A stretch of DNA of 64,000 bases from Thermodesulfobacteriota bacterium (GCA_965243595.1 OZ251569.1:2180203-2244202), one strand, 5' to 3'. Positions 1 to 64,000 are shown, counted from the stretch's first letter. Made by a program: numbers and translations. The notes: a model not told the origin generated them from the letters alone.

Positions 1-1610
1 ACCCGCGCCGCGAAGGCGACGAAACGGTGGTCGAGAAGCGGCACTCTCGCCTCGAGCCCCATGCTCATGGACGCCTTGTCGACCTTCGTCAGTATGTCGT
101 CGGGAAGCCAGATCCGAAAATCCCCGTAGAGCATGCGCGAGAGCAGATCCCCGGTTTTCAAGGCGTCGAACTCCGCGGAGAAAGTCTCTTGGTGAACGCC
201 CCCGGTCCGCCCGAAAACCTCCGGCATGTCCCGGGGAAACCATACGCCCCTTCTGTGCCTGTTCATCCCGGCCATGTCTCCGTCGATCGCCGCGAGCAGC
301 GTGGCCTTCTCCCTTTCCCACACGCCGCCCAGCTCCCTGAGACGGGAAAGCCCCGGAATCCCGCCCGCGACACCGAACCCTCCCGCGCCCAGGCCCGAAA
401 GCGACGCCCGAAGCCCTCTTCTGACGACCGGGGGAAGCTTCGAGGCGACGCCCGCGTAGCGCATGCACTTCAGGTAGTTTCTGTATCCGCAGAAAAGCTC
501 GTCTCCTCCGTCGGCCGACACGACCACCTTCACGCTCTCCCGCGCGAGCCTCGACACGACGCATGTGGGAATCGCGGAATTGTCGGCGAAGGGTTCGTCG
601 TATATGGAAGGAAGGTCGAAAACCACGTCCGCGGCTTCGTCTTCGGACACGTAAAGTTCCGTGTGGTCCGTTCCCAAGTGCTCCGCCACCTTCTTCGCCC
701 ACGCGGCCTCGTCGTATTCGCCGTCGTCAAAACCTATCGTGAAGGTCCTGAGCGGTTCCGGGGAGATTTTCCGAAGCATCGCCGTAACCAGGCTCGAATC
801 TATTCCTCCGCTGAGAAAAACTCCCACCGGAACGTCCGAAACCAGCCTGTACCTGAGCGAATCGGCCAGAATCTCCTCGAACCTGTCGCACGCCTCCTCC
901 TCGTCCATGTCCCACGGCTCCGCGTTCCACAACTCCGTCGCGTCCCAGTACCTGCGCTTTTCAATCTCCCCGTCTTTCAGGCGCAGGCAGCAGCCGGGCT
1001 CGAGCTTGAACGTGTTCTCGAAAATGGTGTGAGGGCTTCTCACGTAGTCGTATCTGAGAAAAAGGGCGAGCCCGTCCGGGCTTATCCTCCTGCCGAAGCC
1101 GGGATGTTCCATTATGGCCTTGAGTTCCGAAGCGAACAGGAAAAGCCCGTCCTCCCTGTAGTAGTAAAGGGGCTTTATCCCCACGCGGTCCCTCGCCAGG
1201 TAAAGCTCGTTCTTTCCGCCGTCCCACACCGCCAGGGCGAACATGCCTATGAACCTGTCGAGACACCCCATGCCCCACTGCTCGTAGGCCCTCACAAGAA
1301 CCTCCGTGTCGCACTCGGTTCTGAACGCGTGGCCCTTGGAGCGAAGTTCCTCCCTGATTTCCCTGTAGTTGTATATCTCCCCGTTGTAGCTCACCTGTAT
1401 GCGGCCGTCGTCGCTTCCCATGGGCTGGCGGCCCCGCTCGGAGAGGTCGAGGATGGAGAGCCTCGTGTGCCCGAGCCCCACCTTGCGGTCTTCGCTCACG
1501 TAGGTGCCGGAATCGTCGGGACCCCTGTGGCGAAGCGAATCGGTCATGGCCGAGAGAACCGACGGGTCGACGAAAGCCTTCTCGCTTCGGATTCCGGTTA
1601 TGCCGCACAT
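1..1610 (-). CDS. asnB: Asparagine synthase (glutamine-hydrolysing)-type amidotransferase, copy 1; 3' end runs off the window
   Basis: Manual translation from the ATG at 1610: MCGITGI...HRGPDD...LGHTRLS, RDRVGIKPLYY, FLSGGIDSS, SADGGDELFCGY, LTKVDKASM...EARVPLLDH. Absent from the ORF track because there is no stop in the window. Confidence 0.93.
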   Translation of the reverse strand, partial: MCGITGIRSEKAFVDPSVLSAMTDSLRHRGPDDSGTYVSEDRKVGLGHTRLSILDLSERGRQPMGSDDGRIQVSYNGEIYNYREIREELRSKGHAFRTECDTEVLVRAYEQWGMGCLDRFIGMFALAVWDGGKNELYLARDRVGIKPLYYYREDGLFLFASELKAIMEHPGFGRRISPDGLALFLRYDYVRSPHTIFENTFKLEPGCCLRLKDGEIEKRRYWDATELWNAEPWDMDEEEACDRFEEILADSLRYRLVSDVPVGVFLSGGIDSSLVTAMLRKISPEPLRTFTIGFDDGEYDEAAWAKKVAEHLGTDHTELYVSEDEAADVVFDLPSIYDEPFADNSAIPTCVVSRLARESVKVVVSADGGDELFCGYRNYLKCMRYAGVASKLPPVVRRGLRASLSGLGAGGFGVAGGIPGLSRLRELGGVWEREKATLLAAIDGDMAGMNRHRRGVWFPRDMPEVFGRTGGVHQETFSAEFDALKTGDLLSRMLYGDFRIWLPDDILTKVDKASMSMGLEARVPLLDHRFVAFAAR

Positions 1611-2008
1611 CGCGTTTCCGTGCCGCCGCGCCCCGCGGAAGAACCGCCGCGGGGCGTAGGGCGGCCGACAGAAATATACAGTTTTTTCCGCCCGCAATCA
1701 GCCGAACCGGATCCGCGGACGCTTCGAAACGAAAATCCCCCTCGCTTCGCAAGCTCCCGGGAAAGAGAAAACGCTCCGCGAGCCTCTCGGGTCGTCCCGC
1801 GATTTTCCCCGCCTCCGGCGCAGCGGGAAGATTTCAGAGAAACCGGTCCTGTGCGAAAAAACCTGATTTTCGGTATATTTGCCTCTCTCATGAAGGGTTC
1901 TTCTCCCACAGCGGCCCGCGGGCGGCATGTCCTCTCCGCCCCCGGACCGAAGGCGCGTCGATCCCCGCTCCCCGTACGCGGACTGCCCCTCGACGAGGAG
2001 GCGGGACC

Positions 2009-3148
2009 ATGAACGACGGACCGCGGGGCCGGCCGGGAAAGATTCTGTTCGTCTCCCTCGACTTCGGACCGGGAGGAGCCCAGAGACAGCTCGTCAACAT
2101 AGCAAACGGCTTCCACGAGAGAGGATACCGCGTGTCGGTGTTCGCTTTTCCCAACAGAAGAGACGCGGAAGTCGTAAGAGGCTGCCTCCGCGAGGACATC
2201 GAGGGGTTTTTTCCGCCCGCGGCGAAGAGACTGGGATCTCTCGCGACCCTTCTGGCGACGGCCCGGCTTTTCGCGACGGTGATCAGGGAAAAACCCGACA
2301 TAATCTACTGCAGGCAGTGGCCGAAAATGCCGATCGCGCTCATGGGACGGATCGCCGGAGCCAGAACGGTTTCGGTGGAAGGAAACAGCCTCGGACACAG
2401 TCTCGGGGAAAGGCCCCTGCTGCTCCGGGCCAGGGGATTCTGCGCCCGCCTCTCGGACAGGGTGGTCGCAAACTCCCGGGGGCTCGCGCGCGAAGCGAAG
2501 GAAGTCTTCGGGCTCTCGTCGGACGTCGCCGCCATATACAACGGAATCGACACGGACGACGTACGGAGAAAATCCCGAGAGCGGGCGGCGCACGAATGGT
2601 TCGGAGAAGACGTCCCCGTGATGCTCGCCATAGGAGCCCACAAGAAGCAGAAAGGCTTCGTCCATCTCATGAAGGCCGCGGAGATCGTGAACAGGACCAG
2701 GCCCGCCCGCCTGATGATCATGGGAGGCGGGAACAAAAGGGAACTCGCCGCCCTCTCCCGGGAGCTGGGCGTGGAGGACAGAACGGATTTCCCGGACGCG
2801 GTGCCCAATCCCTTTCCCTTCATGCTGGCGGCGGACGTGTTCGTGTGCTCTTCCCTGTACGAGGGTTTCTCGAACGTCATCCTGGAAGCCATGGCCCTGG
2901 GAAAACCGGTAATATCGACGGATCACAGACACGGGGCGAACGAGATCATCGAGGACGGAAAAAACGGCGTCCTCGTCCCGCCGCAGGACCCGGAGAGCAT
3001 GGCCGGGGCGATTCTGAAGGTGCTGGGCGACGCGGAACTTCGGGAGAGGCTGGGAGCCGAGGCGAAAAAAAGATCGGAGGATTTTTCGAGAGACAGGATG
3101 ATTTCGGAATACGAAGAACTGTTCGCCCGAATGATGGAAGCGAAATAG
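2009..3148 (+). CDS. Glycosyltransferase family 4 (GT-B)
   Basis: 379 aa; GGAQRQL N-terminal motif, IYNGID, KQKG, SSLYEGFSNVILEAMALGKPVI. Confidence 0.92.
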   Translation: MNDGPRGRPGKILFVSLDFGPGGAQRQLVNIANGFHERGYRVSVFAFPNRRDAEVVRGCLREDIEGFFPPAAKRLGSLATLLATARLFATVIREKPDIIYCRQWPKMPIALMGRIAGARTVSVEGNSLGHSLGERPLLLRARGFCARLSDRVVANSRGLAREAKEVFGLSSDVAAIYNGIDTDDVRRKSRERAAHEWFGEDVPVMLAIGAHKKQKGFVHLMKAAEIVNRTRPARLMIMGGGNKRELAALSRELGVEDRTDFPDAVPNPFPFMLAADVFVCSSLYEGFSNVILEAMALGKPVISTDHRHGANEIIEDGKNGVLVPPQDPESMAGAILKVLGDAELRERLGAEAKKRSEDFSRDRMISEYEELFARMMEAK

Positions 3149-3292
3149 CGGCGCCGAGCGCGGAACGCGGTTTCGCGTTTTCACGTTTTCACGCGAAGAA
3201 CCTTCTCGACTCGTGAAAACCGCCCGTTCCCGCGCCGGGCTTTAGGAAATGAACCGATTCCCGGACACGCCGGGCGAAGGCGGGTTTCACAG

Positions 3293-4471
3293 ATGAAAAA
3301 CAAGGATTCTTTCTCCGCCCCCCGATACCGCGACGCGAGAGTTCTCTACGTGGGAAGCCCTCCTCTTTTTTCCGGAGGAGCGAGTCCCATACACATGATG
3401 AAGATGTGCCAGGCGATGACCAGGCTCGGAATTTCGGTCGAGTGCGTGCTGCCCGGACGGTTTTCCGAGGAAAAACTGTTCGACTACCACGGGGTGAGCG
3501 AGAGATTCGGGGTCGCCGCGATTCCCTTCACGGACGGTCCCGGAAGACAGTTCGTCCACGGCGTGGCCGCCTCGCTCTACGCGCTGGGGAAAAGGAAAAG
3601 CTACGACTTCGCGCTTACGAGAAACCTGATCTTCGCCTGGACGTGCGCGGGGTTCTTCGGCATTCCCACGGTCTACGACGCCCATCATCCTCCCGTGAAC
3701 CGGATCGCCGAAGAAATGATAAGATTCTTCTCCCGCTCGAAAAACCTGCTCGGGATGTCGTTCAATTCCGAAGGACTTCGCGGGATATATTCGCGGATGG
3801 GAATAGCCGCCCGAAACTCCGTCGTCGCCCACAACGGCGTCGAGCTCGAGATGTTCGAGAACCCCCGGGACGTTCCGGTCAGGGAGAAACTGGGCATCCC
3901 GCCCGAGAAAAAAATAGTGTGCTACTGCGGAAACACCTACGAGGGAAGAGGGATGGAACTTCTGGCGGACATGGCGAGGCGTCTTCCGGACGCGGAGTTT
4001 CTGGTGGTGGGAGGCGAGGAGCGCTACATCGGCCATTACAGGGAAATGGTCCGCTCGAGAGGGCTAGGCAATTTCACCATGACGGGGCTCGTCCCCCAGA
4101 GCGAGGTTTCCTCCTACCTCCTGGCCTCCGACATCCTGGTCCTGCCCTACTCTTCCTCGGTGACCATAGAGGGCGGAACGAGAGCGGGAGATTTCACCAG
4201 TCCTCTCAAGGTTTTCGAGTACATGGCGGCCGGAAAGCCGATAGTGGCGACGGAAATTCCCTCGGTGCTCGAGATACTCGAGCCGGGCAGAAATTCCGTC
4301 GTAGTCCCGCCCGACAACCCCGGAAAGTTCTTCGACGCGGTCTCGTCCCTGATCGGCGACCCGGACCTCCGCGCGCGGATTTCCGGAAACGCCCTTTCGG
4401 ACGTCCGCGAATACACGTGGAAGAAAAGAGCGGAAAAGATACTGACGGGTCTCGGAATCGCTTCCGGCTGA
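3293..4471 (+). CDS. Glycosyltransferase family 4 (GT-B)
   Basis: 392 aa; HNGVE, SPLKVFEYMAAGKPIVAT, YTWKKRA. Confidence 0.92.
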   Translation: MKNKDSFSAPRYRDARVLYVGSPPLFSGGASPIHMMKMCQAMTRLGISVECVLPGRFSEEKLFDYHGVSERFGVAAIPFTDGPGRQFVHGVAASLYALGKRKSYDFALTRNLIFAWTCAGFFGIPTVYDAHHPPVNRIAEEMIRFFSRSKNLLGMSFNSEGLRGIYSRMGIAARNSVVAHNGVELEMFENPRDVPVREKLGIPPEKKIVCYCGNTYEGRGMELLADMARRLPDAEFLVVGGEERYIGHYREMVRSRGLGNFTMTGLVPQSEVSSYLLASDILVLPYSSSVTIEGGTRAGDFTSPLKVFEYMAAGKPIVATEIPSVLEILEPGRNSVVVPPDNPGKFFDAVSSLIGDPDLRARISGNALSDVREYTWKKRAEKILTGLGIASG

Positions 4472-4670
4472 TTTTTTCGTCCCCGCGACGGCCGCCACAT
4501 CTTTCGTCTCCGCCCGCGGAAACTCCTCGAAAAATACCGCCCCCGGATCCTTCGCGGGCTTGTCCGAAGCCGCGGCGGGGACCGGGCGAACTGTCTTTCG
4601 GGTCCGCCCCCGTGTATGCTGTGAGAGTCGCCCGCGCGTCCGCGTCCGCGACGAAACACACGGAAACGCG

Positions 4671-6584
4671 ATGTGCGGCATAACCGGAATCCGAAGCGAG
4701 AAGGCTTTCGTCGACCCGTCGGTTCTCTCGGCCATGACCGATTCGCTTCGCCACAGGGGTCCCGACGATTCCGGCACCTACGTGAGCCGGGATGGAAAGG
4801 TGGGACTCGGACATACCAGGCTCTCCATCCTCGACCTCTCCGAGAGGGGCCGCCAGCCCATGGGAAGCGACGACGGACGCATACAGGTGAGCTACAACGG
4901 GGAGATATACAACTACAGGGAACTCCGGGAGGAACTTCGCTCCAAGGGCCACGCGTTCAGAACCGAGTGCGACACGGAGGTTCTTGTGAGGGCCTACGAG
5001 CAGTGGGGCATGGGGTGTCTGGACAGGTTCATAGGGATGTTCGCGCTTGCTGTGTGGGACGGGAGAAAGCAGGAGCTTTACCTGGCGAGGGACCGCGTGG
5101 GGATAAAGCCCCTTTACTACTACAGGGAGGACGGGCTTTTCCTGTTCGCTTCGGAACTCAAGGCCATCATGGAACATCCCAGCTTCGGCAGGAGGATAAG
5201 CGCCGACGGACTGGCCCTTTTTCTGCGCTACGACTACGTGAGAAGCCCCCACACCATTTTCGAGAACACGTTCAAGCTCGAGCCCGGCTGCTGCCTGCGC
5301 CTGAAAGATGGGGAGATTGAAAAGCGCAGGTACTGGGACGCCGCGGAGTTCTGGAACGCGAAGCCGTGGGACATGGACGAGGAGGAGGCGTGCGACAGGT
5401 TCGAGGAGATTCTGGCCGATTCGCTCGGATACAGGCTGGTTTCGGACGTTCCCGTGGGAGTCTTTCTCAGCGGGGGAATAGATTCGAGCCTGGTTACGGC
5501 GATGCTTCAGAAAGACTCTACTGAACCGGTAAAAACCTTCACGATAGGTTTTGAGGAAAAGCAATACGACGAGGCCGCGTGGGCTAGGAAGGTGGCGGAG
5601 CGTCTGGGGACGGACCACACGGAACTTTACGTGTCCGAAGACGATGCCGTGAACGTGCTCTTCGATCTTCCCTCGATATACGACGAACCTTTCGGCGACG
5701 ACTCGTCGATACCGACCTGCGCGGTTTCGAGGCTCGCGCGGGAGAGCGTGAAGGTGGTCATGTCGGGCGACGGCGGAGACGAGCTTTTCTGCGGATACAA
5801 CCACTACGCGAGACTCGCGCGGACGGCCGCCGCCGTCGGAAAAATCCCCCGGGCGGCCAGAGGAGGAATCAGGTCGGCGCTTTCGTCGCTCGGCACGGCC
5901 GGGGTCGAATCCCTGGCCAGGACCGTGGGACTAGCTCCTCTCTCGAAAGACTACGCCAAGGTCCGGGCGTCGCTGCTGGGGGTCCTCGACGAAGACATGG
6001 CGGAGATGTACAGGAGCAAGTGGAGCGCGTGGTTTCCCGAAGATTTCGAGGGGCTCTTCACGGAGACTCCGCGGGCCCGCGACGATACGTTCGACGCGGA
6101 TTTCGCGGCCACCGAAGGCGGAGAGCTTATCGACCGGATGCTTTACGCGAGCTTTAACGTGTGGCTTCCCGACAACATACTGACGAAGGTCGACAGGGCG
6201 TCCATGAGCGCGGGGCTCGAGGCGAGGGAACCGCTTCTGGACCACAGGCTCGTCCGCTTCGCGGCGCAGACTCCCGTGAACTTCAAGTACAGGGACGGAA
6301 AGAACAAGTATTTTCTCAGAAAAGCGCTTTCAAGATATCTGCCCCGCGAGCTTTACGACCGCCCCAAGACCGGATTCGTCGGCCCCGTGGACTCGTGGAT
6401 GAGAGGCAGGCTTCGGCCCGTGGTCATGGAGCATCTGGGTCGGGACGCGATAAGGAAAAGCGGGGTGTTCGACCCCGGCGAAGTGTCGCGGTGGATCCGC
6501 AGGTTCTACGACGATTCCTCCATAAGACCCGAACGCATATGGAACCTGCTCACGTTCCAGATGTGGTACGAGAGGTGGCATTGA
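4671..6584 (+). CDS. asnB: Asparagine synthase (glutamine-hydrolysing)-type amidotransferase, copy 2
   Basis: Start set at MCGITG (Ntn catalytic Cys2); HRGPDD, YNGEIYNY, LSGGIDSS, SGDGGDELFCGY, KVDRASMSAGLEAREPLLD, RPKTGF. Confidence 0.95.
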   Translation: MCGITGIRSEKAFVDPSVLSAMTDSLRHRGPDDSGTYVSRDGKVGLGHTRLSILDLSERGRQPMGSDDGRIQVSYNGEIYNYRELREELRSKGHAFRTECDTEVLVRAYEQWGMGCLDRFIGMFALAVWDGRKQELYLARDRVGIKPLYYYREDGLFLFASELKAIMEHPSFGRRISADGLALFLRYDYVRSPHTIFENTFKLEPGCCLRLKDGEIEKRRYWDAAEFWNAKPWDMDEEEACDRFEEILADSLGYRLVSDVPVGVFLSGGIDSSLVTAMLQKDSTEPVKTFTIGFEEKQYDEAAWARKVAERLGTDHTELYVSEDDAVNVLFDLPSIYDEPFGDDSSIPTCAVSRLARESVKVVMSGDGGDELFCGYNHYARLARTAAAVGKIPRAARGGIRSALSSLGTAGVESLARTVGLAPLSKDYAKVRASLLGVLDEDMAEMYRSKWSAWFPEDFEGLFTETPRARDDTFDADFAATEGGELIDRMLYASFNVWLPDNILTKVDRASMSAGLEAREPLLDHRLVRFAAQTPVNFKYRDGKNKYFLRKALSRYLPRELYDRPKTGFVGPVDSWMRGRLRPVVMEHLGRDAIRKSGVFDPGEVSRWIRRFYDDSSIRPERIWNLLTFQMWYERWH

Positions 6585-6639
6585 GAAGCGAGGCGGCGCC
6601 CGGCCCGCGAGATCTTCCGAACTTCGGGAGGTTTCCCTT

Positions 6640-7113
6640 TCATTTGCCGGACAGAATCTGTATCTTGTTCGCCTTCATGATGTTTTCGCGTTTTACGAAA
6701 AGATACTTCTTGTACTTGCTGTAGAAACCCCAGATTCTTATCCTGCTTCCGTTTCCGATGCCTTCGACGTACCCCCTGGCGTAGACGTTTATTCTTTTCC
6801 CGGGGTCGTCCTCGAAAAACCGAAACAGGGTGAACTTCCTGCCGTTCGCCATTTCCTTGAACTTAAGTTCCCCGACCTGTCCCTCTAGGGTCACCATCGT
6901 CCTGTGAAACCTGTCGGGAGAATCCAGAACCTGGGAAATGGCGACCGCCGGTTCTTCGATTTCTCCGATATCGGTGTAAGTCTTGTAGACTTCTTTTTCC
7001 CCCGCCGGAATTATTCCGCTGAAGTCCGTGTAGGTCCTGTTGATCTCTTTCCGCGCGTGGGAAGGAACGGAAAGGATCAAGAAAAAGAATAGAACAAAAG
7101 AAAATTTTTTCAT
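6640..7113 (-). CDS. Exported hypothetical protein, possible OB-fold
   Basis: MKKFSFVLFFFLILSVPSHA signal peptide; 'ISQVLDSPDRFHRTMVTLEGQV' resembles OB-fold/CcmE-like openings. Start chosen at ATG 7113. Confidence 0.6.
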   Translation of the reverse strand: MKKFSFVLFFFLILSVPSHARKEINRTYTDFSGIIPAGEKEVYKTYTDIGEIEEPAVAISQVLDSPDRFHRTMVTLEGQVGELKFKEMANGRKFTLFRFFEDDPGKRINVYARGYVEGIGNGSRIRIWGFYSKYKKYLFVKRENIMKANKIQILSGK

Positions 7114-7456
7114 TTTTCCCCGGCCGCCGCGACTGAAACGGCGACGGAGCATTATATTTCATGAAAACTTCTAAATCAAAGAATCTCGAGGAGGCACCAC
7201 CGCTTAAAGAAAACGGAGAATTTCCAGATGGAAAAGACAAGTACGCAATGTAAAAAACTGCTCGGAGTGGTCCCCGCAACGCAACACCACGAAAAAGGCA
7301 TTTAAATCGGCAGAACTTCTAAAGACCAGCAATGTGCGCTCGGTTCTCCGTATGCTGAAAATCACACAAAGCAAACAGTCCGAGGTTGTTGCAATGCAGA
7401 ACTCTGTTTCGTCCTCATCAATGATGTTGTTCATGGCAAGAACCCTGCAAAAATCG

Positions 7457-7485
7457 TTGCCCCCCCCCCCCCCGCCCAATAATAT
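7457..7485 (+). promoter_or_regulatory. Putative sigma70 promoter with a C14 homopolymer in the spacer
   Basis: TTGCCC (7457-7462) - 17 nt - TAATAT (7480-7485); C run 7460-7473; about 75 nt upstream of the lipoprotein ATG. Confidence 0.5.
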
Positions 7486-7559
7486 ATACTTAATGAAGGA
7501 AAAAGCCGCATGACGACAATACTTAAACCAGAGCGTGTCAACACACCCTCGAGGAAAAC

Positions 7560-8510
7560 ATGACGATGAGAAACCTACTGGCTGTTGGAATTTTCTGCCT
7601 GCCCTTGGGACTGTTCGGTTGCGGGGGCGAAGGCGGGGAAGCGGAACAAAGCAACACTTCCAGTACAAGCGGTACTCAACCCGCAGAAGCTTCCGCGGTT
7701 CGCACACAGGTGGAGGGCCGCTGTCTTGACAGCGAGGACGATTTCTGCACCAGAGCTTACTCGATAATAGCCGACTGGATATCGGGAAGACTGACCGACG
7801 AGGAGTTTGTCAATCGGATAATTCTCCTGAGGGCATACGAAACTGCTGGCGGGCAAGAACAAGAACAGGAACCTTCCAGAGAGAGGGAAATCGACCCCAC
7901 TGACAATGACTGCACCCCCAGGCTGAGAGGGACAGGTGGAGGAACCTTTGACTATGACCCCGCCTGGGAGAATCAGGTTAACGGCCAGGAAAGGGCAGTC
8001 TACAGGGGCACGGGAAGGACGAGCACTACTCCAGCCAAGGAAAACATAAGAATTTACTCTTACGACCCCGCCGGGCAGTCTTACGAAAACACGTCTGAGG
8101 TTCTGGCAAAACTGTTCTGCGAAGCGAAGAGGGAACCGGATTTTCACGGGGTTACCCTGCAGCAGTGTCAGGACAACATCACAGGAAGATACGCATGTTA
8201 TGTCGGAAGAGCGGAAGGAAACGTCGTGCTGTTTTTCAAGGAAGACGATGTTTCCGCCCTTCTCGATCTGTATGCGGAAATGACGTATTCCCAAATCAGG
8301 GAACACCTGATACTCAACACAGATTACGATTTTTTGGGATGGACTCTAGGTTTTACGCAAGACCCGGGCATTCCTTCTGACGGAAGCATTCCCGACTATT
8401 CCATGCCGAAACGCTTTGATACCAGTTCCAATTTCAGGGCTTGCACCACTCAGCGGCCACAGCACTGTCATATCACCATAACAATTTCACGTTACTTTGA
8501 CTGGGACTAG
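7560..8510 (+). CDS. Putative lipoprotein, unknown function
   Basis: 316 aa; hydrophobic leader ending LFG-C (lipobox), then a Ser/Thr/Gly-rich linker; several Cys. Confidence 0.7.
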   Translation: MTMRNLLAVGIFCLPLGLFGCGGEGGEAEQSNTSSTSGTQPAEASAVRTQVEGRCLDSEDDFCTRAYSIIADWISGRLTDEEFVNRIILLRAYETAGGQEQEQEPSREREIDPTDNDCTPRLRGTGGGTFDYDPAWENQVNGQERAVYRGTGRTSTTPAKENIRIYSYDPAGQSYENTSEVLAKLFCEAKREPDFHGVTLQQCQDNITGRYACYVGRAEGNVVLFFKEDDVSALLDLYAEMTYSQIREHLILNTDYDFLGWTLGFTQDPGIPSDGSIPDYSMPKRFDTSSNFRACTTQRPQHCHITITISRYFDWD

Positions 8511-8544
8511 ATTTTCAATTACGACGAAGAAGAAAGTGATAGCG

Positions 8545-8800
8545 TAGCGAATTTTTACGGGACAGACCCTTTGTATCTTCGGAAAATCTTGCCGTCAGAA
8601 TCCGAAATCGGTTCGTCGCTTTATGCGTTTACAGTTTCTTGAGACGCCACTGGTTTTTCTCGGCAACGGCTTCTTCCTCCAGAAAGTCCAGCTTTCCGGC
8701 AGTCACATCTCTTTCGATTTCCTCGTCCCACTTCCCCCTGTCCCTTTCAGAAAGCCAGACGCGCAGACACCCGTAATCCTCGGGTTCGTTTTCCGAGAAC
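8545..8800 (-). pseudogene. Degenerate copy of the antitoxin/ParE-like toxin pair at 39430-39744
   Basis: Minus strand reads ...EDYGCLRVWLSERDRGKWDEEIERDVTAGKLDFLEEEAVAEKNQWRLKKL*, then (T)HKATNRFRILTARFSEDTKGLSRKNS. It aligns with 39544-39744 and the downstream toxin stub; the start codons are lost. Confidence 0.7.
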
Positions 8801-8823
8801 GGATCCGATTTCCACTGCTCTCG

Positions 8824-8855
8824 GACAGTTATAAAGAATTTTTTTTACAACTGTC
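8824..8855. repeat. rhuM-type palindrome (degenerate)
   Basis: gacagttataaa-gaattttt-tttacaactgtc; related to the perfect palindrome at 39869. Confidence 0.7.
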
Positions 8856-8911
8856 GGACTCGTGAAATCGCCCTACTTCGGGTTTCGCCAAGTTCCCCCG
8901 CTTTTCGCCTG

Positions 8912-8936
8912 AACCTGCAAGAATTCCTTGCAAGTT
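8912..8936. repeat. rhuM-type palindrome (10-5-10)
   Basis: aacctgcaag-aattc-cttgcaagtt; the minus strand reads A-T-C-K-E-F-L-Q-V-Q. Confidence 0.8.
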
Positions 8937-9123
8937 GCCTTTTCCCTCTCGGTCCGGGATTCCCGATGTCGAACCGTCGAAAGTCCCGGGATGCCAAAGT
9001 TTCGAAACTGTTGGAAAGACGGCGGGGTCAGCCAGCACCATGAACGGGACGCGAGAGCCCGGCGCACCATGATTTGACTTCAACCGCGAGAACCATATGG
9101 TAATTTGCACAAGGAGAAGTACG

Positions 9124-9381
9124 GTGAGAACAGCTGTTGACGACCCAGAGACCGAACTGTCCGCCCTGATAAACGCGGCCCTTGCCGGTGAACCGGTAGT
9201 TCTGACGAGACGCGGCAGACCCGTGGCCGAAATAAAGCCTTTGCCCGAAGCGAAAAAAACCGCCGGGACGCTGGAGGCGGTCCGAAAAATAGTTGCGGAA
9301 GCCAAAAGCAAAGTTCCCGAAGGCGTTTCCGCCGCCGCGGCCGACAACTTTCTTTACGACGCCACCGGGATGCCTTCATGA
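9124..9381 (+). CDS. Phd/YefM (prevent-host-death) antitoxin, copy 1
   Basis: LSALINAALAGEPVVLTRRGRPVAEI is the Phd consensus; GTG start after AAGGAG; ATGA overlap with a VapC start. Confidence 0.85.
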   Translation: MRTAVDDPETELSALINAALAGEPVVLTRRGRPVAEIKPLPEAKKTAGTLEAVRKIVAEAKSKVPEGVSAAAADNFLYDATGMPS

Positions 9382-9428
9382 TCGCGGTCGACACGTCCGC
9401 AATCAAATCTCCAAACATGACTTCATGA
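9378..9428 (+). pseudogene. VapC (PIN) toxin stub
   Basis: MIAVDTSAI (VapC N-terminus), stop after 16 codons. Confidence 0.75.
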
Positions 9429-9600
9429 ATAACTCGCGAGGAAACCGCAATATCAAAACCAGATTTGTATAAAACAAATGCTATTTTGTGTATATTAAGA
9501 GATACTGTGGAAAAAGTTTTTGCGTCTTTTGGATGGAACCAGTTTTAGGTCTTCTCCGTCCGTTCTTGTACAGGAGGAGAAGGCTGGGAGGTAAGCATTC

Positions 9601-9822
9601 GTGCCCAGACTAATCGTTACTTTGTCCAAGGAGATTGACGACCGCCTTGAGGAAATCGCAAAGCAAGGAGGGATAAGCAAAGCGGAAGCCATGACGAAAG
9701 CGTTCGCCTTGCTGTCCGCCGTCAAGGAGAGAGAAAGTGAAGACACTTTGCTCGCCATCGTCAGGGAGAACTCCGAGAAAAAAGACTCCGCTGAAATCGT
9801 TTGTCAATTCGTCGGCGTGTAA
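9601..9822 (+). CDS. CopG/ribbon-helix-helix DNA-binding protein
   Basis: MPRLIVTLSKEIDDRLEEIAKQGGISKAEAMTKA fits the RHH pattern; RBS-like GGGAGG upstream. Confidence 0.75.
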   Translation: MPRLIVTLSKEIDDRLEEIAKQGGISKAEAMTKAFALLSAVKERESEDTLLAIVRENSEKKDSAEIVCQFVGV

Positions 9823-10076
9823 TGAGCGAAAGACGCGAAGAAATTGATTTAGAAGCTTATTACCCGAGAAACAGCACCGGCATCAGCGGGGAAGACAGGC
9901 TCAAGTTCGCAAAGCAATTGCTTTTCTGTCTTCTGGTCGTCTGTAGCACCATATTTGTCTGTTACGGTATTTATCCAGAAAACGAAGCGCTTATAAACAT
10001 GTTTGAACTGGTCAAAATAGGTGCTTTGCCCCTGATCACGCTGGTTATCTCTTTCTATTTTCCGAAAGCTTTGTGA
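9822..10076 (+). CDS. Small two-TM membrane protein
   Basis: TAATG coupling to the RHH gene; hydrophobic LLFCLLVVCSTIFVCYGIY and IGALPLITLVISFYFP. Confidence 0.65.
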   Translation: MSERREEIDLEAYYPRNSTGISGEDRLKFAKQLLFCLLVVCSTIFVCYGIYPENEALINMFELVKIGALPLITLVISFYFPKAL

Positions 10077-10127
10077 AGTCGTCGCCCCGTCAGGTCTTTT
10101 CATAAGCAATCGTTCCGTCTCACCAAC

Positions 10128-10150
10128 ACTGTCAAACGATATTGGACAGT
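10128..10150. repeat. rhuM-type palindrome (9-5-9)
   Basis: actgtcaaa-cgata-ttggacagt followed by atcggaccgagggaaaa (compare rhuM ...gttcaaaccgagggcaaa). Confidence 0.75.
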
Positions 10151-10237
10151 ATCGGACCGAGGGAAAATCCTTTCCTTCGGCGGACTCGTGAAATCGCCCG
10201 GCTTCGGGTTTCGCCAAGCTCCCCCGCTTTTCGCCTG

Positions 10238-10262
10238 AACCTGTAAGAATTCCTTACAAGTT
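10238..10262. repeat. rhuM-type palindrome (10-5-10)
   Basis: aacctgtaag-aattc-cttacaagtt; differs from the 8912 copy by a compensatory C/G to T/A pair. Confidence 0.8.
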
Positions 10263-10448
10263 GCCTTTTCCCTCTCGGTCCGGGGTTCCCGACGTCGAAC
10301 CGTCGAAACTCCCGCGATGCCAAAGTTTCGAAACTGTTGAAAGACGGCGGGGTCAGCCGGCGCCATGAACGGGACGCGAGAGCCCGGCGCACCATGATTT
10401 GACTTCAACCGCGAGAACCATATGGTAATTTGCACAAGGAGAAGTACG

Positions 10449-10706
10449 GTGAAAATAGCTGTTGACGAGGCAGAGAGCAAACTGCCCGCCCTGATAAACG
10501 CGGCCATTGCGGGTGAACCGGTAATTCTGACGAGACGCGGCAGACCCGTGGCCGAAATAAAGCCTTTGCCCGAAGCGAAAAAAACCGCCGGGACGCTGGA
10601 GGCGGTCCGAAAAATAGTCGCGGAAGCCAAAAGCAAAGTTCCCGAAGGCCTTTCCGCCGCCACGGCCGACAACTTTCTTTACGACGACACCGGGATGCCT
10701 TCATGA
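10449..10706 (+). CDS. Phd/YefM antitoxin, copy 2
   Basis: VKIAVDEAESKLPALINAAIAGEPVILTRRGRPVAEI. Confidence 0.87.
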   Translation: MKIAVDEAESKLPALINAAIAGEPVILTRRGRPVAEIKPLPEAKKTAGTLEAVRKIVAEAKSKVPEGLSAATADNFLYDDTGMPS

Positions 10707-10765
10707 TCGCGGTCGACACGTCCGCAATCAAAGCTCCAAACATGACTTCCAAGGTGACTTCATGA
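10703..10765 (+). pseudogene. VapC (PIN) toxin stub
   Basis: MIAVDTSAI, stop after 20 codons; loses VapC similarity at the same point as copy 1. Confidence 0.75.
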
Positions 10766-10783
10766 ATAATACGACTATCACGA

Positions 10784-11203
10784 TTGGAACATACTGCGAT
10801 GTTCAGCCGTCGAATCATGAAAAACCGCACATTGACAAAGCTGTCGGTAACCGAGTTGCTGGAAACCGCGGGGAAAGAAAACTGGGACGGTGAAGACGCG
10901 TTGCCCGTAACTCCCGGGACCGTTCAGCTTGCGGAAAGATTCGTACATCTTCTTCCAGAGTTTATCAACCCGCCCCATGTCTGCGCGTCGCCCGTCGAGA
11001 AAATCAACTTCGAGTGGTTCGTGTCGAAAGACGCCATGTTGACCGTAAGCGTATGCCCTTCGGAGGAAATCGCGTTTGCGGGCATTTTCGACGACTCGGA
11101 GATTCATGGAGAAAAATCCTGGGCCGAGGGATATCCGCTGCCGTCTCCCATACCGAGCTGTTTCGACATGCTGCGGAAAAAAGCGGTTTCGGAAACCAGA
11201 TAA
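10784..11203 (+). CDS. Hypothetical protein
   Basis: 139-aa ORF with globular composition (ENWDGEDALPV...INFEW); start uncertain. Confidence 0.6.
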   Translation: MEHTAMFSRRIMKNRTLTKLSVTELLETAGKENWDGEDALPVTPGTVQLAERFVHLLPEFINPPHVCASPVEKINFEWFVSKDAMLTVSVCPSEEIAFAGIFDDSEIHGEKSWAEGYPLPSPIPSCFDMLRKKAVSETR

Positions 11204-11321
11204 TCCATGAATGAAATCGATGAACCGCTCGCGCGATTCGTACCTCGGTCTTTCGCTTCCGATTAAGAAAAGGCTTTACGTCTTCGGACCGGGGACAACA
11301 TGGCGAATCCCCCGCTCATGC

Positions 11322-11346
11322 AACCGTCAAACAATATTTGACAGTT
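11322..11346. repeat. rhuM-type palindrome (10-5-10), 24/25 identical to the one inside rhuM
   Basis: aaccgtcaaa-caata-tttgacagtt versus rhuM coding strand aactgtcaaa-caata-tttgacagtt. Confidence 0.85.
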
Positions 11347-11513
11347 CGAATCGAGAGAAAATCCCTTCCCCCGGCGGACTCTCAAACGCCCGAATTCGGA
11401 TTTCGCCGCCGTCGGAATCCCGTAAAAGCGGCAAAGGGAATCAGCCGCCAGCGGAAATTTTTCGCAACCCCGGGTCAAGAACACAAACCGTAAAGTTCTC
11501 CCCGAGAGGCGGC

Positions 11514-11541
11514 TTGCCGAAAACCGAAAGCCGTATAGAAT
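11514..11541 (+). promoter_or_regulatory. Conserved putative promoter of the NERD-like paralogs
   Basis: TTGCCG-16 nt-TAGAAT with the shared CCGTATAGAATT motif, about 50 nt before ATG 11593. Confidence 0.6.
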
Positions 11542-11592
11542 TCTGCCGCGCCGCGAGACGGCGCAGGGCTTCCCCCCGACAAATCCCGTTCC

Positions 11593-13428
11593 ATGGCAAG
11601 AACCGGAAAATCCCCGAAACGCGCGGAAACCGAAAGGCTTCTGCCGCGCCTTTTCGAAAACACCTTCCTTCGGTACGCGGGCTTTCTCGACCCGCGCAGG
11701 GAAGACGGCCGCAGGCTGTGCGACGCGATGGTCGTTCACCTGGACCACGTCTTCGTTTTTCTCGAAGGCAAAAGCGGAGCCCTGCAGAACGCCGCAGCCA
11801 GGGGCCCGAAAATCCCCGAGTCGGCGTGGCGTCGCTGGAAAAAGGAGGCCGTGGAGAGAAATCTCCGGAAAGCGAGGGTCGCCGGGAACTACGTGAGAAG
11901 CGGGAAACCGGTTTTCCTCGACCGCCGGCGGCGGGAAAGAGCGGCGGTCGATTCCCCGCCCGAGGCGAGGATTCACGCGCTGCTGGCGGTGCGCGGGGCG
12001 GAGAAGGCCCGGGAGAAACGGCCCGGGGACGGCGCGGCCTTCGGCGTCTTTTACGGAAATCAGCGTCCCGGCGGGGGCGAAGACGGGTTTTTCGTGCATC
12101 TCGACGGGAAAAGCCGCGAGCACGTTCTCGACGAGCGAGACCTCGTGATTTTCGAGGAGATGGACTCCGGGGCCGACCTGCTCGCGTTTTTCGCGGAAAA
12201 GGAAAGGGCCGCGGAGCGCCACGGGCGCTTCGAGTGCCGGGGGGAGGAGGAACTTCTGGCCCGCCACCTTCTGGGCCTGCCTTTCGAGACCGGCGACGGG
12301 GACATCTCCCTCTTCGTCCCCGAAGAAGGCGCGTGGCGGACCTTCGTCTCGCAGGGGGGCCGCCACAGGACGGAGAAGATGAGAGAATCCGCCCGCCCGT
12401 GGAACGATCTTCTGGTCAGGGCGCGGAGAAGCTTCGAGCACGGAACGGAATTTTCACAGGTAAACCCATCCAGGGTCGGTCACCCCCTGCGCCTCATGGA
12501 GTCGGAGACGCTGTCCGCCCGCGCGGAACTGGGCGAGAGAATGCGCGAAGCCGAAAGCCGCTTTTCCGAAGACGAGGCGGCGCGGTTCGACGTTCTGGAT
12601 TCCCCGGGCGACCCCCGCACGCTCTACGCCTTTCTGCAGATGAGATTTCCCTCGGACCCGTGGACCGAGGACGGTTACCGCGGGACGCGCGAGCGGGTGC
12701 TCGAGATGCTGTGCGGAGCGCTGAAAATCGCCCGTCCGGACGCCGACCGCGTGATAGGCGTCGTCCGCGAGGCGCCGGGGTCCGCCAACAGGGTCCCCGA
12801 CGACTTCATCCTGCTCGACTGCGCGGGGTGGAACGAGGACGACCACGGCGATTACGGAACGGAGAACCTGCTTCCGGCCTGGAGAACCTTCGTAGAAAAG
12901 TGCCTCTCCGGCGGAGGAAGGTTCGCGGAGATTCCGCCCCGAGGAGAACCGCCGTGGCGCGAGGCGACGATGTTTCCGTTCACCCGGGAGGACGCGACCG
13001 CTTTTCTCAGGGACATGGAGGAGGAAGGCGACCGCCTGCTCGGCTCCGAGCCGCCGGCCCAGGTGGAAGACTGCAGGCTATGGGCGGACCGCGTCCTGCG
13101 CTGTCTCGACGTGATATTCGGGCGGAATCCCGGGAGAAGCTCTCCCCTTGCCGGGAGCAGAGAGGACATCGTCGACTTTTTCGTCGAGGCCGGCAGGGGG
13201 TACGGGACATACAAGGGTCCTTGCGAACGCGACGGGCTGGACAAGATGAGGGAGGAAGTCATGGGCAAGACGATCAGAGTTCGAAGGGAAAAGGCGATGA
13301 CGGAAGCGCTCGGACTTCAGATGGAATGCGTCGCGCGGGCGCTGGGACTGCTGGACCCGCGGGATGTCCCGCCCGAAACGCGGACGGGAGACGGAGAGGA
13401 AGAAAGACCCGCGGCGTACCGCCCCTAG
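11593..13428 (+). CDS. NERD/PD-(D/E)xK-like family protein, paralog 1
   Basis: 611 aa; LFENTFL..RLCDAMVV..VFVFLEGKS, EEMDS..DLL..EKE, GEEELLA, YAFLQ, VIGV..PDDFILLD, all shared with the other paralogs; extra C-terminal FPFTREDA domain. Confidence 0.75.
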   Translation: MARTGKSPKRAETERLLPRLFENTFLRYAGFLDPRREDGRRLCDAMVVHLDHVFVFLEGKSGALQNAAARGPKIPESAWRRWKKEAVERNLRKARVAGNYVRSGKPVFLDRRRRERAAVDSPPEARIHALLAVRGAEKAREKRPGDGAAFGVFYGNQRPGGGEDGFFVHLDGKSREHVLDERDLVIFEEMDSGADLLAFFAEKERAAERHGRFECRGEEELLARHLLGLPFETGDGDISLFVPEEGAWRTFVSQGGRHRTEKMRESARPWNDLLVRARRSFEHGTEFSQVNPSRVGHPLRLMESETLSARAELGERMREAESRFSEDEAARFDVLDSPGDPRTLYAFLQMRFPSDPWTEDGYRGTRERVLEMLCGALKIARPDADRVIGVVREAPGSANRVPDDFILLDCAGWNEDDHGDYGTENLLPAWRTFVEKCLSGGGRFAEIPPRGEPPWREATMFPFTREDATAFLRDMEEEGDRLLGSEPPAQVEDCRLWADRVLRCLDVIFGRNPGRSSPLAGSREDIVDFFVEAGRGYGTYKGPCERDGLDKMREEVMGKTIRVRREKAMTEALGLQMECVARALGLLDPRDVPPETRTGDGEEERPAAYRP

Positions 13429-13594
13429 CCGCCGGCCGAAGAAGTTTCGGACAGGACACATCCTTGTCCGATGCCTTTTTCGTCCAGCCGGCCGTCAGAA
13501 GACGTTCCGACGTCTTCTTCGTCAAAACGCTCCTCTCTCTCCCGAGCAAGGGAGCGACGACTTTTTCATGAAACCGCGCCACGACGCTTTCCCG

Positions 13595-13629
13595 TCGGCA
13601 ACCGTCAAACGGTATTTGACAGTTGCCGA
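13595..13629. repeat. rhuM-type palindrome (15-5-15, one mismatch)
   Basis: tcggcaaccgtcaaa-cggta-tttgacagttgccga; reads SATVKRYLTVA on + and SATVKYRLTVADGK on -. Confidence 0.85.
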
Positions 13630-13925
13630 GAGAAAACACTTCTTCCGTCGGACCATCGGAACCACCCGACTTCGGACTTCGGCAAGTCCTCTCGCTTCCG
13701 GCTCGAACCTGAAACCGCGCAAGAATTCCCCGCAAGTTGATTTCTCCGTTCAATCCGGATTTTCAGGATCAGACCTCGGCGGTCGCAAAGAAATTCCTTA
13801 CGGCCGCCGGATTCAGCTCCGGCGGCAATCCCTCAGGGTAAAACGAAGATGATTACCACCCTCCATCTGCACCGAGGAAATCCCCGCGAGGGTCTCCTCC
13901 GCCCCGAAAATTCCCCGAAGCCCCG

Positions 13926-13954
13926 TTTACCGGGAACCGAAATCCGTATAGAAT
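13926..13954 (+). promoter_or_regulatory. Conserved putative promoter of the NERD-like paralogs
   Basis: TTTACC-17 nt-TAGAAT with CCGTATAGAATT. Confidence 0.55.
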
Positions 13955-14063
13955 TTCCCGACGGCGGACAGACTCCCCGAAGCCCGGGGGCGCGAAGTCC
14001 GATGACGAGAACCGCGGAACGTCCGGTTCCGGACATCCGCCGGAGCGAGACGCCAGGAGGACG

Positions 14064-15797
14064 ATGACCGATTCCCGAAATATCCCGCTGCTCGGCGAGC
14101 TTCTGGAAAACTCCTTTCTCGAGTACTGGGGCTACCGCCCTCTCGGAGCGGATGGAAACCCGCTCTGCGACCTCGCGACCGCGTTTTCCGGCCGCCTGCT
14201 CCTTTTCGCGGAAATCGAGCCGCCTCCCGCCGCCGCGGAGAGTTCCTCGGCGCTGCGCGCGGCGACGCGGCGGTGGAAGGAGGAGATTCTCGACCCCGCC
14301 CTGGAAGGACTCAAACTCGCGGGAGACCGCGTCGTGGGCGGCGAGGCGTTCTGCAGGGACTACCCGGACCGGATGATGCTCCCCGCGGAGCGTCTGGCGG
14401 AGGAAAACGCGAGCGTTCACAGGTTCGCGGTCGCGCGGGGGGAACTCCGTGCCGAGAACGCGGGCGTCGAGTTTTCGGTTTCCTACGGGGACCCCGGACG
14501 CGGGGACGACGGAGCTTTGGTGCGGCTCGACGGAAACGACCCCGCCCACCTGCTCCTGGGGGGCGGCGTTTTCGCGCACCTGGACACACTGGCCGATTTT
14601 CTCTGCTATGTCCAGGCAAAAGAAGACGCCGCGAAAAGACACGAACTTCTGGCCTACGGGGCGGAAGAAGACTTCCTCGCCCTGTACCTCGGGGGCGGCG
14701 TCACGCCCTCGGAATCCGAAGACAGGGAGCGAGGTTCCCTGACGGCGCGGGCGGGACTCTGGGAAGAGTTTCGCGAATCGCCCGTTTTCCGAAGACTCCT
14801 GGAGAACCGCGAGAATTCCCGCTTCTGGGACGAACTTGAGCGTGCGGCGCGGCAGACTTTTCCGGATCACGGAGCCGCCGTCTGTCCCGAGAGAATCAGG
14901 GACCCGGCGGACTTCATAGCCTTCGCGCCGCGCGCGGAACGCGCAGCGCTCTCGCTCGAAATGATCGAGGATCAGGCCCGATTCGCAAGAGAAGGCTCGG
15001 CGGTCGAATTCAGCGTCATGCGTTCCGGGTTCTACGAGAGGATGTGCTACGCGTTTCTCCTGACCAGGCCTCCCGAAGGACGTCCGAACGGCAAAGAGCA
15101 CGCGATGCTTCGGAGGGAAAAGCTCGAGATGGCCTGCGGGGTGGCGAAAAACAGGATTCCGGAGACCGACGCCGTGATAGGCATAGCGAGGGAAGCGCCG
15201 GGCCCCCGGGCGGTCGCTCCCGCCAGCGACGAGTTCATCCTTTTCATCTGCGCGCTGTGGGGAGAGCGGGAAAGGGTCCTGTACGACGAGGAACTTCTGG
15301 GAGGAGAGTTTCTCCCCGGCGACGAAGATCCCGTCCTCGAGCATGCAGAACTGGCGGAGAGGATGACGCGGGAGCTTTTTCCCGTGACGAAGCGCGAGGC
15401 GCTGGTCTTTCTGGACGCCATGGCGGGGGAGGGAAAACGGCTGCTTTCGGAAAGAGGCGAGGACCCCGCGGGAGAGAGAAAGGAATGGGCCGCGACCGCC
15501 GGAGGATACCTCGAGACGGTTTTCGGAGTTTCTCCCGGCTCCCGCGCCCTTGCGAAAGGGGGAAGCGCGATACCGGCCGGTTTCGCGGAACTTACCGGAA
15601 AATACGACCTCGCGGACTCCGTCCCCGCGCCCGACGCCGTCCCGGGAACGGAAACCGATGCGACGCTCGCGGCCCAGATAGAAATTCTCGGCAGGACGAT
15701 GAGGATGATCGGCGAGGGGAAGAAGACGAAAAGGCGGAAAACGAGGAAGCCCAGACCCAAAAGACCGAAGAGGAAGAAAAAATCGAAAAGAAGATAG
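14064..15797 (+). CDS. NERD-like family protein, paralog 2, with Lys/Arg-rich tail
   Basis: 577 aa; LLENSFL..PLCDL, HLDTLADF..KE, YGAEEDFLALYL, LEMACG, VIGIARE, DEFILF; tail KTKRRKTRKPRPKRPKRKKKSKRR. Confidence 0.75.
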   Translation: MTDSRNIPLLGELLENSFLEYWGYRPLGADGNPLCDLATAFSGRLLLFAEIEPPPAAAESSSALRAATRRWKEEILDPALEGLKLAGDRVVGGEAFCRDYPDRMMLPAERLAEENASVHRFAVARGELRAENAGVEFSVSYGDPGRGDDGALVRLDGNDPAHLLLGGGVFAHLDTLADFLCYVQAKEDAAKRHELLAYGAEEDFLALYLGGGVTPSESEDRERGSLTARAGLWEEFRESPVFRRLLENRENSRFWDELERAARQTFPDHGAAVCPERIRDPADFIAFAPRAERAALSLEMIEDQARFAREGSAVEFSVMRSGFYERMCYAFLLTRPPEGRPNGKEHAMLRREKLEMACGVAKNRIPETDAVIGIAREAPGPRAVAPASDEFILFICALWGERERVLYDEELLGGEFLPGDEDPVLEHAELAERMTRELFPVTKREALVFLDAMAGEGKRLLSERGEDPAGERKEWAATAGGYLETVFGVSPGSRALAKGGSAIPAGFAELTGKYDLADSVPAPDAVPGTETDATLAAQIEILGRTMRMIGEGKKTKRRKTRKPRPKRPKRKKKSKRR

Positions 15798-15915
15798 CGG
15801 CCGAGCCCGACGCGGTCGCGGGGCGGGAACGGCGCGGCGAAGCAACGCTCATCAAGAAAACGCAGGGAAAAAACCGCGGCGGAGACATTGAAGATGCCCG
15901 CGCGGAATCCGGACG

Positions 15916-18900
15916 CTATCCGACATCGGGAGGAAGCGGATAGCCCGCGCCGCCGAGCCGCGCCAGCATCTCCCGCCTTTCCCTATCCGCCACGGACCCC
16001 GAGGAGACGAGCGTTTCCAAAACGTCGAGAGTCGAAAACGCGCGCGCAGAAGAACCGCCCTCCCCCACTCTCCCCTTCCGAATGAAGAACCCGTCGTCGG
16101 TCGCCACCGCGTCGCAGACGTCCGAAAGAGCGAGGAGAACCGCGGGAGAATGTCCGAAAGGCGAACCGGCGGCGGCGGGAGAAGCGACCGTCTTTATCCT
16201 TCCCGACCGAATGCGGGAACCGAGAGCCAGGCGCAGGCGCTTCGCCACGCCGACGACCTCGCCGGAGAGTTCTTCGCGCCGAACCGCCGCCCGGGCCCGC
16301 GACACGGTCTCCCGAGAAACCGCGGCCGAGAGCCCCGCGGAGCGAATCTCCCCGAGAATCCCGAGGCGGGCGAGAACCGCCGCGGAGGAGGAGTCGAGGT
16401 AGAGCGAGGCGCCGTCCTCGATCGGAGACCCTTCGGGCAGCGGAGTCTCGAAAAGCCCCAGGCGGTCGAGCGCCCCGCGTTCGGCGGCCGCCGAAAGACA
16501 TCCTTTTTCCCGAAGCTTTCTCACCACCGGGGCGCAGCCGACCAGCGGTCCCGCGCAACCGGAGACGTCCTCCGACACTCCCGCGAGAAAGCCGTCCCCG
16601 CGCGCGGGCGGAGCCGCGCGCACCACCACGCCGTCTCCCCGTCTTTTCGCCTCCGCCGCGAGGGCGGCAAAATCCGCTTCGGGTTCCGCGGACGGGCAGT
16701 CGCCGGAATCCGGACCGCGGTCCAGGACCTCGAGCGCTCCGTCTTCCAGCAGTTCCAGCAGCGCGGCCGCGTCTTTCGCCGCGCCGCGGGCGTGATAATC
16801 GACTCTCCGTCTCTCCTCGAAGAGCCACTCGAGGGTCGAACGCGGAACCCTCGCCTCGCCGAAGGCGGAAAGCGCCCTGTCCTCGAGGCCGAGAAAGCCG
16901 AGCGTGACGAGAGCCGTGGCGTCGAATCCCGCCACGGCGTCCGCAGGGACGGCCTCTGGCGGCCGGGAGAATCCCGGGTCGGGCATCGGGATTTTCCGAA
17001 GAGGGTCTTTTTCCGAGAGGTTCGAAAACGCGGGGAAAAGCGCGAGCTCGAAAAGGGATTTCCCGAGAAAGCGCGCCGCGTGAAACACGGGCGCGTCTCC
17101 CCGAAGGAGCCCGCGCGCAACCTCCGACCGGGCGCGGGCACCCGGCTCTCCTCCCTCCCCGAAACAGGACGGTCCGAGCGGCAGCTCTCCGAGCTTCGCG
17201 GCGGAGGCGGAAAGCTCCCGAAACCGCGGGTCGTCTTCCCATCCGGCGTCGGAAGCGGCCGCCCGAAAGGCGAAAACGGCGTCCCTGGCCGCCGAGGAAA
17301 TCTCCCCGGCCCCGGGGAGTCCCAGCCGCCCGCAGATCTCCGCCAGGGCAGAAAGTTCCCCGGCGCACGCGGAGGCCCGGGGCAGGTACTCGTCCGCAGA
17401 GGCGGCGGAGAGTTCCCCGTCGTCGCCCGAGCAGACCGCGAGGCGGATTCTCATGTCGCGGCTCTCCGGGTCGTCCGCGCCCGCGCCGTCCTTTTCAAGC
17501 TCCGCGCGAAGCTCCGGGAGTTCGCCCCGCAGGTAAAGGGCCCGGAGACAGAGCTTTCGGAGTTCCTCCGATCTTCCGAGCAGTTCCCCGTTGTCTCCGG
17601 CGAATTCGACCAGGCGTTCGTGCTCCCCCGCGCGCCCGAGAGCGCGGGCGAATCTCTCCGCGGCCGCGACGGAACGCCCACGCTCGAAAAACTCGCGGGC
17701 CGGTTCGACAAGCTCCTCCCACCTGCCCTCGGCCTCGAGCCTCTCGGCGAGCCGCGAGGAACCGAAAAGAGGGTCCGTTCCGTCCCCTTCCTCCGCGTCC
17801 CCGCCCCGGGCGGAGGCGACGAGAGCCGACAGCTCCGCGAAAGCCGCGCCGGAAAGTCCCTCCGCGCGGAGTTCCCGAAGAAGTTCTCCCGCCCTCTCGC
17901 AAAGCTTCGCCCGCGGCGGCATCGCCGTCGCCCCCGCCCCGGGGACCAGGTTCGCGAACACGAGCGCGAGGCGCGCGCAGGCGGCATCCCGGGAAATCTC
18001 TCCCGAAAGCGCCGCGCGGAACTCCGTTTCCCGAAGGACGGCCGCGGGATCGACGCCGATTCCGCGGCGGACGGCGAGCGGAACCAGGTGGAGAGCGGGG
18101 CGGGGGCCGCGGAGCCTTTCCGCGAGTCTTCGCGAGTCGCCCCCCGGACCCGTCGCGAGCCAGAGCGCGTACCGCTCGCATTTTTTCTCAAGACCGAAAC
18201 AGCCCGCCTCTCTCGCGAGCGGGCCCGCGTTCTCGAAGTGTCCGAGAGCCGCGCGGAGATCTTCGTCCGCCTCCCCTTCCAGATGAAACTCCTCGGAGTA
18301 AAACGGCGGGCGGCCGCGGAGGAGACCGCGAAGCTCCTCCGGCACGGCCGGAAGCAGTCGGGCGAGGGCGATCTCGAAATGAAGGGCGGGGGTCCGCTCC
18401 AGGTCCCGCTCCGATATCCCGCCCGCTATCACCGGGGCGGAGTCCCAGCGGCCGAGATCGAGCTGGCTTCGAAGAAGCAGGTACCTGCCGTCGGAGTCGA
18501 AATCCCCGGCGTCAAGTCCCGCTCTCCCGGCCCAGGCGACCGCCCTTTCCGCGCCCCGCCGAAATTCCGCTTCAAGGGCCGCGGAGCGCGCCGCGGGAGA
18601 GTCCATGTCCACGAGGGCGCGAAGCGCGTCCCCGGCGCCGCCCTCGAGACACAGGACGAAAGCGGCCGGGATTTCCACGTCCCCGGAAGGTTCCAGTTCC
18701 CTGGCCGCCTCGACCCACCTTCGGGCTTCCCGCGGGTCCCCGCCCGGAAAAGCCGCCCTGGCGCACACGCCCAGCGCGCGGCTCCGCAAGGCGGCGGAAC
18801 CGCCCGCCAGGTCGCCTTCCAGGATCCTTCCGGCAAGCTCCGCGGCGCGGCGAGGGGCATCGAACTCCGGGAAAAACCGGAACTTTCCGATCGCATCCGC

Positions 18901-19251
18901 CCGTCTTTCCGTTTCCCGGTCGCGGAGCGCCCGGCGAAGCTCCCCCGGAATTTCCGCGGAGGGCCGCGCATCGAGTTCCCGCTTCCACCGCATAAGCTCC
19001 CCCGGCGCGAGGGAGCCGCTTCCCGCCTCCCCGCCGCAGGCGGGACAGAGCAGAACGAGGCTTTCGGCGGATTCGGGATTTTCCCGGGCAAATTCCCGCC
19101 CTTCCCCCGAAGTCCCGGCGACGGCGACCGCCTCGCCGACGAAACCGGAGGAAGGCTCGAAAAGAACGGTCCCGCACCCCGGTTTCGCGCAGAGTCCCCC
19201 GCTTTCGGCAAACAGCCTCTCGTACGTCTCGATGGAAACGTCGTTTCTCAT
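15916..19251 (-). CDS. Large protein: degenerate HNH-like zinc-finger N-terminus, helical repeats, PIN-like C-terminus
   Basis: 1111 aa; LFAESGGLCAKPGC...VGEAVAV...ESLVLLCPAC resembles HNH domains (GxCAxPxC...EIAHI...NLILLCxxH) without the His/Asn; FDATALVTLGFLGL, LYLDSS and ATDDGFF resemble TPR-associated PIN domains. Confidence 0.6.
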   Translation of the reverse strand: MRNDVSIETYERLFAESGGLCAKPGCGTVLFEPSSGFVGEAVAVAGTSGEGREFARENPESAESLVLLCPACGGEAGSGSLAPGELMRWKRELDARPSAEIPGELRRALRDRETERRADAIGKFRFFPEFDAPRRAAELAGRILEGDLAGGSAALRSRALGVCARAAFPGGDPREARRWVEAARELEPSGDVEIPAAFVLCLEGGAGDALRALVDMDSPAARSAALEAEFRRGAERAVAWAGRAGLDAGDFDSDGRYLLLRSQLDLGRWDSAPVIAGGISERDLERTPALHFEIALARLLPAVPEELRGLLRGRPPFYSEEFHLEGEADEDLRAALGHFENAGPLAREAGCFGLEKKCERYALWLATGPGGDSRRLAERLRGPRPALHLVPLAVRRGIGVDPAAVLRETEFRAALSGEISRDAACARLALVFANLVPGAGATAMPPRAKLCERAGELLRELRAEGLSGAAFAELSALVASARGGDAEEGDGTDPLFGSSRLAERLEAEGRWEELVEPAREFFERGRSVAAAERFARALGRAGEHERLVEFAGDNGELLGRSEELRKLCLRALYLRGELPELRAELEKDGAGADDPESRDMRIRLAVCSGDDGELSAASADEYLPRASACAGELSALAEICGRLGLPGAGEISSAARDAVFAFRAAASDAGWEDDPRFRELSASAAKLGELPLGPSCFGEGGEPGARARSEVARGLLRGDAPVFHAARFLGKSLFELALFPAFSNLSEKDPLRKIPMPDPGFSRPPEAVPADAVAGFDATALVTLGFLGLEDRALSAFGEARVPRSTLEWLFEERRRVDYHARGAAKDAAALLELLEDGALEVLDRGPDSGDCPSAEPEADFAALAAEAKRRGDGVVVRAAPPARGDGFLAGVSEDVSGCAGPLVGCAPVVRKLREKGCLSAAAERGALDRLGLFETPLPEGSPIEDGASLYLDSSSAAVLARLGILGEIRSAGLSAAVSRETVSRARAAVRREELSGEVVGVAKRLRLALGSRIRSGRIKTVASPAAAGSPFGHSPAVLLALSDVCDAVATDDGFFIRKGRVGEGGSSARAFSTLDVLETLVSSGSVADRERREMLARLGGAGYPLPPDVG

Positions 19252-19335
19252 TCCCGCGCTCCCCGTCCCTCCGGCCGGGAATTATACCACGCGGGGCGTG
19301 GACGCGACGCGGCGAAGGTCCAGGAGAGCCCCCGC

Positions 19336-19373
19336 TTGCCGTAATTCCCAACCCGTATAGAATTACCGGCAAA
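19336..19373 (+). promoter_or_regulatory. Conserved putative promoter overlapped by an imperfect inverted repeat
   Basis: TTGCCG-16-TAGAAT; ttgccgtaattc ... gaattaccggcaa; lies in the divergent intergenic region 19252-19396. Confidence 0.6.
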
Positions 19374-19396
19374 GTCCCCACTATGGAAAAATCCCC

Positions 19397-20824
19397 GTGA
19401 CGAAAGACGAGAAATCCGGCGGCGGCGCGTCCCCGCAAAAGGTCCTGCCCCGCCTTTTCGAAAACACGTTCCTGCGCTTCTCCGGCCGGGCGGCTCCGAG
19501 GCGGGCCGACGGCGAGCCGCTCTGCGACCTTCTGGCGGCCCTGGGCGGCCGCGTCCTGGTTTTCTGCGAAACCGACGGAGAGGCGTTTCGGGCGGCCGGG
19601 AAAGAGACGCGGGCCGCGGCGTGGAAGAGGTGGAGAAACGAGATTCTCGCCCCCGAGCTCGCGAGGCTTCGGGAAGCGGAGGCGTACTTGAAAAGCGGCG
19701 CGGACGTCCTCGCCGGCCGACGGGGGGAAAAGTCCTTTTCTCCCGGCGCGGCCGCGGGCGTCTCCGTTCACAAGATCGCCGTGGTGCCCGACCTCCGGCG
19801 GTTCTCCGAAAGATTCCCGCGCGGGCGGGCGCGGAGAATCGCCTCCCGCTACGGGTATCCCGTCGGGAACTCGCCCGCGGGGCAGTTCCGCGCCGGGCTC
19901 CCCAAGAAGGAAATGCCGCACGTGATCGACGCCCCCGCCCTGGAAATCCTTCTCCGGGAACTGGACACGTTCACCGACTTCGCCGACTACCTGGCGGAGA
20001 AGGAGACGGCGGCGCGGGAGATGGAATCCATCGAGTACAGGGGCGAGGAGAACCTCCTGGCGGACTACCTGCTGGGCTACGAGGAGGAGTTCGGAAAGTG
20101 CCTGATAAGCCCTCCCGAGGTGCGCGCGGCGAACGAGCGGCTCGCGGAGGCGTCTCTCGAGGGTCTTTCCCCGCCCGAGCGGCCGGAGACTTCCTCCGGC
20201 GAGTCCCTGCGGGGCTGGTACCTGGTTCTCGAGGGAAACGAGTGGGAGGAGTTTTTCGGGTCCGAGCCCTACGCTAGGGGCAAGAGGCTCGACGGGGAGT
20301 CCCGCATGTGGGACGAATTCATCCTGGCCGCGCGGCGGAACTTCGAGGAAGGAACGGTGATTCCGGCCGTGTGCCCCGAGAGGGTAAGCGATCCCGTGGA
20401 GGCGATGGCGGAGGAACCGAGGGCGTCGCGCATCGGTCTCGTGAGAGCGATACGCGAGACGGCGGCAGGGATCGCGAGGGACCGGGAGGCGGCGACCGCG
20501 GTCTTTTTCCCCGGAGGGCGGGAGCGCGGAAAGTGCTGCGTGGTTCTCTGGCTCGAGTGTCCCGACCGGGTGGACCCCTCGACCGACTACAGGCTGATCA
20601 GGCGCGAGGCTCTCGAGCACTGCTGCGCGGCGGCGAGGGAGCAGTACCCCGGCCTGGAAAAAGCCGTGGGCGCGGCCCTGGAGATGCCGGGGCGCGAAAA
20701 AGGGGTTCCCGACGACTTCATACTCTTCGACTTCTCCGGATGGGACGGGGACGACCGCAAGCCCTTCGACCTGGAAAAATTCGGCCCGGAGGCCTTCGTC
20801 GTGCGGCGGGAGGCGAGGGGTTGA
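19397..20824 (+). CDS. NERD-like family protein, paralog 3
   Basis: 475 aa; LFENTFL, PLCDLL, ELDTFTDF..EKE, YRGEENLLA, EEPRASR, LEHCC, PDDFILFD. Confidence 0.78.
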   Translation: MTKDEKSGGGASPQKVLPRLFENTFLRFSGRAAPRRADGEPLCDLLAALGGRVLVFCETDGEAFRAAGKETRAAAWKRWRNEILAPELARLREAEAYLKSGADVLAGRRGEKSFSPGAAAGVSVHKIAVVPDLRRFSERFPRGRARRIASRYGYPVGNSPAGQFRAGLPKKEMPHVIDAPALEILLRELDTFTDFADYLAEKETAAREMESIEYRGEENLLADYLLGYEEEFGKCLISPPEVRAANERLAEASLEGLSPPERPETSSGESLRGWYLVLEGNEWEEFFGSEPYARGKRLDGESRMWDEFILAARRNFEEGTVIPAVCPERVSDPVEAMAEEPRASRIGLVRAIRETAAGIARDREAATAVFFPGGRERGKCCVVLWLECPDRVDPSTDYRLIRREALEHCCAAAREQYPGLEKAVGAALEMPGREKGVPDDFILFDFSGWDGDDRKPFDLEKFGPEAFVVRREARG

Positions 20825-23640
20825 CCAAAGACGCAAAACTCCCGGCCGCGCTCGCGGAACTCGCCGAAAACACCTTTCTCCGGTTCTGCGCGTGGAAGAA
20901 TCCGCGCCGCGAAGACGGAACTCCTCTCTGCGACCTGATGGTCGCGGCGGACGAGCACGTGCTGCTGTTCTTCGAGTCTCCCGACGGAAACGGGAGGGAA
21001 GACGGGACGGATCCCGAGGCCGCGTGGGAGGCGTGGAGGGAGAGGGCGGTGGACTCCCAGGTCGAGCGGGCCCTCGGCGCGGAGGAATACATGAGAAGCG
21101 GGGCGCGCGCGCTGCTCGACCCCGAGGGAATCTGCTCCTTCGCCACCGCTCCCGGCTCGGGGGCGCTGATTCACCTTTTCGTCGCGGCGGAGTTTCCGGG
21201 CCCGGCGGGAGGAGACGGCGGGAGAATCCTCTACCGCTACGGCGAACGTCCCGGGAGGCTTCCCTTCGTCCTCGATCTCGACAGCGCGCTGCCCGTTCAC
21301 GTGATCGACGGCGACGCCCGCGCGGTCTTCGGAGAGCTCGACACGGTTTTCGATTTCTGCGCGTACGCAGACGCGAAGGAACGGGCGGTCGCGAGACACG
21401 GAACCGTCGAGTACTCCTCGGAAAAAGACCTGCTGGCCGAGTACGCCGAGGGGGAAGAGACCCGGGACGGGGAACTCGCGATCGGCCCCGCGGAGGAGAA
21501 TCTTCCCCTCTTCCGCGCGACGGAGGGGAAATGGGAGGATTTCGTCGGCTCGGGACGCCGCGCGGAGCTTCGCGGCGAAGCGGCCCCCTCGTACCTCTGG
21601 GACGAGCTGATCGCCGGGGCTTTCGAAAGGGAGGAGAGCGACCCGGAGATATATTCCGCGGGTCCCGCGCGCGAGATGTCCATGGAGCCGCGCCTGGCGC
21701 GCCTCGATCTGGCCGAGGCGATCGTCGGCGCGAAGGAGCGCTTCGACCGCGACGCCGAAATAGGCGTCGACGTGTTCAGTTCCCCGTTCTACGAGGACAG
21801 GGCGTACGTGTTCCTGCAGTTCCCGTCCCCGCGCTCGCGGGAAGCCGCGGCGGAATTTCTCGGGCGCCGCCGGGAGGCTCTCGAATCCTGCTGCGCGGAG
21901 GCGCGGGAAACCGGCGAGGACGTGACGAAGGTGATAGGAATCGCCGCCGACCCGCCGGGCGCCTCCAACCCCCTTCCCGAGGACTTCGTCCTGCTGGACT
22001 TCTCCCCGTGGAGCGACGATGACATAGACGCCGCGCTGGAAGCGGAATTCGGGGAGGAGTGGCCGGACGAAGACCGGGACCCCGACGGGGATGAAGGGGA
22101 GGAGCAGGACGGGCGGGGGGAAGAGGAGTTCGTTCCCGACCTCTCGAAGGCCTACTCGGAGAGCTTTCTGCAGTGCGGACATCTCCACGTGGCCGACGCG
22201 TTCTGGAACCGCCTGGAACTGGACGGGACGCTCGCCGCGGCGGGACTCGACGAAACGGGTAGGCGCGCGGTGCGCGCCATGGCGATAAACAGGCTCATGG
22301 GACTCGAACCTCCCGAGCCTTCCTACAGGGCGGACGACGGCAGGAACTGGATTCCGGTTTCGGCCGCGGAGGACTACCTGGGCAGGGACCTCGACAAGAT
22401 CCCCCCGGAAGCGCTCGAGAGAAACCTCCGCGCCCTGCGCGAAGGCATTGGGGCGGTGGAGGCGGAACTGAGAAAGAGGGAGCGCGAACTGTACGGCCTC
22501 GACGACGAAGTGTTTCTCTGCGATCTCGTCCGCGCGGAGTTTTTCGACGAACCCCGCCTCGGGCCGGGGGAGCGCGTTCTCGAGGTCGCCCTGGCCGTCG
22601 ACGCCCACGGGTTTCCGGCGGCCCACTCGACCGGCGAGGGAGCTCTCGAGACCGTGTTCGGGAAACTCGGGGAGATAGCGGACGGCGTCCCGACCGTGGT
22701 TCTCGCTCCCGGCGCCGCGGCCGCGGGAGGACTGGGACTGCTCCGTTCGCTCGGCATCCGCTACCTGGCGGCGGCCTCGGGGGCGGAGAGAAACGGGCTG
22801 CTCGCCCTTCTGGCCGGCGGGGCGGAGTTCTCCGACTCGGCCCGCGTGGAGACCTCGCGCTACGGCGCCCCCAGGAAAAATCCCGTCGAGGCGGCCGTCG
22901 CTCGCGCGGGAGGAGAGACGCTAGCGCTTTTCTCGGGAACGCCCGCGGCCGTGCGCAGGGACCGGCGGGAGAGGGAGAGGCGGGAGGAGAAGTTCGCTGA
23001 CGAAGCCGGAAGTCTGCTCGAGCGCGACGCCGCGGGAGAGTTCTCCGAACCGGACGAGGCGCGGCGGGAGCTTTCGAAGATCGAGGGACGCTATCCCCGG
23101 GTGGCCCGCTACGCGCGCGCGGTCCGGGACCCCTTGAGCGGGCGCGTGTCCCTGGACGCGGACCCGGAGGGGCGGGAGGCGGCCGAGCGCCTGGACGGAA
23201 GCGGAGTCGCGCGCACCGACCGCGGCGACATGGGGGCCGAGCGGATATGGCGGACCCTGGACCTTCTCAGGTGGAGCGACGCGGCGTTTCGAAGCGCGAG
23301 GAACCCGTTTCCCAGGATGTCGTTTTTCCCGCAGGTGGAAATCGAGGCCGAGGACCACGCGCTTCTCTGCGTGCTCGCCCGGCACCTGGCCGCGGCCGTC
23401 GAGAAAACGCTTCTCGACGCGGGAGAGCGCGAGGGGTGGAAGACCGTGCGCGAGTCGCTTCGGGCCCACGGCGCGACCACCATGGTGGTGCCCATGGGAG
23501 ACGGAACGGAACGATGCGTGCGCGCCTCCTCGGTTCCCCGCGGGCGCTTCGGGGAGCTTTACCGCCTCCTCGGAGTGGACGGCGAGGCGTTCGCCGGCGA
23601 GGCATGGACCAGAAAGGAAGAACCCCGGGACAAGTGGTAG
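20821..23640 (+). CDS. Fusion: NERD-like paralog 4 + acidic linker + degenerate IS1634-type transposase domain
   Basis: Start set at TTG 20821 (TTGA overlap with the upstream stop). N-half has LCDLMV, ELDTVFDF, SYLWDELI, FYEDRAYVFLQ, PEDFVLLD; linker DEDRDPDGDEGEEQD; C-half GHLHVADAFWNRLELD..AMAINRL..LCDL..VDAHGFP..ERLDG..RTD..IWRT..AFR..HALLCVLA..W.TVRE.L.AH follows IS1634 transposases. Confidence 0.72.
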   Translation: MTKDAKLPAALAELAENTFLRFCAWKNPRREDGTPLCDLMVAADEHVLLFFESPDGNGREDGTDPEAAWEAWRERAVDSQVERALGAEEYMRSGARALLDPEGICSFATAPGSGALIHLFVAAEFPGPAGGDGGRILYRYGERPGRLPFVLDLDSALPVHVIDGDARAVFGELDTVFDFCAYADAKERAVARHGTVEYSSEKDLLAEYAEGEETRDGELAIGPAEENLPLFRATEGKWEDFVGSGRRAELRGEAAPSYLWDELIAGAFEREESDPEIYSAGPAREMSMEPRLARLDLAEAIVGAKERFDRDAEIGVDVFSSPFYEDRAYVFLQFPSPRSREAAAEFLGRRREALESCCAEARETGEDVTKVIGIAADPPGASNPLPEDFVLLDFSPWSDDDIDAALEAEFGEEWPDEDRDPDGDEGEEQDGRGEEEFVPDLSKAYSESFLQCGHLHVADAFWNRLELDGTLAAAGLDETGRRAVRAMAINRLMGLEPPEPSYRADDGRNWIPVSAAEDYLGRDLDKIPPEALERNLRALREGIGAVEAELRKRERELYGLDDEVFLCDLVRAEFFDEPRLGPGERVLEVALAVDAHGFPAAHSTGEGALETVFGKLGEIADGVPTVVLAPGAAAAGGLGLLRSLGIRYLAAASGAERNGLLALLAGGAEFSDSARVETSRYGAPRKNPVEAAVARAGGETLALFSGTPAAVRRDRRERERREEKFADEAGSLLERDAAGEFSEPDEARRELSKIEGRYPRVARYARAVRDPLSGRVSLDADPEGREAAERLDGSGVARTDRGDMGAERIWRTLDLLRWSDAAFRSARNPFPRMSFFPQVEIEAEDHALLCVLARHLAAAVEKTLLDAGEREGWKTVRESLRAHGATTMVVPMGDGTERCVRASSVPRGRFGELYRLLGVDGEAFAGEAWTRKEEPRDKW

Positions 23641-23722
23641 GGGAGGAACCAGGGAGAAACGCAAAACCGCCCCCTCGGGCGGTCCGGACCCGCGGAGCGG
23701 ACGGCGGGAGAGACGCGCCGAG

Positions 23723-26068
23723 ATGAGAGAAAACGGGGAAAAGGACGGGCGGGAGCCGAAAGACCCCCTCTCGGAGGTGGAGAGGCTGCTGCGCTCGATA
23801 GACCGCCCGGGAAACTACTGCGCCGGGGGGCGGATGTTCGCCCCGATGCCCGCGCTGGAAGCGAAAGGCGCCGCTCCGCTTTCCTTTCCCGTTTCCCGGG
23901 AGCGGGCCGAAGAGCTTTTTTCCCTCGGGCGCCTCTCTCCCTTCGGAAAGGGAACCGAAACCCTCCTCGACGAGAGCGTGAGAAGCAGCAGGGAATTCGA
24001 CCCCGGGGAGATAAGCCTCGGGGGCGGGGGATGGGAAAAGACCGTGCGGGACCTGAAGGACGCGGCCGCCGAAGGTCTCGGCTGTCCGCGCGACCGGCTC
24101 GAAGCCGAGTTCCACAAGCTCCTGGTCTACGCGCCCGGAGGGTTTTTTCTCTCCCACCGGGACACGGAGAAAAGCGAGGGAATGGTGGGAACGCTGGTCG
24201 CGTCCCTTCCGGTCGCGGGAGGGAGCAGCGGCGGGGAGATAGAGGTGCGCCACGGGGAGAAGGAAACTTCCCTCGACATGAGCGGCTCGGGCGACCCTTC
24301 GGAGATCGCGTGGGCGGCCTTCTACGCCGACTGTCCCCACGAGGTGCGACCCGTGACGGAAGGATACAGGATAACGCTCGTGTTCAACCTCCTGCTTCGA
24401 AACGGCGGGGGGCTTCGGGCGGCCGACTTCGACCGCGCGGAGCGGGAGATGACGCGCGCGCTTTCGGCCTGGAGAGAGACGGCGGGGAGAACCGAAAAGA
24501 TAATCGCGCTGCTCGACCACGACTACAGCGAGGCGGGCCTTTCGTTCGAATCGCTCAAGAACGCGGACGCTTCGGTCGCCCGGGTCCTGACGCGGGCGGC
24601 CGCGGAGTCGGGCTGCGAGATTCACGCGGCGCTTCTGGACGTCTACGAGTCGGCCCAGCCCGAGTACGACAGGTACGGAGCCTGTCCGCCGGGCGAAAGC
24701 GCGTTCGCCGGGGAGAATCTTGTGGACTGCGGCTACGATCTCGAGAACTTCGCGGCGCCCGACGGGTCGAAACCCGGCTTCGGAAAAGTTCCTTTCGAGA
24801 AGGAGGAAATCCTGCCCCGGGGCTCCCTGGCCGGACGCGAACCGTACGAGGAGGGGATGGACGACGAGTGGCTGGGAAACGCCGAAGCCACGTACGACCG
24901 GGTCTACCGGCTGACGGGGCTTGCGCTCTGGCCCCGGAAAAACACCCTGTTCGTCGTGGCCTCGGGGAGCAGGGCCAGGGCCGTCGGGTACGCCGAAACG
25001 CTCGCCGGGCGAAACGACGAGGCGGCGCGGGAGGTCGCCTCGCTGCTTCCGCAAATGTGGCGCGGCGAGAAAGTCCACCGCGGTTCGGGTTCGGGGCTCG
25101 CCCCGGCTGTGGACCTGCTCGTGGAAACGGGCGACGTCTCAACCCTCGAAGAACTGCTCGCGGTCGCCGTGACTCCCCACTACGACGCGTCTCTCGAAGA
25201 CCGCGTGCGGACGGCTCTCGAAGCGGTCGGGCCGGAGGCGGGCGGAGCCGTTCCCGCCGGGATCGTCCGGGCCAATTTCGGCGAAAAGACCGGGGCCGTC
25301 GCGGCCCTGGCGGAGAATCTCTGCCGCGGGCTCGGCGGGAGCGGGGAGTGGCGCGGGGCACTGCTCGGGATGTGCGGGGAAATTTCCCGCGCCTTCCGCG
25401 GGATCCTCGCCGAGAGGAAAAAGAGCGGCGCGTGGAAACGGCCCCGAATGGAAAGGCTCTCCCCGGGAGACCTGCGAAACCTCTTCGCCCCCCTCCTGCT
25501 TATGAACCTCGGGGAAGAGGCGGCGCGGACGGCCGACATGCTTCTCGACGACCCCGAGGCCCCGAGCCCCGACCGCGTGATTCCGCGCGCGCTTGAAACG
25601 CTGGCCGAATTCCGCGGGTCGGAAGCCTTTTCGCGCTTCTGGAAAACCTCGGCGGCCTTTCTTCTCGAACGCAGCCGGAAACCGCCCGAGAAGCCTTCGG
25701 ACTGGGCGATAGTCTCGGGGAAAGGCTGCGGCTGCGAGGATTGCGCCCGGCTCGAAGAATTCTGCGAAGACCCCGTCGCGACCGAACGTCGTTTCACGGC
25801 CCCCCAGGCGCGCCGCGAGCACCTGGTCCTCGTCATCGAGCACGACTCTCTGGACATCGACACGCGGACGGAAAAGAAAAACAGGCCTTACACGCTCGTC
25901 TGCGAAAAGAACCGCGCGAGCCACGAGCGTCGCCGGAAGCAGTACGCGGAAGACGTAATCGAGATGGAAAGACTCGCCGCCGCGGCCCCGCCCTCCGCCG
26001 GGGAACTTCTCGGGAATCTCCTCGAGGCGGTCGGAAAAAGCCGACCTCCCCGGGAGAGTATCTCCTGA
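23723..26068 (+). CDS. 2OG-Fe(II) oxygenase domain protein with long C-terminal extension
   Basis: 781 aa; HKLLVYAPGGFFLSHRDTEK (HxD), GGEIEVRH, AFYADCPHEVRPVTEGYRITLVFNL (distal His, Arg); C-terminal CGCEDC and RPYTLVCEKN. Confidence 0.85.
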   Translation: MRENGEKDGREPKDPLSEVERLLRSIDRPGNYCAGGRMFAPMPALEAKGAAPLSFPVSRERAEELFSLGRLSPFGKGTETLLDESVRSSREFDPGEISLGGGGWEKTVRDLKDAAAEGLGCPRDRLEAEFHKLLVYAPGGFFLSHRDTEKSEGMVGTLVASLPVAGGSSGGEIEVRHGEKETSLDMSGSGDPSEIAWAAFYADCPHEVRPVTEGYRITLVFNLLLRNGGGLRAADFDRAEREMTRALSAWRETAGRTEKIIALLDHDYSEAGLSFESLKNADASVARVLTRAAAESGCEIHAALLDVYESAQPEYDRYGACPPGESAFAGENLVDCGYDLENFAAPDGSKPGFGKVPFEKEEILPRGSLAGREPYEEGMDDEWLGNAEATYDRVYRLTGLALWPRKNTLFVVASGSRARAVGYAETLAGRNDEAAREVASLLPQMWRGEKVHRGSGSGLAPAVDLLVETGDVSTLEELLAVAVTPHYDASLEDRVRTALEAVGPEAGGAVPAGIVRANFGEKTGAVAALAENLCRGLGGSGEWRGALLGMCGEISRAFRGILAERKKSGAWKRPRMERLSPGDLRNLFAPLLLMNLGEEAARTADMLLDDPEAPSPDRVIPRALETLAEFRGSEAFSRFWKTSAAFLLERSRKPPEKPSDWAIVSGKGCGCEDCARLEEFCEDPVATERRFTAPQARREHLVLVIEHDSLDIDTRTEKKNRPYTLVCEKNRASHERRRKQYAEDVIEMERLAAAAPPSAGELLGNLLEAVGKSRPPRESIS

Positions 26069-26116
26069 AGCGGAAACCGTGCCGGCTGGCCGGGTCCGTT
26101 TCGAGCCGAACTTTTC

Positions 26117-26740
26117 TTGAACGGTTCGGAAGGCATTTCACAGGGGGAAGGCATGGAGGTCGACCGCGACAAGACAGGGCGGGAGGCGAAGCTTTACGGC
26201 ATCCGGGTTCTTCAGACCGGCAGCTCCGCTTCCGCCGCCCGCATGGCGCGGCGGCACAAGAATCTGCGGCGGGCAGAATGCCTGTTTCGGGCGGCCAAGT
26301 CCCTTCTGGGAACCCGGCCGGTGTATCGCCGCTGCGACGCTGCGATACGGGGACACATGTTCTGCTCGTTTCCGGCTTTGCTTCTGCGCGAGGAACCGTT
26401 GTGACGCACGGAGGACAAGGAGATAGAATCGGAGTGGAACGACGTCATCCGCAACCTCGACTCTCTTACCGAAACGAATATAGGGACAGGGGGAATAGCT
26501 TCGTCGCGCGCGGCGCGGCGAGGGGGGAAACCGGGGCGGTCTTGCGAAGCCCGGGACTTCGCCCGCATCCCGTCGTACGGCGTGAGGACGGTGGGGACTT
26601 CATCGAGAGGCAACCGGCCGCGGACCGACCGGCGGGCTTATCGCTTGGCGACGGAAAAAGCGGTTTGTAGTGCCACGGCGTTTTTTTGCCCTCGTAACCT
26701 CCTGTGACAAAACATCTTTTATTTTCAAACTGTTCAAAAA
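26117..26740 (+). mobile_element. IS1634-family transposase 3' relic (pseudogene)
   Basis: EAKLYGIRVLQT..HKNLRRAECLFRAAKSLLGTRPVYRRCDAAIRGHMFCSF.ALLLRE, then stops and frameshifts; ends approximate. Confidence 0.75.
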
Positions 26741-26845
26741 AAGCCAAAAGGTCTTGCGGCTCCGAGACGAGTCGGCCGCATCCGCCGGTACGTTTCCAGG
26801 CATCCGCGCAGCTATCGTCCCGAAACTGAAAATAAGGACGGAGAA

Positions 26846-27325
26846 ATGAGAACGACGCTTAACATAGACGACGAGCTTCTGGAGCAGGCGCTGAAATTGA
26901 CCAATATCACCTCAAAATCGGAGTTGATCAGAAGAGCTCCGAAAGCCCTCGTGGAAAAAGAAAGCGCATGGCGGCTCGCCAAGATGGGCGGAAGCCAGCC
27001 GGGTCTCAAGCCCATCACTCGCCGCTGTTTGCCGATGATCCCGACTGACGCTTCAGTATGGGTCGAGTATTCGCGCGGAAGAGAAAAAACCCTTGAACAA
27101 CTGCTTAAAACCAATCGGGTGTTTATACATCCTTTCGTCATCGGCGAGGTGGCCTGCGGCAATGTTGCGAACCGCGAAGGGGTTTTCTCAGTGCTTAAGT
27201 CCTTGCCCGCTCTCCCTGTAATATCCGATTACGAGGTGTTGCGTTTCATTGAACGAAACCGCACCGCAAAATCGACGGGAAGAATTATAGAATTTCCCAG
27301 ACGCAAACCGACGCGGACTAGTTGA
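26846..27325 (+). CDS. VapB antitoxin read through in frame into a truncated VapC (PIN)
   Basis: MRTTLNIDDELL..SELIRRA..ESAWRLAKMGGS (VapB), then MIPTDASVWVEY..HPFVIGEVACGN (VapC); the distal PIN acidic motifs are absent. Confidence 0.7.
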   Translation: MRTTLNIDDELLEQALKLTNITSKSELIRRAPKALVEKESAWRLAKMGGSQPGLKPITRRCLPMIPTDASVWVEYSRGREKTLEQLLKTNRVFIHPFVIGEVACGNVANREGVFSVLKSLPALPVISDYEVLRFIERNRTAKSTGRIIEFPRRKPTRTS

Positions 27326-27590
27326 GAATCTTTTTTCTGTAAATGTCTTTGCGGTGTCCTACGGCTACCGCTACCACGACAAGCTTTTCTTCGCGCTTGG
27401 CGCACAATACCCTGTAGTCGCCGACCCTGAATTTATACAGGTTTCCCTTGTAACCCGAGAGACGGGAAAGATGAAAGTCGGGATCGACCGAAAGCTTCCG
27501 CCTCAGGGCTCCGACGATATTCTCCCGAATGTCTCCGGGCAGTTTAAGAAGTTGCTTTCTCGCTTTTTTCGTCAGTTCGACCCGCCACAT
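27318..27590 (-). CDS. RelE/ParE-family toxin, copy 1
   Basis: MWRVELTKKARKQLLKL..LYKFRVGDYRVL..VAVGHRKDIY. Confidence 0.9.
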   Translation of the reverse strand: MWRVELTKKARKQLLKLPGDIRENIVGALRRKLSVDPDFHLSRLSGYKGNLYKFRVGDYRVLCAKREEKLVVVAVAVGHRKDIYRKKILN

Positions 27591-27594
27591 CCGA

Positions 27595-27855
27595 TCAGAT
27601 GCCAAGTTCCTTTTCTATTTCGGACAAAGGAATCGTTTCCTCTCCCGAAGCCAGAAACTCCTCGTAAGCGCGCATGCCTTCCTCGTAGTCTTCCATGTCC
27701 TCGAGCTTTCTCATCAAAAACAGTTCCAGACCCTTTCTCACGTAATAGCTCTTCGACCTCTCCTCGGCTTTCGATACCCTGTCGAGAATCTCGCCGAGCT
27801 CGGCGGATATCTGCGCAGAAACGCCTATCTTGTCCGACTCGTTAACCGTGCCCAT
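27595..27855 (-). CDS. RelB-like (RHH) antitoxin, copy 1
   Basis: 86 aa; LDRVSKAEERSKSYYVRKGLE..LEDMEDY..TIPLSEIEKELGI; directly upstream of relE. Confidence 0.85.
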   Translation of the reverse strand: MGTVNESDKIGVSAQISAELGEILDRVSKAEERSKSYYVRKGLELFLMRKLEDMEDYEEGMRAYEEFLASGEETIPLSEIEKELGI

Positions 27856-28111
27856 GTCGCTACCTCCTCGCCCGCGAATATAACAAGTTCTAACAACTTT
27901 CGCAAGATCTATGATCTTTATTGATTTTTGGTACCGTTACGGAAACGTATTGCGGCTTTGTCAGTATACGAGCAGCTTTTTCGGAGCGGACGCGAGGCGC
28001 TCCTGAAAACTGAATTCCGCGGATTCAGATTGCGGTCGGCGTCGCCGGGGAAGTCCCGGGCCCGGGGGCGGACGTCGAGGACGAATTCATTCTCTGATAT
28101 GATTTGACCTG

Positions 28112-28425
28112 TAAAGAGCTATCCGATAATTTTCACATATCGTTATAAAAGTATTGAAGCGAGGCGCGGTCGGACAGATTGCGACGGTGGATCAATCTGA
28201 TATGCGTGGGTTGGTTACCACAGGTCTTCACTGCGTCGCGGAGCTGGCCTTTGACTTCAAAGCAGGGATCGCCGCAAGGGAATGCTCTATCAGAGGTTAT
28301 CCCGTCGTTCGGCGCCCATTTAGAGCAAAGAAGGATTCTCCACACCGGTCTGACCGTGCCTTGCTTCAATGCTTATGTCTCTCCTTGTCGTGCATTTTAG
28401 TTTGAACCGATACGATTTATGTTCT
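28112..28425 (-). ncRNA. Putative bridge/seek RNA region in the IS110 3' non-coding end
   Basis: ~310-nt non-coding end downstream of the transposase; 23-bp enclosing inverted repeat (28153-28175 / 28348-28370); ctgatatg at 28197-28204 is identical to the element end 28094-28101. RNA boundaries unknown. Confidence 0.55.
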
Positions 28426-29637
28426 TCAAGCCGCTTCGGATAACAGTTTGCCCATCTCTATGCGGACTACATCCCATATGAACCCCACAAGTTCTCTGGC
28501 GACGGCTACGTTTGCCTGCTTGGTGTTTTTGCCTGCGCGGAGGAATTTGTTGTAACGACCGCAGAGGCGTTTCTGCGCTTTCCATGCTATAGTCTTGGCC
28601 TCTTCGGAAGCGTCTTTGGCCTTCCGTTTCATGTGCGGGGTCTTTCGGGCGGGGAAGCGGTGTGCCCACGCGCATTCCACCAGCATTCTGCGGGCCGAAG
28701 CGTTTCCGGCGCGGGTTATCCTTCCCTGGCGTCTGCGTTGTCCGCTGCTGTATTCTCCAGGAACGAGACCGAGGAAAGACATCAACTGCTTGGGGGAAGG
28801 AAAGCGGCTTATGTCTCCGAGTTCGGCTAGCAACGTCACGGCGGCGAGCTTGTCGATTCCGCGAAGAGCGACCAGCGACTTGACCACCGGAGCCAGAGAC
28901 CATTGTTCCATGGCGAACTCTATCTGGGCGGTGGCGTCGTTCACAGCTTCGACGGCTTGCTTCTCCATGTCCATGTATCCCTGGAGAACCGCCTGCTGAA
29001 CCGCGGTGGGGAACTTCAAGGACTCAAGCCATTTGTAGTAGGTCTTCGTCCAGCGGGTCTTGTTTCTGGGCCAGTGGTGTCCGTGCCGAAGAAGATAGCC
29101 GTTTATTCTCTGCCGCGCCCGAAAGCGCTGTTCCTTGCAGTCCTCTCTGAAGCGCACCAGGTCCCGCATGGCCTCCTGCTCCTCGTCGGGAACCCACACA
29201 GGGGTGAGATTGCCGCTGCGAAGCAGGCTTGCCAGCATCTGCGCGTCCCTTCTGTCGGTCTTTATCCTCTCTCCCGGCGCTTTGGGTATGAGGGAAGGAG
29301 CGACCACGAGACAATGATGGCCAAACTCCTGAAACAGCCTGTGGAGAACGTATCCGCAAGGCCCCGCCTCGTAGCACAACAACAGAACCTGACCGTGAAA
29401 CTTTTTGTTCAGCTTCTCGATCAGCTTCCTTACGGACGACGGATCATTGGCGATCTCTCCCCAGGGTTCGGGGTCCTGGCGACCGCAGCGAGCTACGGAT
29501 ACTGCGATTCTTTCTTTGTGAACGTCAAGCCCTATGTATGCGGGGAAGCTGTGCTCCTTCCACAGGTTCCTCTGCGCTTGGAGAGCGGCTGTCAGCTCTT
29601 CGTACTGCTCCGATTGCGTGGTATTGTTCTGCGTCAT
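28426..29637 (-). CDS. IS110-family transposase/recombinase
   Basis: 403 aa; YIGLDVHK, CYEAGPCGY, IKTDRRDA (DEDD), GLVPGEYSSG (catalytic Ser), VAVARELVGFIW. Confidence 0.95.
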   Translation of the reverse strand: MTQNNTTQSEQYEELTAALQAQRNLWKEHSFPAYIGLDVHKERIAVSVARCGRQDPEPWGEIANDPSSVRKLIEKLNKKFHGQVLLLCYEAGPCGYVLHRLFQEFGHHCLVVAPSLIPKAPGERIKTDRRDAQMLASLLRSGNLTPVWVPDEEQEAMRDLVRFREDCKEQRFRARQRINGYLLRHGHHWPRNKTRWTKTYYKWLESLKFPTAVQQAVLQGYMDMEKQAVEAVNDATAQIEFAMEQWSLAPVVKSLVALRGIDKLAAVTLLAELGDISRFPSPKQLMSFLGLVPGEYSSGQRRRQGRITRAGNASARRMLVECAWAHRFPARKTPHMKRKAKDASEEAKTIAWKAQKRLCGRYNKFLRAGKNTKQANVAVARELVGFIWDVVRIEMGKLLSEAA

Positions 29638-29717
29638 TGATTTGTCCTCCCTTACTGAAAGATTTTTATCTTCAGCTTAACTGTGCGTCGCCGCACAGGC
29701 AGGTCAAATCATAATGA

Positions 29718-29795
29718 CTTCAACCGTTCGCGCCGGGGCGAGAACGAAAGAATTCTCTTCAACCGTTCGCGCCGGGGCGAGAACGAAAGAATTCT
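29718..29795 (+). repeat. Perfect 39-bp tandem duplication abutting the IS110 end
   Basis: cttcaaccgttcgcgccggggcgagaacgaaagaattct x2; single-copy in the paralog at ~36765-36803. Confidence 0.95.
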
Positions 29796-30245
29796 CTACG
29801 ACGAAAAAATCCCGGAGGAGAATTTCTCCCCGGAGAAAAGGAGCGTCCACTCCCGCGGGAGGAACCGGCGCCGGGGACGCTTTTTCCCCGACGCGTCTGG
29901 AGGCGCCGGCGGGGCGGCGAGGGAGGGCGGACGCCTGCTCGTCGGCAAAGACGGGATGAAGGAGTCCTTACGTCGAGCTTTCCGAAACATGCTGTCTCGA
30001 CGGCGGTTCGCCGCGACGCGTTTTCGTCCCCGGGGACGAGAGCGGGGTTCCGCTTCGGGGACAGGTCGAGATCGTGGAGTCGGCTCCCGGGACTCGGCGG
30101 AACCTTGCCCGAGAGGCCGAAACCGAGGAAGAAGCCGAAAAAGCGCCGGGCGAAGAGATCGAAGTCCGGAAGACCGACGAAGAAGAAATCCGGAAAGAGG
30201 CGGTAAAACCGGGCCGCGGCGGACAAAGCTTCGGGAGAAAACACC

Positions 30246-31404
30246 GTGAACGGAACGGAAGGAAAAAACGGCGGGGACCATGAGAGCCCCCGAGCGGAAA
30301 CGGAAAGGATTCTGCTCTCGATAGACCGCCCGAAAAGCTACTGCGCCGCGGGCAAGATGTTCGCTCCACTGCCCGCTCTCGAGGTCCGTGGCGCGGGAGC
30401 GCTCTCCTTCCCCGTTCCGAAAGACCGGATGCGCGCCATCTCGGACCGCGCGGCTCCCCGGTCGGGCGAAACCGTCCGAAACGGCGCGGAAATCGGCCCC
30501 GAAGACGCGCGACTCGGAGGCGGGGGATGGAAAAAGACCCTCGACGACGTGCTGGACGCGGTCGCCGAAGGTCTCGGCTGCCCCCGAAAGGGTCTCGGGG
30601 CGCGGTTTCGAAAGCACTCGGCGCTCGGCCCCGGGGAGTCTCTTCGCGTCGGCGGCCCCGAAGCGGAGGAGACGGCGGCCGTCCTGGTGGTCGCCCTGCC
30701 GGTTTCGGGAGGCGCCGAGGGCGGGGAAATCGTCGTTCGCCATAAATAAGGAGGAGACCGTTCTGGACATCCGGACGGGGGAACCTTCGGAAATCGCCTG
30801 GGCGGCCTTCTACGCGGACTGCGGGAGCGAAACGCGGCCCGTGACCGAGGGGGGCGCGCTGGCGCTCGTTTTCGACCTTGAGCTTCCGGGCGATCCCGAC
30901 GGACGCGCGCGGGCTCCGGACTTCGGGAAGGAGACGGAGCGGATGGCCCGCGCCCTGGCCGCGTGGAGCGCGGAGGCGGGAGAAGACGAAAAGATGGTCG
31001 TGCTTCTGAATCACGACTGCGGCGGAGACGGCTTTTCCCTCGGGGACCTGGGAGGCGTCGACGCGTCGGTAGCCGAAGTCCTGCTCGAGGCGGCCGCGCG
31101 GGCCGGCTGCACGGCGTACCTCGGGGTGGCGGACATATGCGCGAGCGCCGGGCTCGAGTACGACGGATACGCGCCGGACGAGAGCGCCTTCTCGGCGGAG
31201 AGCCTTCTCGACTGGCGGGGCGACTTCGAGCATCCGGCGGCTCCCGACGGTTCGCGGGCGGAATTCGAAAGCGCTTCCTTCGGAAAGAACGACATACTTC
31301 CCGCGGATTCTCTTTCCCTGTTCGAGCCGTACGAGGAAGGACAGGAGGAGTGGATGGGCATGTACGACCGCATGTATATCCTCGCGGCGATTTCGGTCCG
31401 GTAA
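30246..31404 (+). pseudogene. Frameshifted copy of the degenerate 2OG-Fe(II) oxygenase-like gene at 37389
   Basis: Near-identical to 37389-38545; cataaataaggag versus cataaaaacgag gives a stop and frameshift at ~30747. Confidence 0.85.
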
Positions 31405-31479
31405 ATCCCGGCCGGATTTCCCGAACGGTTTAAAAAGTTTGAGCTTTCCCGCCGCGGTCAGGACGGAGAGAAACCAGGT

Positions 31480-31610
31480 TTTCGGCGGAGGGCGCACGTT
31501 TCGGGACGGGCTCCCGCCCTTCCCCCGGGGGTTCTTCCATTCCGCGGGCCTCGCCGACGAAGCGGGAGGAAGGCTCGAAAAGAACGGCCCCGCATCACGG
31601 GTTCGCGCGG
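31480..31610 (-). pseudogene. Relic of the 5' end of the 1111-aa HNH-like gene
   Basis: cctcgccgacgaagcgggaggaaggctcgaaaagaacggccccgca matches ~19130-19176. Confidence 0.7.
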
Positions 31611-31638
31611 CGCGCCGAAGGCCCGGAAGAGCCCCCGC

Positions 31639-31676
31639 TTGCCGTAATCCCCGACCCGTATAGAATTACCGGCAAA
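31639..31676 (+). promoter_or_regulatory. Conserved putative promoter (copy of 19336)
   Basis: TTGCCG-16-TAGAAT plus gaattaccggcaa. Confidence 0.6.
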
Positions 31677-31698
31677 GTCCCCCTATGGAAACATCTCC

Positions 31699-33153
31699 GT
31701 GACGAAAGACGAGAAATCCAGCGACGGCGCGTCCCCGCAGAAGGTCCTGCCCCGGTTTTTCGAAAACTCCTTTCTTCGCTTCTCGGGCTGGCTCGGACCG
31801 AGGCGGGCGGACGGCGAGCCGCTGTGCGACCTTCTGGCGGCCCTCGGCGGCCGGGTCTTCGTTTTCTGCGAAACGGACGGGGAGGCGTTTCGCGGATGCC
31901 CGGAAGAGACTCGCGCGGCGGCGTGGCGGAGGTGGAGAACCGGGATTCTCGACCCCGTGCTCGGGCGGCTTCGGGAGGCGGAAGCGCACGTGAGAAGCGG
32001 CGCGGCGACGCTCGCGGGCGGATGGAGCGAAAAGCCTCTTCTGCCGTGGGCGGGGGCGGACACTCCCGTCTACAAGGTGGCGGTGGTTCCCGACCTTCGG
32101 CGGTTCCGCGGGAGGTTCCCGCGCGGGAGGGCGGAGAGAATAGCGTCCCGCTACGGGTACGCCGTCAAGGACTCGCCCGCGGGGACTTTCTGCGCCGGAC
32201 TCCCGAAAAAGGAAATCCCGCACGTGATCGACGTCCCCGCCCTGGAAATTCTCCTGCGGGAGCTCGACACCTTCCCGGACTTCTCGGACTTTTTCGCGGA
32301 GAAGGAAAAGTCGGTCACGGAAATGGAGACCATCCTGTACAGGGGCGAGGAGAACCTCCTGGCGTACTACCTGCTGGGCTACGAGGAGAAGTTCAGAAAG
32401 CACCTGATAAGCCCTCCCGAGGTGCGCGAGGTCCACGAACGGCTCGCGGAGACGTTCCGCGAGGGGCTTCCCCCGCCGGCGCGCCTGGAAACTTCTTCCG
32501 GCAAGCCGCTTCGGGGCTGGTACGTGCCTCTGAAGGGAAACGAGTGGGAGAAATTCTCTAGGTCCGAGCCCTATCTCGAGGAAAAGGAGTTCGTCAAGGA
32601 CTCCTACGCGTGGGACGGGTTCATCGCCGCCGCGAAGCGCAACTTCGAGGAAGGGGCCGTGATCCCGGACGTCTATCCCGGCAGGGTGAGGGACCCCGTG
32701 GACGCGATGGCCGGGGAAGCCAGGATATCGCGGACGAAGCTCATGAAGAGAATCAGGGAGTCGACGCCCGGAGTCGCCGGGGAGCGCGACGCGGAGTTCG
32801 CGGTCTTTCACTCCCGCGACCCGGGCCCCGAGAAACGCTGCGTGGTTCTCTGGTTCGCGTGTCCCGAAGGAGCGGACCCTCATACCAGCTACAGGCTTGC
32901 CCGACGCGAGGCGCTCGAGCACTGCTGCGTCGCGGTCAAGAAGGACAATCCCCGGATCGAAAAAGCCATGGGCCTGGCCATGGAGATGCCGGGGCGGGAG
33001 CGGGGGGTTCCGGACGACTTCATACTCTTCGACTTCTCGGGATGGAGAGAGGAGGAGGCGAAGCTCCCGGTGGTCGAATGGTCCGGCGACCCGCTCCCGC
33101 GAAACCCCCTCGGCGGACGGACTTCGCGAAACCTCTCCCGCGCGGGGACGTGA
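31699..33153 (+). CDS. NERD-like family protein, paralog 5 (close duplicate of 19397)
   Basis: 484 aa; MTKDEKS..SPQKVLPRFFENSFL..PLCDLL..ELDTFPDF..PDDFILFD. Confidence 0.78.
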   Translation: MTKDEKSSDGASPQKVLPRFFENSFLRFSGWLGPRRADGEPLCDLLAALGGRVFVFCETDGEAFRGCPEETRAAAWRRWRTGILDPVLGRLREAEAHVRSGAATLAGGWSEKPLLPWAGADTPVYKVAVVPDLRRFRGRFPRGRAERIASRYGYAVKDSPAGTFCAGLPKKEIPHVIDVPALEILLRELDTFPDFSDFFAEKEKSVTEMETILYRGEENLLAYYLLGYEEKFRKHLISPPEVREVHERLAETFREGLPPPARLETSSGKPLRGWYVPLKGNEWEKFSRSEPYLEEKEFVKDSYAWDGFIAAAKRNFEEGAVIPDVYPGRVRDPVDAMAGEARISRTKLMKRIRESTPGVAGERDAEFAVFHSRDPGPEKRCVVLWFACPEGADPHTSYRLARREALEHCCVAVKKDNPRIEKAMGLAMEMPGRERGVPDDFILFDFSGWREEEAKLPVVEWSGDPLPRNPLGGRTSRNLSRAGT

Positions 33154-33213
33154 CTTTCGTCCCGGGAGGAAAGACGGAGGGGGAAAACGACGGAGACTAG
33201 AGGAGGAAACGGT

Positions 33214-34455
33214 TTGATGAACGAGAACGGGGGAAAAGGCCGCGGGGAACCGCAAGACCCGCTTCTGGAGGTGGAGAGGCTGCTGCGCTCGATAGAACGC
33301 CCGGGAAACTACTGCGCCGGGGGGCGGATGTTCGCCCGCATGCCCGCGCTCGAGGTCCGGGGCGCGGGAGCCCTTTCCTTTCCCGTTCCGCGGGAGCGGG
33401 CCGGGGAGCTTTTTTCCCTCGGGCGCCTCTCGCCCTTCGGAAAGGGAACCGAAACCCTCCGCGACGAGAGCGTGAGAAACAGCAGGGAATTCGACCCCGG
33501 GGAGATAAGCCTCGGGGGCGGGGGATGGGAAAAGACCATGGAGGAACTGAAGGACGCCGCCGCCGAAGGTCTCGGCTGTCCCCGCGACCGGCTCGAAGCC
33601 GAGTTCCACAAGCTCCTGGTCTACGCGCCCGGAGGGTTTTTCCTTCCTCACCGGGACACGGAGAAAGGCGAGGGAATGGTGGGAACGCTGGTCGCGTCCC
33701 TTCCGGTCGCGGGAGGGAGCGGCGGCGGGGAGATAGCGGTGCGCCACGGGGAGAAGGAAACTTCCCTCGACATGAGCGGCTCGGGCGACCCTTCGGAGAT
33801 CGCGTGGGCGGCCTTCTACGCCGATTGTCCCCACGAGGTGCGCCCGGTGACCGAAGGACACAGGATAGCGCTCGTGTTCAACCTCCTGCTTCGAAACGGC
33901 GGGGGGCTTCGGGCGGCCGACTTCGACCGCACGGAAAAGGCGATGACCCGGGCACTTTCCGACTGGGGCGGGACGGCGGGGATGACCGAAAAGATCGTCG
34001 TGCTCCTGGAACACGACTACAGCCGGGCGGGACTTTCCTTCGAGTCGATGAAGAACGCGGACGCCGCCCGGGCCTCGGTGCTGGCCAAGGCCGCCCGGGC
34101 CGCCCGTTGCGAACTTTACGCCGCGACGGTCGAAATCTTCGAGTCCGCCGCGCCCGACTACGACGAGCACGGCGGATATACCGAAGGCGACGAAGCCTTC
34201 ACGAAGGACAGGCTGCTCGATTGCGGCTACAGTCTCGAAAACTTCGTCGCTCCCGACGGAACGAAACCCGGGTTCAAACGCCTCAGGTTCGACAAGGAGG
34301 AAATCCTGCCGCGCGACGCGCTTTGCGGACGCGAGCCCGACGAGGAGGGACTCGAGGAGGAGTGGATGGGCAACGCCGACGCCACGTACGAGCGCGTCTA
34401 CCGCCTGGCCGCGCTGGTTCTCCGGCCCGGGTCCTCCGGCCGGGGCGGCGCCTGA
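33214..34455 (+). CDS. 2OG-Fe(II) oxygenase domain protein (N-terminal half of the 23723 type)
   Basis: 413 aa; PHRDTEK and ADCPHEVRPVTEGHRIALVFNL intact; lacks the C-terminal extension. Confidence 0.85.
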   Translation: MMNENGGKGRGEPQDPLLEVERLLRSIERPGNYCAGGRMFARMPALEVRGAGALSFPVPRERAGELFSLGRLSPFGKGTETLRDESVRNSREFDPGEISLGGGGWEKTMEELKDAAAEGLGCPRDRLEAEFHKLLVYAPGGFFLPHRDTEKGEGMVGTLVASLPVAGGSGGGEIAVRHGEKETSLDMSGSGDPSEIAWAAFYADCPHEVRPVTEGHRIALVFNLLLRNGGGLRAADFDRTEKAMTRALSDWGGTAGMTEKIVVLLEHDYSRAGLSFESMKNADAARASVLAKAARAARCELYAATVEIFESAAPDYDEHGGYTEGDEAFTKDRLLDCGYSLENFVAPDGTKPGFKRLRFDKEEILPRDALCGREPDEEGLEEEWMGNADATYERVYRLAALVLRPGSSGRGGA

Positions 34456-34548
34456 CGCCGGGGAACTCGCGTCGGGAACCCGCGTCTTGATGTCCGATTC
34501 AAGCATGTTACAATCGGATCGCAGGTTGCGGGACGGACGTATCGAAAC

Positions 34549-34902
34549 ATGAAGCGTGACATCGACCTCGTGCGAGACATACTGCTTTCCATTGAGGACG
34601 GCAAAGACGCGGACGGCCGCGGTTTCATGCGCCTGAACGTCCCCGACCGTTCGCGGGAGGAAGTCTCGTACCACGTGGGACTTCTTTATGAAGCCGGACT
34701 GGTCGAAGCGGCGAACTCCTCCACGCTTGACGGTTACGAATGGCAGCCCAAGGGGCTTACTTGGCGAGGACGCCAATTTCTGGACTCGGCGCGCGACGAA
34801 AGCTCGTGGGAACGGGCCAAGAAAGAATTGAGGAAAACGGGGAACTTTTCTTTCGAGGTTCTGAAGGTCGCCCTGGCCGTTGTCGCCGCCCGCAGCGCCT
34901 GA
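34549..34902 (+). CDS. DUF2513-family protein
   Basis: MKRDIDLVRDILLSIE..VSYHVGLLYEAGLV..LTWRGRQFLDSARDE..W. Confidence 0.8.
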   Translation: MKRDIDLVRDILLSIEDGKDADGRGFMRLNVPDRSREEVSYHVGLLYEAGLVEAANSSTLDGYEWQPKGLTWRGRQFLDSARDESSWERAKKELRKTGNFSFEVLKVALAVVAARSA

Positions 34903-35297
34903 CTTCCGGCCGCCATTCGGGCTTTTTCCTCGACCCGGTCACGAAAAAGCGGAACGGAACCGTATCCCGTTCGACAGGCTCCCGGAACGCAGGGATTCCA
35001 TCCGACCCGAACTCCCCGAATTCCTCGAACGGAAAAGACCGGATCATGCGGGATGTCGCCGGACCGCGGTTTCACGCCAGGGCGGCATCGACGACACGGG
35101 GAAGCTCGAGGAAACCGGAGTCCAGGCGGTCCGAAAGTTCCGGATTCCAAGCGCGGGGTCGGGCCGACGCTCGACGAATTCCCGATGCCTCGACGTTAAG
35201 CCGGAGAAACGCCATGGAACTCATCCAGCGACCGCTTCGCGCACTCCGGGCGGCCGAAGCCGCAAGCTCCCCGCAAGATCTTTCGGCTTCTTCGCGA

Positions 35298-35311
35298 CCC
35301 CCCCCCCCCCC
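35298..35311 (+). repeat. C14 homopolymer
   Basis: Direct count; intergenic, about 225 nt upstream of CDS 35536. Confidence 0.9.
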
Positions 35312-35482
35312 GAATATTCAGACTCTCCCCTCAAGGAACGCGGGACGTCGGGCGAACGCTCGGGACGCCCGGCAAGCCCCCTCCGAATATACAGACATTA
35401 TCGCGACAATTGGAAAAACGGGCGCTCGGACCGAGGAGACCCGCTCAGGCCCCCGCCGCGGGAAAAAGTCCCCGAAACCCCG

Positions 35483-35511
35483 TTTACCCCGAACCGAAAT
35501 CCGTATACAGT
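35483..35511 (+). promoter_or_regulatory. Conserved putative promoter (13926 type)
   Basis: TTTACC-17-TACAGT, with the ccccgaa..ccccgtttacc..gaaccgaaatccgtata context shared with 13912-13950. Confidence 0.5.
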
Positions 35512-35535
35512 TTTCAGGACCGGACCGACGGCCCC

Positions 35536-37341
35536 ATGACGAAACCCGAAAAATCCCGAGTTCCCGGACAGAATCCCGCGGGCGGAGACGAAACGCACGG
35601 CCTCCCGAAAGATTCCCCGCCCGGCGGACTTCCCGGCATCCCATTCATCGAGCACTGGAACCGCCGCCCCGCGAGAGGAGACGGAAGCGGGCTCTGCGAC
35701 TTCATGATCGTGATCGAGGACGAAGTGCTCCTTTTCACGGAAGTCGAGGGACTCTCCGCGGAAGGAAAGAATCCCGAGGTCAGCCGGGACGCCGCGGCAC
35801 GGTGGAAGAAAGAAGCTCTCGACCCCGCCCTCGAGGCGCTGAGAGAGACGGGAGAGCTCATCCGGGCGGGCGAAGTTTTCGAGCGAAACACGGGGACACC
35901 CGCGTTTCGCGCCGGCCCCGGGCTCGCGAAAGATATCCGCGTCTACAGGTTCGCGGTGGTGCGCGGCGGTCTTCGTCCCGAGGACGCGGGCGCGGAGTTT
36001 TCGGTTTCCTACGGGGATCCCGCCCGCGGTGACGACGGGGCGCTCGTCCGGTTCGACAAAAACGATCCTTCCCACGTGCTCGGCCCGGGGGTTCTCCGGA
36101 ACCTCGGCTCCATTCTCGACTTTCTGTGGTACGCGGAGGAGAAGGAAGCCGCCCTCCGAAGACACGATTTTCTGGCCTGCGGGACCGAGGAAGACCTCCT
36201 CGCCCTCTACCTGGAAGGCGGACTCGCGCCTCCGAAATCCGAAGGCGGAAAGCGAGGCGCGCTCGTCGCCCGGTCGGGGCTCTGGGAAAAGTTCCGCGAA
36301 TCGCCCGGAGGTCGAAACCTCGAGAAGCGCCTCGAGGCATCCCGTCCCTGGGAGGACCTGGAGCGCAGGACGTGGCGCAGGGCACTGGAACGGGCCCCGG
36401 ACTTCGACGCCATCTCCCCGTGGAGAATCTCAAGCCCGGCGTACATCATCGCCGTGCAGCCGCTCGCGCTGCGCCCGACGCTTTCGAAAAAAATGCTGGA
36501 GGCGATGGAAACCTTCGACGAAGCCTCGGAGTGCGAGTTCCGAATTTCGCAGCCCGAGCCCGACCCCGAAACGTGCTACGTGTTCATGCAGACCAGGCGC
36601 GGCGGTTTCAAGGGCACGGACGAAGACTACCGGAAGCTTCGCCTGGAGAGGCTCGAGATGGGCTGCGGGATGGCGAAAAACGAGATTCCGCGGATTCAGA
36701 TCGCGGTCGGCATCGCGAGGGAAGTCCCGGGCTCGGGGGCGGACGTCGAGGATGAATTCATTCTCTTCGACTGTTCGGAGTGGGGCGAAAACGAAAGAAT
36801 CCTCTACGACGAAAAAAATCTCGGAGGAAAATTTCTCCCCGGAGAAGACGGGCGTCCGGTCCCGCGGGCGGAACCGGCGCCGGGGACGCTTTTTCCCCTG
36901 ACGCGCCTGGAGGCGCTGGCGGCGCTCGGCGACGCGGCGAGGGAGGGCAGACGTCTGCTCGCAGAAAAGGGACCCGACGCCCGCGCCGAGCGCGAACGCT
37001 GGGCCGAGACCGTAGGGCCGTACATCGAAACCGTTTTCGGACTCCGAGGCGGAGGCCGGAATCTTCTCTCCGAGGAAGGCGGTATGAAGGAAATCTTCGT
37101 CGAGCTTTCCGGAATATACGGCCTCGACGGCGGTTCGCCGCGACACGTTTTCGTCTCCGGGGACGAGAGCAGGGTTCTGCTTCGGAAACAGATCGAGATC
37201 GTGGAGTCGACGATCCTGGGACTCGGCGGAACCCTGCCCGAGAGGGCGAAACCGGGGAAGAAGCCGAAAAAGCGCAGGGCGAAAAGACCGAAATCCGCAA
37301 GACCGAAAAAGAAAAAATCCAAAAAGAAAAAGAAGCGGTAA
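35536..37341 (+). CDS. NERD-like family protein, paralog 6, with Lys-rich tail
   Basis: Start set at ATG 35536 (after the promoter); GLCDFMIV..FTEVE, EEKE, TEEDLLALYL, CYVFMQ, LEMGCG, EDEFILFD, LFPLTRLEA; tail KPKKRRAKRPKSARPKKKKSKKKKKR. Confidence 0.75.
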   Translation: MTKPEKSRVPGQNPAGGDETHGLPKDSPPGGLPGIPFIEHWNRRPARGDGSGLCDFMIVIEDEVLLFTEVEGLSAEGKNPEVSRDAAARWKKEALDPALEALRETGELIRAGEVFERNTGTPAFRAGPGLAKDIRVYRFAVVRGGLRPEDAGAEFSVSYGDPARGDDGALVRFDKNDPSHVLGPGVLRNLGSILDFLWYAEEKEAALRRHDFLACGTEEDLLALYLEGGLAPPKSEGGKRGALVARSGLWEKFRESPGGRNLEKRLEASRPWEDLERRTWRRALERAPDFDAISPWRISSPAYIIAVQPLALRPTLSKKMLEAMETFDEASECEFRISQPEPDPETCYVFMQTRRGGFKGTDEDYRKLRLERLEMGCGMAKNEIPRIQIAVGIAREVPGSGADVEDEFILFDCSEWGENERILYDEKNLGGKFLPGEDGRPVPRAEPAPGTLFPLTRLEALAALGDAAREGRRLLAEKGPDARAERERWAETVGPYIETVFGLRGGGRNLLSEEGGMKEIFVELSGIYGLDGGSPRHVFVSGDESRVLLRKQIEIVESTILGLGGTLPERAKPGKKPKKRRAKRPKSARPKKKKSKKKKKR

Positions 37342-37388
37342 AACCGGGACGCGGGGTCCGCGGCGGACGAAGCTTCGGGAGAAACACC

Positions 37389-38591
37389 GTGAACGAGACG
37401 GAAGGAAAAAACGGCGGGGACTATGAGAGCCCCCGAGCGGAAACCGAAAGGATTCTGCTCTCGATAGACCGCCCGAAAAACTACTGCGCCGCGGGCAAGA
37501 TGTTCGCTCCCATGCCCGCTCTCGAGGTCCGGGACGCGGGAGCGATATCCTTCCCCGTTCCGAAAGACCGTATGCGCGCCATCTCCGACCGCGCGGCTCC
37601 CCTGTCGGGCGAAGCCGCCCGAAACGGCGCGGAAATCGGTCCCGAAGACGCGCGACTCGGAGGCGGGGGATGGGAAAGGACTCTCGACGACGTGCTGGAC
37701 GCGGTCGCCGAAGGTCTCGGCTGCCCTCGAAAGGGTCTCGGGGCGCGGTTTCGAAAGCTCTCGGCGCTCGGCCCCGGGGAGTCTCTTCGCGCAGGCGGCC
37801 CCGAAGCGGAGGAGACGGCGGCCGTCCTGGCGGTCGCCCTGCCGGTTTCGGGAGGCGCCGAGGGCGGGGAAATCGTCGTTCGCCATAAAAACGAGGAGAC
37901 CGTTCTGGACATCCGGACGGGGGAACCTTCGGAAATCGCCTGGGCGGCCTTCTACGCGGACTGCGGGAGCGAAACGCGGCCGGTGACCGCGGGGGGCGCG
38001 CTGGCTCTCGTTTTCGACCTCGAGCTTCCGGGCAATCCCGACGGGCGCGCGAGGGTCCCGGACTTCGGGAAGGAGACCGAACGGATGGCCCGCGCCCTGG
38101 CCGCGTGGAGCGCGGAGGCGGAGGAAGACGAAAAGATGGTCGTGCTTCTGAATCACGACTGCGGCGGAGAGAGTTTTTCCCTCGGGGAGCTGGGAGGCGT
38201 CGACGCGTCGGTAGCCGAAGTCCTGCTCGAGGCGGCCGCGCGGGCCGGCTGCGCGGCGTACCTCGGGGTGGCGGACATATGCGAGAGCGCCGGGCTCGAG
38301 TACGACGGATACGCGCCGGACGAGAGCGCCTTTTCGGCGGAGAACCTTCTCGACTGGCGGGGGGACTTCGAGCATCCAACGGCTCCCGACGGTTCGCGGG
38401 CGGAATTCGAAAGCGCTTCCTTCGGAAAAAACGACATACTTCCCGCGGACTCTCTTTCCTGGTTCGAGCCGTACGAGGAAGGACAGGAGGAGGAGTGGAT
38501 GGGCATGTACGACCGCATGTACATCCTCGCGGCGATTTCGATCTGGCCCGGGGAAAAATCCCCTTCACGACAGTCTGGGAAGCGTCGCTGA
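37389..38591 (+). CDS. Degenerate (metal-ligand-less) 2OG-Fe(II) oxygenase-like protein
   Basis: Collinear with 33214, but HRD is replaced (GESLRAGGPE), CPHEV becomes CGSET and GYRI becomes GGAL; GTG start 37389; 400 aa open. Confidence 0.75.
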   Translation: MNETEGKNGGDYESPRAETERILLSIDRPKNYCAAGKMFAPMPALEVRDAGAISFPVPKDRMRAISDRAAPLSGEAARNGAEIGPEDARLGGGGWERTLDDVLDAVAEGLGCPRKGLGARFRKLSALGPGESLRAGGPEAEETAAVLAVALPVSGGAEGGEIVVRHKNEETVLDIRTGEPSEIAWAAFYADCGSETRPVTAGGALALVFDLELPGNPDGRARVPDFGKETERMARALAAWSAEAEEDEKMVVLLNHDCGGESFSLGELGGVDASVAEVLLEAAARAGCAAYLGVADICESAGLEYDGYAPDESAFSAENLLDWRGDFEHPTAPDGSRAEFESASFGKNDILPADSLSWFEPYEEGQEEEWMGMYDRMYILAAISIWPGEKSPSRQSGKRR

Positions 38592-38733
38592 ACCCCTTGC
38601 TGAAAACACCGCCCGAGAGGCTGGGCGGCAGGTCGCCACGCGGCTCGCGGAAACGCTTCCCTGCGGACCCGGATTTTCGGAGTTCGTACTCGGGAATTCT
38701 TCCGGCGGTCGCCTCGTATTGCGCGCAAGCACC

Positions 38734-38763
38734 TTGATTCCCGGGAGAATGGCAAGCTATAAT
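38734..38763 (+). promoter_or_regulatory. Putative sigma70 promoter
   Basis: TTGATT-18 nt-TATAAT, 21 nt before ATG 38785. Confidence 0.6.
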
Positions 38764-38784
38764 GTTCTCGGGACGGAAACGGCA

Positions 38785-39423
38785 ATGAGCATGGATACGG
38801 CAATATCGATCGTTAATCTCTTCGTGGAGAATCTGCCCGCAGCCTTGTGGCTCATCCTTTTCATCTATGTCGGCATGCGCGCCGGAATCATACCGTCTTC
38901 CAGAAACATAGACGAAACAAACAAAAGCATAAGCAAAAACATAGATGAAGCGAACAAGAACGCTAGCGGAAACGTGGCGGAGATAAATGAAAAGATAAAC
39001 AAAATAAACGAAACGCTCGCCAGACAGACGACCGCCGTGAACATACTTATGACCAAAGAAAAACTGGGGACCATGGTCTCGGAAAGCCCCCTTACGCTTT
39101 CGGAAAAGGGAGAGAAAATTTCAAAAAGCATAGACGCCGAAAAGATAGTAAACTCCAGGCTGGACGAGCTCAGAGCGGAGTTCGAAGAACTTTCAAACAG
39201 CTACGACATCCAGGAAAAGGCCATGGAGCTCGGGGAATCCATCTACGACGACCTTCCCGAAAACGTAAAGAACTCCGCAAAAGAGGAAATCTACCAGAAC
39301 GGACTGCAGCTTTTTCAGGTCTATCCGATTTTCTCCCTCATACTGAGAGACGCCATACTGAAGGAAAGGGAAACGGGCGAACGCGGGACGGAAAAAATCC
39401 CCGCCGCGCAACCGTCTCCGTAA
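38785..39423 (+). CDS. Membrane-anchored coiled-coil hypothetical protein
   Basis: TM segment LPAALWLILFIYVGMRAGII; 11-aa repeats SRNIDETNKSI / SKNIDEANKNA / SGNVAEINEKI; SESPLTLSEKGE. Confidence 0.7.
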   Translation: MSMDTAISIVNLFVENLPAALWLILFIYVGMRAGIIPSSRNIDETNKSISKNIDEANKNASGNVAEINEKINKINETLARQTTAVNILMTKEKLGTMVSESPLTLSEKGEKISKSIDAEKIVNSRLDELRAEFEELSNSYDIQEKAMELGESIYDDLPENVKNSAKEEIYQNGLQLFQVYPIFSLILRDAILKERETGERGTEKIPAAQPSP

Positions 39424-39429
39424 AAAATC

Positions 39430-39543
39430 CCGACGGCGTCGCGGGTCGCTTCGCAGCAAGGCGGAATTTTTACGGGCCAGGTCTTTTGTCTCTTCGGAAA
39501 GTCCCGCCGTTAAAACCCGGAACCGGCTTGTCGCCTTATGCAT
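39430..39543 (-). pseudogene. Truncated ParE/HigB-like toxin
   Basis: MHKATSRFRVL..LSEETKDLARKNSALLRSDPR resembles the N-terminus of toxins paired with the upstream gene; similarity ends after DPR. Confidence 0.55.
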
Positions 39544-39744
39544 TTAAAGTTTCTTGAGGAGTCCCTGGTTTTTCTCGGCAACGGCTTCTTTCACCAGAAA
39601 ATCCAGCTTTCCGGCGGCCGAGTCCTTTTCGATTTCTTCGTCCCACTTCTCCCAGTCCCTTTCGGAAAACCAGTCGCGCAGACGCGCGTAGTCCTCTTGA
39701 GAAAGAGAAGCGATCGCGGATTTTATTTCTTCCACAGACAACAT
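39544..39744 (-). CDS. Small antitoxin-like protein
   Basis: MLSVEEIKSAIASLSQEDYARLRDWFSERDWEKWDEEIEKDSAAGKLDFLVKEA; stop abuts the toxin ATG. Confidence 0.7.
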   Translation of the reverse strand: MLSVEEIKSAIASLSQEDYARLRDWFSERDWEKWDEEIEKDSAAGKLDFLVKEAVAEKNQGLLKKL

Positions 39745-39868
39745 GACCGACACACAAGTCGCTCGGGCGAGCCGCAAACCGGTCGGATACCATACCTGAA
39801 ATTCCATTCCAATCAACCGACGGCGCCATCGAATTCCTTACGAACGAATTTCCGTTTCGTCACCAAAG

Positions 39869-39897
39869 TCAGTTGTAAAGAAATCCTTTACAACTGA
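39869..39897. repeat. Perfect rhuM-type palindrome (12-5-12)
   Basis: tcagttgtaaag-aaatc-ctttacaactga; translates SVVKKSFTT. Confidence 0.9.
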
Positions 39898-40035
39898 TCA
39901 GCCGCGATTCGCTTTTACCGGGAATCTTTCAGGGTCCGACCGTGACCACCGGTCTTCCGTATCCCGCGGACCGCAAGCAACTCCCGGGCTGGAATGCGCA
40001 TCCTCCGCTCGGTCTTTTTGCCCATGGGGTAACTC

Positions 40036-40621
40036 ATGGCGGTGTACGATGGGGTCCGCGGAGCTTCTCGAAGACGAGATGGAGTGAGAGCCTACAAGAA
40101 TCTCAAAAACGTGGAGAAGGCGTTTCGCTGCATAAAGACGATGGCTCTCAGCATAAGACCCATATATCACAGACTTGACGGCAGGGTTCGCGCTCACGTC
40201 TTCATATGCATGCGCTCGCCTACTACTGCGGAGTGGCACATGCGCAGGGCGTGGGCTCCTTTGATGTTCTCCGAAGACGACCCTCGGCGTGCAGAGAGCC
40301 TTCGCAACTCGGAGGTTGGACCTGCTTGTGAAGTCTGAGAGCATCAAACGCAAGGCGGGCACGAAGAAGACTGCGGACGGAATGGCGGTTCACAGCTTCG
40401 AGGGTTTGATAAAGCAGATGGCCCACACTTGCGCGCGCCACCAAGGAGGTGGGCGGAGTATTGTTCAACGAGGTGGTTCCTCCCACCGAACTGCAGGACA
40501 AGACGTTGGAACTTCTCGGAGTCAAAAGCCTGCTGTAGTCAGAAAACGCAAGTTGGAACCCCTCGACATCTCAATGATTACAACCTGTTATCTGCCATTC
40601 GCTTCAAGAACTTCCATCTAC
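40036..40621 (+). mobile_element. IS1634-family 3' relic
   Basis: VRAYKNLKNVEKAFRCIKT..IRPIYHRLDGRVRAHVFICM..EWHMRRAWAPLMF..VHSFEGL, with frameshifts; probable right end near aacttccatcta. Confidence 0.8.
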
Positions 40622-40700
40622 ACGAGGTCCAAGCGCACCTTGCGACCGACTTCCCGGCACGGACCGATTGTTGTTCGCCCCGTTTCACGGCAGGCCTGTG

Positions 40701-40973
40701 CTAGTGAAGAACCGTGGTCCCGTAAACATCTTTTCTACGCCTAACGGCTATCACGGTCACAACAAGCTTTTTGTCGAGCTTTGAACACAACAGCCTGTAA
40801 TCGCCGACCCTGAACCTGTAAAAGTCTCCCTCGTAGCCCGAAAGACGGGAAAGATGGAAATTCGGGTCGACCGCCAGTTTCTCCTCCAGAGATCTGAGGA
40901 TTCTTTTCCGGACATTTTCAGGCAATCTGGAAAGCTGTTTCTTCGCTTTCTTCGTCAGCTTTACCTGCCACAT
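40701..40973 (-). CDS. RelE/ParE-family toxin, copy 2
   Basis: MWQVKLTKKAKKQL..FYRFRVGDYRLL..RRKDVY. Confidence 0.9.
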   Translation of the reverse strand: MWQVKLTKKAKKQLSRLPENVRKRILRSLEEKLAVDPNFHLSRLSGYEGDFYRFRVGDYRLLCSKLDKKLVVTVIAVRRRKDVYGTTVLH

Positions 40974-40979
40974 CGGGGT

Positions 40980-41240
40980 TCAGAGGTTCAATTCTTTTTT
41001 TACTTCAGACAGAGGAATCGCCTCTTCTCCCGAAGCCACGAATTCTTCGTAAGCTCTTCTGGCTTCTTCGTAGTCTTCCAAGTCCTCAAGCTTTTTCATC
41101 AGAAACAGTTCCAGTCCTTTCCTGACGTAATAGCTTTTCGACCTTTCTTCCGCTTTTGATATTCTGTCGAGAATTTCGCCAAGATCGACGGGTATCTGCG
41201 CGGAAACGCCTATAGTCTTTGACTCCTTCACGGTGCTCAT
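40980..41240 (-). CDS. RelB-like antitoxin, copy 2
   Basis: 86-aa paralog of 27595. Confidence 0.85.
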   Translation of the reverse strand: MSTVKESKTIGVSAQIPVDLGEILDRISKAEERSKSYYVRKGLELFLMKKLEDLEDYEEARRAYEEFVASGEEAIPLSEVKKELNL

Positions 41241-41504
41241 GCATCTGCCTCCTCAATCGTAAATCTAGCAAATTCTAACAGTCTTCGCAATGTTTATAGT
41301 TCTTATCGACTTTTGGGGCGACGGCTCGGAGCGGAAATTCATCCGGTAAGAAACAGACCGCGTAGTCGGCTTCGGCGTGGAGCACGGGGACATCACCGTT
41401 CTCGCGCGCAGGAACGCGGACGCCACCAGAATCAAAGTTGTCCAACCGTGACGACCGGTCTTCCGTATCCCGCGACGGTGTACGATAGGGCCCGCTTCCG
41501 TGTT

Positions 41505-42248
41505 TCAGGCTTCCCGCTTCGAGTCGAGCCATCCGTCGAATTCGGGCGGAAGCAGCCCGATCATCTTCTCGCAGCTCATGTCGAAAATGTCGTACGTAAG
41601 TTCCAGCTGCTGAAACACCCTGATCAGTCTGTGTATGGAGCCCGGTTTGTTCACGTCGGAGGTAGCACCGCGCTTCACGTTTCCCCGACCGTCGGAATAG
41701 AGCCGGTTTACCAGTCTGATGAATTCCCGGGACCTTGCGAACTGCGGGCGCGCGACAATTTCGTATGCAAGAGCCATCCGCGAGCCTATCGGTCCCGTAA
41801 GCAGTATTCTCGCTTCCTCGCCGTGGCGCCTGTAGAGATAAAACGGAGTCGCGAGCAGATGGTATATATATTTTCTCCAGTTGAGATCTCCCTGCTCGAC
41901 CTCGAGAATATAGTTGTCGGGAGCGTTCAGCCTGTTTTTCCCGGAAATCTTCGCTTCGAGCAGCTCTTCCAGGTAGTAAAGGCCGAGCCACGACCAAAGT
42001 CCCCCGTTGTAGGATATCTCGCTCTGGTCGAGGTCCGCGAAGACCCCCGCGAGGTAAGTGGCCGCCTCGTACTTCGTGCGGAACCGGTTTCTCTCTATCT
42101 CGACGTGCTGTCTCAGGGATTCGGAATACGGACTACGGTAAAGCAGATGATGCGGATGCGGAGCCGCCTCGCCGCGGCGGCATGCCTGTATATGGCCGCG
42201 GAAGGCGTCCGTGCCGGCTTTGGTGAGCTGGCGGACCACGTCAGACAT
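41505..42248 (-). CDS. Hypothetical protein, gene 3 of the GHKL operon
   Basis: 247 aa; 8-nt overlap with the upstream gene; GLWSWL..Y, YHLLATP, QLELTYD. Confidence 0.8.
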   Translation of the reverse strand: MSDVVRQLTKAGTDAFRGHIQACRRGEAAPHPHHLLYRSPYSESLRQHVEIERNRFRTKYEAATYLAGVFADLDQSEISYNGGLWSWLGLYYLEELLEAKISGKNRLNAPDNYILEVEQGDLNWRKYIYHLLATPFYLYRRHGEEARILLTGPIGSRMALAYEIVARPQFARSREFIRLVNRLYSDGRGNVKRGATSDVNKPGSIHRLIRVFQQLELTYDIFDMSCEKMIGLLPPEFDGWLDSKREA

Positions 42249-42990
42249 TGAACAACGCCCCCTCCGCTATCCTGTTCTTGTCGCAGAAGGCTTCCACGGC
42301 TCCCTCGATCCAGTCGAGAAAAACCCGGACGTCCTCGCCGGCGGCTTCCCCGCAGGGCCCGGGATATTCCTCCGGGTAAAAGCCCGAAACGAATTCGAGC
42401 CACTTGCCCCACGGGGATTTCTCGGAATCCTCGGGTTCTTCTGCTTCCCGTTTCTCCACGAAAACGATGTGGTGGAGAACCTCGCGCACCACCGAGGGAA
42501 AGACCAGGGCCCGGAACTCCCCCCTTTTCTGTATTCCGTCCTTGCGCCGGTTAAGCTCGAGCCTCACTCCCTCGTCGTGGAACTTCAGTCTCCATATCTG
42601 GCTGCCCGTGTCGGTCAGATGCAGGGGAAGCAGGGCCTCGAGCCCTTCTTGAGAATCCGCGCCCGGACTGATCTGGGAACTTACGGCGAACAGTCTTCCG
42701 CTGTCCCGGTCGACCACCTTGACGCGGAACCGGGAGAACCTGTCCCCCTCGATTTCAAGCAGCCGGCGGTCCGCGGGAGGAGAGAGCGCCTCCACGGTTC
42801 CGTAGTCGAAGCGCATGAAGGAGTTGCCGCGATACGCCTCCACGAACACCCTGGCGGCCGGAGCGAGGTCGTACCTGTCGAGATTCAGCCGCGCGTCGAA
42901 AGAAAGAGGCCTGGTGCTCGGGTCGAATGTGATCACGGCGTCGGAGAGGCCGATGCGGGACCTGGACGTGTAGTTGAACCTTCTAATCAT
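42241..42990 (-). CDS. Hypothetical protein, gene 2 of the GHKL operon
   Basis: 249 aa; MIRRFNYTSRSRI..VFVEAY..MRFDYGTV..FRVKVVD; 8-nt overlaps on both sides. Confidence 0.8.
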   Translation of the reverse strand: MIRRFNYTSRSRIGLSDAVITFDPSTRPLSFDARLNLDRYDLAPAARVFVEAYRGNSFMRFDYGTVEALSPPADRRLLEIEGDRFSRFRVKVVDRDSGRLFAVSSQISPGADSQEGLEALLPLHLTDTGSQIWRLKFHDEGVRLELNRRKDGIQKRGEFRALVFPSVVREVLHHIVFVEKREAEEPEDSEKSPWGKWLEFVSGFYPEEYPGPCGEAAGEDVRVFLDWIEGAVEAFCDKNRIAEGALFNV

Positions 42991-44869
42991 CTTCCTTCGC
43001 CTCCGCGGCTTCGGCCCTGATGTGGAGGTCGCGGTTTACGTCGAAGCCCGCGACGACCACGCTGAAGCCTTCGCGGATGTCGGTCACGGCGAGACGGTTT
43101 CCCGAGCCTTCGAAGCCGCAGTTTTCGCTCTCGATCACGATGGGAGGTTCCTCCAGGCGGAAATCGTAAGGGCTGTACCTCGAAAGCGGATTGCCGCCGC
43201 TTTCGTACGCGAGGTCCACGAGGATGGATTCGGGCAGCTCCCCGCCCTCGGAGGCGGAAACGGTGAAACCGCCGCCGGTCTTGCGGATCCGAAACGGGAA
43301 AGCGTCCGTTCCGGACGGTTCCACCCGGGGAGCCGTCCATGGGGCGGGTTCGGGTTCGGAGCCGTTTCCCCCGGGACCCGCCTTGGGCTTTTCCACGAAG
43401 AAGACGTCTATGAAGGCGTTTTCCCGCACTTCCTCCTCCTTGTCCACGGCGAGCGCGGCCAGAATGTCCCTTACGGCGTTTTTCACGAATCTCACCGTCT
43501 GTTCCACGTTCACGTACTTCGCCTTGGCGCGCGGGGAGCCCGCTCTCCAGTTTGAGTGGGAGGGTTCTTCGGTGTCTCTGAGCAGGTGGGCCAGCGGCTC
43601 GTCCTCCCTTATGTGCACGAGGGCGCGCGCCTGGTAGGACCTGATGGTGTCTATGTCCGAAATGGCGAGATTGCCCCTCACGTAATAGTCCTTTCCCTGC
43701 TCGACCGTTTCGTCCTTCTCGACGACCGCCCTGAAATACGACGTGGCCCCCTGCCTCTCCTTCTTGCGTCTCACCGGCACGGGAATCCTGAAATGGAGCC
43801 TCTCGCCGGAGTCGAGACGCCCGGCGAGAGATTCCCTGCTGCCCCCGAGCATTTCCTCTACGCTTCTTTTCGGAGAATGCGCAAGCTCGATCCAGTCGGT
43901 TTCCCGTTTCCCGAGTCCCGTCCTCACCATGTCGATGAGACGGACGAGGTCCTCGCGGTTAAGCTCGCGGTCCTCCGGCCAGGCGAGATGCGAAACCACG
44001 TTTTCTATGTTGCCGCTTCCCAGATTCCAGGTTCCGCCGTAATCCGAAACCTCGACGACCAGGCCGTCGGATATTATCGGGTAGAAATAGTGCTTGATCA
44101 CGGCGCGGACCACGTCTTCCGCCCGGATCGGGTCCTCGGCTTCGGAGAGAAAGGGAATCACGACCGAAAGGCCCGGTTCGTCCCCGCGCCGCAGATTGAA
44201 ATCGCGGCGGAAGTTCTCGACCGTTTCTCGGTCCTTTCCGCCGTCGAACGGCACCTGAAGCCCGCTTCCGTCGTCCCTGATCAGGGAGAAAAAACCGTAG
44301 GGGTCGTACTTCACGCCCCCGAGCACGTGCTGCTTGAGCACCGCCTGTCCCATGAGCAGGGTTCTGCCGTCGTCCCTGCGGGTCAGGGCGAAAAAAGCGT
44401 TCAGACGCGAGGCGTCGGGCAGCACCCATTTCCCCAGGCCCCAGCTGCCTCCCTTGTCCTGCCCCTTGCCGGAGCGGCCCACGTTTCTGAAAAAGTAGTA
44501 GAAATGATTGCCGCTGTCGTCGGTCGTCTGCTCGGGGTCTCCCGTGAGTCCCGCGGTCGCGAAATCCTCGATGACCATGTAGACGAGCTTCTGTCCCGCG
44601 GGGTCGAAATCGGAACCCGAGGCGCTCAGGTGAGGCAGAAGTCCCCCGAAGTAGAAATCCCGCCTGTCCTTCGGAAAATCCGCTCCCGCGGAGTGAACGG
44701 CGAAGCGGATCCTCACGGGCTCGTCTCCGCTTTTCACGTCGAGGGAGTTCTGCAGGGTTTCCCTCACCAGGCGGTCGACGATGTCGGAGCCCGTGAAGAA
44801 CTCTCCCTGCACGGGATCGTAATTCATCTCCGACGGCGAAATTTTCCTGAAATTCCAGAAAGAAGTCAT
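42983..44869 (-). CDS. GHKL (HATPase/MORC-like) ATPase-domain protein
   Basis: 628 aa; N-box LVRETLQNSLD, G1 IEDFATAGLTG, G2 GGSWGLGK. Confidence 0.75.
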   Translation of the reverse strand: MTSFWNFRKISPSEMNYDPVQGEFFTGSDIVDRLVRETLQNSLDVKSGDEPVRIRFAVHSAGADFPKDRRDFYFGGLLPHLSASGSDFDPAGQKLVYMVIEDFATAGLTGDPEQTTDDSGNHFYYFFRNVGRSGKGQDKGGSWGLGKWVLPDASRLNAFFALTRRDDGRTLLMGQAVLKQHVLGGVKYDPYGFFSLIRDDGSGLQVPFDGGKDRETVENFRRDFNLRRGDEPGLSVVIPFLSEAEDPIRAEDVVRAVIKHYFYPIISDGLVVEVSDYGGTWNLGSGNIENVVSHLAWPEDRELNREDLVRLIDMVRTGLGKRETDWIELAHSPKRSVEEMLGGSRESLAGRLDSGERLHFRIPVPVRRKKERQGATSYFRAVVEKDETVEQGKDYYVRGNLAISDIDTIRSYQARALVHIREDEPLAHLLRDTEEPSHSNWRAGSPRAKAKYVNVEQTVRFVKNAVRDILAALAVDKEEEVRENAFIDVFFVEKPKAGPGGNGSEPEPAPWTAPRVEPSGTDAFPFRIRKTGGGFTVSASEGGELPESILVDLAYESGGNPLSRYSPYDFRLEEPPIVIESENCGFEGSGNRLAVTDIREGFSVVVAGFDVNRDLHIRAEAAEAKEDD

Positions 44870-45066
44870 CCTTCAGTTTCCCCGGACTCCAAGACCTCTC
44901 GGCGGGTAATTGTAACACAAAACGCCGCGCGGCTCTCATCGTTTCCGTCTACGCGGCCGGAAGAAAAGCCGGCGGCCTGACGGCGGATTTCCGGGACAAC
45001 TCCGCGACTGTTGCAGAGAGCTCCCGTCGCGGACTTCGAAACGGAAAAAAGAGGGGGTCTTCTCTT

Positions 45067-45351
45067 CTACATCAGGTCCAGGCGCACCCTGCGGCCGACG
45101 GCCTCGGCAGCCTTGCAGAGCGTCGCGAGAGTGACGGAACGGTTTTCGGCATCCAGCAGGCGGTCCAGAGTGCCGCGGCCGGTTCCCATCTTCGACGCCA
45201 TCTCGGTTTTCGTCATGCCCTCGCGCCGCATCGCGTCGGCCAACTGACGAGCCAGCACGCACCTGATCGCGGCGACGGTGACTTCTCCCGCGATACCTTC
45301 TTCGTCAAGCCAGCTTTCAAAGGACGTTCCGATATTTTTTTCCTTCATCAA
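45067..45351 (-). CDS. XRE-family HTH antitoxin
   Basis: NIGTSFESWLDEEG..MTKTEMASKMGTGRGTLDRLLDAEN.SVTLATL.KAA. Confidence 0.85.
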   Translation of the reverse strand: MMKEKNIGTSFESWLDEEGIAGEVTVAAIRCVLARQLADAMRREGMTKTEMASKMGTGRGTLDRLLDAENRSVTLATLCKAAEAVGRRVRLDLM

Positions 45352-45627
45352 GCCGCTTCTTCCCTTCGTCCGAGCGCAAGATCAACGTCTTTCCGACATC
45401 CCGCGGCTGCTGCGACAAGCTCTTCATCGCGCTTCGCATACGACATCCCGCGGTCGCCGACCCCTGAATCCATACGCGTTTCCCCCGCAACCCGAGAGCC
45501 TGAAAAGATGAAAACCGGGATCGACCAACAGCCTGCCGTCCACGGTTTCGGCAACGCTTTTCCGGATATTTCCCGGCAACCCGGAAAACCGTTTCTTCGC
45601 TTTATTCGTCAGCTTTGCCCGCCGCAT
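45348..45627 (-). pseudogene. Frameshifted RelE copy 3, joined to the tail of another toxin
   Basis: MRRAKLTNKAKKRFSGLPGNIR..FHLFRLSG..FR, frameshift, VGDRGM..KRDEELV..RKDV, then DLALGRREEAA* overlapping the XRE start. Confidence 0.7.
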
Positions 45628-45632
45628 CGGGT

Positions 45633-45893
45633 TCAGAGGTTCAATTCCTTTTTTACTTCGGACCAAGGAATCGCCTCTTCTCCCGAAGCCACGAATTCTT
45701 CGTAAGCTCTTCTGGCTTCTTCGTAGTCTTCCAGGTCCTCGAGCTTTTTCATCAGAAGCAGTTCCAGTCCCTTCCTGACGTAATAGCTTTTCGGCCTTTC
45801 TTCCGCTTTCGATATTCTGTCGAGAATTTCGCCGAGGTCGGCGGATATCTGCGCGGAAACGCCCACCGTCCCGGACTCCTTGATCGTGCTCAT
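45633..45893 (-). CDS. RelB-like antitoxin, copy 3
   Basis: 86-aa paralog from ATG 45893 (AAGGAGGAG RBS). Confidence 0.85.
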   Translation of the reverse strand: MSTIKESGTVGVSAQISADLGEILDRISKAEERPKSYYVRKGLELLLMKKLEDLEDYEEARRAYEEFVASGEEAIPWSEVKKELNL

Positions 45894-46119
45894 GCCACTC
45901 CTCCTTGTACGGAAACATATCAAGTTCCAGCGGTTTTCTCAACGGCCGGAATTTTTATTGACTTTCGCCATGTCGTCCGGCCAAGAAAACATGCGACCGA
46001 TTCTCCCTCCGCGGTTCAATCGGACTTTCGCGGTCGTCCGATTTCAGGGCTTCGGCGTCAAGGAAGCTTGACCGCTCTCACCGTCAGCGCACGGAAGAAA
46101 ACTTATGTTACGGATAGAG

Positions 46120-46363
46120 TCACGAGAAAAACCTGGAAATCAGGGCGGGTATTCCACCCGCAACTATTACGGCGACGACTAATACCGGAGCCGGTTTTCA
46201 AACTTGTCAGCTTTCTGTTCGGCGTTGTTACCCTTTGACTCATACCTTCCACAAGAGCCTTGGTGTCCGCCCCGAGTTTCGCAATGTCTTTGACATCCCT
46301 CTGAATGCTGTCAACAACCTTCTCGGTATGATCTACCTCGACCTCCAGGCTCGATTTCTTCAT
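46120..46363 (-). pseudogene. Small coiled-coil protein with a frameshifted C-terminal TM helix, downstream of the RT
   Basis: MKKSSLEVEVDHTEKVVDSIQRDVKDI..KLTSLK; an alternative frame from ~46197 gives PAPVLVVAVIVAGGIPALISRFFS*. Confidence 0.45.
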
Positions 46364-46374
46364 AATGTTAATGA

Positions 46375-49300
46375 CTATAACCTGCGGTTTAAAGTCTTCT
46401 TCTTCCATCCGGCCGGTGGCGTTTTCCATTCTCCTTTAGGAAATGAATTTTCATAGCCATCTGGTCGCTCGAGCAGTTTTTCCGGGTCAACCTCGGCAAA
46501 GGAAATTGTGGCTTGAGGCTGACCGTGAAGATGAAAAACCTGCCGGTGGAACTGCTTCTTATACGGCATGAAAAAACTGCTGCCCCCGTATTGGCCGTTA
46601 TTTACAAGTATTACACCCTGAAACATATGATAACTCATGCTCTTTGACATAGCGTCAAAGGTGCTTACATCCTTGTTAAGAGCGCAGACAATGTAAAGGT
46701 CGCTCAACCTCATTAGGTCTGCCGCCAATTTTAGGTCGGTGGCGTCAAAACAAACAGACGCGGATAACACCAATGGTTTGTTATATTTTTTGTTTCTCCA
46801 TTCATATTCGATCAGCCACTGAACCGGTCGGAAGCTAACTAACCCTGAGACTTTATTGGACTCTTCACATGGCAAGTGCCTTTTGCCCTGTTCAATCAAA
46901 CGAATCTGAAAACCATTCGACCTTGTCCATTCGGGAATAAGCCAAAAACAGCTGTTGAGCAATTCCGAATCCGGATCGAATTTATATTTTTTATGGTAGA
47001 CCATTCCGCAAAGCACAATGCATTTGTGTTTTCGAATGAACGGCAAAAATAACGTTGTCAGGTCTTCAGGATGAATCGCAAGCTCAGGAAAAACCAGAAG
47101 GTCAAGACCTATGTCATCAGGACCACCGCATTTCCCATGGCTCTCCCGCACGCGGAGCATATGGGATACTCCTTGTAGAAGAGTCGCGACATGAGCACGA
47201 TGGCGCATTCTGAATGATCCGTCCTTCAGCAGTTCGGGGTCGTTCTCTTTGCATCTGTCTTTGTAGTCTTCGGAATCGGGAATGATTGATTGGACAATGC
47301 CTATACGCAACGGCCTGCTAAAATCTTTGCTTGGAGCCTTGTAAGGAAATGGCGATTTTTGCTCCAGAAACAATTGCGACGAAACAGTGTTGGCGGAACG
47401 GAGAGAGTGAATGCGCTCGTTTACTTCTCTCCTTATTTGAACAAGATCTTTTATTTTTGTGGAAATCCCGGCACCGGGCCACCTTATCAATTGAAACAGC
47501 ATATCTTCAACAAAAGATGAAAGAGGAAGCCAAGGTTGTCCAAAGGCCGCTCGCCCTTGATACCCAGAGTATCGTTGTTGCTCCCAGTGAGAAAAAGGAC
47601 GATTGTAGGTCAATGGTTTCGGTCGAGACAGGGCAGTGTAACTGCTGTCTAACGCCGTACTGCCACGGATGGCAAAACGCAGCAGTAGTCCGGTCCGAAA
47701 TTTGCGCTGTTCTTTGTCGTTCTCACACCAATCCGGAGCCCCGAAAAGACGGGCAACAGTAGGGAAAGCATGTTTGTCGAGGAGACCAAAGGACTCAGTA
47801 TCCACTTTGCCGAAATCTTCTCCTTCAGAAAATTGCCATCTACAAAGAATTTGCCACGGGGTAATGTCTTTGAAGTATTCGTTGTCCAGACCCATGAGCC
47901 ACGACGCTAATGCCAGAAGATTTCGTTCATCGCAAAAGGGATTGTCTGTTTCGTTAGCGAGGTCCGCTACCGTAACGCTCTCGGCTTCGTTCTTCTCCCC
48001 TGATTCAAGTCCTAGTCTCCGAGCTATTTGAATCAGATGACCAGTCGCATTTTCTCGCCATTCCCCCCACAGTTGATGCGCGACCGGCGGGGAGATCCTG
48101 TTCACTTGGGTCAAAAATTTCCCTGCTTCTTTTCCGTTATTAACCAAGCGCTTGAGATCAACGATGCCGAAACCGGTACGCGCTATGACCAGAAATATTG
48201 CCCTCTCCTCAAGAGACTTGGGCAAGTCACCTGCAAGAAAATCCGAGAATCTGAAATAATGCTTAAGTGACGAGGGAATTTTGCTTGGTGTTTCAGAATC
48301 TTCCGGGAGAGCCTTTCTTGCCGTCAAGTAAAGCATCACCTGCTGCATCAGATACCATGGGTGTCTCTTGGGTCTCGGTTCTCGCAGATAATCGTTGAAT
48401 ATAGAAACCGCTTCCTCCGCAAGCCTCTCGTGGTATTTCTCTGCCGAAATATCTTCGGGCAGACAATCTTCGTCCGAAACCATCGCGGTCTCCGTCGCTC
48501 CCGCTCTGAAAAGTTCCGCCAAGCAGTAGAGATAAATTTTTCGTCTTTTTCTGTAAAACCGTCTTGATTCCCATCCAGGACGCAGCAAATCAAGAACCTT
48601 TTCCAAGAACTTTTCATCGGGATACATATCAAAGGCCACCCGAAGCAGGCGCACGTTGGCCGGATTGGCTATCCACTCCTCTATAAGAGACATGGCAAAA
48701 AGCCTTGCATGTTCATCCAACTGTTCCTTGGACAAAACGAGCTGGTCCGGAAGTACAAACGACGAGACCTCCGGGTCATCAACCGCAACTTCCCCGTCAT
48801 CGCCCATGTAATGATATTGATTTTCGGCTTCTTGCGAAGTTGCGAGCAGAGGACGCAGGGAACGAAATGTTCGCCTGAACCGGGCGGCGGCAAATCGGGA
48901 AGCGGTTTCGTCCGTCATATCGGACATGCCGACGAAGAGACTCGTCCGGCCTGCTTTTTCCACATCCGAAGATGTCGAATATCTTTTCTGTGTATGAAAG
49001 AAGTTCTCAATGGCACCTACCAGTTCGGTGCCGTGAAGCATGTCGAAAGTACCGGAAATTTCGTTTTGAATTCTCTGAGCTGCTTTGGACTGCGGAACCA
49101 GAAAGAGCTTCTTGCTTCCCCGCACCGTGACTTTGGTCTTTTGCTTGTTAATCAACAAATCGGGTGCATTAGACTCGAGCAACTCTTGTAGCCAGTTAAT
49201 CAAATAGTCTTTTATATCTTGCCCCTCGGGCATCCTTCCCTTGTCAATACGAACAACAAGTCTTATATCGTCAACGTAATAACAGGCATCTTCGAGGAGA

Positions 49301-50223
49301 AAGCGTCTCTCAACATCCAGAAACTTTCCGATTTTCCCGCTTAAGATAGAATCAAAATCTGACAGAACAACATTGGCGAAGAAACCGGAGGCGACAAGTC
49401 CCTGAGGCAATGCTACATGTTCAACCCCTTCAATAGTTTGTCGGTCGGAGTTGGACCACCGCCAGTTGAATACACGTTCCGCAAAATCGAAAAACCGCTT
49501 CTCTCTCAAGCTGTTTTTGCGCTGAAAAGTGCGAAGTTTTTCATTCAACAGTGAAGGACTTATCCGGTCGTAGAATTCGGATAAGTCGCTATGTATCACT
49601 GCGACCTCTGAGTTAGGGTTCTTCTTTGCTACTAAACCTGCGACAACATCTGACCGTTCTAGAAACACTCTGTAATCGTGAAAATATTGGCGATAAAGTT
49701 TAGTGCTTCCCCAACGATGTAGTAGATCATTCTCGCCAGAGTCCGCAAAATCGCAAAAAAGCCGATGTCCGTAAGCAAGAATTTTTTTGCGGTTTTCCTT
49801 AGCTTTTTCGGTTTCTTTGATCGGCAACCGAGGATCTCCGAGAAAAGTTTCCACACGGTCGGCCAGACACATCATAATCGCCGTCGCCACTACCTGATCT
49901 CTGAGTGCGACATGCGCGAGCGGACGCAACTTGAGATCCGTTTCTTTTCTTGGCCGCCAGTTACCTTCCCCATCAAATTCCCATTTTTGCGATTTCGGGG
50001 CCGGAACCATTCTCAGAGGTCGCGGTCGCCATTTCTCCGGATTTTTCAATTCATCCTGAATCTCGTGAATAAAATCGGGAATCCGTAACGTTTGATAATC
50101 AATGTCGAGAGTGTCGGCGTACCAGCTATGATATCGCAAGTAAGAAGATGTCTTCTTCCACGCCTGCATGAGCACGCATTCAAGCCCAATGTCTTCCAAT
50201 CTTGGGTTAAGTCTCTCCTTCAC
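46375..50223 (-). CDS. Reverse transcriptase-nitrilase fusion (DRT1/UG1/UG5-like defence-associated RT)
   Basis: 1282 aa; RT motifs LRPLAHV, HSDLSEFYD, LPQGLVASGFFAN, YYVDDIRL, INKQKT; C-N hydrolase triad VFPEL, QGKRHL, SVCFDATD, plus NNGQYGGS. Confidence 0.9.
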   Translation of the reverse strand: MKERLNPRLEDIGLECVLMQAWKKTSSYLRYHSWYADTLDIDYQTLRIPDFIHEIQDELKNPEKWRPRPLRMVPAPKSQKWEFDGEGNWRPRKETDLKLRPLAHVALRDQVVATAIMMCLADRVETFLGDPRLPIKETEKAKENRKKILAYGHRLFCDFADSGENDLLHRWGSTKLYRQYFHDYRVFLERSDVVAGLVAKKNPNSEVAVIHSDLSEFYDRISPSLLNEKLRTFQRKNSLREKRFFDFAERVFNWRWSNSDRQTIEGVEHVALPQGLVASGFFANVVLSDFDSILSGKIGKFLDVERRFLLEDACYYVDDIRLVVRIDKGRMPEGQDIKDYLINWLQELLESNAPDLLINKQKTKVTVRGSKKLFLVPQSKAAQRIQNEISGTFDMLHGTELVGAIENFFHTQKRYSTSSDVEKAGRTSLFVGMSDMTDETASRFAAARFRRTFRSLRPLLATSQEAENQYHYMGDDGEVAVDDPEVSSFVLPDQLVLSKEQLDEHARLFAMSLIEEWIANPANVRLLRVAFDMYPDEKFLEKVLDLLRPGWESRRFYRKRRKIYLYCLAELFRAGATETAMVSDEDCLPEDISAEKYHERLAEEAVSIFNDYLREPRPKRHPWYLMQQVMLYLTARKALPEDSETPSKIPSSLKHYFRFSDFLAGDLPKSLEERAIFLVIARTGFGIVDLKRLVNNGKEAGKFLTQVNRISPPVAHQLWGEWRENATGHLIQIARRLGLESGEKNEAESVTVADLANETDNPFCDERNLLALASWLMGLDNEYFKDITPWQILCRWQFSEGEDFGKVDTESFGLLDKHAFPTVARLFGAPDWCENDKEQRKFRTGLLLRFAIRGSTALDSSYTALSRPKPLTYNRPFSHWEQQRYSGYQGRAAFGQPWLPLSSFVEDMLFQLIRWPGAGISTKIKDLVQIRREVNERIHSLRSANTVSSQLFLEQKSPFPYKAPSKDFSRPLRIGIVQSIIPDSEDYKDRCKENDPELLKDGSFRMRHRAHVATLLQGVSHMLRVRESHGKCGGPDDIGLDLLVFPELAIHPEDLTTLFLPFIRKHKCIVLCGMVYHKKYKFDPDSELLNSCFWLIPEWTRSNGFQIRLIEQGKRHLPCEESNKVSGLVSFRPVQWLIEYEWRNKKYNKPLVLSASVCFDATDLKLAADLMRLSDLYIVCALNKDVSTFDAMSKSMSYHMFQGVILVNNGQYGGSSFFMPYKKQFHRQVFHLHGQPQATISFAEVDPEKLLERPDGYENSFPKGEWKTPPAGWKKKTLNRRL

Positions 50224-50331
50224 AACATTCCACCCACATTCAAATGCGACAACTGTTTAATCTTCCTATTTTCAGACATGGAAATTAGATAAAACCATCA
50301 CGGGTTGGGAAACCGCAACTGTCAGTTCGCC

Positions 50332-51060
50332 TCACTCGTTGAGAATCATCTCCGCCATGCCCTCAAGCCGCGACTTCACCCGTCTCCATTCAGGCATGAC
50401 CTTGTCAAGCAGCCCGTAGAACCTCGGGCTGTGATTATGCTCCCTGAGATGACACAACTCGTGCAGGATCACGTAGTCCACGCATTCGCGGGGAGCTTTC
50501 ACAAGATGCGGATTAAACAGGATGGCCCCCCGGGAAGAGCAACTTCCCCACTGCTTTTTCATCTTCCGCAGCCGCCATTCCGGCACAAAGTCGGCCCAGG
50601 TTGCCGTGTCGAAAAGCGCTTCCATGCGACGCCGGAAGACTTCCCTGGCCCTGTCCCGATACCATCCGTCTACCTGCCTTTTGACGGTTTCCGAATCTTT
50701 TTTCGCACCCTCGACCCGAAGATGGCCCCGAAACAGCTTGACCGAAGGTGCCCCGTTGCGGCAACGGTCGACCTTGAGCTGGTAGCGCCGCCCTAGGTAA
50801 AGGAAAGTCTCGCCGCTCACGTAACTTCTGGGAAGCACGTGCTCTCGCAGCTTCCGTGCCGCCGAGATGTGCTTGCTAATCCACCCCGCCCGCATGACGA
50901 CCGCCGCGTGAATCTCGTCCGCGGATCTGTCCGCGGGGGCGCTGACCCCGACGGTCGCGTCGGGGCGTACATGAATGGCTATCCGGCGGAACCGCCGCGG
51001 CGAGAATTTTATTTCGTACTCGAATTTCTCGCTTCCGTACACAAAGCTTCTTCTGGCCAT
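50332..51060 (-). CDS. M48/YgjP-like zinc metallohydrolase
   Basis: GETFLYLGRRYQL, KQWGSCS, DYVILHELCHLREHNHSPRFY. Confidence 0.92.
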   Translation of the reverse strand: MARRSFVYGSEKFEYEIKFSPRRFRRIAIHVRPDATVGVSAPADRSADEIHAAVVMRAGWISKHISAARKLREHVLPRSYVSGETFLYLGRRYQLKVDRCRNGAPSVKLFRGHLRVEGAKKDSETVKRQVDGWYRDRAREVFRRRMEALFDTATWADFVPEWRLRKMKKQWGSCSSRGAILFNPHLVKAPRECVDYVILHELCHLREHNHSPRFYGLLDKVMPEWRRVKSRLEGMAEMILNE

Positions 51061-54000
51061 TCAGAACGCCCCCTTGGCGCGGTTGACGCGGGTTACGTGG
51101 ATTATCCTCTCGATTATCTGCTTGGCGGCCTCAAGCCCGACCATTTCGAACAATCCGGGCAGAAGCCTCTTTCGGATTTCCTTCTCCATGCTCAGACGAT
51201 CGAGAGAATGGGCAGAGACGGCGTTGTCGACGACCTCGTCCATGTACAAAGACCGACGGACGATCTCCTCGTGCTCTCCTTCTTCAAGACTCTCGAAATG
51301 GTCTTCGCCGAGGACGAGGCGGAAGATTCCGTAGTAGGCCCTGGCGTGCTTTCTGTCCTCCAAAACATCCGGAACCGTCTCCACGTCCCTGGCCACCAGT
51401 CTTTCCTCAAGCTCCTTGAACGGAAGATACATCTGGTAGCCGAACTTTCCCTCCGCTTCCTCGATGGCTCTTTTCAGAAGTTCCGAAAACACCTCCCTCG
51501 CGTAGGGGTCGTCTTCCATCTCCTGACTGATGACTCTCCTTATCCGGCTTCTGATCATGTCGGTTCTGTTTCGCGCCTCGTCTTCCGTCCATTTCTCGGG
51601 ATCTTCTCCACCGCCGCCTAGTTCATCCACGGAAACCCTCGTTCCGGGCGCGTGAACCTGACGGCCCTCTATGCGCTCGTCGACAAGTTTTTGGATCTGG
51701 TCCTCGTAGGCGCTGTAGGCGACGGTTTCGCTCGCGTCCTGCCTGACGTTCCGCCGAACGGAGGCGAAAAACCGAAGATCCCCCTTGTAGGCATCGACGA
51801 GAGCGTCGGTAACGGAGGAATCTTCGAAAAAAGATCGCGAGGACAAGGCGGTCTTGAGACACATTCCGTATTCGGTAAGAGCCGCGTAGAAATTTTCCCG
51901 GATCTCCTGACGCGCGTCGTAAATGCTTCCCTCGGCGTCTTCTTCGTACTGGGGCTCCAGCAGGTCCCGGTACTGCTTGGGGTCTTTCTTGTTTTTCACA
52001 GGGGAAAAGATCGCGCGCAGACGCTCGCGCAGACGCGGCAGCTTTCTGTATTCGGAGTCGACGCGGCTATACAGGCCGTCAAGATCTTCTATGTCGTAAC
52101 CCCTCTGGGTGCGGTTAGCGTGGTCCTGATACTCCCTGATCGCAGTGTCCAGTTCTCTCAGGATGCCCCGGTAGTCTATGAGAAGACCGTGACGTTTGGC
52201 GTCGTGGAGCCTGTTCACGCGCGCTATCGCCTGAATCACGTTGTGTCCGCTGAGCTGCTTGTCGATGTAGAGAACCGCGTTTCTCGGTTCGTCGAATCCC
52301 GTGAGAAGCTTGTCGACCACGACGAGCAGGTCCGGCGGACCGTCGGTTCCGAAACGGTCTATGACGTCGCGCTCGTATTCCCTCGGGTTTTCCCGAACGT
52401 TCTCCTTCCACCACGCCTGAATTTCAGGAGTTTCGTCGACGTCCGAATGACCCTCGCGGGCGTCGGGAGGAGAGATCACCACGGCGCTTGTCACGAGACC
52501 CGTTTCGTCCAGGTGCTTCTTGTAGCGGATGGCGGAACTTCTGCTCTGGGTGGCGACCTGTCCCTTGAGCCCCTGGCCGAGTTTCTTGAAGTTCTCGTTG
52601 AAATGAACGGCGATGTCCCAGGCTATGAGCCTGATCCGGTTGTCCGAACCGTATACCGCGCCCGCCCTTCCCCATTTTTTCCTAAGGTCGTCTTTCTGGG
52701 TTTCAGAAATATCCGCGGTTATCTTCTCGAACCAGCTGTCGACGGCGGCAGCGTCCATGTCCAGCTCGGGGACGCGCTCTTCGTAGAGAAGAGGGGTTAC
52801 TGCCCCGTCTTCCACCGCGCGGCGCATGGTGTAGGCGTGAACGATCGGACCGAAGCGGTTTTCGGTCTTCTCCTCTTTGAGAAGCGGAGTCCCGGTAAAG
52901 GCTATGTAGCACGCGTTGGGAAGAGCCTTTCTCATTCTCTGGTGGGTTTCCCCTTCGTGGCTGCGGTGGCCCTCGTCGACCAGAACGACTATGTCTTCGC
53001 TTTCGTTTCGACACTCCGCCAGCTTCGAGGCCGTGGCGAACTTGTCGATTATCGAGAAGATGATCCGCTCGTCTCCCCTGCCTATGCGTTTGGCGAGGTC
53101 CCTGCCGGAAGAGACCTTGGCCCGCTCGCCCGCTTTCATCCCGGCGATCTCGGAGCCGAAGGCGCCTCCCGCGAGAAAAGCGCGGGCGAGCTGCTTTTCA
53201 AGATCGATCCGGTCGGTCACGACTACGAACCTGCAGTTCCTGAGAGTCGGATGCAGAAGCAGGGTCTTGCAGAGAAAAACCATGGTAAGCGACTTGCCGG
53301 AACCGGTCGTGTGCCAGACCACCCCGCCCCGGGGGTCTTTTCCCCCGCGGCCTTGCTCGATCTTCCTCACGAGCGCCCTTATGCCGAAAAACTGATGATA
53401 GCGCGAGACGATCTTGTCCTTTCCGCCGACGAAAAGAACGTGAAAGCGCACGAATTCAAGCAGCCGCTCGGGCGAGAGAAGGCTTACGATCAGCCTGTCC
53501 TGGTCCGTGGCAAGCTGTTTTTGGGACCAGAGACTCTCGAAATATTCTCGGACTTCCGGGAGACGGTTGGCGAATATCGCGGCTCTCGTTTCGTCCGAGA
53601 GGGAGGCGTTCTTTATTCGCGAAAAATGTTCCTCGTCGAATTCTTCCTCCCTCCATTTTGCCCAGAGCCGGCCGGGCGTCTTCGTGGTGGCGTAGCGACC
53701 GTCCTCGCCGTTCACGCTCAGAAGAAGCTGACTGTAGACGAACAGGTGGGGGATCTCGTCGTTTCCCTGGTTGCGGATGTTCTGGCTTATTCCCTCCTCG
53801 ATCATGGACTTGTTGGGGTTGCCGGAATCCGGCCTTTTCGCTTCAATCACCGCAAGGGGAATTCCGTTCACGTAGCAGACTATGTCCGGCCGTCGGGTAC
53901 GAGCGCCGCCGGACGAGAGAACCTCGAGCTCTTCCGTAACGACGAAGCTGTTGGCTTTCGGATTTTTCCAGTCGATGATCGGAATCGTGGGAGAGTGCTT

Positions 54001-54357
54001 CTTCTTGCCGTCGATGAACTCGGTGACGGTGACTCCGAGGCAAAGCTTGTTGTAAAGACGCTCGTTTGACGAAATCAGCCCCTCGCGAAGCGAGGCATCC
54101 GAAAGTTCCCGGACGATCTGCTCTATGGCGTTGTTGGAAAGCGCGTGCTCGGCTCCCTTGTATTCGAAGCGTCGCTCGCTGAGAGTTTTAATGAGTATCT
54201 CTCGCATAAGAACTTCCCGTGTGCTTCCCCGCGCGGAAAGGCACTCCTCGGCGGACATGAAGGTCCACCCCGCGGCTACAAGAGTCTGCAACGCCGGGAT
54301 GTGCGAGCTGTATTGCTCGGTGGTCCTAAGAATTCCGTTCACTAATTTTCCCCCCAC
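51061..54357 (-). CDS. hsdR: Type I restriction endonuclease subunit R
   Basis: RPDIVCYVNGIPLAVIEAKR, WHTTGSGKS, VDEGHRS, FTGTP, LLTGFD, QAIARVNR. Confidence 0.96.
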   Translation of the reverse strand: MGGKLVNGILRTTEQYSSHIPALQTLVAAGWTFMSAEECLSARGSTREVLMREILIKTLSERRFEYKGAEHALSNNAIEQIVRELSDASLREGLISSNERLYNKLCLGVTVTEFIDGKKKHSPTIPIIDWKNPKANSFVVTEELEVLSSGGARTRRPDIVCYVNGIPLAVIEAKRPDSGNPNKSMIEEGISQNIRNQGNDEIPHLFVYSQLLLSVNGEDGRYATTKTPGRLWAKWREEEFDEEHFSRIKNASLSDETRAAIFANRLPEVREYFESLWSQKQLATDQDRLIVSLLSPERLLEFVRFHVLFVGGKDKIVSRYHQFFGIRALVRKIEQGRGGKDPRGGVVWHTTGSGKSLTMVFLCKTLLLHPTLRNCRFVVVTDRIDLEKQLARAFLAGGAFGSEIAGMKAGERAKVSSGRDLAKRIGRGDERIIFSIIDKFATASKLAECRNESEDIVVLVDEGHRSHEGETHQRMRKALPNACYIAFTGTPLLKEEKTENRFGPIVHAYTMRRAVEDGAVTPLLYEERVPELDMDAAAVDSWFEKITADISETQKDDLRKKWGRAGAVYGSDNRIRLIAWDIAVHFNENFKKLGQGLKGQVATQSRSSAIRYKKHLDETGLVTSAVVISPPDAREGHSDVDETPEIQAWWKENVRENPREYERDVIDRFGTDGPPDLLVVVDKLLTGFDEPRNAVLYIDKQLSGHNVIQAIARVNRLHDAKRHGLLIDYRGILRELDTAIREYQDHANRTQRGYDIEDLDGLYSRVDSEYRKLPRLRERLRAIFSPVKNKKDPKQYRDLLEPQYEEDAEGSIYDARQEIRENFYAALTEYGMCLKTALSSRSFFEDSSVTDALVDAYKGDLRFFASVRRNVRQDASETVAYSAYEDQIQKLVDERIEGRQVHAPGTRVSVDELGGGGEDPEKWTEDEARNRTDMIRSRIRRVISQEMEDDPYAREVFSELLKRAIEEAEGKFGYQMYLPFKELEERLVARDVETVPDVLEDRKHARAYYGIFRLVLGEDHFESLEEGEHEEIVRRSLYMDEVVDNAVSAHSLDRLSMEKEIRKRLLPGLFEMVGLEAAKQIIERIIHVTRVNRAKGAF

Positions 54358-55412
54358 ACGTTTGCGGAGTCAGAATCAAAGAACGAAATTTCCAAAGGAC
54401 TTCCCTCCCTTCGCAAAGAAGTGATGTTTCCGACCCGCTTGGCGATTTTCTTGTTGATGTTGGATTCAGGGTTGCCATATATGCCAATGTATAGCTTCCT
54501 AAAACATCCCCGCCCCAGTCTCTGAAATATGTGATCGTCGTTTTCCGCTAGCGAATGTCCGAAGATGAAAAAACAGTGTTTGGGTTGTTGAACGTTTGCC
54601 GAGAACACCTTGTAGCATTGATACAAGTACCCGCTGTGACGAATCTTGCTCTTTTTCTGTTTGTTGGTTCCTTCAGCAACGAACAGAGGAAATTTGTCTT
54701 CTCTAATAGCACTGCTTACTTGTTTAACAAGCGATACACCTTTGCGAACCCAAGTATATTTCTTTAATTCGGAGCCTGAATCAAAGAGATGAAGAGCTCC
54801 ATGAAGGAACAAAACATTGGCTCTGTGAGGTTCGTCAGCCTGCCAGACCACATAGTCGACATTGGGATCATCTTCATCGTTTCCAAAACCGTCATTACCG
54901 TTCAAGATAATTTTTTCACCAGTGGGAGAAACGTCATGCATAAGTGCCCAATAAAGAAGGAGGTCGTAATTCAGAGTGAAAACGCATCCTTTTGCATCTG
55001 GTCCCAAGAAATGGCTTAGAAACCTTCTGCAGGCATGAAATTTCTGATCATTAATGGTGTTGGGATTTTTGGGGTGGTTACTTGCGATTGTTGACACAAG
55101 TATTTCCTTAAGTTTCTCAGCATGTTTAATCATCTTGTTTCTGGTTTTGACGCGGCGTGGAGCATAGACACTCAAAACCGTTGCTGAAGTTTCCAATGTG
55201 CGGATAACTATCTCAAAATCTTGGGATTCAAGTTTTCTAAACACGCTTTTCGCTTCTGGCACATCTCTGAAATCTGCTTGTTTATAAAGAGAATAGTAAT
55301 CAAAAATGTCGGGCAAGCATCCTATGCTAAAACCGTTGCCCAATAGAAGATGTCGTTTTGAATACTGGGCAGAGTCCGAGATCGCATCTGCGAAAGAAAT
55401 AAGCTTATCCAT
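54342..55412 (-). CDS. DUF4917-family (Sir2-like fold) protein
   Basis: LLLGNGFS, FTLNYDLLLYW, FLHGALHLF, PLFVAEG, FGHSLAENDDH; AT-rich. Confidence 0.78.
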   Translation of the reverse strand: MDKLISFADAISDSAQYSKRHLLLGNGFSIGCLPDIFDYYSLYKQADFRDVPEAKSVFRKLESQDFEIVIRTLETSATVLSVYAPRRVKTRNKMIKHAEKLKEILVSTIASNHPKNPNTINDQKFHACRRFLSHFLGPDAKGCVFTLNYDLLLYWALMHDVSPTGEKIILNGNDGFGNDEDDPNVDYVVWQADEPHRANVLFLHGALHLFDSGSELKKYTWVRKGVSLVKQVSSAIREDKFPLFVAEGTNKQKKSKIRHSGYLYQCYKVFSANVQQPKHCFFIFGHSLAENDDHIFQRLGRGCFRKLYIGIYGNPESNINKKIAKRVGNITSLRREGSPLEISFFDSDSANVWGEN

Positions 55413-55428
55413 TGGCTATCTCCTCCAA

Positions 55429-56559
55429 TTAGACACGATGTTCTCCAGTTAGAAGTTGTCGAATAAGTGCATCCCTCTCTCTCTTTAAGCAATTGTATTT
55501 CTTTTGTAATGATTCAACCTTGTTGTCAAACGCAGAAAGAACAACAGAGATTTTTTCTTGTTCTTCAGAGTCTTCGGGAAAAAGAATTGTGAGTTGTTCC
55601 AAATCTCTTTTTTGAATATTGGGAAGGCCAGACCCAACTCTTAAGCGCATGATTTTTCTTTCATTGAGCTTTAAAATTTGAAAGAGCAAATCTCTTGAAA
55701 TCTTTATGTCTTCAAGAGAATAACAATGACCTCCACACCAAAATCTAACTTTTAGTAAGTTTACAAAACCACATGACTCTCCGCCTTCGCTTATCGTAAT
55801 AGTATTTGCGTTCCTATTGAAACTACTTGTGTAACCCGAAGGCATAATTCCTCCATTAATAACTGGGAATTGATCTTCATCAGATAATCCACTCTTGTTT
55901 AGTTGAACCCCTTTTGATACATTGCAAATTTGATTTAACGGCTTTTGAATCCATCTCCCTTTAATTTCGGGAAATCGACATTTTCCAGAAAGCAGTTTTC
56001 GCATGAGAATTTTTTTCTGGGTTTGCCCATTTGCAATGATCTCTTTAATTGTCTCTATAGCGCAGTCCCAAGTGGAAAGGATTTTAGCGATCTTACGTTG
56101 CTCGGAAAAAGGTGGAACAGTGAACGTTAATCTCTCAAAATCCCTTTTCGTAAGTTCAAGAAAAGTCGAACCGCTCGCGTAGCGAACCAGAATGTTTTTG
56201 AAAAATGAAAGCAGGTAGAAAACAAATTCGTTGTCATATTCCGGATTAGTAATGAGATTCTTGAAACCTTGGTTTGTACAGACCGGCTCCGATGCGATGG
56301 CCAGTTCCCCGATGGTAGCACGCGTGCACACGAGAATTGAACCGGGCGGAACAAGTTTCGCCGAAGATGATTTCAACCCAGACTCAGTAATTCGACGGGC
56401 GGTCGACGAGATGTAGCGAGACGTGAGGTTTGTTATGTCCGTTTGCGTAGCCCAAGGGATATCCCCATCCCAGTAGGCGGGATTCGTGCTGTCGGGAGTT
56501 CCTCCGGAAACGATCTTTCCAATATCTCCGACCGATACTCTGCGCCATCCCTCAATCAT
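55429..56559 (-). CDS. hsdS: Type I RM specificity subunit S (two TRDs)
   Basis: GGTP..YWDGDIPW, TNQGF, GSTFLE, PPFSEQRKIA, GSGLPNI, EQEKI, LLTGE. Confidence 0.93.
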   Translation of the reverse strand: MIEGWRRVSVGDIGKIVSGGTPDSTNPAYWDGDIPWATQTDITNLTSRYISSTARRITESGLKSSSAKLVPPGSILVCTRATIGELAIASEPVCTNQGFKNLITNPEYDNEFVFYLLSFFKNILVRYASGSTFLELTKRDFERLTFTVPPFSEQRKIAKILSTWDCAIETIKEIIANGQTQKKILMRKLLSGKCRFPEIKGRWIQKPLNQICNVSKGVQLNKSGLSDEDQFPVINGGIMPSGYTSSFNRNANTITISEGGESCGFVNLLKVRFWCGGHCYSLEDIKISRDLLFQILKLNERKIMRLRVGSGLPNIQKRDLEQLTILFPEDSEEQEKISVVLSAFDNKVESLQKKYNCLKRERDALIRQLLTGEHRV

Positions 56560-57604
56560 CTTTCGTCCTTTTTTTCAAGGAAGTCCGCTTTTTTGAAACT
56601 TCCGCAATTTTCTCTAGTTCCTCGATGTCGTCCACTTGCTCTGCTTCCTCCCGTTCCGATTTCCTGCGTTCGGCATCAAACTCGGCGTAGCGGTCGTGAG
56701 CGACCTGCCTAGCCTGCTCCGCGGAAACGCTGCCAGCGGTGTACAGGAGAGGAAGTTCGTTGGCTACCAGAAACTCATTAAGTATGGTCTCCCATTCAAC
56801 CAGCCTGATGGTCTGCCGACGCCTGGCCCGCAACTCCGCAACATCAAGAAAGATACCCACGATAATGTTGAGTTCGCCGATCTCCTTTTCTTCAAGGTAG
56901 TTCTTGGCAACCGTCACATCGCTTTTGCGAACGCGTCTACCGCTCCGGGTGTTTGTCCAAGTAGTTAAACCCATGTTGCGCTTGTTCGGGTCGGAACGGG
57001 ATACGATCAATTCGGCAGCAGTCTGACTCGTTACGGCGTGGAGCATCTTGTTCTGCGTAATCGCGTAGAATTCTTGTACCGTTGGCGAGTTCGGGTCGTA
57101 GTCTTCGCTCAACGCCAGAATGTCGCGGACCTTGCTGTAGAATCTGGCTTCCGAAGCACGAATGTCGCGGATGCGCTCAAGCAGTTCGTCGAAATAGTCG
57201 TAGGTCGGGTCCTTGAGGCGCTCGTCGTCCATGGAAAACCCCTTGACAAGATAATCCATGAGAACGGTGTTGGCCCAACGACGGAACTGTGCGGCGCGCT
57301 GTGAACGGGTACGGAATCCGACGGCGAGAATCATTTCCAGATTGTAGAGCTGGACGGTTCGCTGAACCGAGCGTTTGCCCTCGGTTTGAACTGTCAAATA
57401 TTGTTTGACAGTTGCGGAATCATCAAGCTCTTCATCGGCAAATATTTTCCGTATGTGTACACTGATGTTCTGCTTCGTCGTATCGAAAAGCCGGGCAATT
57501 TCTGCCTGTGTCAGCCATACGGTACCATCAATGGCCCGAAGCTGGACCCTAGTCAGTCCGTCTCCGCTCGTATAGAGAATCAGCTCTCCCTTTTCCTCTT
57601 TCAT
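56552..57604 (-). CDS. rhuM: Virulence RhuM-family DNA-binding protein
   Basis: VWLTQAEIARLF..NISVHI..YNLEMILAVGFR..QFRRWA..KGFSMDDERLK..YFDELLERIRDIRASE..QNKMLHA..AKNYL. Confidence 0.92.
   Translation of the reverse strand: MKEEKGELILYTSGDGLTRVQLRAIDGTVWLTQAEIARLFDTTKQNISVHIRKIFADEELDDSATVKQYLTVQTEGKRSVQRTVQLYNLEMILAVGFRTRSQRAAQFRRWANTVLMDYLVKGFSMDDERLKDPTYDYFDELLERIRDIRASEARFYSKVRDILALSEDYDPNSPTVQEFYAITQNKMLHAVTSQTAAELIVSRSDPNKRNMGLTTWTNTRSGRRVRKSDVTVAKNYLEEKEIGELNIIVGIFLDVAELRARRRQTIRLVEWETILNEFLVANELPLLYTAGSVSAEQARQVAHDRYAEFDAERRKSEREEAEQVDDIEELEKIAEVSKKRTSLKKRTKDD
57389..57413. repeat. Perfect intragenic palindrome (10-5-10) in rhuM encoding ATVKQYLTVQ
   Basis: aactgtcaaa-tattg-tttgacagtt. 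Confidence 0.92.
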
Positions 57605-57682
57605 ATCCCCCTACCAAGTTCTGCAATAACAGTTTCACCCAAGTTCTTTCTCTTCATGCAACTTCGAACATTCAACAGCCTC

Positions 57683-59194
57683 TTACTCATAGCCAAGCTC
57701 CTTCAGATATCCATCCATTTCCGCCTCCAGCTCGGCAAGCCGATCTTTCAGTTTTTCCCGCTCCCTGCGCACGGCCACGAGGTCTATCTCCTCTTCTTCC
57801 TCAAAGGTATCTACATAGCGAGGAATGTTGAGGTTGTAGTCGTTTTCCCTGATCTCGTCCATCGTCGCCAGATGCGCGTACTTTTCAAGATCTTTCCTGC
57901 CCCGGAAAACGGAAACGATCTTTTCCATGTTCTCCTCGGTAAGCCGGTTCTGATTCTTGCCGTCTTTGTACTCCCTGCTGGCTTCGATGAAAAGTATATT
58001 CGTATCGGACTTTTCGCGCCTGAACACCAGTATGGCGGCGGGAATGCCGGTGCCGTAGAAAAGCTTTTCCGGAAGTCCTATCACTGCGTCAAGCAGGTTT
58101 TCTTCAACAAGCTGCTTTCTGATCTTCGCCTCGGCCGACCCGCGGAAGAGAACCCCGTGAGGAACAACAACTCCCATTCGTCCCGTTTGGGGTTTCAGGG
58201 TTTCGATCATGTGAAGCACAAACGCGTAGTCTCCCCTCGTTTTCGGGGGAAGACCGCGGCGGAAACGGCCGAACCTGTCTTCCTCGGCTCTCTCCCGTCC
58301 CCACTTCTCGAGACTGAAAGGAGGATTCGCGACCACGACATCGAAAAGCATGAGATTGTCGTTGTCGTCAAGGAGCTTCGGATTGCGGATGGTGTCTCCC
58401 CACTCTACGCGGTGATTGTCCTCCCCGTGGAGAAACATGTTCATCTTCGCGAGCGCCCAGGTGCTTCCTATCGCCTCTTGACCAAAAAGGGAATACTTGC
58501 GGGAACCCTCGCGGTTTTCCTGAATCCGCAACGCGCACTTTATCAGCAAAGAACCCGAACCGCAGGCAGGGTCGCAGATCTCGTCGCCTTCTTCGGGAGC
58601 AACGAGTTCCGCGATCAGTTCGGAAACTTCCGGCGGGGTGTAGAACTCTCCCGCTTTCTTGCCGCCCGTGGCGGCGAAGTTCTTTATGAGAAATTCGTAG
58701 GCGTTTCCTATCACGTCAATATTGCCTATGCGGCTCGGACGAAGATCAAGTTCCTCTCTGGCGAAATCTTCGAGAACATGACGGAGAATGTCGTTTTTCT
58801 GAGCTTCGTCTCCGAGACGCGTGCTGTTGAAACCTATATCCTGGAACACGTCGCGGAGTTTGTGAAGATTCTCTTCCTCTATGGCGTGGAGGGCCTTGTC
58901 AATGCGCTCGCCGTTTCCGGGCTCGTGGCGGCGCTCATGTAAAAAGTAGAAACTCGCTTGCTCGGGAAGAACGAAGCGTTCGCTTTTCATGAGTTCCCTG
59001 ATGAGTTCGGGATGGTTACCATGTTCCTTTTTATATTCTTCGTAGTGGTCCTTCCATACATCGGAGATATATTTCAGAAACAGCATGGTTAGAACATAAT
59101 CCTTGTAGATGCTCGGATCCACCACGCCACGGAAACTGTCGCAGGCTTCCCAGACGACCCGATTTATTTTTTCCTGCTCAATAAGATCACTCAT
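57683..59194 (-). CDS. hsdM: Type I RM methyltransferase subunit M
   Basis: GEFYTP, DPACGSGSLL, VANPPF, PHGVLFRG, NLNIPRYV. Confidence 0.97.
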   Translation of the reverse strand: MSDLIEQEKINRVVWEACDSFRGVVDPSIYKDYVLTMLFLKYISDVWKDHYEEYKKEHGNHPELIRELMKSERFVLPEQASFYFLHERRHEPGNGERIDKALHAIEEENLHKLRDVFQDIGFNSTRLGDEAQKNDILRHVLEDFAREELDLRPSRIGNIDVIGNAYEFLIKNFAATGGKKAGEFYTPPEVSELIAELVAPEEGDEICDPACGSGSLLIKCALRIQENREGSRKYSLFGQEAIGSTWALAKMNMFLHGEDNHRVEWGDTIRNPKLLDDNDNLMLFDVVVANPPFSLEKWGRERAEEDRFGRFRRGLPPKTRGDYAFVLHMIETLKPQTGRMGVVVPHGVLFRGSAEAKIRKQLVEENLLDAVIGLPEKLFYGTGIPAAILVFRREKSDTNILFIEASREYKDGKNQNRLTEENMEKIVSVFRGRKDLEKYAHLATMDEIRENDYNLNIPRYVDTFEEEEEIDLVAVRREREKLKDRLAELEAEMDGYLKELGYE

Positions 59195-59805
59195 TGTTTT
59201 CGACCCTCCGTCTGTTCAGCGAACACCGTTTTTACCAAGGCGCGCATCTGCAAGTTTCTGTTTTCGATGATGTCGAGAAGCAGTTTCTTTTCCCGCACCG
59301 CCATCTCGTGAAAAGCGACGATCTTTTCCTGCTTCTTCATGTCGGGCACCGATACAGGCAAATTCTCCAGCACCTGGCGCCGGATGCCGGTCACATGCGA
59401 ACCCGTGGCGGAAACGGACAGGTATCTTTGTGCCATTGTCTGATTGATCTGCCAAGAGAGAAACGCAGGCAGAAGCGGAACCCCCCACTTGAGACGAATC
59501 AGAAAAAAATGGGGAGAGCAGACCGCATCCACATCAATCTTGTTCACGCAGGCCGCAATGTTTCGCCCGCCCTGAGCTATAAAAAGAATATCATCCTTGC
59601 GCAGCAAATCAGGTTTTCGTCGCCCGGTCAATCGGGTACGGGCCAGATTCTCCCAATCCACCCCTGTTTCGGCATCGACGTTTTTGATCTGGACCACGGA
59701 CACCTCCCCGCATGCGCCGTCGTCAATCCTCCCGCGAAACGGATAACCGGAGCTTATGGTTGACAAATCCTTTAACCTAGATAGATTTTCTTTCCCATGC
59801 GACAT
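59191..59805 (-). CDS. Single-TRD HsdS-like protein
   Basis: 204 aa; SGYPFRG, VVQIKNV, DILF..G, FLSWQINQ, LENLPVSVP...Q; ATGA overlap with hsdM. Confidence 0.75.
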   Translation of the reverse strand: MSHGKENLSRLKDLSTISSGYPFRGRIDDGACGEVSVVQIKNVDAETGVDWENLARTRLTGRRKPDLLRKDDILFIAQGGRNIAACVNKIDVDAVCSPHFFLIRLKWGVPLLPAFLSWQINQTMAQRYLSVSATGSHVTGIRRQVLENLPVSVPDMKKQEKIVAFHEMAVREKKLLLDIIENRNLQMRALVKTVFAEQTEGRKQ

Positions 59806-59938
59806 AGTGCACTATATATTCATAAAAACACGCTGAAGTCAAGGAAAGTTTTACATCATAGCGAATGAAGCAATGTGGAACAGCTCAAGAATCCAGTATT
59901 CAAACGTGTGAAACTACTTAAAAAGAAGGCGGACACAG

Positions 59939-61063
59939 ATGCAGACAAGACCAAAGACTTCGGATTGGATACAGAATCTAGAAGCAAACAAGGGATACCT
60001 GTTATGGCTCTGTTCGCGTAAGCGAGAGAAGGCAAGATGTCCTAGCTACTCAATGCCCAGTGAAAGACCGGTGCCAAGAAGAACTACCGTCAAGACAGCG
60101 GTATCAGCCGACGCGACCTCTCTGGAAATCGCAAACTCCGGCATTGTCCGTAACGGTCCCAATATCTGGATGAACGAGAGAACAAAAGAATGCTTTCGGA
60201 TTAACGAAAAAGACGAAGCGGGCGTTATTGCCGTTGAGAGAGGATTGGGAGAAACGCCAGCCGCTCCCATGAGCGCGGGTGACATCATCACCCAACTTGT
60301 ATCCATGTTTAACGTAAACCAATATCCCTTAAGAGCAAAACATATAGTGGTAGCAGAACGTCGAGAGAATTACATGCAAAATTTCAGCACGCTTGCTGAC
60401 ACTCTGCCGGAAAGCAGAAAGCAGTACACGGAAAAAATAGAATCGGCTTTTCTATTCGGGAAAAAAGCTGGCTGGCAACCGGAAGAGCACCCGGTTTATT
60501 CGGTACTAGCCGGAAATACAGCCACAGACGGTATTATTCGGATAATAGAAGAATCTCCAGTTTCTCATAGATGGGATGTACCAGTCGGCTTAAGTCTGTT
60601 TGATCTGTATGACTTTTTTCGCGAAGCGACTAAAGATCGAATAGACAACATGTATTTTCTTAGGAATGTAAACGAGTTGGACAAAGACTTGTCAAAATCC
60701 AATCACGTAGCCCTCTGTGGGAAAGAGGCGATTAGAGTTCTCTGCACTCTGATCAATAGCGATGATAGAACGCGAACTGAAAAAATTAAAAACCGGTTCG
60801 GATTTGAAGTTAAGAAAATGATAATAGACTGGGCATGTTTTTTTGATCTTGACCTGCTCCACTACGGTCCACTTGATGAAGAATATGGAGATCACATCAT
60901 ACTCTTGGACAAGGAAAGAGTCGGTTCTCTCTATCTTGAAGGGTGTGATGTCGAGGAAAGAAATAACGGCAACGGGTGGGAAGTCAGCAGCACGGAAGGA
61001 TTATGGATGGAAAATCCCGAATTTTTCGGAATAATCAAAAATGTCGCAAGGCCGTTTATATAA
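59939..61063 (+). CDS. Hypothetical protein
   Basis: 374-aa ORF in AT-rich DNA, 29 nt before the next gene; no motif recognised; start uncertain. Confidence 0.65.
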   Translation: MQTRPKTSDWIQNLEANKGYLLWLCSRKREKARCPSYSMPSERPVPRRTTVKTAVSADATSLEIANSGIVRNGPNIWMNERTKECFRINEKDEAGVIAVERGLGETPAAPMSAGDIITQLVSMFNVNQYPLRAKHIVVAERRENYMQNFSTLADTLPESRKQYTEKIESAFLFGKKAGWQPEEHPVYSVLAGNTATDGIIRIIEESPVSHRWDVPVGLSLFDLYDFFREATKDRIDNMYFLRNVNELDKDLSKSNHVALCGKEAIRVLCTLINSDDRTRTEKIKNRFGFEVKKMIIDWACFFDLDLLHYGPLDEEYGDHIILLDKERVGSLYLEGCDVEERNNGNGWEVSSTEGLWMENPEFFGIIKNVARPFI

Positions 61064-61503
61064 TGATTTCCGATGGATAAGGCGGCTTTTTTATGACTTT
61101 AGAGAACAGTTACGATAACTCTGAGATTGCGAGTGTGTTTTCGCAGAAAAAACTTATGGAGAAAATAAGAAAATCCGAAGGTGTCACGCCCACGGAAAAA
61201 GTGCTTTCCAGCCTTTGCGAAAGAACATTTTTGAAACTCTGGAGCTATCCGAATCCATTCAAGGATGACGGAAACGAACTCTGTGACCTTATAGCTGTAT
61301 TTGACGACCATGTTTTTGTTTTCTTCGACAGGGAAGTCAAGGCGTTTGACAAAATCCCCGACGAAGATGTTCTAGTGGCGTGGATGCGGTGGAAAAGAAA
61401 GGTCGTTGACAAGCAAATTAAGGCTTTGAAAGGTGCCGAAAAATATGTCCGAAGCGGAAACCCCATATTTCTTGACAGCAAGTGTGAAACAGAGTTGCCA
61501 ATT

Positions 61504-63094
61504 GAGTCTGTCGGACTTTAGCGTCTATGTTCAATCGAGGTAAAATAAGAGAATCACAAGAACTACAGGAGAGAGAAGCATGCCTGAATTCGTTACGTTT
61601 GATCGGTCCACGCCAAGCATGTTGCCCGCGAGGGTGGATGATTACGTGCCCGAAGGGCATCTGGCCCGTTTCGTAGTGGAGATAGTGGCGCAACTGGACC
61701 TGAGCGATTTGACGGAGGCGTATTCGGGCAGGGGCTCCAGGGCGTATCACCCGTCCATGATGGTGGCCTTGCTGTTTTACGGATATGCCACGGGGACGTT
61801 TTCCAGCCGCAAGCTTGAGCAGGCTACATACGACAGTCTTGCGTACAGGTATATCTGCGCCAACAACCATCCCGACCACGACAGCATAAACAGTTTCCGC
61901 AAGAGGTTTTTGGAGCAGCTTGAGGGGTTGTTCGGGCAGATTCTCGTGATGGCTCACGCGATGGGGATTCTCAAGATGGGGACGGTGAGTGTGGACGGCA
62001 CGAAGATAAAGGCCAACGCGTCGAGGCGCAAGAACTTGAGCTGGAAACAGATACGCAAGGTGGACAAGCGCATACGCAGGGAGATAAGGGAGCTTATGCG
62101 TAAGGCACAGGAGGCGGACAACAGCGAGAGTCCCGACGGAATAGACATTCCCGAGGAGTTGAACAGTCGCAGTGAGCGTCTTGAGGCTTTGAGCGACGCG
62201 AAGCGGGAGCTTGAGCGCAGAGCGGAGCACAGATACGAACGAGAGAGAAAGCAGTATGAGGAGAAGATGGAAGAGCGCAGGGCCAAGGAACGACGCGACG
62301 GGCGCAAGATACCAGGCCCCAAACCCAGGGAGCCTCAGCCCGGGCCGACGGACAAGGACAGGGTTAATCTTACGGATGAGCAGTCACGGATCATGTCCGT
62401 GAGCACTGGAGGATACGAGCAGAGTTACAACGTTCAGGCGATGGTGGACACCGAGAGCCGGATGATAGTGGGCAGGCACGTGACGCACAACGGCAACGAC
62501 AAGCGGGAGATGGAGCCTGCCCTTGAGCAGCTGGCAGAGGCGGAGAGGCTGGTGGGGGAGGCGGACAATCTTTTGGCCGACGCGGGTTACTACAGCAAAA
62601 AGAACGTGGAGGCTTGCACAGAGCACGGGGTCAGGCCGGTGATTTCCATACGCAACGAGAGGAGAGGTCACAAGTCGGCAAAGCCGCCCAAAGCCGTTGC
62701 GAAGAACAAGACGGCAGTGGATGAGATGAAGGAGCTTCTGGAGACGGAGGAAGGCAAGGCGTTATACGCCAGGCGCAAAAGCACTGTGGAACCGATGTTC
62801 GGAGTGATAAAACACGTGCTGGGGTTTGGCCGGTTTTTTATGCGAGGGATTAAGGCTGTGAGCAGGGAGTGGAGTCTGGTATGTATAGGCTACAACCTGA
62901 AGAAGATGTTCACATTGAGGACGAATTAGAGAGGGAGGAGGCAAAAACGGGAGAATCGACGGCAACGCACACGCAAAAACGGACAATATACTGCCAAGGT
63001 ATCACGCCGTCTTGAACAAAACGACTGGTTCTCGATGTCAAACAGCTCCAATCAGGCTAATCTGCCTCGTCCGTTAGCAAAGTCCGACAGACTC
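61504..63094 (+). mobile_element. IS1182-family element, 1591 bp
   Basis: 16-bp perfect TIRs gagtctgtcggacttt / aaagtccgacagactc; AATT target duplication (61500-61503, 63095-63098). Confidence 0.93.
61580..62929 (+). CDS. IS1182-family transposase
   Basis: HLARF, YHPSMM..LFYGY..FSSRKLE, PDHDSI..FR, VDGTKIKANAS, NLTD, YNVQ, ADAGY, RKSTVEPMFG.IK. Confidence 0.95.
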   Translation: MPEFVTFDRSTPSMLPARVDDYVPEGHLARFVVEIVAQLDLSDLTEAYSGRGSRAYHPSMMVALLFYGYATGTFSSRKLEQATYDSLAYRYICANNHPDHDSINSFRKRFLEQLEGLFGQILVMAHAMGILKMGTVSVDGTKIKANASRRKNLSWKQIRKVDKRIRREIRELMRKAQEADNSESPDGIDIPEELNSRSERLEALSDAKRELERRAEHRYERERKQYEEKMEERRAKERRDGRKIPGPKPREPQPGPTDKDRVNLTDEQSRIMSVSTGGYEQSYNVQAMVDTESRMIVGRHVTHNGNDKREMEPALEQLAEAERLVGEADNLLADAGYYSKKNVEACTEHGVRPVISIRNERRGHKSAKPPKAVAKNKTAVDEMKELLETEEGKALYARRKSTVEPMFGVIKHVLGFGRFFMRGIKAVSREWSLVCIGYNLKKMFTLRTN

Positions 63095-64000
63095 AATTGA
63101 CATTCCAGAAAACGCAACGATTCATAAATTTGTCGTCGCCCACGGCGTAGAGGAAGCCATGAAAAAGTTTTCCAGCGACGATTTTCATGGAAGTCTGGCC
63201 ATTTCTTACGGTAACTCCCCGAAGTTCTCCACGGACTGTTTGTTTTGCATCGAACTGGAAAAAGACGACCCGGTACACATTCTGGAAAGTTCCAACATCG
63301 ACATTATTCTCGGAGAACTGGATACTGTCTATGATTTCACCTCGTTCATAGTTGAAAAAGAAACCACTATAAAGAGATGTGATTATCTTCTGTACTTCGG
63401 AGAACATGAGCTTCTGGGGAAATACTTCCTTAGTCACGATAAAGATCAAAACAGGTATCGCATCGGCCCTGAAAACCCTGGATGCTTGATCACAATACTG
63501 GACGGACACTGGAACCACCTTGTAGAATTGAGAGAATACAAGAACAGAAAGAAAGCGAACGGAATTTCCTACCTGTGGGATGCGATCATACAGAGAACCT
63601 ACCAGAAAGCCCTTGATGGAGACCTTTACGGCAACACCGAGTTAAGAAAGGCAACCGGACCTCTGTGTGAAATGGCGAGAGAGCCTCGTTTCATTCGTAG
63701 AATGTTATCGGAACAACTGCTAGATGCAATACACAACTTTCCTGAAACCAATTATGACAGGGAGAGATCGATTAAGTTCATGTCTTCGTTTTACAAGGAC
63801 AGAGCTTACGTATTTTTGCAGATGAAGCGTCCACGAGCGGGGATGTCAGAAAATGAGATTCGCCTGCTTCGCCAAGAAATGATCAGAATTGCCTGCGGAG
63901 CCGCCCGAAACAAATTCCCACATTTGAAGGTTGTAATCGGAATTGCCATTTATCCTCCCAAATTCACAAACGACGATTCAGAAGACTTTATTTTGCTTGA

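Follow-up and report, generated by a model that had tools for sequence, protein, structure and literature searches.

The rhuM gene in a defense island of a Thermodesulfobacteriota genome (GCA_965243595.1) contains, within its reading frame, a perfect 25-bp palindrome, and the same codons are palindromic across 160 RhuM homologs from many phyla and viral contigs, nearly without exception and despite the variability of the segment. The palindrome is a DNA-level element that is kept family-wide at the same codons of RhuM. On balance, it is probably, if by no means certainly, the binding site of the N-terminal winged-helix-like domain of RhuM itself, recognized by a dimer, with classes of sites that diversify together with the recognition helix. 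Related palindromes occur between genes elsewhere in the window, i.e., the entire 64,000-nt stretch of DNA analyzed here (OZ251569.1:2180203-2244202); the coordinates of all these features are listed in Table 1. No published description of the rhuM palindrome was found.

TABLE 1 Palindromes, repeated modules, and rhuM features in the window
Feature	Position	Strand	Remarks
Degenerate palindrome, AGTT..AACT variant, weaker K-type	8824..8855	.	Abuts the right half of module D
Segmental duplication, ~560 bp	8855..9432	+	Second copy at 10181-10757; repeat families D1, D2, and D4; 94-96% identity
P-type (TTGyAAG) palindrome, module D	8912..8936	-	One mismatch; nhmmer family profile E 0.067, minus strand
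Module A	~10120-10290		10128 palindrome is its left end
Weaker K-type palindrome	10128..10150	+	Followed by ggaccgagggaaaa; left end of module A
P-type palindrome, module A	10238..10262	-	One mismatch; symmetric double change relative to 8912
Module B	~11314-11490		11322 palindrome is its left end
K-type palindrome, intergenic	11322..11346	+	24/25 identical to the rhuM sense strand, including the loop; rhuM-like 3' flank; left end of module B
Module C	~13590-13770		13600 palindrome is its left end
K-type palindrome, intergenic	13600..13624	+	One symmetry mismatch; left end of module C
Decayed P-type palindrome, module C	13713..13737	-	From the sequence and the nhmmer family profile
Perfect K-type palindrome, AGTT..AACT frame variant, intergenic	39871..39895	.	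Reads SVVKKSFTT
rhuM	56555..57604	-	350 aa; matches to PF13310 and PDC-S05 profiles
Perfect 25-bp palindrome (10+5+10), K-type (TGTCAA)	57389..57413	.	rhuM codons 64-72; candidate self-encoded operator
Predicted recognition helix, rhuM codons 43-56 (TKQNISVHIRKIFA)	57437..57478	-	Helix 44-56 in the AlphaFold2 models

The rhuM gene and its product

The only PF13310 gene of this genome, rhuM is flanked by hsdM and hsdS in a type I restriction-modification locus. Its product aligns with positions 1 to 250 of the 252 in the PF13310 profile (E value of 2.7e-100; 335 bits versus a cutoff of 33.7), which makes it a member of the RhuM family, and is assigned to the PADLOC candidate defense family PDC-S05 (E value of 1.3e-139). 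Both AlphaFold2 models of RhuM include helices at residues 33 to 39 and 44 to 56 and β-strands at residues 66 to 75 and 78 to 87 or 88, i.e., a predicted helix-turn-helix followed by a β-hairpin wing (residues 66 to 87); the pLDDT values of this part are 85 to 98 in the full-length model and 78 to 93 in the N-domain model. Residues 43 to 49, with the motif TTKQNIS, form the start of the predicted recognition helix. A Foldseek comparison of the N-domain with solved structures gave no match at an E value of ≤0.001 (the best was at least 0.16). The best VIA-align match was weak (Z score of 4.5, rmsd of 2.6 over 53 residues), and the list consisted mostly of winged-helix proteins (ParA N-domain, TFE-alpha, Xis, NolR, SmtB, and MBP1) aligned to RhuM residues 27 to 90.

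RhuM is also predicted to form a homodimer, with a score of 0.71 compared to 0.01 for the best of three controls, at least 94% contact agreement between runs, and partner pLDDT of at least 78. Of 30 proteins with structures solved as pairs of one chain, 20 attained the same mark, as did 1 of 23 with structures solved as single chains, although these counts are only a rough calibration for RhuM, which was run on the analysts' own alignment.

The palindrome spans nucleotides 192 to 216 of the open reading frame, just 3' of the codons for the predicted recognition helix, and codes for the first strand of the predicted wing. As had been noticed in an initial sequence-only reading of the window, it is perfect and, on the minus strand, encodes ATVKQYLTVQ followed by TEGK.

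Conservation of the palindrome in the RhuM family

At least 9 Watson-Crick pairs are found at the same place in 58 of 62 aligned rhuM genes, and this 48-nt segment harbors the best hairpin of the entire open reading frame in 73 of 81 genes. In a set of 129 distinct 42-nt segments drawn from two collections, 87.9% of the cells were paired versus 63.6% in shuffles, none of 500 of which reached the real value; the covariation score was 0.714 versus 0.249, slid controls gave 21 to 41%, and all 12 palindrome pairs varied on both sides. When codons were resampled synonymously (300 times per gene), no more than 5% of the resampled sequences paired as well as the real one in 72 of the 81 genes (mean z of 3.4). 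Thus, synonymous codon choice favors pairing, and the constraint acts on the nucleic acid and not on the protein alone. On the sense strand, the 10 core pairs comprised 1,197 Watson-Crick, 18 G·T, 28 A·C, and 47 transversion-type cells; because G·T is no more common than A·C, these counts point to double-stranded DNA rather than RNA. The sequence-only reading had named a non-palindromic or invariant segment in homologs as evidence against its interpretation; nearly all homologs turned out to be both palindromic and variable at this place.

Co-variation of the arms with the predicted recognition helix

The arm sequences fall into classes that go with particular recognition helices: the helix motif TTKQNIS, that of the resident RhuM, pairs with the arm core TGTCAA (referred to here as K-type), and T/S-P-Q-N-I/V-T pairs with TTGyAAG (P-type). 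When 245 variable protein columns were ranked by adjusted mutual information with arm class, the top 11 included the 4 arm-encoded residues and residues 43, 44, 45, 46, 48, and 49, as computed from related sequences with kinship ignored. On the same terms, the adjusted mutual information of the arm was 0.46 with the helix motif versus 0.12 with the linker (the variable columns between the two) and 0.16 with the downstream part; at matched C-domain identity, residues 43 to 49 were shared at 0.61 in same-arm pairs versus 0.19 to 0.29 in different-arm pairs, with linker and N-terminal identities being alike in both. The helix-to-arm pairings were seen again in a set of 80 loci from viral contigs, which includes many near-duplicates, and in both C-terminal subfamilies. 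In locus L055, where the internal palindrome has decayed, the gene is flanked by two identical 29-nt palindromes whose arms are those found with the helix class of L055 in loci L101, L102, L053, and L032. Part of the co-variation could arise from within-protein contacts, given that the arm-encoded residues share a domain with the helix, and the low co-variation of the linker may simply reflect saturation with change.

These patterns are consistent with a mechanism in which a RhuM dimer would bind within its own reading frame, ~190 nt after the start codon, and either act as a roadblock that limits its own expression or tether the protein to its gene, while site and helix would diversify jointly into specificity classes. 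Of the properties of a repressor-operator pair, a palindromic site, a predicted dimer, and (with kinship ignored) co-variation of recognition residues with the site were all found; however, the palindrome, being located within the open reading frame, does not overlap a promoter. The sequence-only reading had offered two interpretations of the palindromes, as operators recognized by RhuM-type proteins, one of them within rhuM, or as silent cassettes or conversion sites that diversify RhuM; the former is favored by a segment that is palindromic and variable, with arms that follow the helix, and the latter finds no support within the window (see below).

Four Paludibacteraceae rhuM genes that are 94 to 100% identical differ solely in a patch of ~100 nt that extends from the helix to the 3' arm. 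This difference of helix and palindrome as a unit recalls cassette exchange between alleles, not from the intergenic copies.

Related palindromes in the defense island

Throughout the 2.27-Mb genome, 154 palindromes of the 10+5+10 design were found with no more than one mismatch, 11 of them in the window. AT-rich palindromes with AAC..GTT or AGTT..AACT arms are represented by 6 sites in the whole genome, all within the 64-kb window, so that the genome scan proposed in the sequence-only reading showed this palindrome family to be confined to the window. A K-type matrix derived from 17 K-type genes outside this genome and scanned over the 2.27 Mb placed the sites at 39871, 57389, 11322, and 13600 in the top four positions genome-wide (30.8 to 23.9 bits), with 39871 scoring best (30.8 bits), 11322 and 13600 sharing third place (23.9 bits each), and the next site reaching 17.0 bits; the 10128 site scored 9.5 bits (rank 18).

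Most individual observations of the sequence-only reading held up, including the near-identity of the 11322 copy to rhuM, the copy at 10128 (a weaker one), the ATCKEFLQVQ palindromes at 8912 and 10238 (on analysis, minus-strand readings with one mismatch each), the palindrome then placed at 39869 (perfect), and the degenerate palindromes at 8824, 13713, and 13778. A few needed correction. The copy assigned to 13595 is indeed a palindrome, with the 25-nt core at the position in Table 1 and symmetry that reaches 14-bp arms (13596-13628). The rhuM-like 3' flanks exist, but their labels had been interchanged: the flank after 10128 is accgagggaaaa, and that after 11322 is atcgagagaaaa. The compensatory double change between 8912 and 10238 (tgCaag/cttGca to tgTaag/cttAca) is real; however, the two are not independent sites but parts of one segmental duplication, which contains, besides the right half of the module, a Phd/YefM antitoxin gene (PF02604) and a truncated toxin start.

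The intergenic copies lie within a repeated, lineage-specific module of ~165 nt that precedes gene cassettes in the same defense island. They share the strand with the downstream genes and are located ~40 to 290 nt upstream of promoter-like boxes, as judged by reading the sequence; the 39871 palindrome precedes a small minus-strand gene by ~125 nt. They probably represent loose sites of the same kind as that in rhuM, such that the resident RhuM could bind the K-type sites at 39871, 11322, and 13600 and, more weakly, those at 10128 and 8824. No cognate protein for the TTGyAAG class (8912, 10238, and 13713) is encoded in this genome. The flank that follows the intergenic palindromes resembles rhuM codons 73 to 77, which suggests that these copies probably began as fragments of rhuM-type genes.

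The class pattern has 4 matches in this genome, 3 and 1, respectively, in two of the congeners, and none in 33 further congeners, and the reversed control pattern has no match in the genome or the congeners. One congener, G012, shares the module and has three K-type palindromes but lacks any PF13310, ORF6N, or Bro-N gene and any match to the RhuM N-domain. Such sites can thus be retained where no cognate protein is detectable and, as the module is common to a related genome that lacks rhuM, the intergenic copies may be relics or orphan sites.

It is conceivable, although rather unlikely, that the intergenic copies are functionless decayed remnants of rhuM-type genes spread by segmental duplication in a variable island, with the palindrome, as the best conserved stretch of those genes, outlasting the rest. 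The codon 73-77-like flank, the match to the nhmmer family DNA profile over only ~35 to 60 nt (E values of 0.07 to 1.1), the location of 8912 and 10238 inside one ~560-bp duplication, and the decay of the TTGyAAG copies in modules B and C all fit such a history, as do the retention of sites in G012 and the state of its ortholog of the 39871 site, which differs at 4 of 22 arm positions where local identity is 86%. Mere decay, however, would not account for the K-type arms being better conserved than the rest of the module (in the four module copies, 16 of 19 arm columns are invariant, versus 54 of 143 elsewhere; Fisher P = 1.4e-4; 2 of the 5 loop columns are invariant), for the symmetry at 13596-13628 having been extended rather than eroded, or for the compensated variant AACCGTAAAG..TTTACGGTT in G012. 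Furthermore, tblastn similarity to rhuM at the intergenic copies never goes beyond 14 to 22 residues.

Alternatively, and with a low probability, the palindrome could be a hairpin or cruciform joint for module exchange or cassette insertion, which would make the intergenic copies junction scars. The patch swapped between the Paludibacteraceae genes stops at the 3' arm, identical palindromes flank the whole rhuM in L055, L071 has a copy 3' of the stop codon, and K-type variants have been exchanged exactly at the palindrome border in modules D and A. Symmetry is also longer in non-coding copies (13596-13628, L055, and L088) than in the coding version, which counts against an operator, as an operator has no need of it. 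However, a joint would leave unexplained why the arms track residues 43 to 49 but not the linker. It also lacks an associated recombinase, the sole nearby tyrosine recombinase gene being xerC; the genome encodes no integron integrase; and a strict search found a second copy of the gene's own palindrome within 1.5 kb in 0 of 160 rhuM genes, a result that is unfavorable to the operator reading as well.

It is very improbable that the palindrome acts as an RNA stem-loop, formed in the rhuM mRNA and the leaders of neighboring genes, that controls stability or translation. Strong pairing with compensatory change, the orientation of the intergenic copies along the downstream genes, and the folding of module A (z of -2.4) would suit it; the G·T cells, no more frequent than A·C on the sense strand, and the folding of modules B and C, no better than that of shuffles (z of -1.9 and -1.2), do not, and the co-variation with the helix would not be accounted for. 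A known structured RNA was rejected, as no Rfam 15 covariance model matched at its gathering score in the window, and the region 8500-14200 gave only two chance-level rows (E values of 5.5 and 9.5). Least probable of all is gene conversion that overwrites the variable segment of RhuM from the intergenic copies as silent donors: despite the hypervariability of the segment between near-identical genes elsewhere and the near-identity of the 11322 copy down to the loop, rhuM homology is absent 5' of the intergenic palindromes and covers ~20 nt 3' of them, TTGyAAG donors would uncouple arm from helix (half of the copies mismatch the resident helix class), G012 has copies and no recipient gene, and contigs of four runs showed no alternative form among the matches listed.

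Comparison with known systems

Autoregulated helix-turn-helix repressor-operator pairs with diversified specificity are known from the controller (C) proteins and C-boxes of restriction-modification systems and from phage immunity repressors. The self-encoded operator proposed for RhuM resembles them in the combination of a dimeric helix-turn-helix protein with a palindromic site, in helix and site classes that change together, and in its association with mobile defense loci. It differs in that the site is located in the codons of the DNA-binding domain and not at a promoter and in that repression by RhuM is inferred. Intragenic and auxiliary operators are exemplified by lac O2 in lacZ and gal OI in galE, where coding and binding constraints are likewise superimposed in the same codons. 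Those operators, however, are auxiliary to a promoter operator, reside in a gene other than that of the repressor, and show no family-wide conservation coupled to co-varying specificity. In conflict loci, arrays of orphan modules are formed by displaced C-terminal fragments of Rhs/CDI toxins; similarly, the gene fragments described here start at a conserved junction and are gathered in a variable island, but only ~45 nt has been retained, as a palindrome that stays symmetric or extends. In Vibrio, the winged-helix regulator HlyU acts on a cruciform-forming palindrome (PMC10325908), a likeness that includes both the type of protein and a palindrome able to extrude a cruciform. The HlyU site is intergenic and outside the regulator's own gene, unlike that of RhuM, and the available text of that source describes no specificity classes (PMC10325908).

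RhuM/PDC-S05 genes abound in restriction-modification loci, prophages, and defense islands. A conserved in-gene site with a readable helix-to-site code would offer a biochemical handle on which DNA each RhuM binds and a rare natural series for the evolution of protein-DNA specificity, in which recombination cannot part the site from its reader. It would also imply that some hypervariable peptide segments are shaped by a constraint on DNA and not on protein and could explain the hairpin repeats that mark gene junctions in defense islands. As a more speculative extension, which for now appears doubtful, RhuM-type defense proteins might carry a self-encoded address, in which the wing-coding DNA would serve as the target of the adjacent recognition helix and the two would diversify inseparably into orthogonal classes, with orphan class sites docking or controlling unrelated defense cassettes for the resident RhuM class; if true, such sites would link otherwise unrelated defense genes to that class.

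Two families of short repeats were considered for the intergenic palindromes and rejected. REP/REPIN sequences are likewise short extragenic palindromes in repeated modules, but those described here number only a handful, all in one island of the 64-kb window, and share their sequence with a coding segment. Similarly to integron attC sites, the palindromes are imperfect, have conserved AAC...GTT outer triplets and variable inner stems, and lie between small cassettes that include toxin-antitoxin genes. The attC consensus is RYYYAAC/GTTRRRY; the sites here are 25 to 33 nt long, with flanks that, as judged by reading, depart from it. An attC array was rejected because the genome has no integron integrase among the three PF00589 genes examined; the nearest of these encodes XerC (351 bits with TIGR02224 versus 147 bits with TIGR02249, for which the cutoff is 265) and adjoins hslVU.

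Palindrome in rhuM and its homologues

The rhuM gene of the source genome (2.27 Mb in a single contig, 58.5% G+C; the window is G000:C1:2180203-2244202) is located inside a type I restriction-modification locus and carries a 25-bp palindrome within its codons (see the table). Together with the PDC-S21 gene, rhuM makes two candidate single-gene defence inserts in this operon. A passage in PMC3710099 predicts RhuM to be a toxin domain in restriction-modification neighbourhoods, and one in PMC9881135 places it among the listed neighbours of inversion targets. Full-text literature searches revealed no published account of a palindrome within rhuM, ORF6N, or Bro-N genes.

Features of the window and of a congener, with palindrome sites given by start position
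Feature	Position	Strand	Remarks
rhuM	56555-57604	-	350 codons; PF13310 (E 2.7e-100), PADLOC PDC-S05 (E 1.3e-139)
Palindrome in rhuM	57389-57413		perfect 10+5+10; sense strand encodes ATVKQYLTVQ, then TEGK
hsdM	57686-59194		type I restriction-modification locus
hsdS	55432-56559		type I restriction-modification locus
DUF4917/PADLOC PDC-S21 gene	54345-55412	-	E 9.5e-120; between hsdS and hsdR
hsdR	51064-54357		type I restriction-modification locus
Reverse transcriptase gene	46378-50223	-	1282 aa; end-to-end PADLOC Drt1a match (E 0, 1090 bits)
K-type sites	57389, 39871, 11322, 13600; weaker 10128, 8824		arms TGTCAA / TGTAAA
P-type sites	8912, 10238; decayed 13713		arms TTGyAAG
Module of ~165 nt			in order: K-type palindrome; CGAGrGAAAA; CGGAC; small CCCG..CGGG hairpin; P-type palindrome; TTTTCCCTCTCGG
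K-type variant of congener G012	G012:C1:1792497-1792521 (L089+L090 concatenated, position 26498)		AACCGTAAAG..TTTACGGTT; C·A mismatch shared by the window copies replaced by a C-G pair
Toxin-like ORF starts	9377-9432, 10702-10757		MIAVDTSAIK...
44-nt boxes	11499-11542, 13912-13955		ending in CCGTATAGAATT
Large ORFs of unknown function	11593-13428, 14064-15797		downstream of the 44-nt boxes
ORFs with 2OG-Fe(II) oxygenase domain	23723-26065, 33214-34452
IS110-family transposase	28429-29637	-
DDE transposase (DDE_Tnp_1)	61580-62926	+

To sample the family, rhuM loci were taken from many phyla (40-53% protein identity), limited to the best 80 of 235 relatives. The expectation of the sequence-only reading that the variable segment would be palindromic across homologues was borne out: at least 9 Watson-Crick pairs are found at the same codons in 58 of 62 genes (61 cleanly aligned loci and the window gene), and the remaining 19 loci also have a palindrome, in a second frame variant, AGTT..AACT. 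The encoded peptide varies widely (TCK..LQV, TIR..RIV, TVA..ATV, TAE..SVV, VVN..LTT, and VCN..LHT), with the DNA symmetric throughout. The best hairpin of the entire ORF falls in the 48-nt segment of the palindrome in 73 of the 81 genes. With the amino acids fixed, pairing beats 95% of 300 synonymous resamplings in 72 of these genes (mean z 3.4), and against codon-order shuffles the 95% level is passed by 79 of 81.

Among 129 distinct 42-nt segments from two collections, paired cells comprise 87.9% versus 63.6% in shuffles (a level reached by 0 of 500), the covariation score is 0.714 versus 0.249, slid controls pair at 21-41%, and both-sided change is seen in all 12 of 12 pairs. The cells of the ten core pairs include 1197 Watson-Crick, 18 G·T, 28 A·C, and 47 other combinations. 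Since the G·T wobble is tolerated no more than its mirror mismatch A·C, these counts point to a symmetry of double-stranded DNA rather than of an RNA stem. In a strict search, none of 160 genes had its own palindrome repeated within 1.5 kb.

Covariation of palindrome arms with the predicted recognition helix

Ordering the protein alignment by palindrome class also groups the motif at residues 42-50. Helix TTKQNIS goes with arm core GTCAA / GTAAA, TTPQNIT with TTGTAAG, TTQQNIS with NACAAG, ..TINYH / TINEH with ATTCGA / ATCCGG, KSTVSEH with GTTCGG, KSTVSRH with GTTGCA, and DNISLH with CCGAG. The same pairings, plus a new one of SVPNISQH with ATTAAG, recur in a further 80 loci from viral contigs, among which near-duplicates are frequent, and they hold in both C-terminal subfamilies.

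The top eleven of the 245 variable columns, ranked by adjusted mutual information to arm class, comprise the four arm-encoded residues and residues 43, 44, 45, 46, 48, and 49; the best unrelated protein column reaches 0.27. By this measure, which like the pair statistics ignores the kinship of these related sequences, the helix motif scores 0.46, the downstream columns 0.16, and the variable linker columns 52-63, physically located between helix and palindrome, only 0.12, although changes in the linker may have reached saturation. In all bins of C-domain identity, same-arm pairs have ∼0.61 of residues 43-49 in common, compared to 0.19-0.29 for different-arm pairs at C-domain identities of up to 0.75 and ∼0.5 for different-arm pairs in the two highest bins. 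Same- and different-arm pairs do not differ in linker identity (0.27 versus 0.25) or N-terminal identity (0.35 versus 0.34) as long as C-domain identity is at most 0.9; in the top bin (19 versus 5 pairs), both do differ. Protein-internal coevolution is a possible contributor, since helix and arm-encoded residues are parts of one domain.

The best reading of these patterns is that the palindrome represents a putative operator of RhuM itself, with helix and site diversifying together. Of the two proposals of the sequence-only reading, this favors RhuM operator sites: the palindrome is kept family-wide, and its arms track the predicted recognition helix.

Predicted structure of RhuM

A PDB sequence search found no solved relative of RhuM. 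AlphaFold2 models (mean pLDDT 85.8 for the full length and 80.0 for residues 1-92) contain strands in residues 7-31, helices at 33-39 and 44-56, and a β-hairpin at 66-87, so that the palindrome would encode the first wing strand, directly past the candidate recognition helix. The best Foldseek match of the full model, DdrC, is weak (E 6.6e-4, TM 0.21-0.27), and the N-domain gave no Foldseek match at E 0.001 or better. VIA-align with the N-domain was likewise weak (best Z 4.5), with winged-helix DNA-binding domains, matched over residues 27-90, making up most of its list. RhuM is predicted to form a symmetric homodimer (score 0.71 versus 0.01 for the best of three controls), with contacts agreeing in at least 94% and partner pLDDT of at least 78. 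Of proteins solved as one-chain pairs, 20 of 30 attained this mark, as did 1 of 23 solved as single chains; these counts apply only roughly to RhuM because its prediction used a custom alignment.

Natural experiments

Four Paludibacteraceae rhuM genes (L021, L039, L035, and L013) are 94-100% identical over ∼1 kb within unrelated flanks, which identifies this rhuM, by sequence comparison, as a mobile single-gene cassette. Identity falls to 56-80% only in a patch of ∼100 nt that starts at the helix codons and ends with the 3' arm, and the pair of helix and palindrome differs from gene to gene. In another locus, L055, the internal palindrome has decayed, and the gene is flanked by two identical 29-nt palindromes with the arms that accompany its helix class (RDKSVISKH) in L101, L102, L053, and L032. 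Judged from these sequences, it is the DNA site, rather than the wing peptide, that the helix in L055 tracks. Extra palindrome copies near rhuM genes are rare; L071 has a second one 20 nt past the stop codon. A search of the whole set for module shuffling at the palindrome revealed no sharp outlier class (N- versus C-domain identity, r 0.73).

Variants at 57389-57413 were sought in assembled contigs of the sequencing runs X2, X4, X5, and X6, which are blind to rare inversions; one X5 contig spans 56035-58084 with 95 differences, none of them inside the palindrome among the rows listed. X2 and X5 metagenome contigs from another organism match the window at 57336-57391, only the conserved stretch after the palindrome, and then continue into a different palindrome, of the ACTACTAAG type, indicating a second rhuM class in the same samples.

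Dispersed copies and the repeated module

Every intergenic site named in the sequence-only reading is present in the window, with some corrections. The site placed at 13595 has its core at 13600-13624, and the rhuM-like 3' flanks of 10128 and 11322 exist with their labels interchanged. Sites 8912 and 10238, presented as a compensated pair, are not independent, as both lie within one ∼560-bp duplication (94-96% identical). A genome-wide scan found 154 sites of this geometry, and all six AT-rich members (AAC..GTT / AGTT..AACT) are in the window.

The resident RhuM helix is of the K-type. A K-type matrix, built from 17 K-type genes of other genomes only and scanned over the whole source genome, ranked 39871 first (30.8 bits), followed by 57389 (28.9) and by 11322 and 13600 (23.9 each); the fifth site (17.0 bits) is in an unrelated coding region. 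Searches for PF13310, ORF6N, and Bro-N found no P-type-helix protein in this genome, as rhuM is its sole PF13310 gene and ORF6N and Bro-N genes are absent.

The intergenic copies are parts of a ∼165-nt module with four copies in the window. Each copy lies downstream of a gene and precedes the promoter-like box that belongs to the next cassette, the cassettes comprising Phd/YefM antitoxin genes and large ORFs with no known function. Conservation within the module favors the K-type arms, where 16 of 19 columns are invariant versus 54 of 143 elsewhere (p 1.4e-4) and 2 of 5 in the loop, and the P-type palindrome decays in copies B (∼11314-11490) and C (∼13590-13770). RNA fold z values were not convincing (-1.9 for B, -1.2 for C, and -2.4 for copy A at ∼10120-10290).

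Similarity to rhuM covers the palindrome and ∼20 nt of 3' flank, and no further. Searches for longer relic homology yielded only 14-22 residue matches (E 12-15) in tblastn with RhuM and a reach of only ∼35-60 nt with a family DNA profile; a possible GFR-like stretch in copy B, seen by eye, had no support. Under the operator reading, the K-type copies would be satellite or orphan sites derived from fragments of rhuM-type genes.

Relatives and alternative readings

PF13310 matches and K-type palindromes are each found in only 3 of the 36 genomes of the genus. Among 60 relatives, the composite module was detected only in G012, a congener that shares the island in rearranged form, apart from two tiny chance-level matches elsewhere. 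This genome has the module along with three K-type and two P-type sites, whereas it lacks rhuM, ORF6N, and Bro-N genes and gave no match when queried with the RhuM N-domain. The intergenic copies can thus persist without a detectable cognate protein, which keeps alive the view that they may be pure relics. In G012, the site orthologous to 39871 is no longer symmetric (changes at 4 of 22 arm positions, 86% local identity), which fits relaxed constraint where RhuM is absent; however, other sites of this congener remain intact, with a fully compensated variant among them. In G000, G012, G016, and G004, searches for ORF6N and Bro-N found a single Bro-N gene, in G016. A Bro-N coding region of this congener (L094) holds its own 28-nt palindrome with 10-bp perfect arms, at positions 1628-1655.

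The palindrome may also be a hairpin or cruciform recombination joint, as some non-coding copies have extended symmetry. An mRNA stem is unlikely, given the lack of both a wobble excess and an Rfam match at gathering score within the window (two chance-level rows in 8500-14200). The suggestion of silent cassettes that donate sequence to RhuM by gene conversion is unlikely as well, since 5' homology to rhuM is absent and G012 has no recipient gene. An integron attC reading was rejected for lack of an integron integrase, and a REP reading fails on defining features, the family members being confined to the window in the genome scan.

Neighboring genes of the island

By its sequence match, the reverse transcriptase gene is an intact DRT type 1 defence gene adjoining the restriction-modification locus. 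The toxin-like ORFs behind each Phd/YefM antitoxin gene break off after ∼17 codons, at the same point in both 560-bp copies. The CCGTATAGAATT boxes, located ∼50-110 nt upstream of large ORFs and also found in G012 ahead of a paralogue, look like a promoter travelling with these cassettes. At positions 14064-38600, several large paralogues with no known function are expanded in comparison with G012, and a 2OG-Fe(II) oxygenase domain is present in two of these ORFs; the island also encodes IS110-family and DDE transposases.
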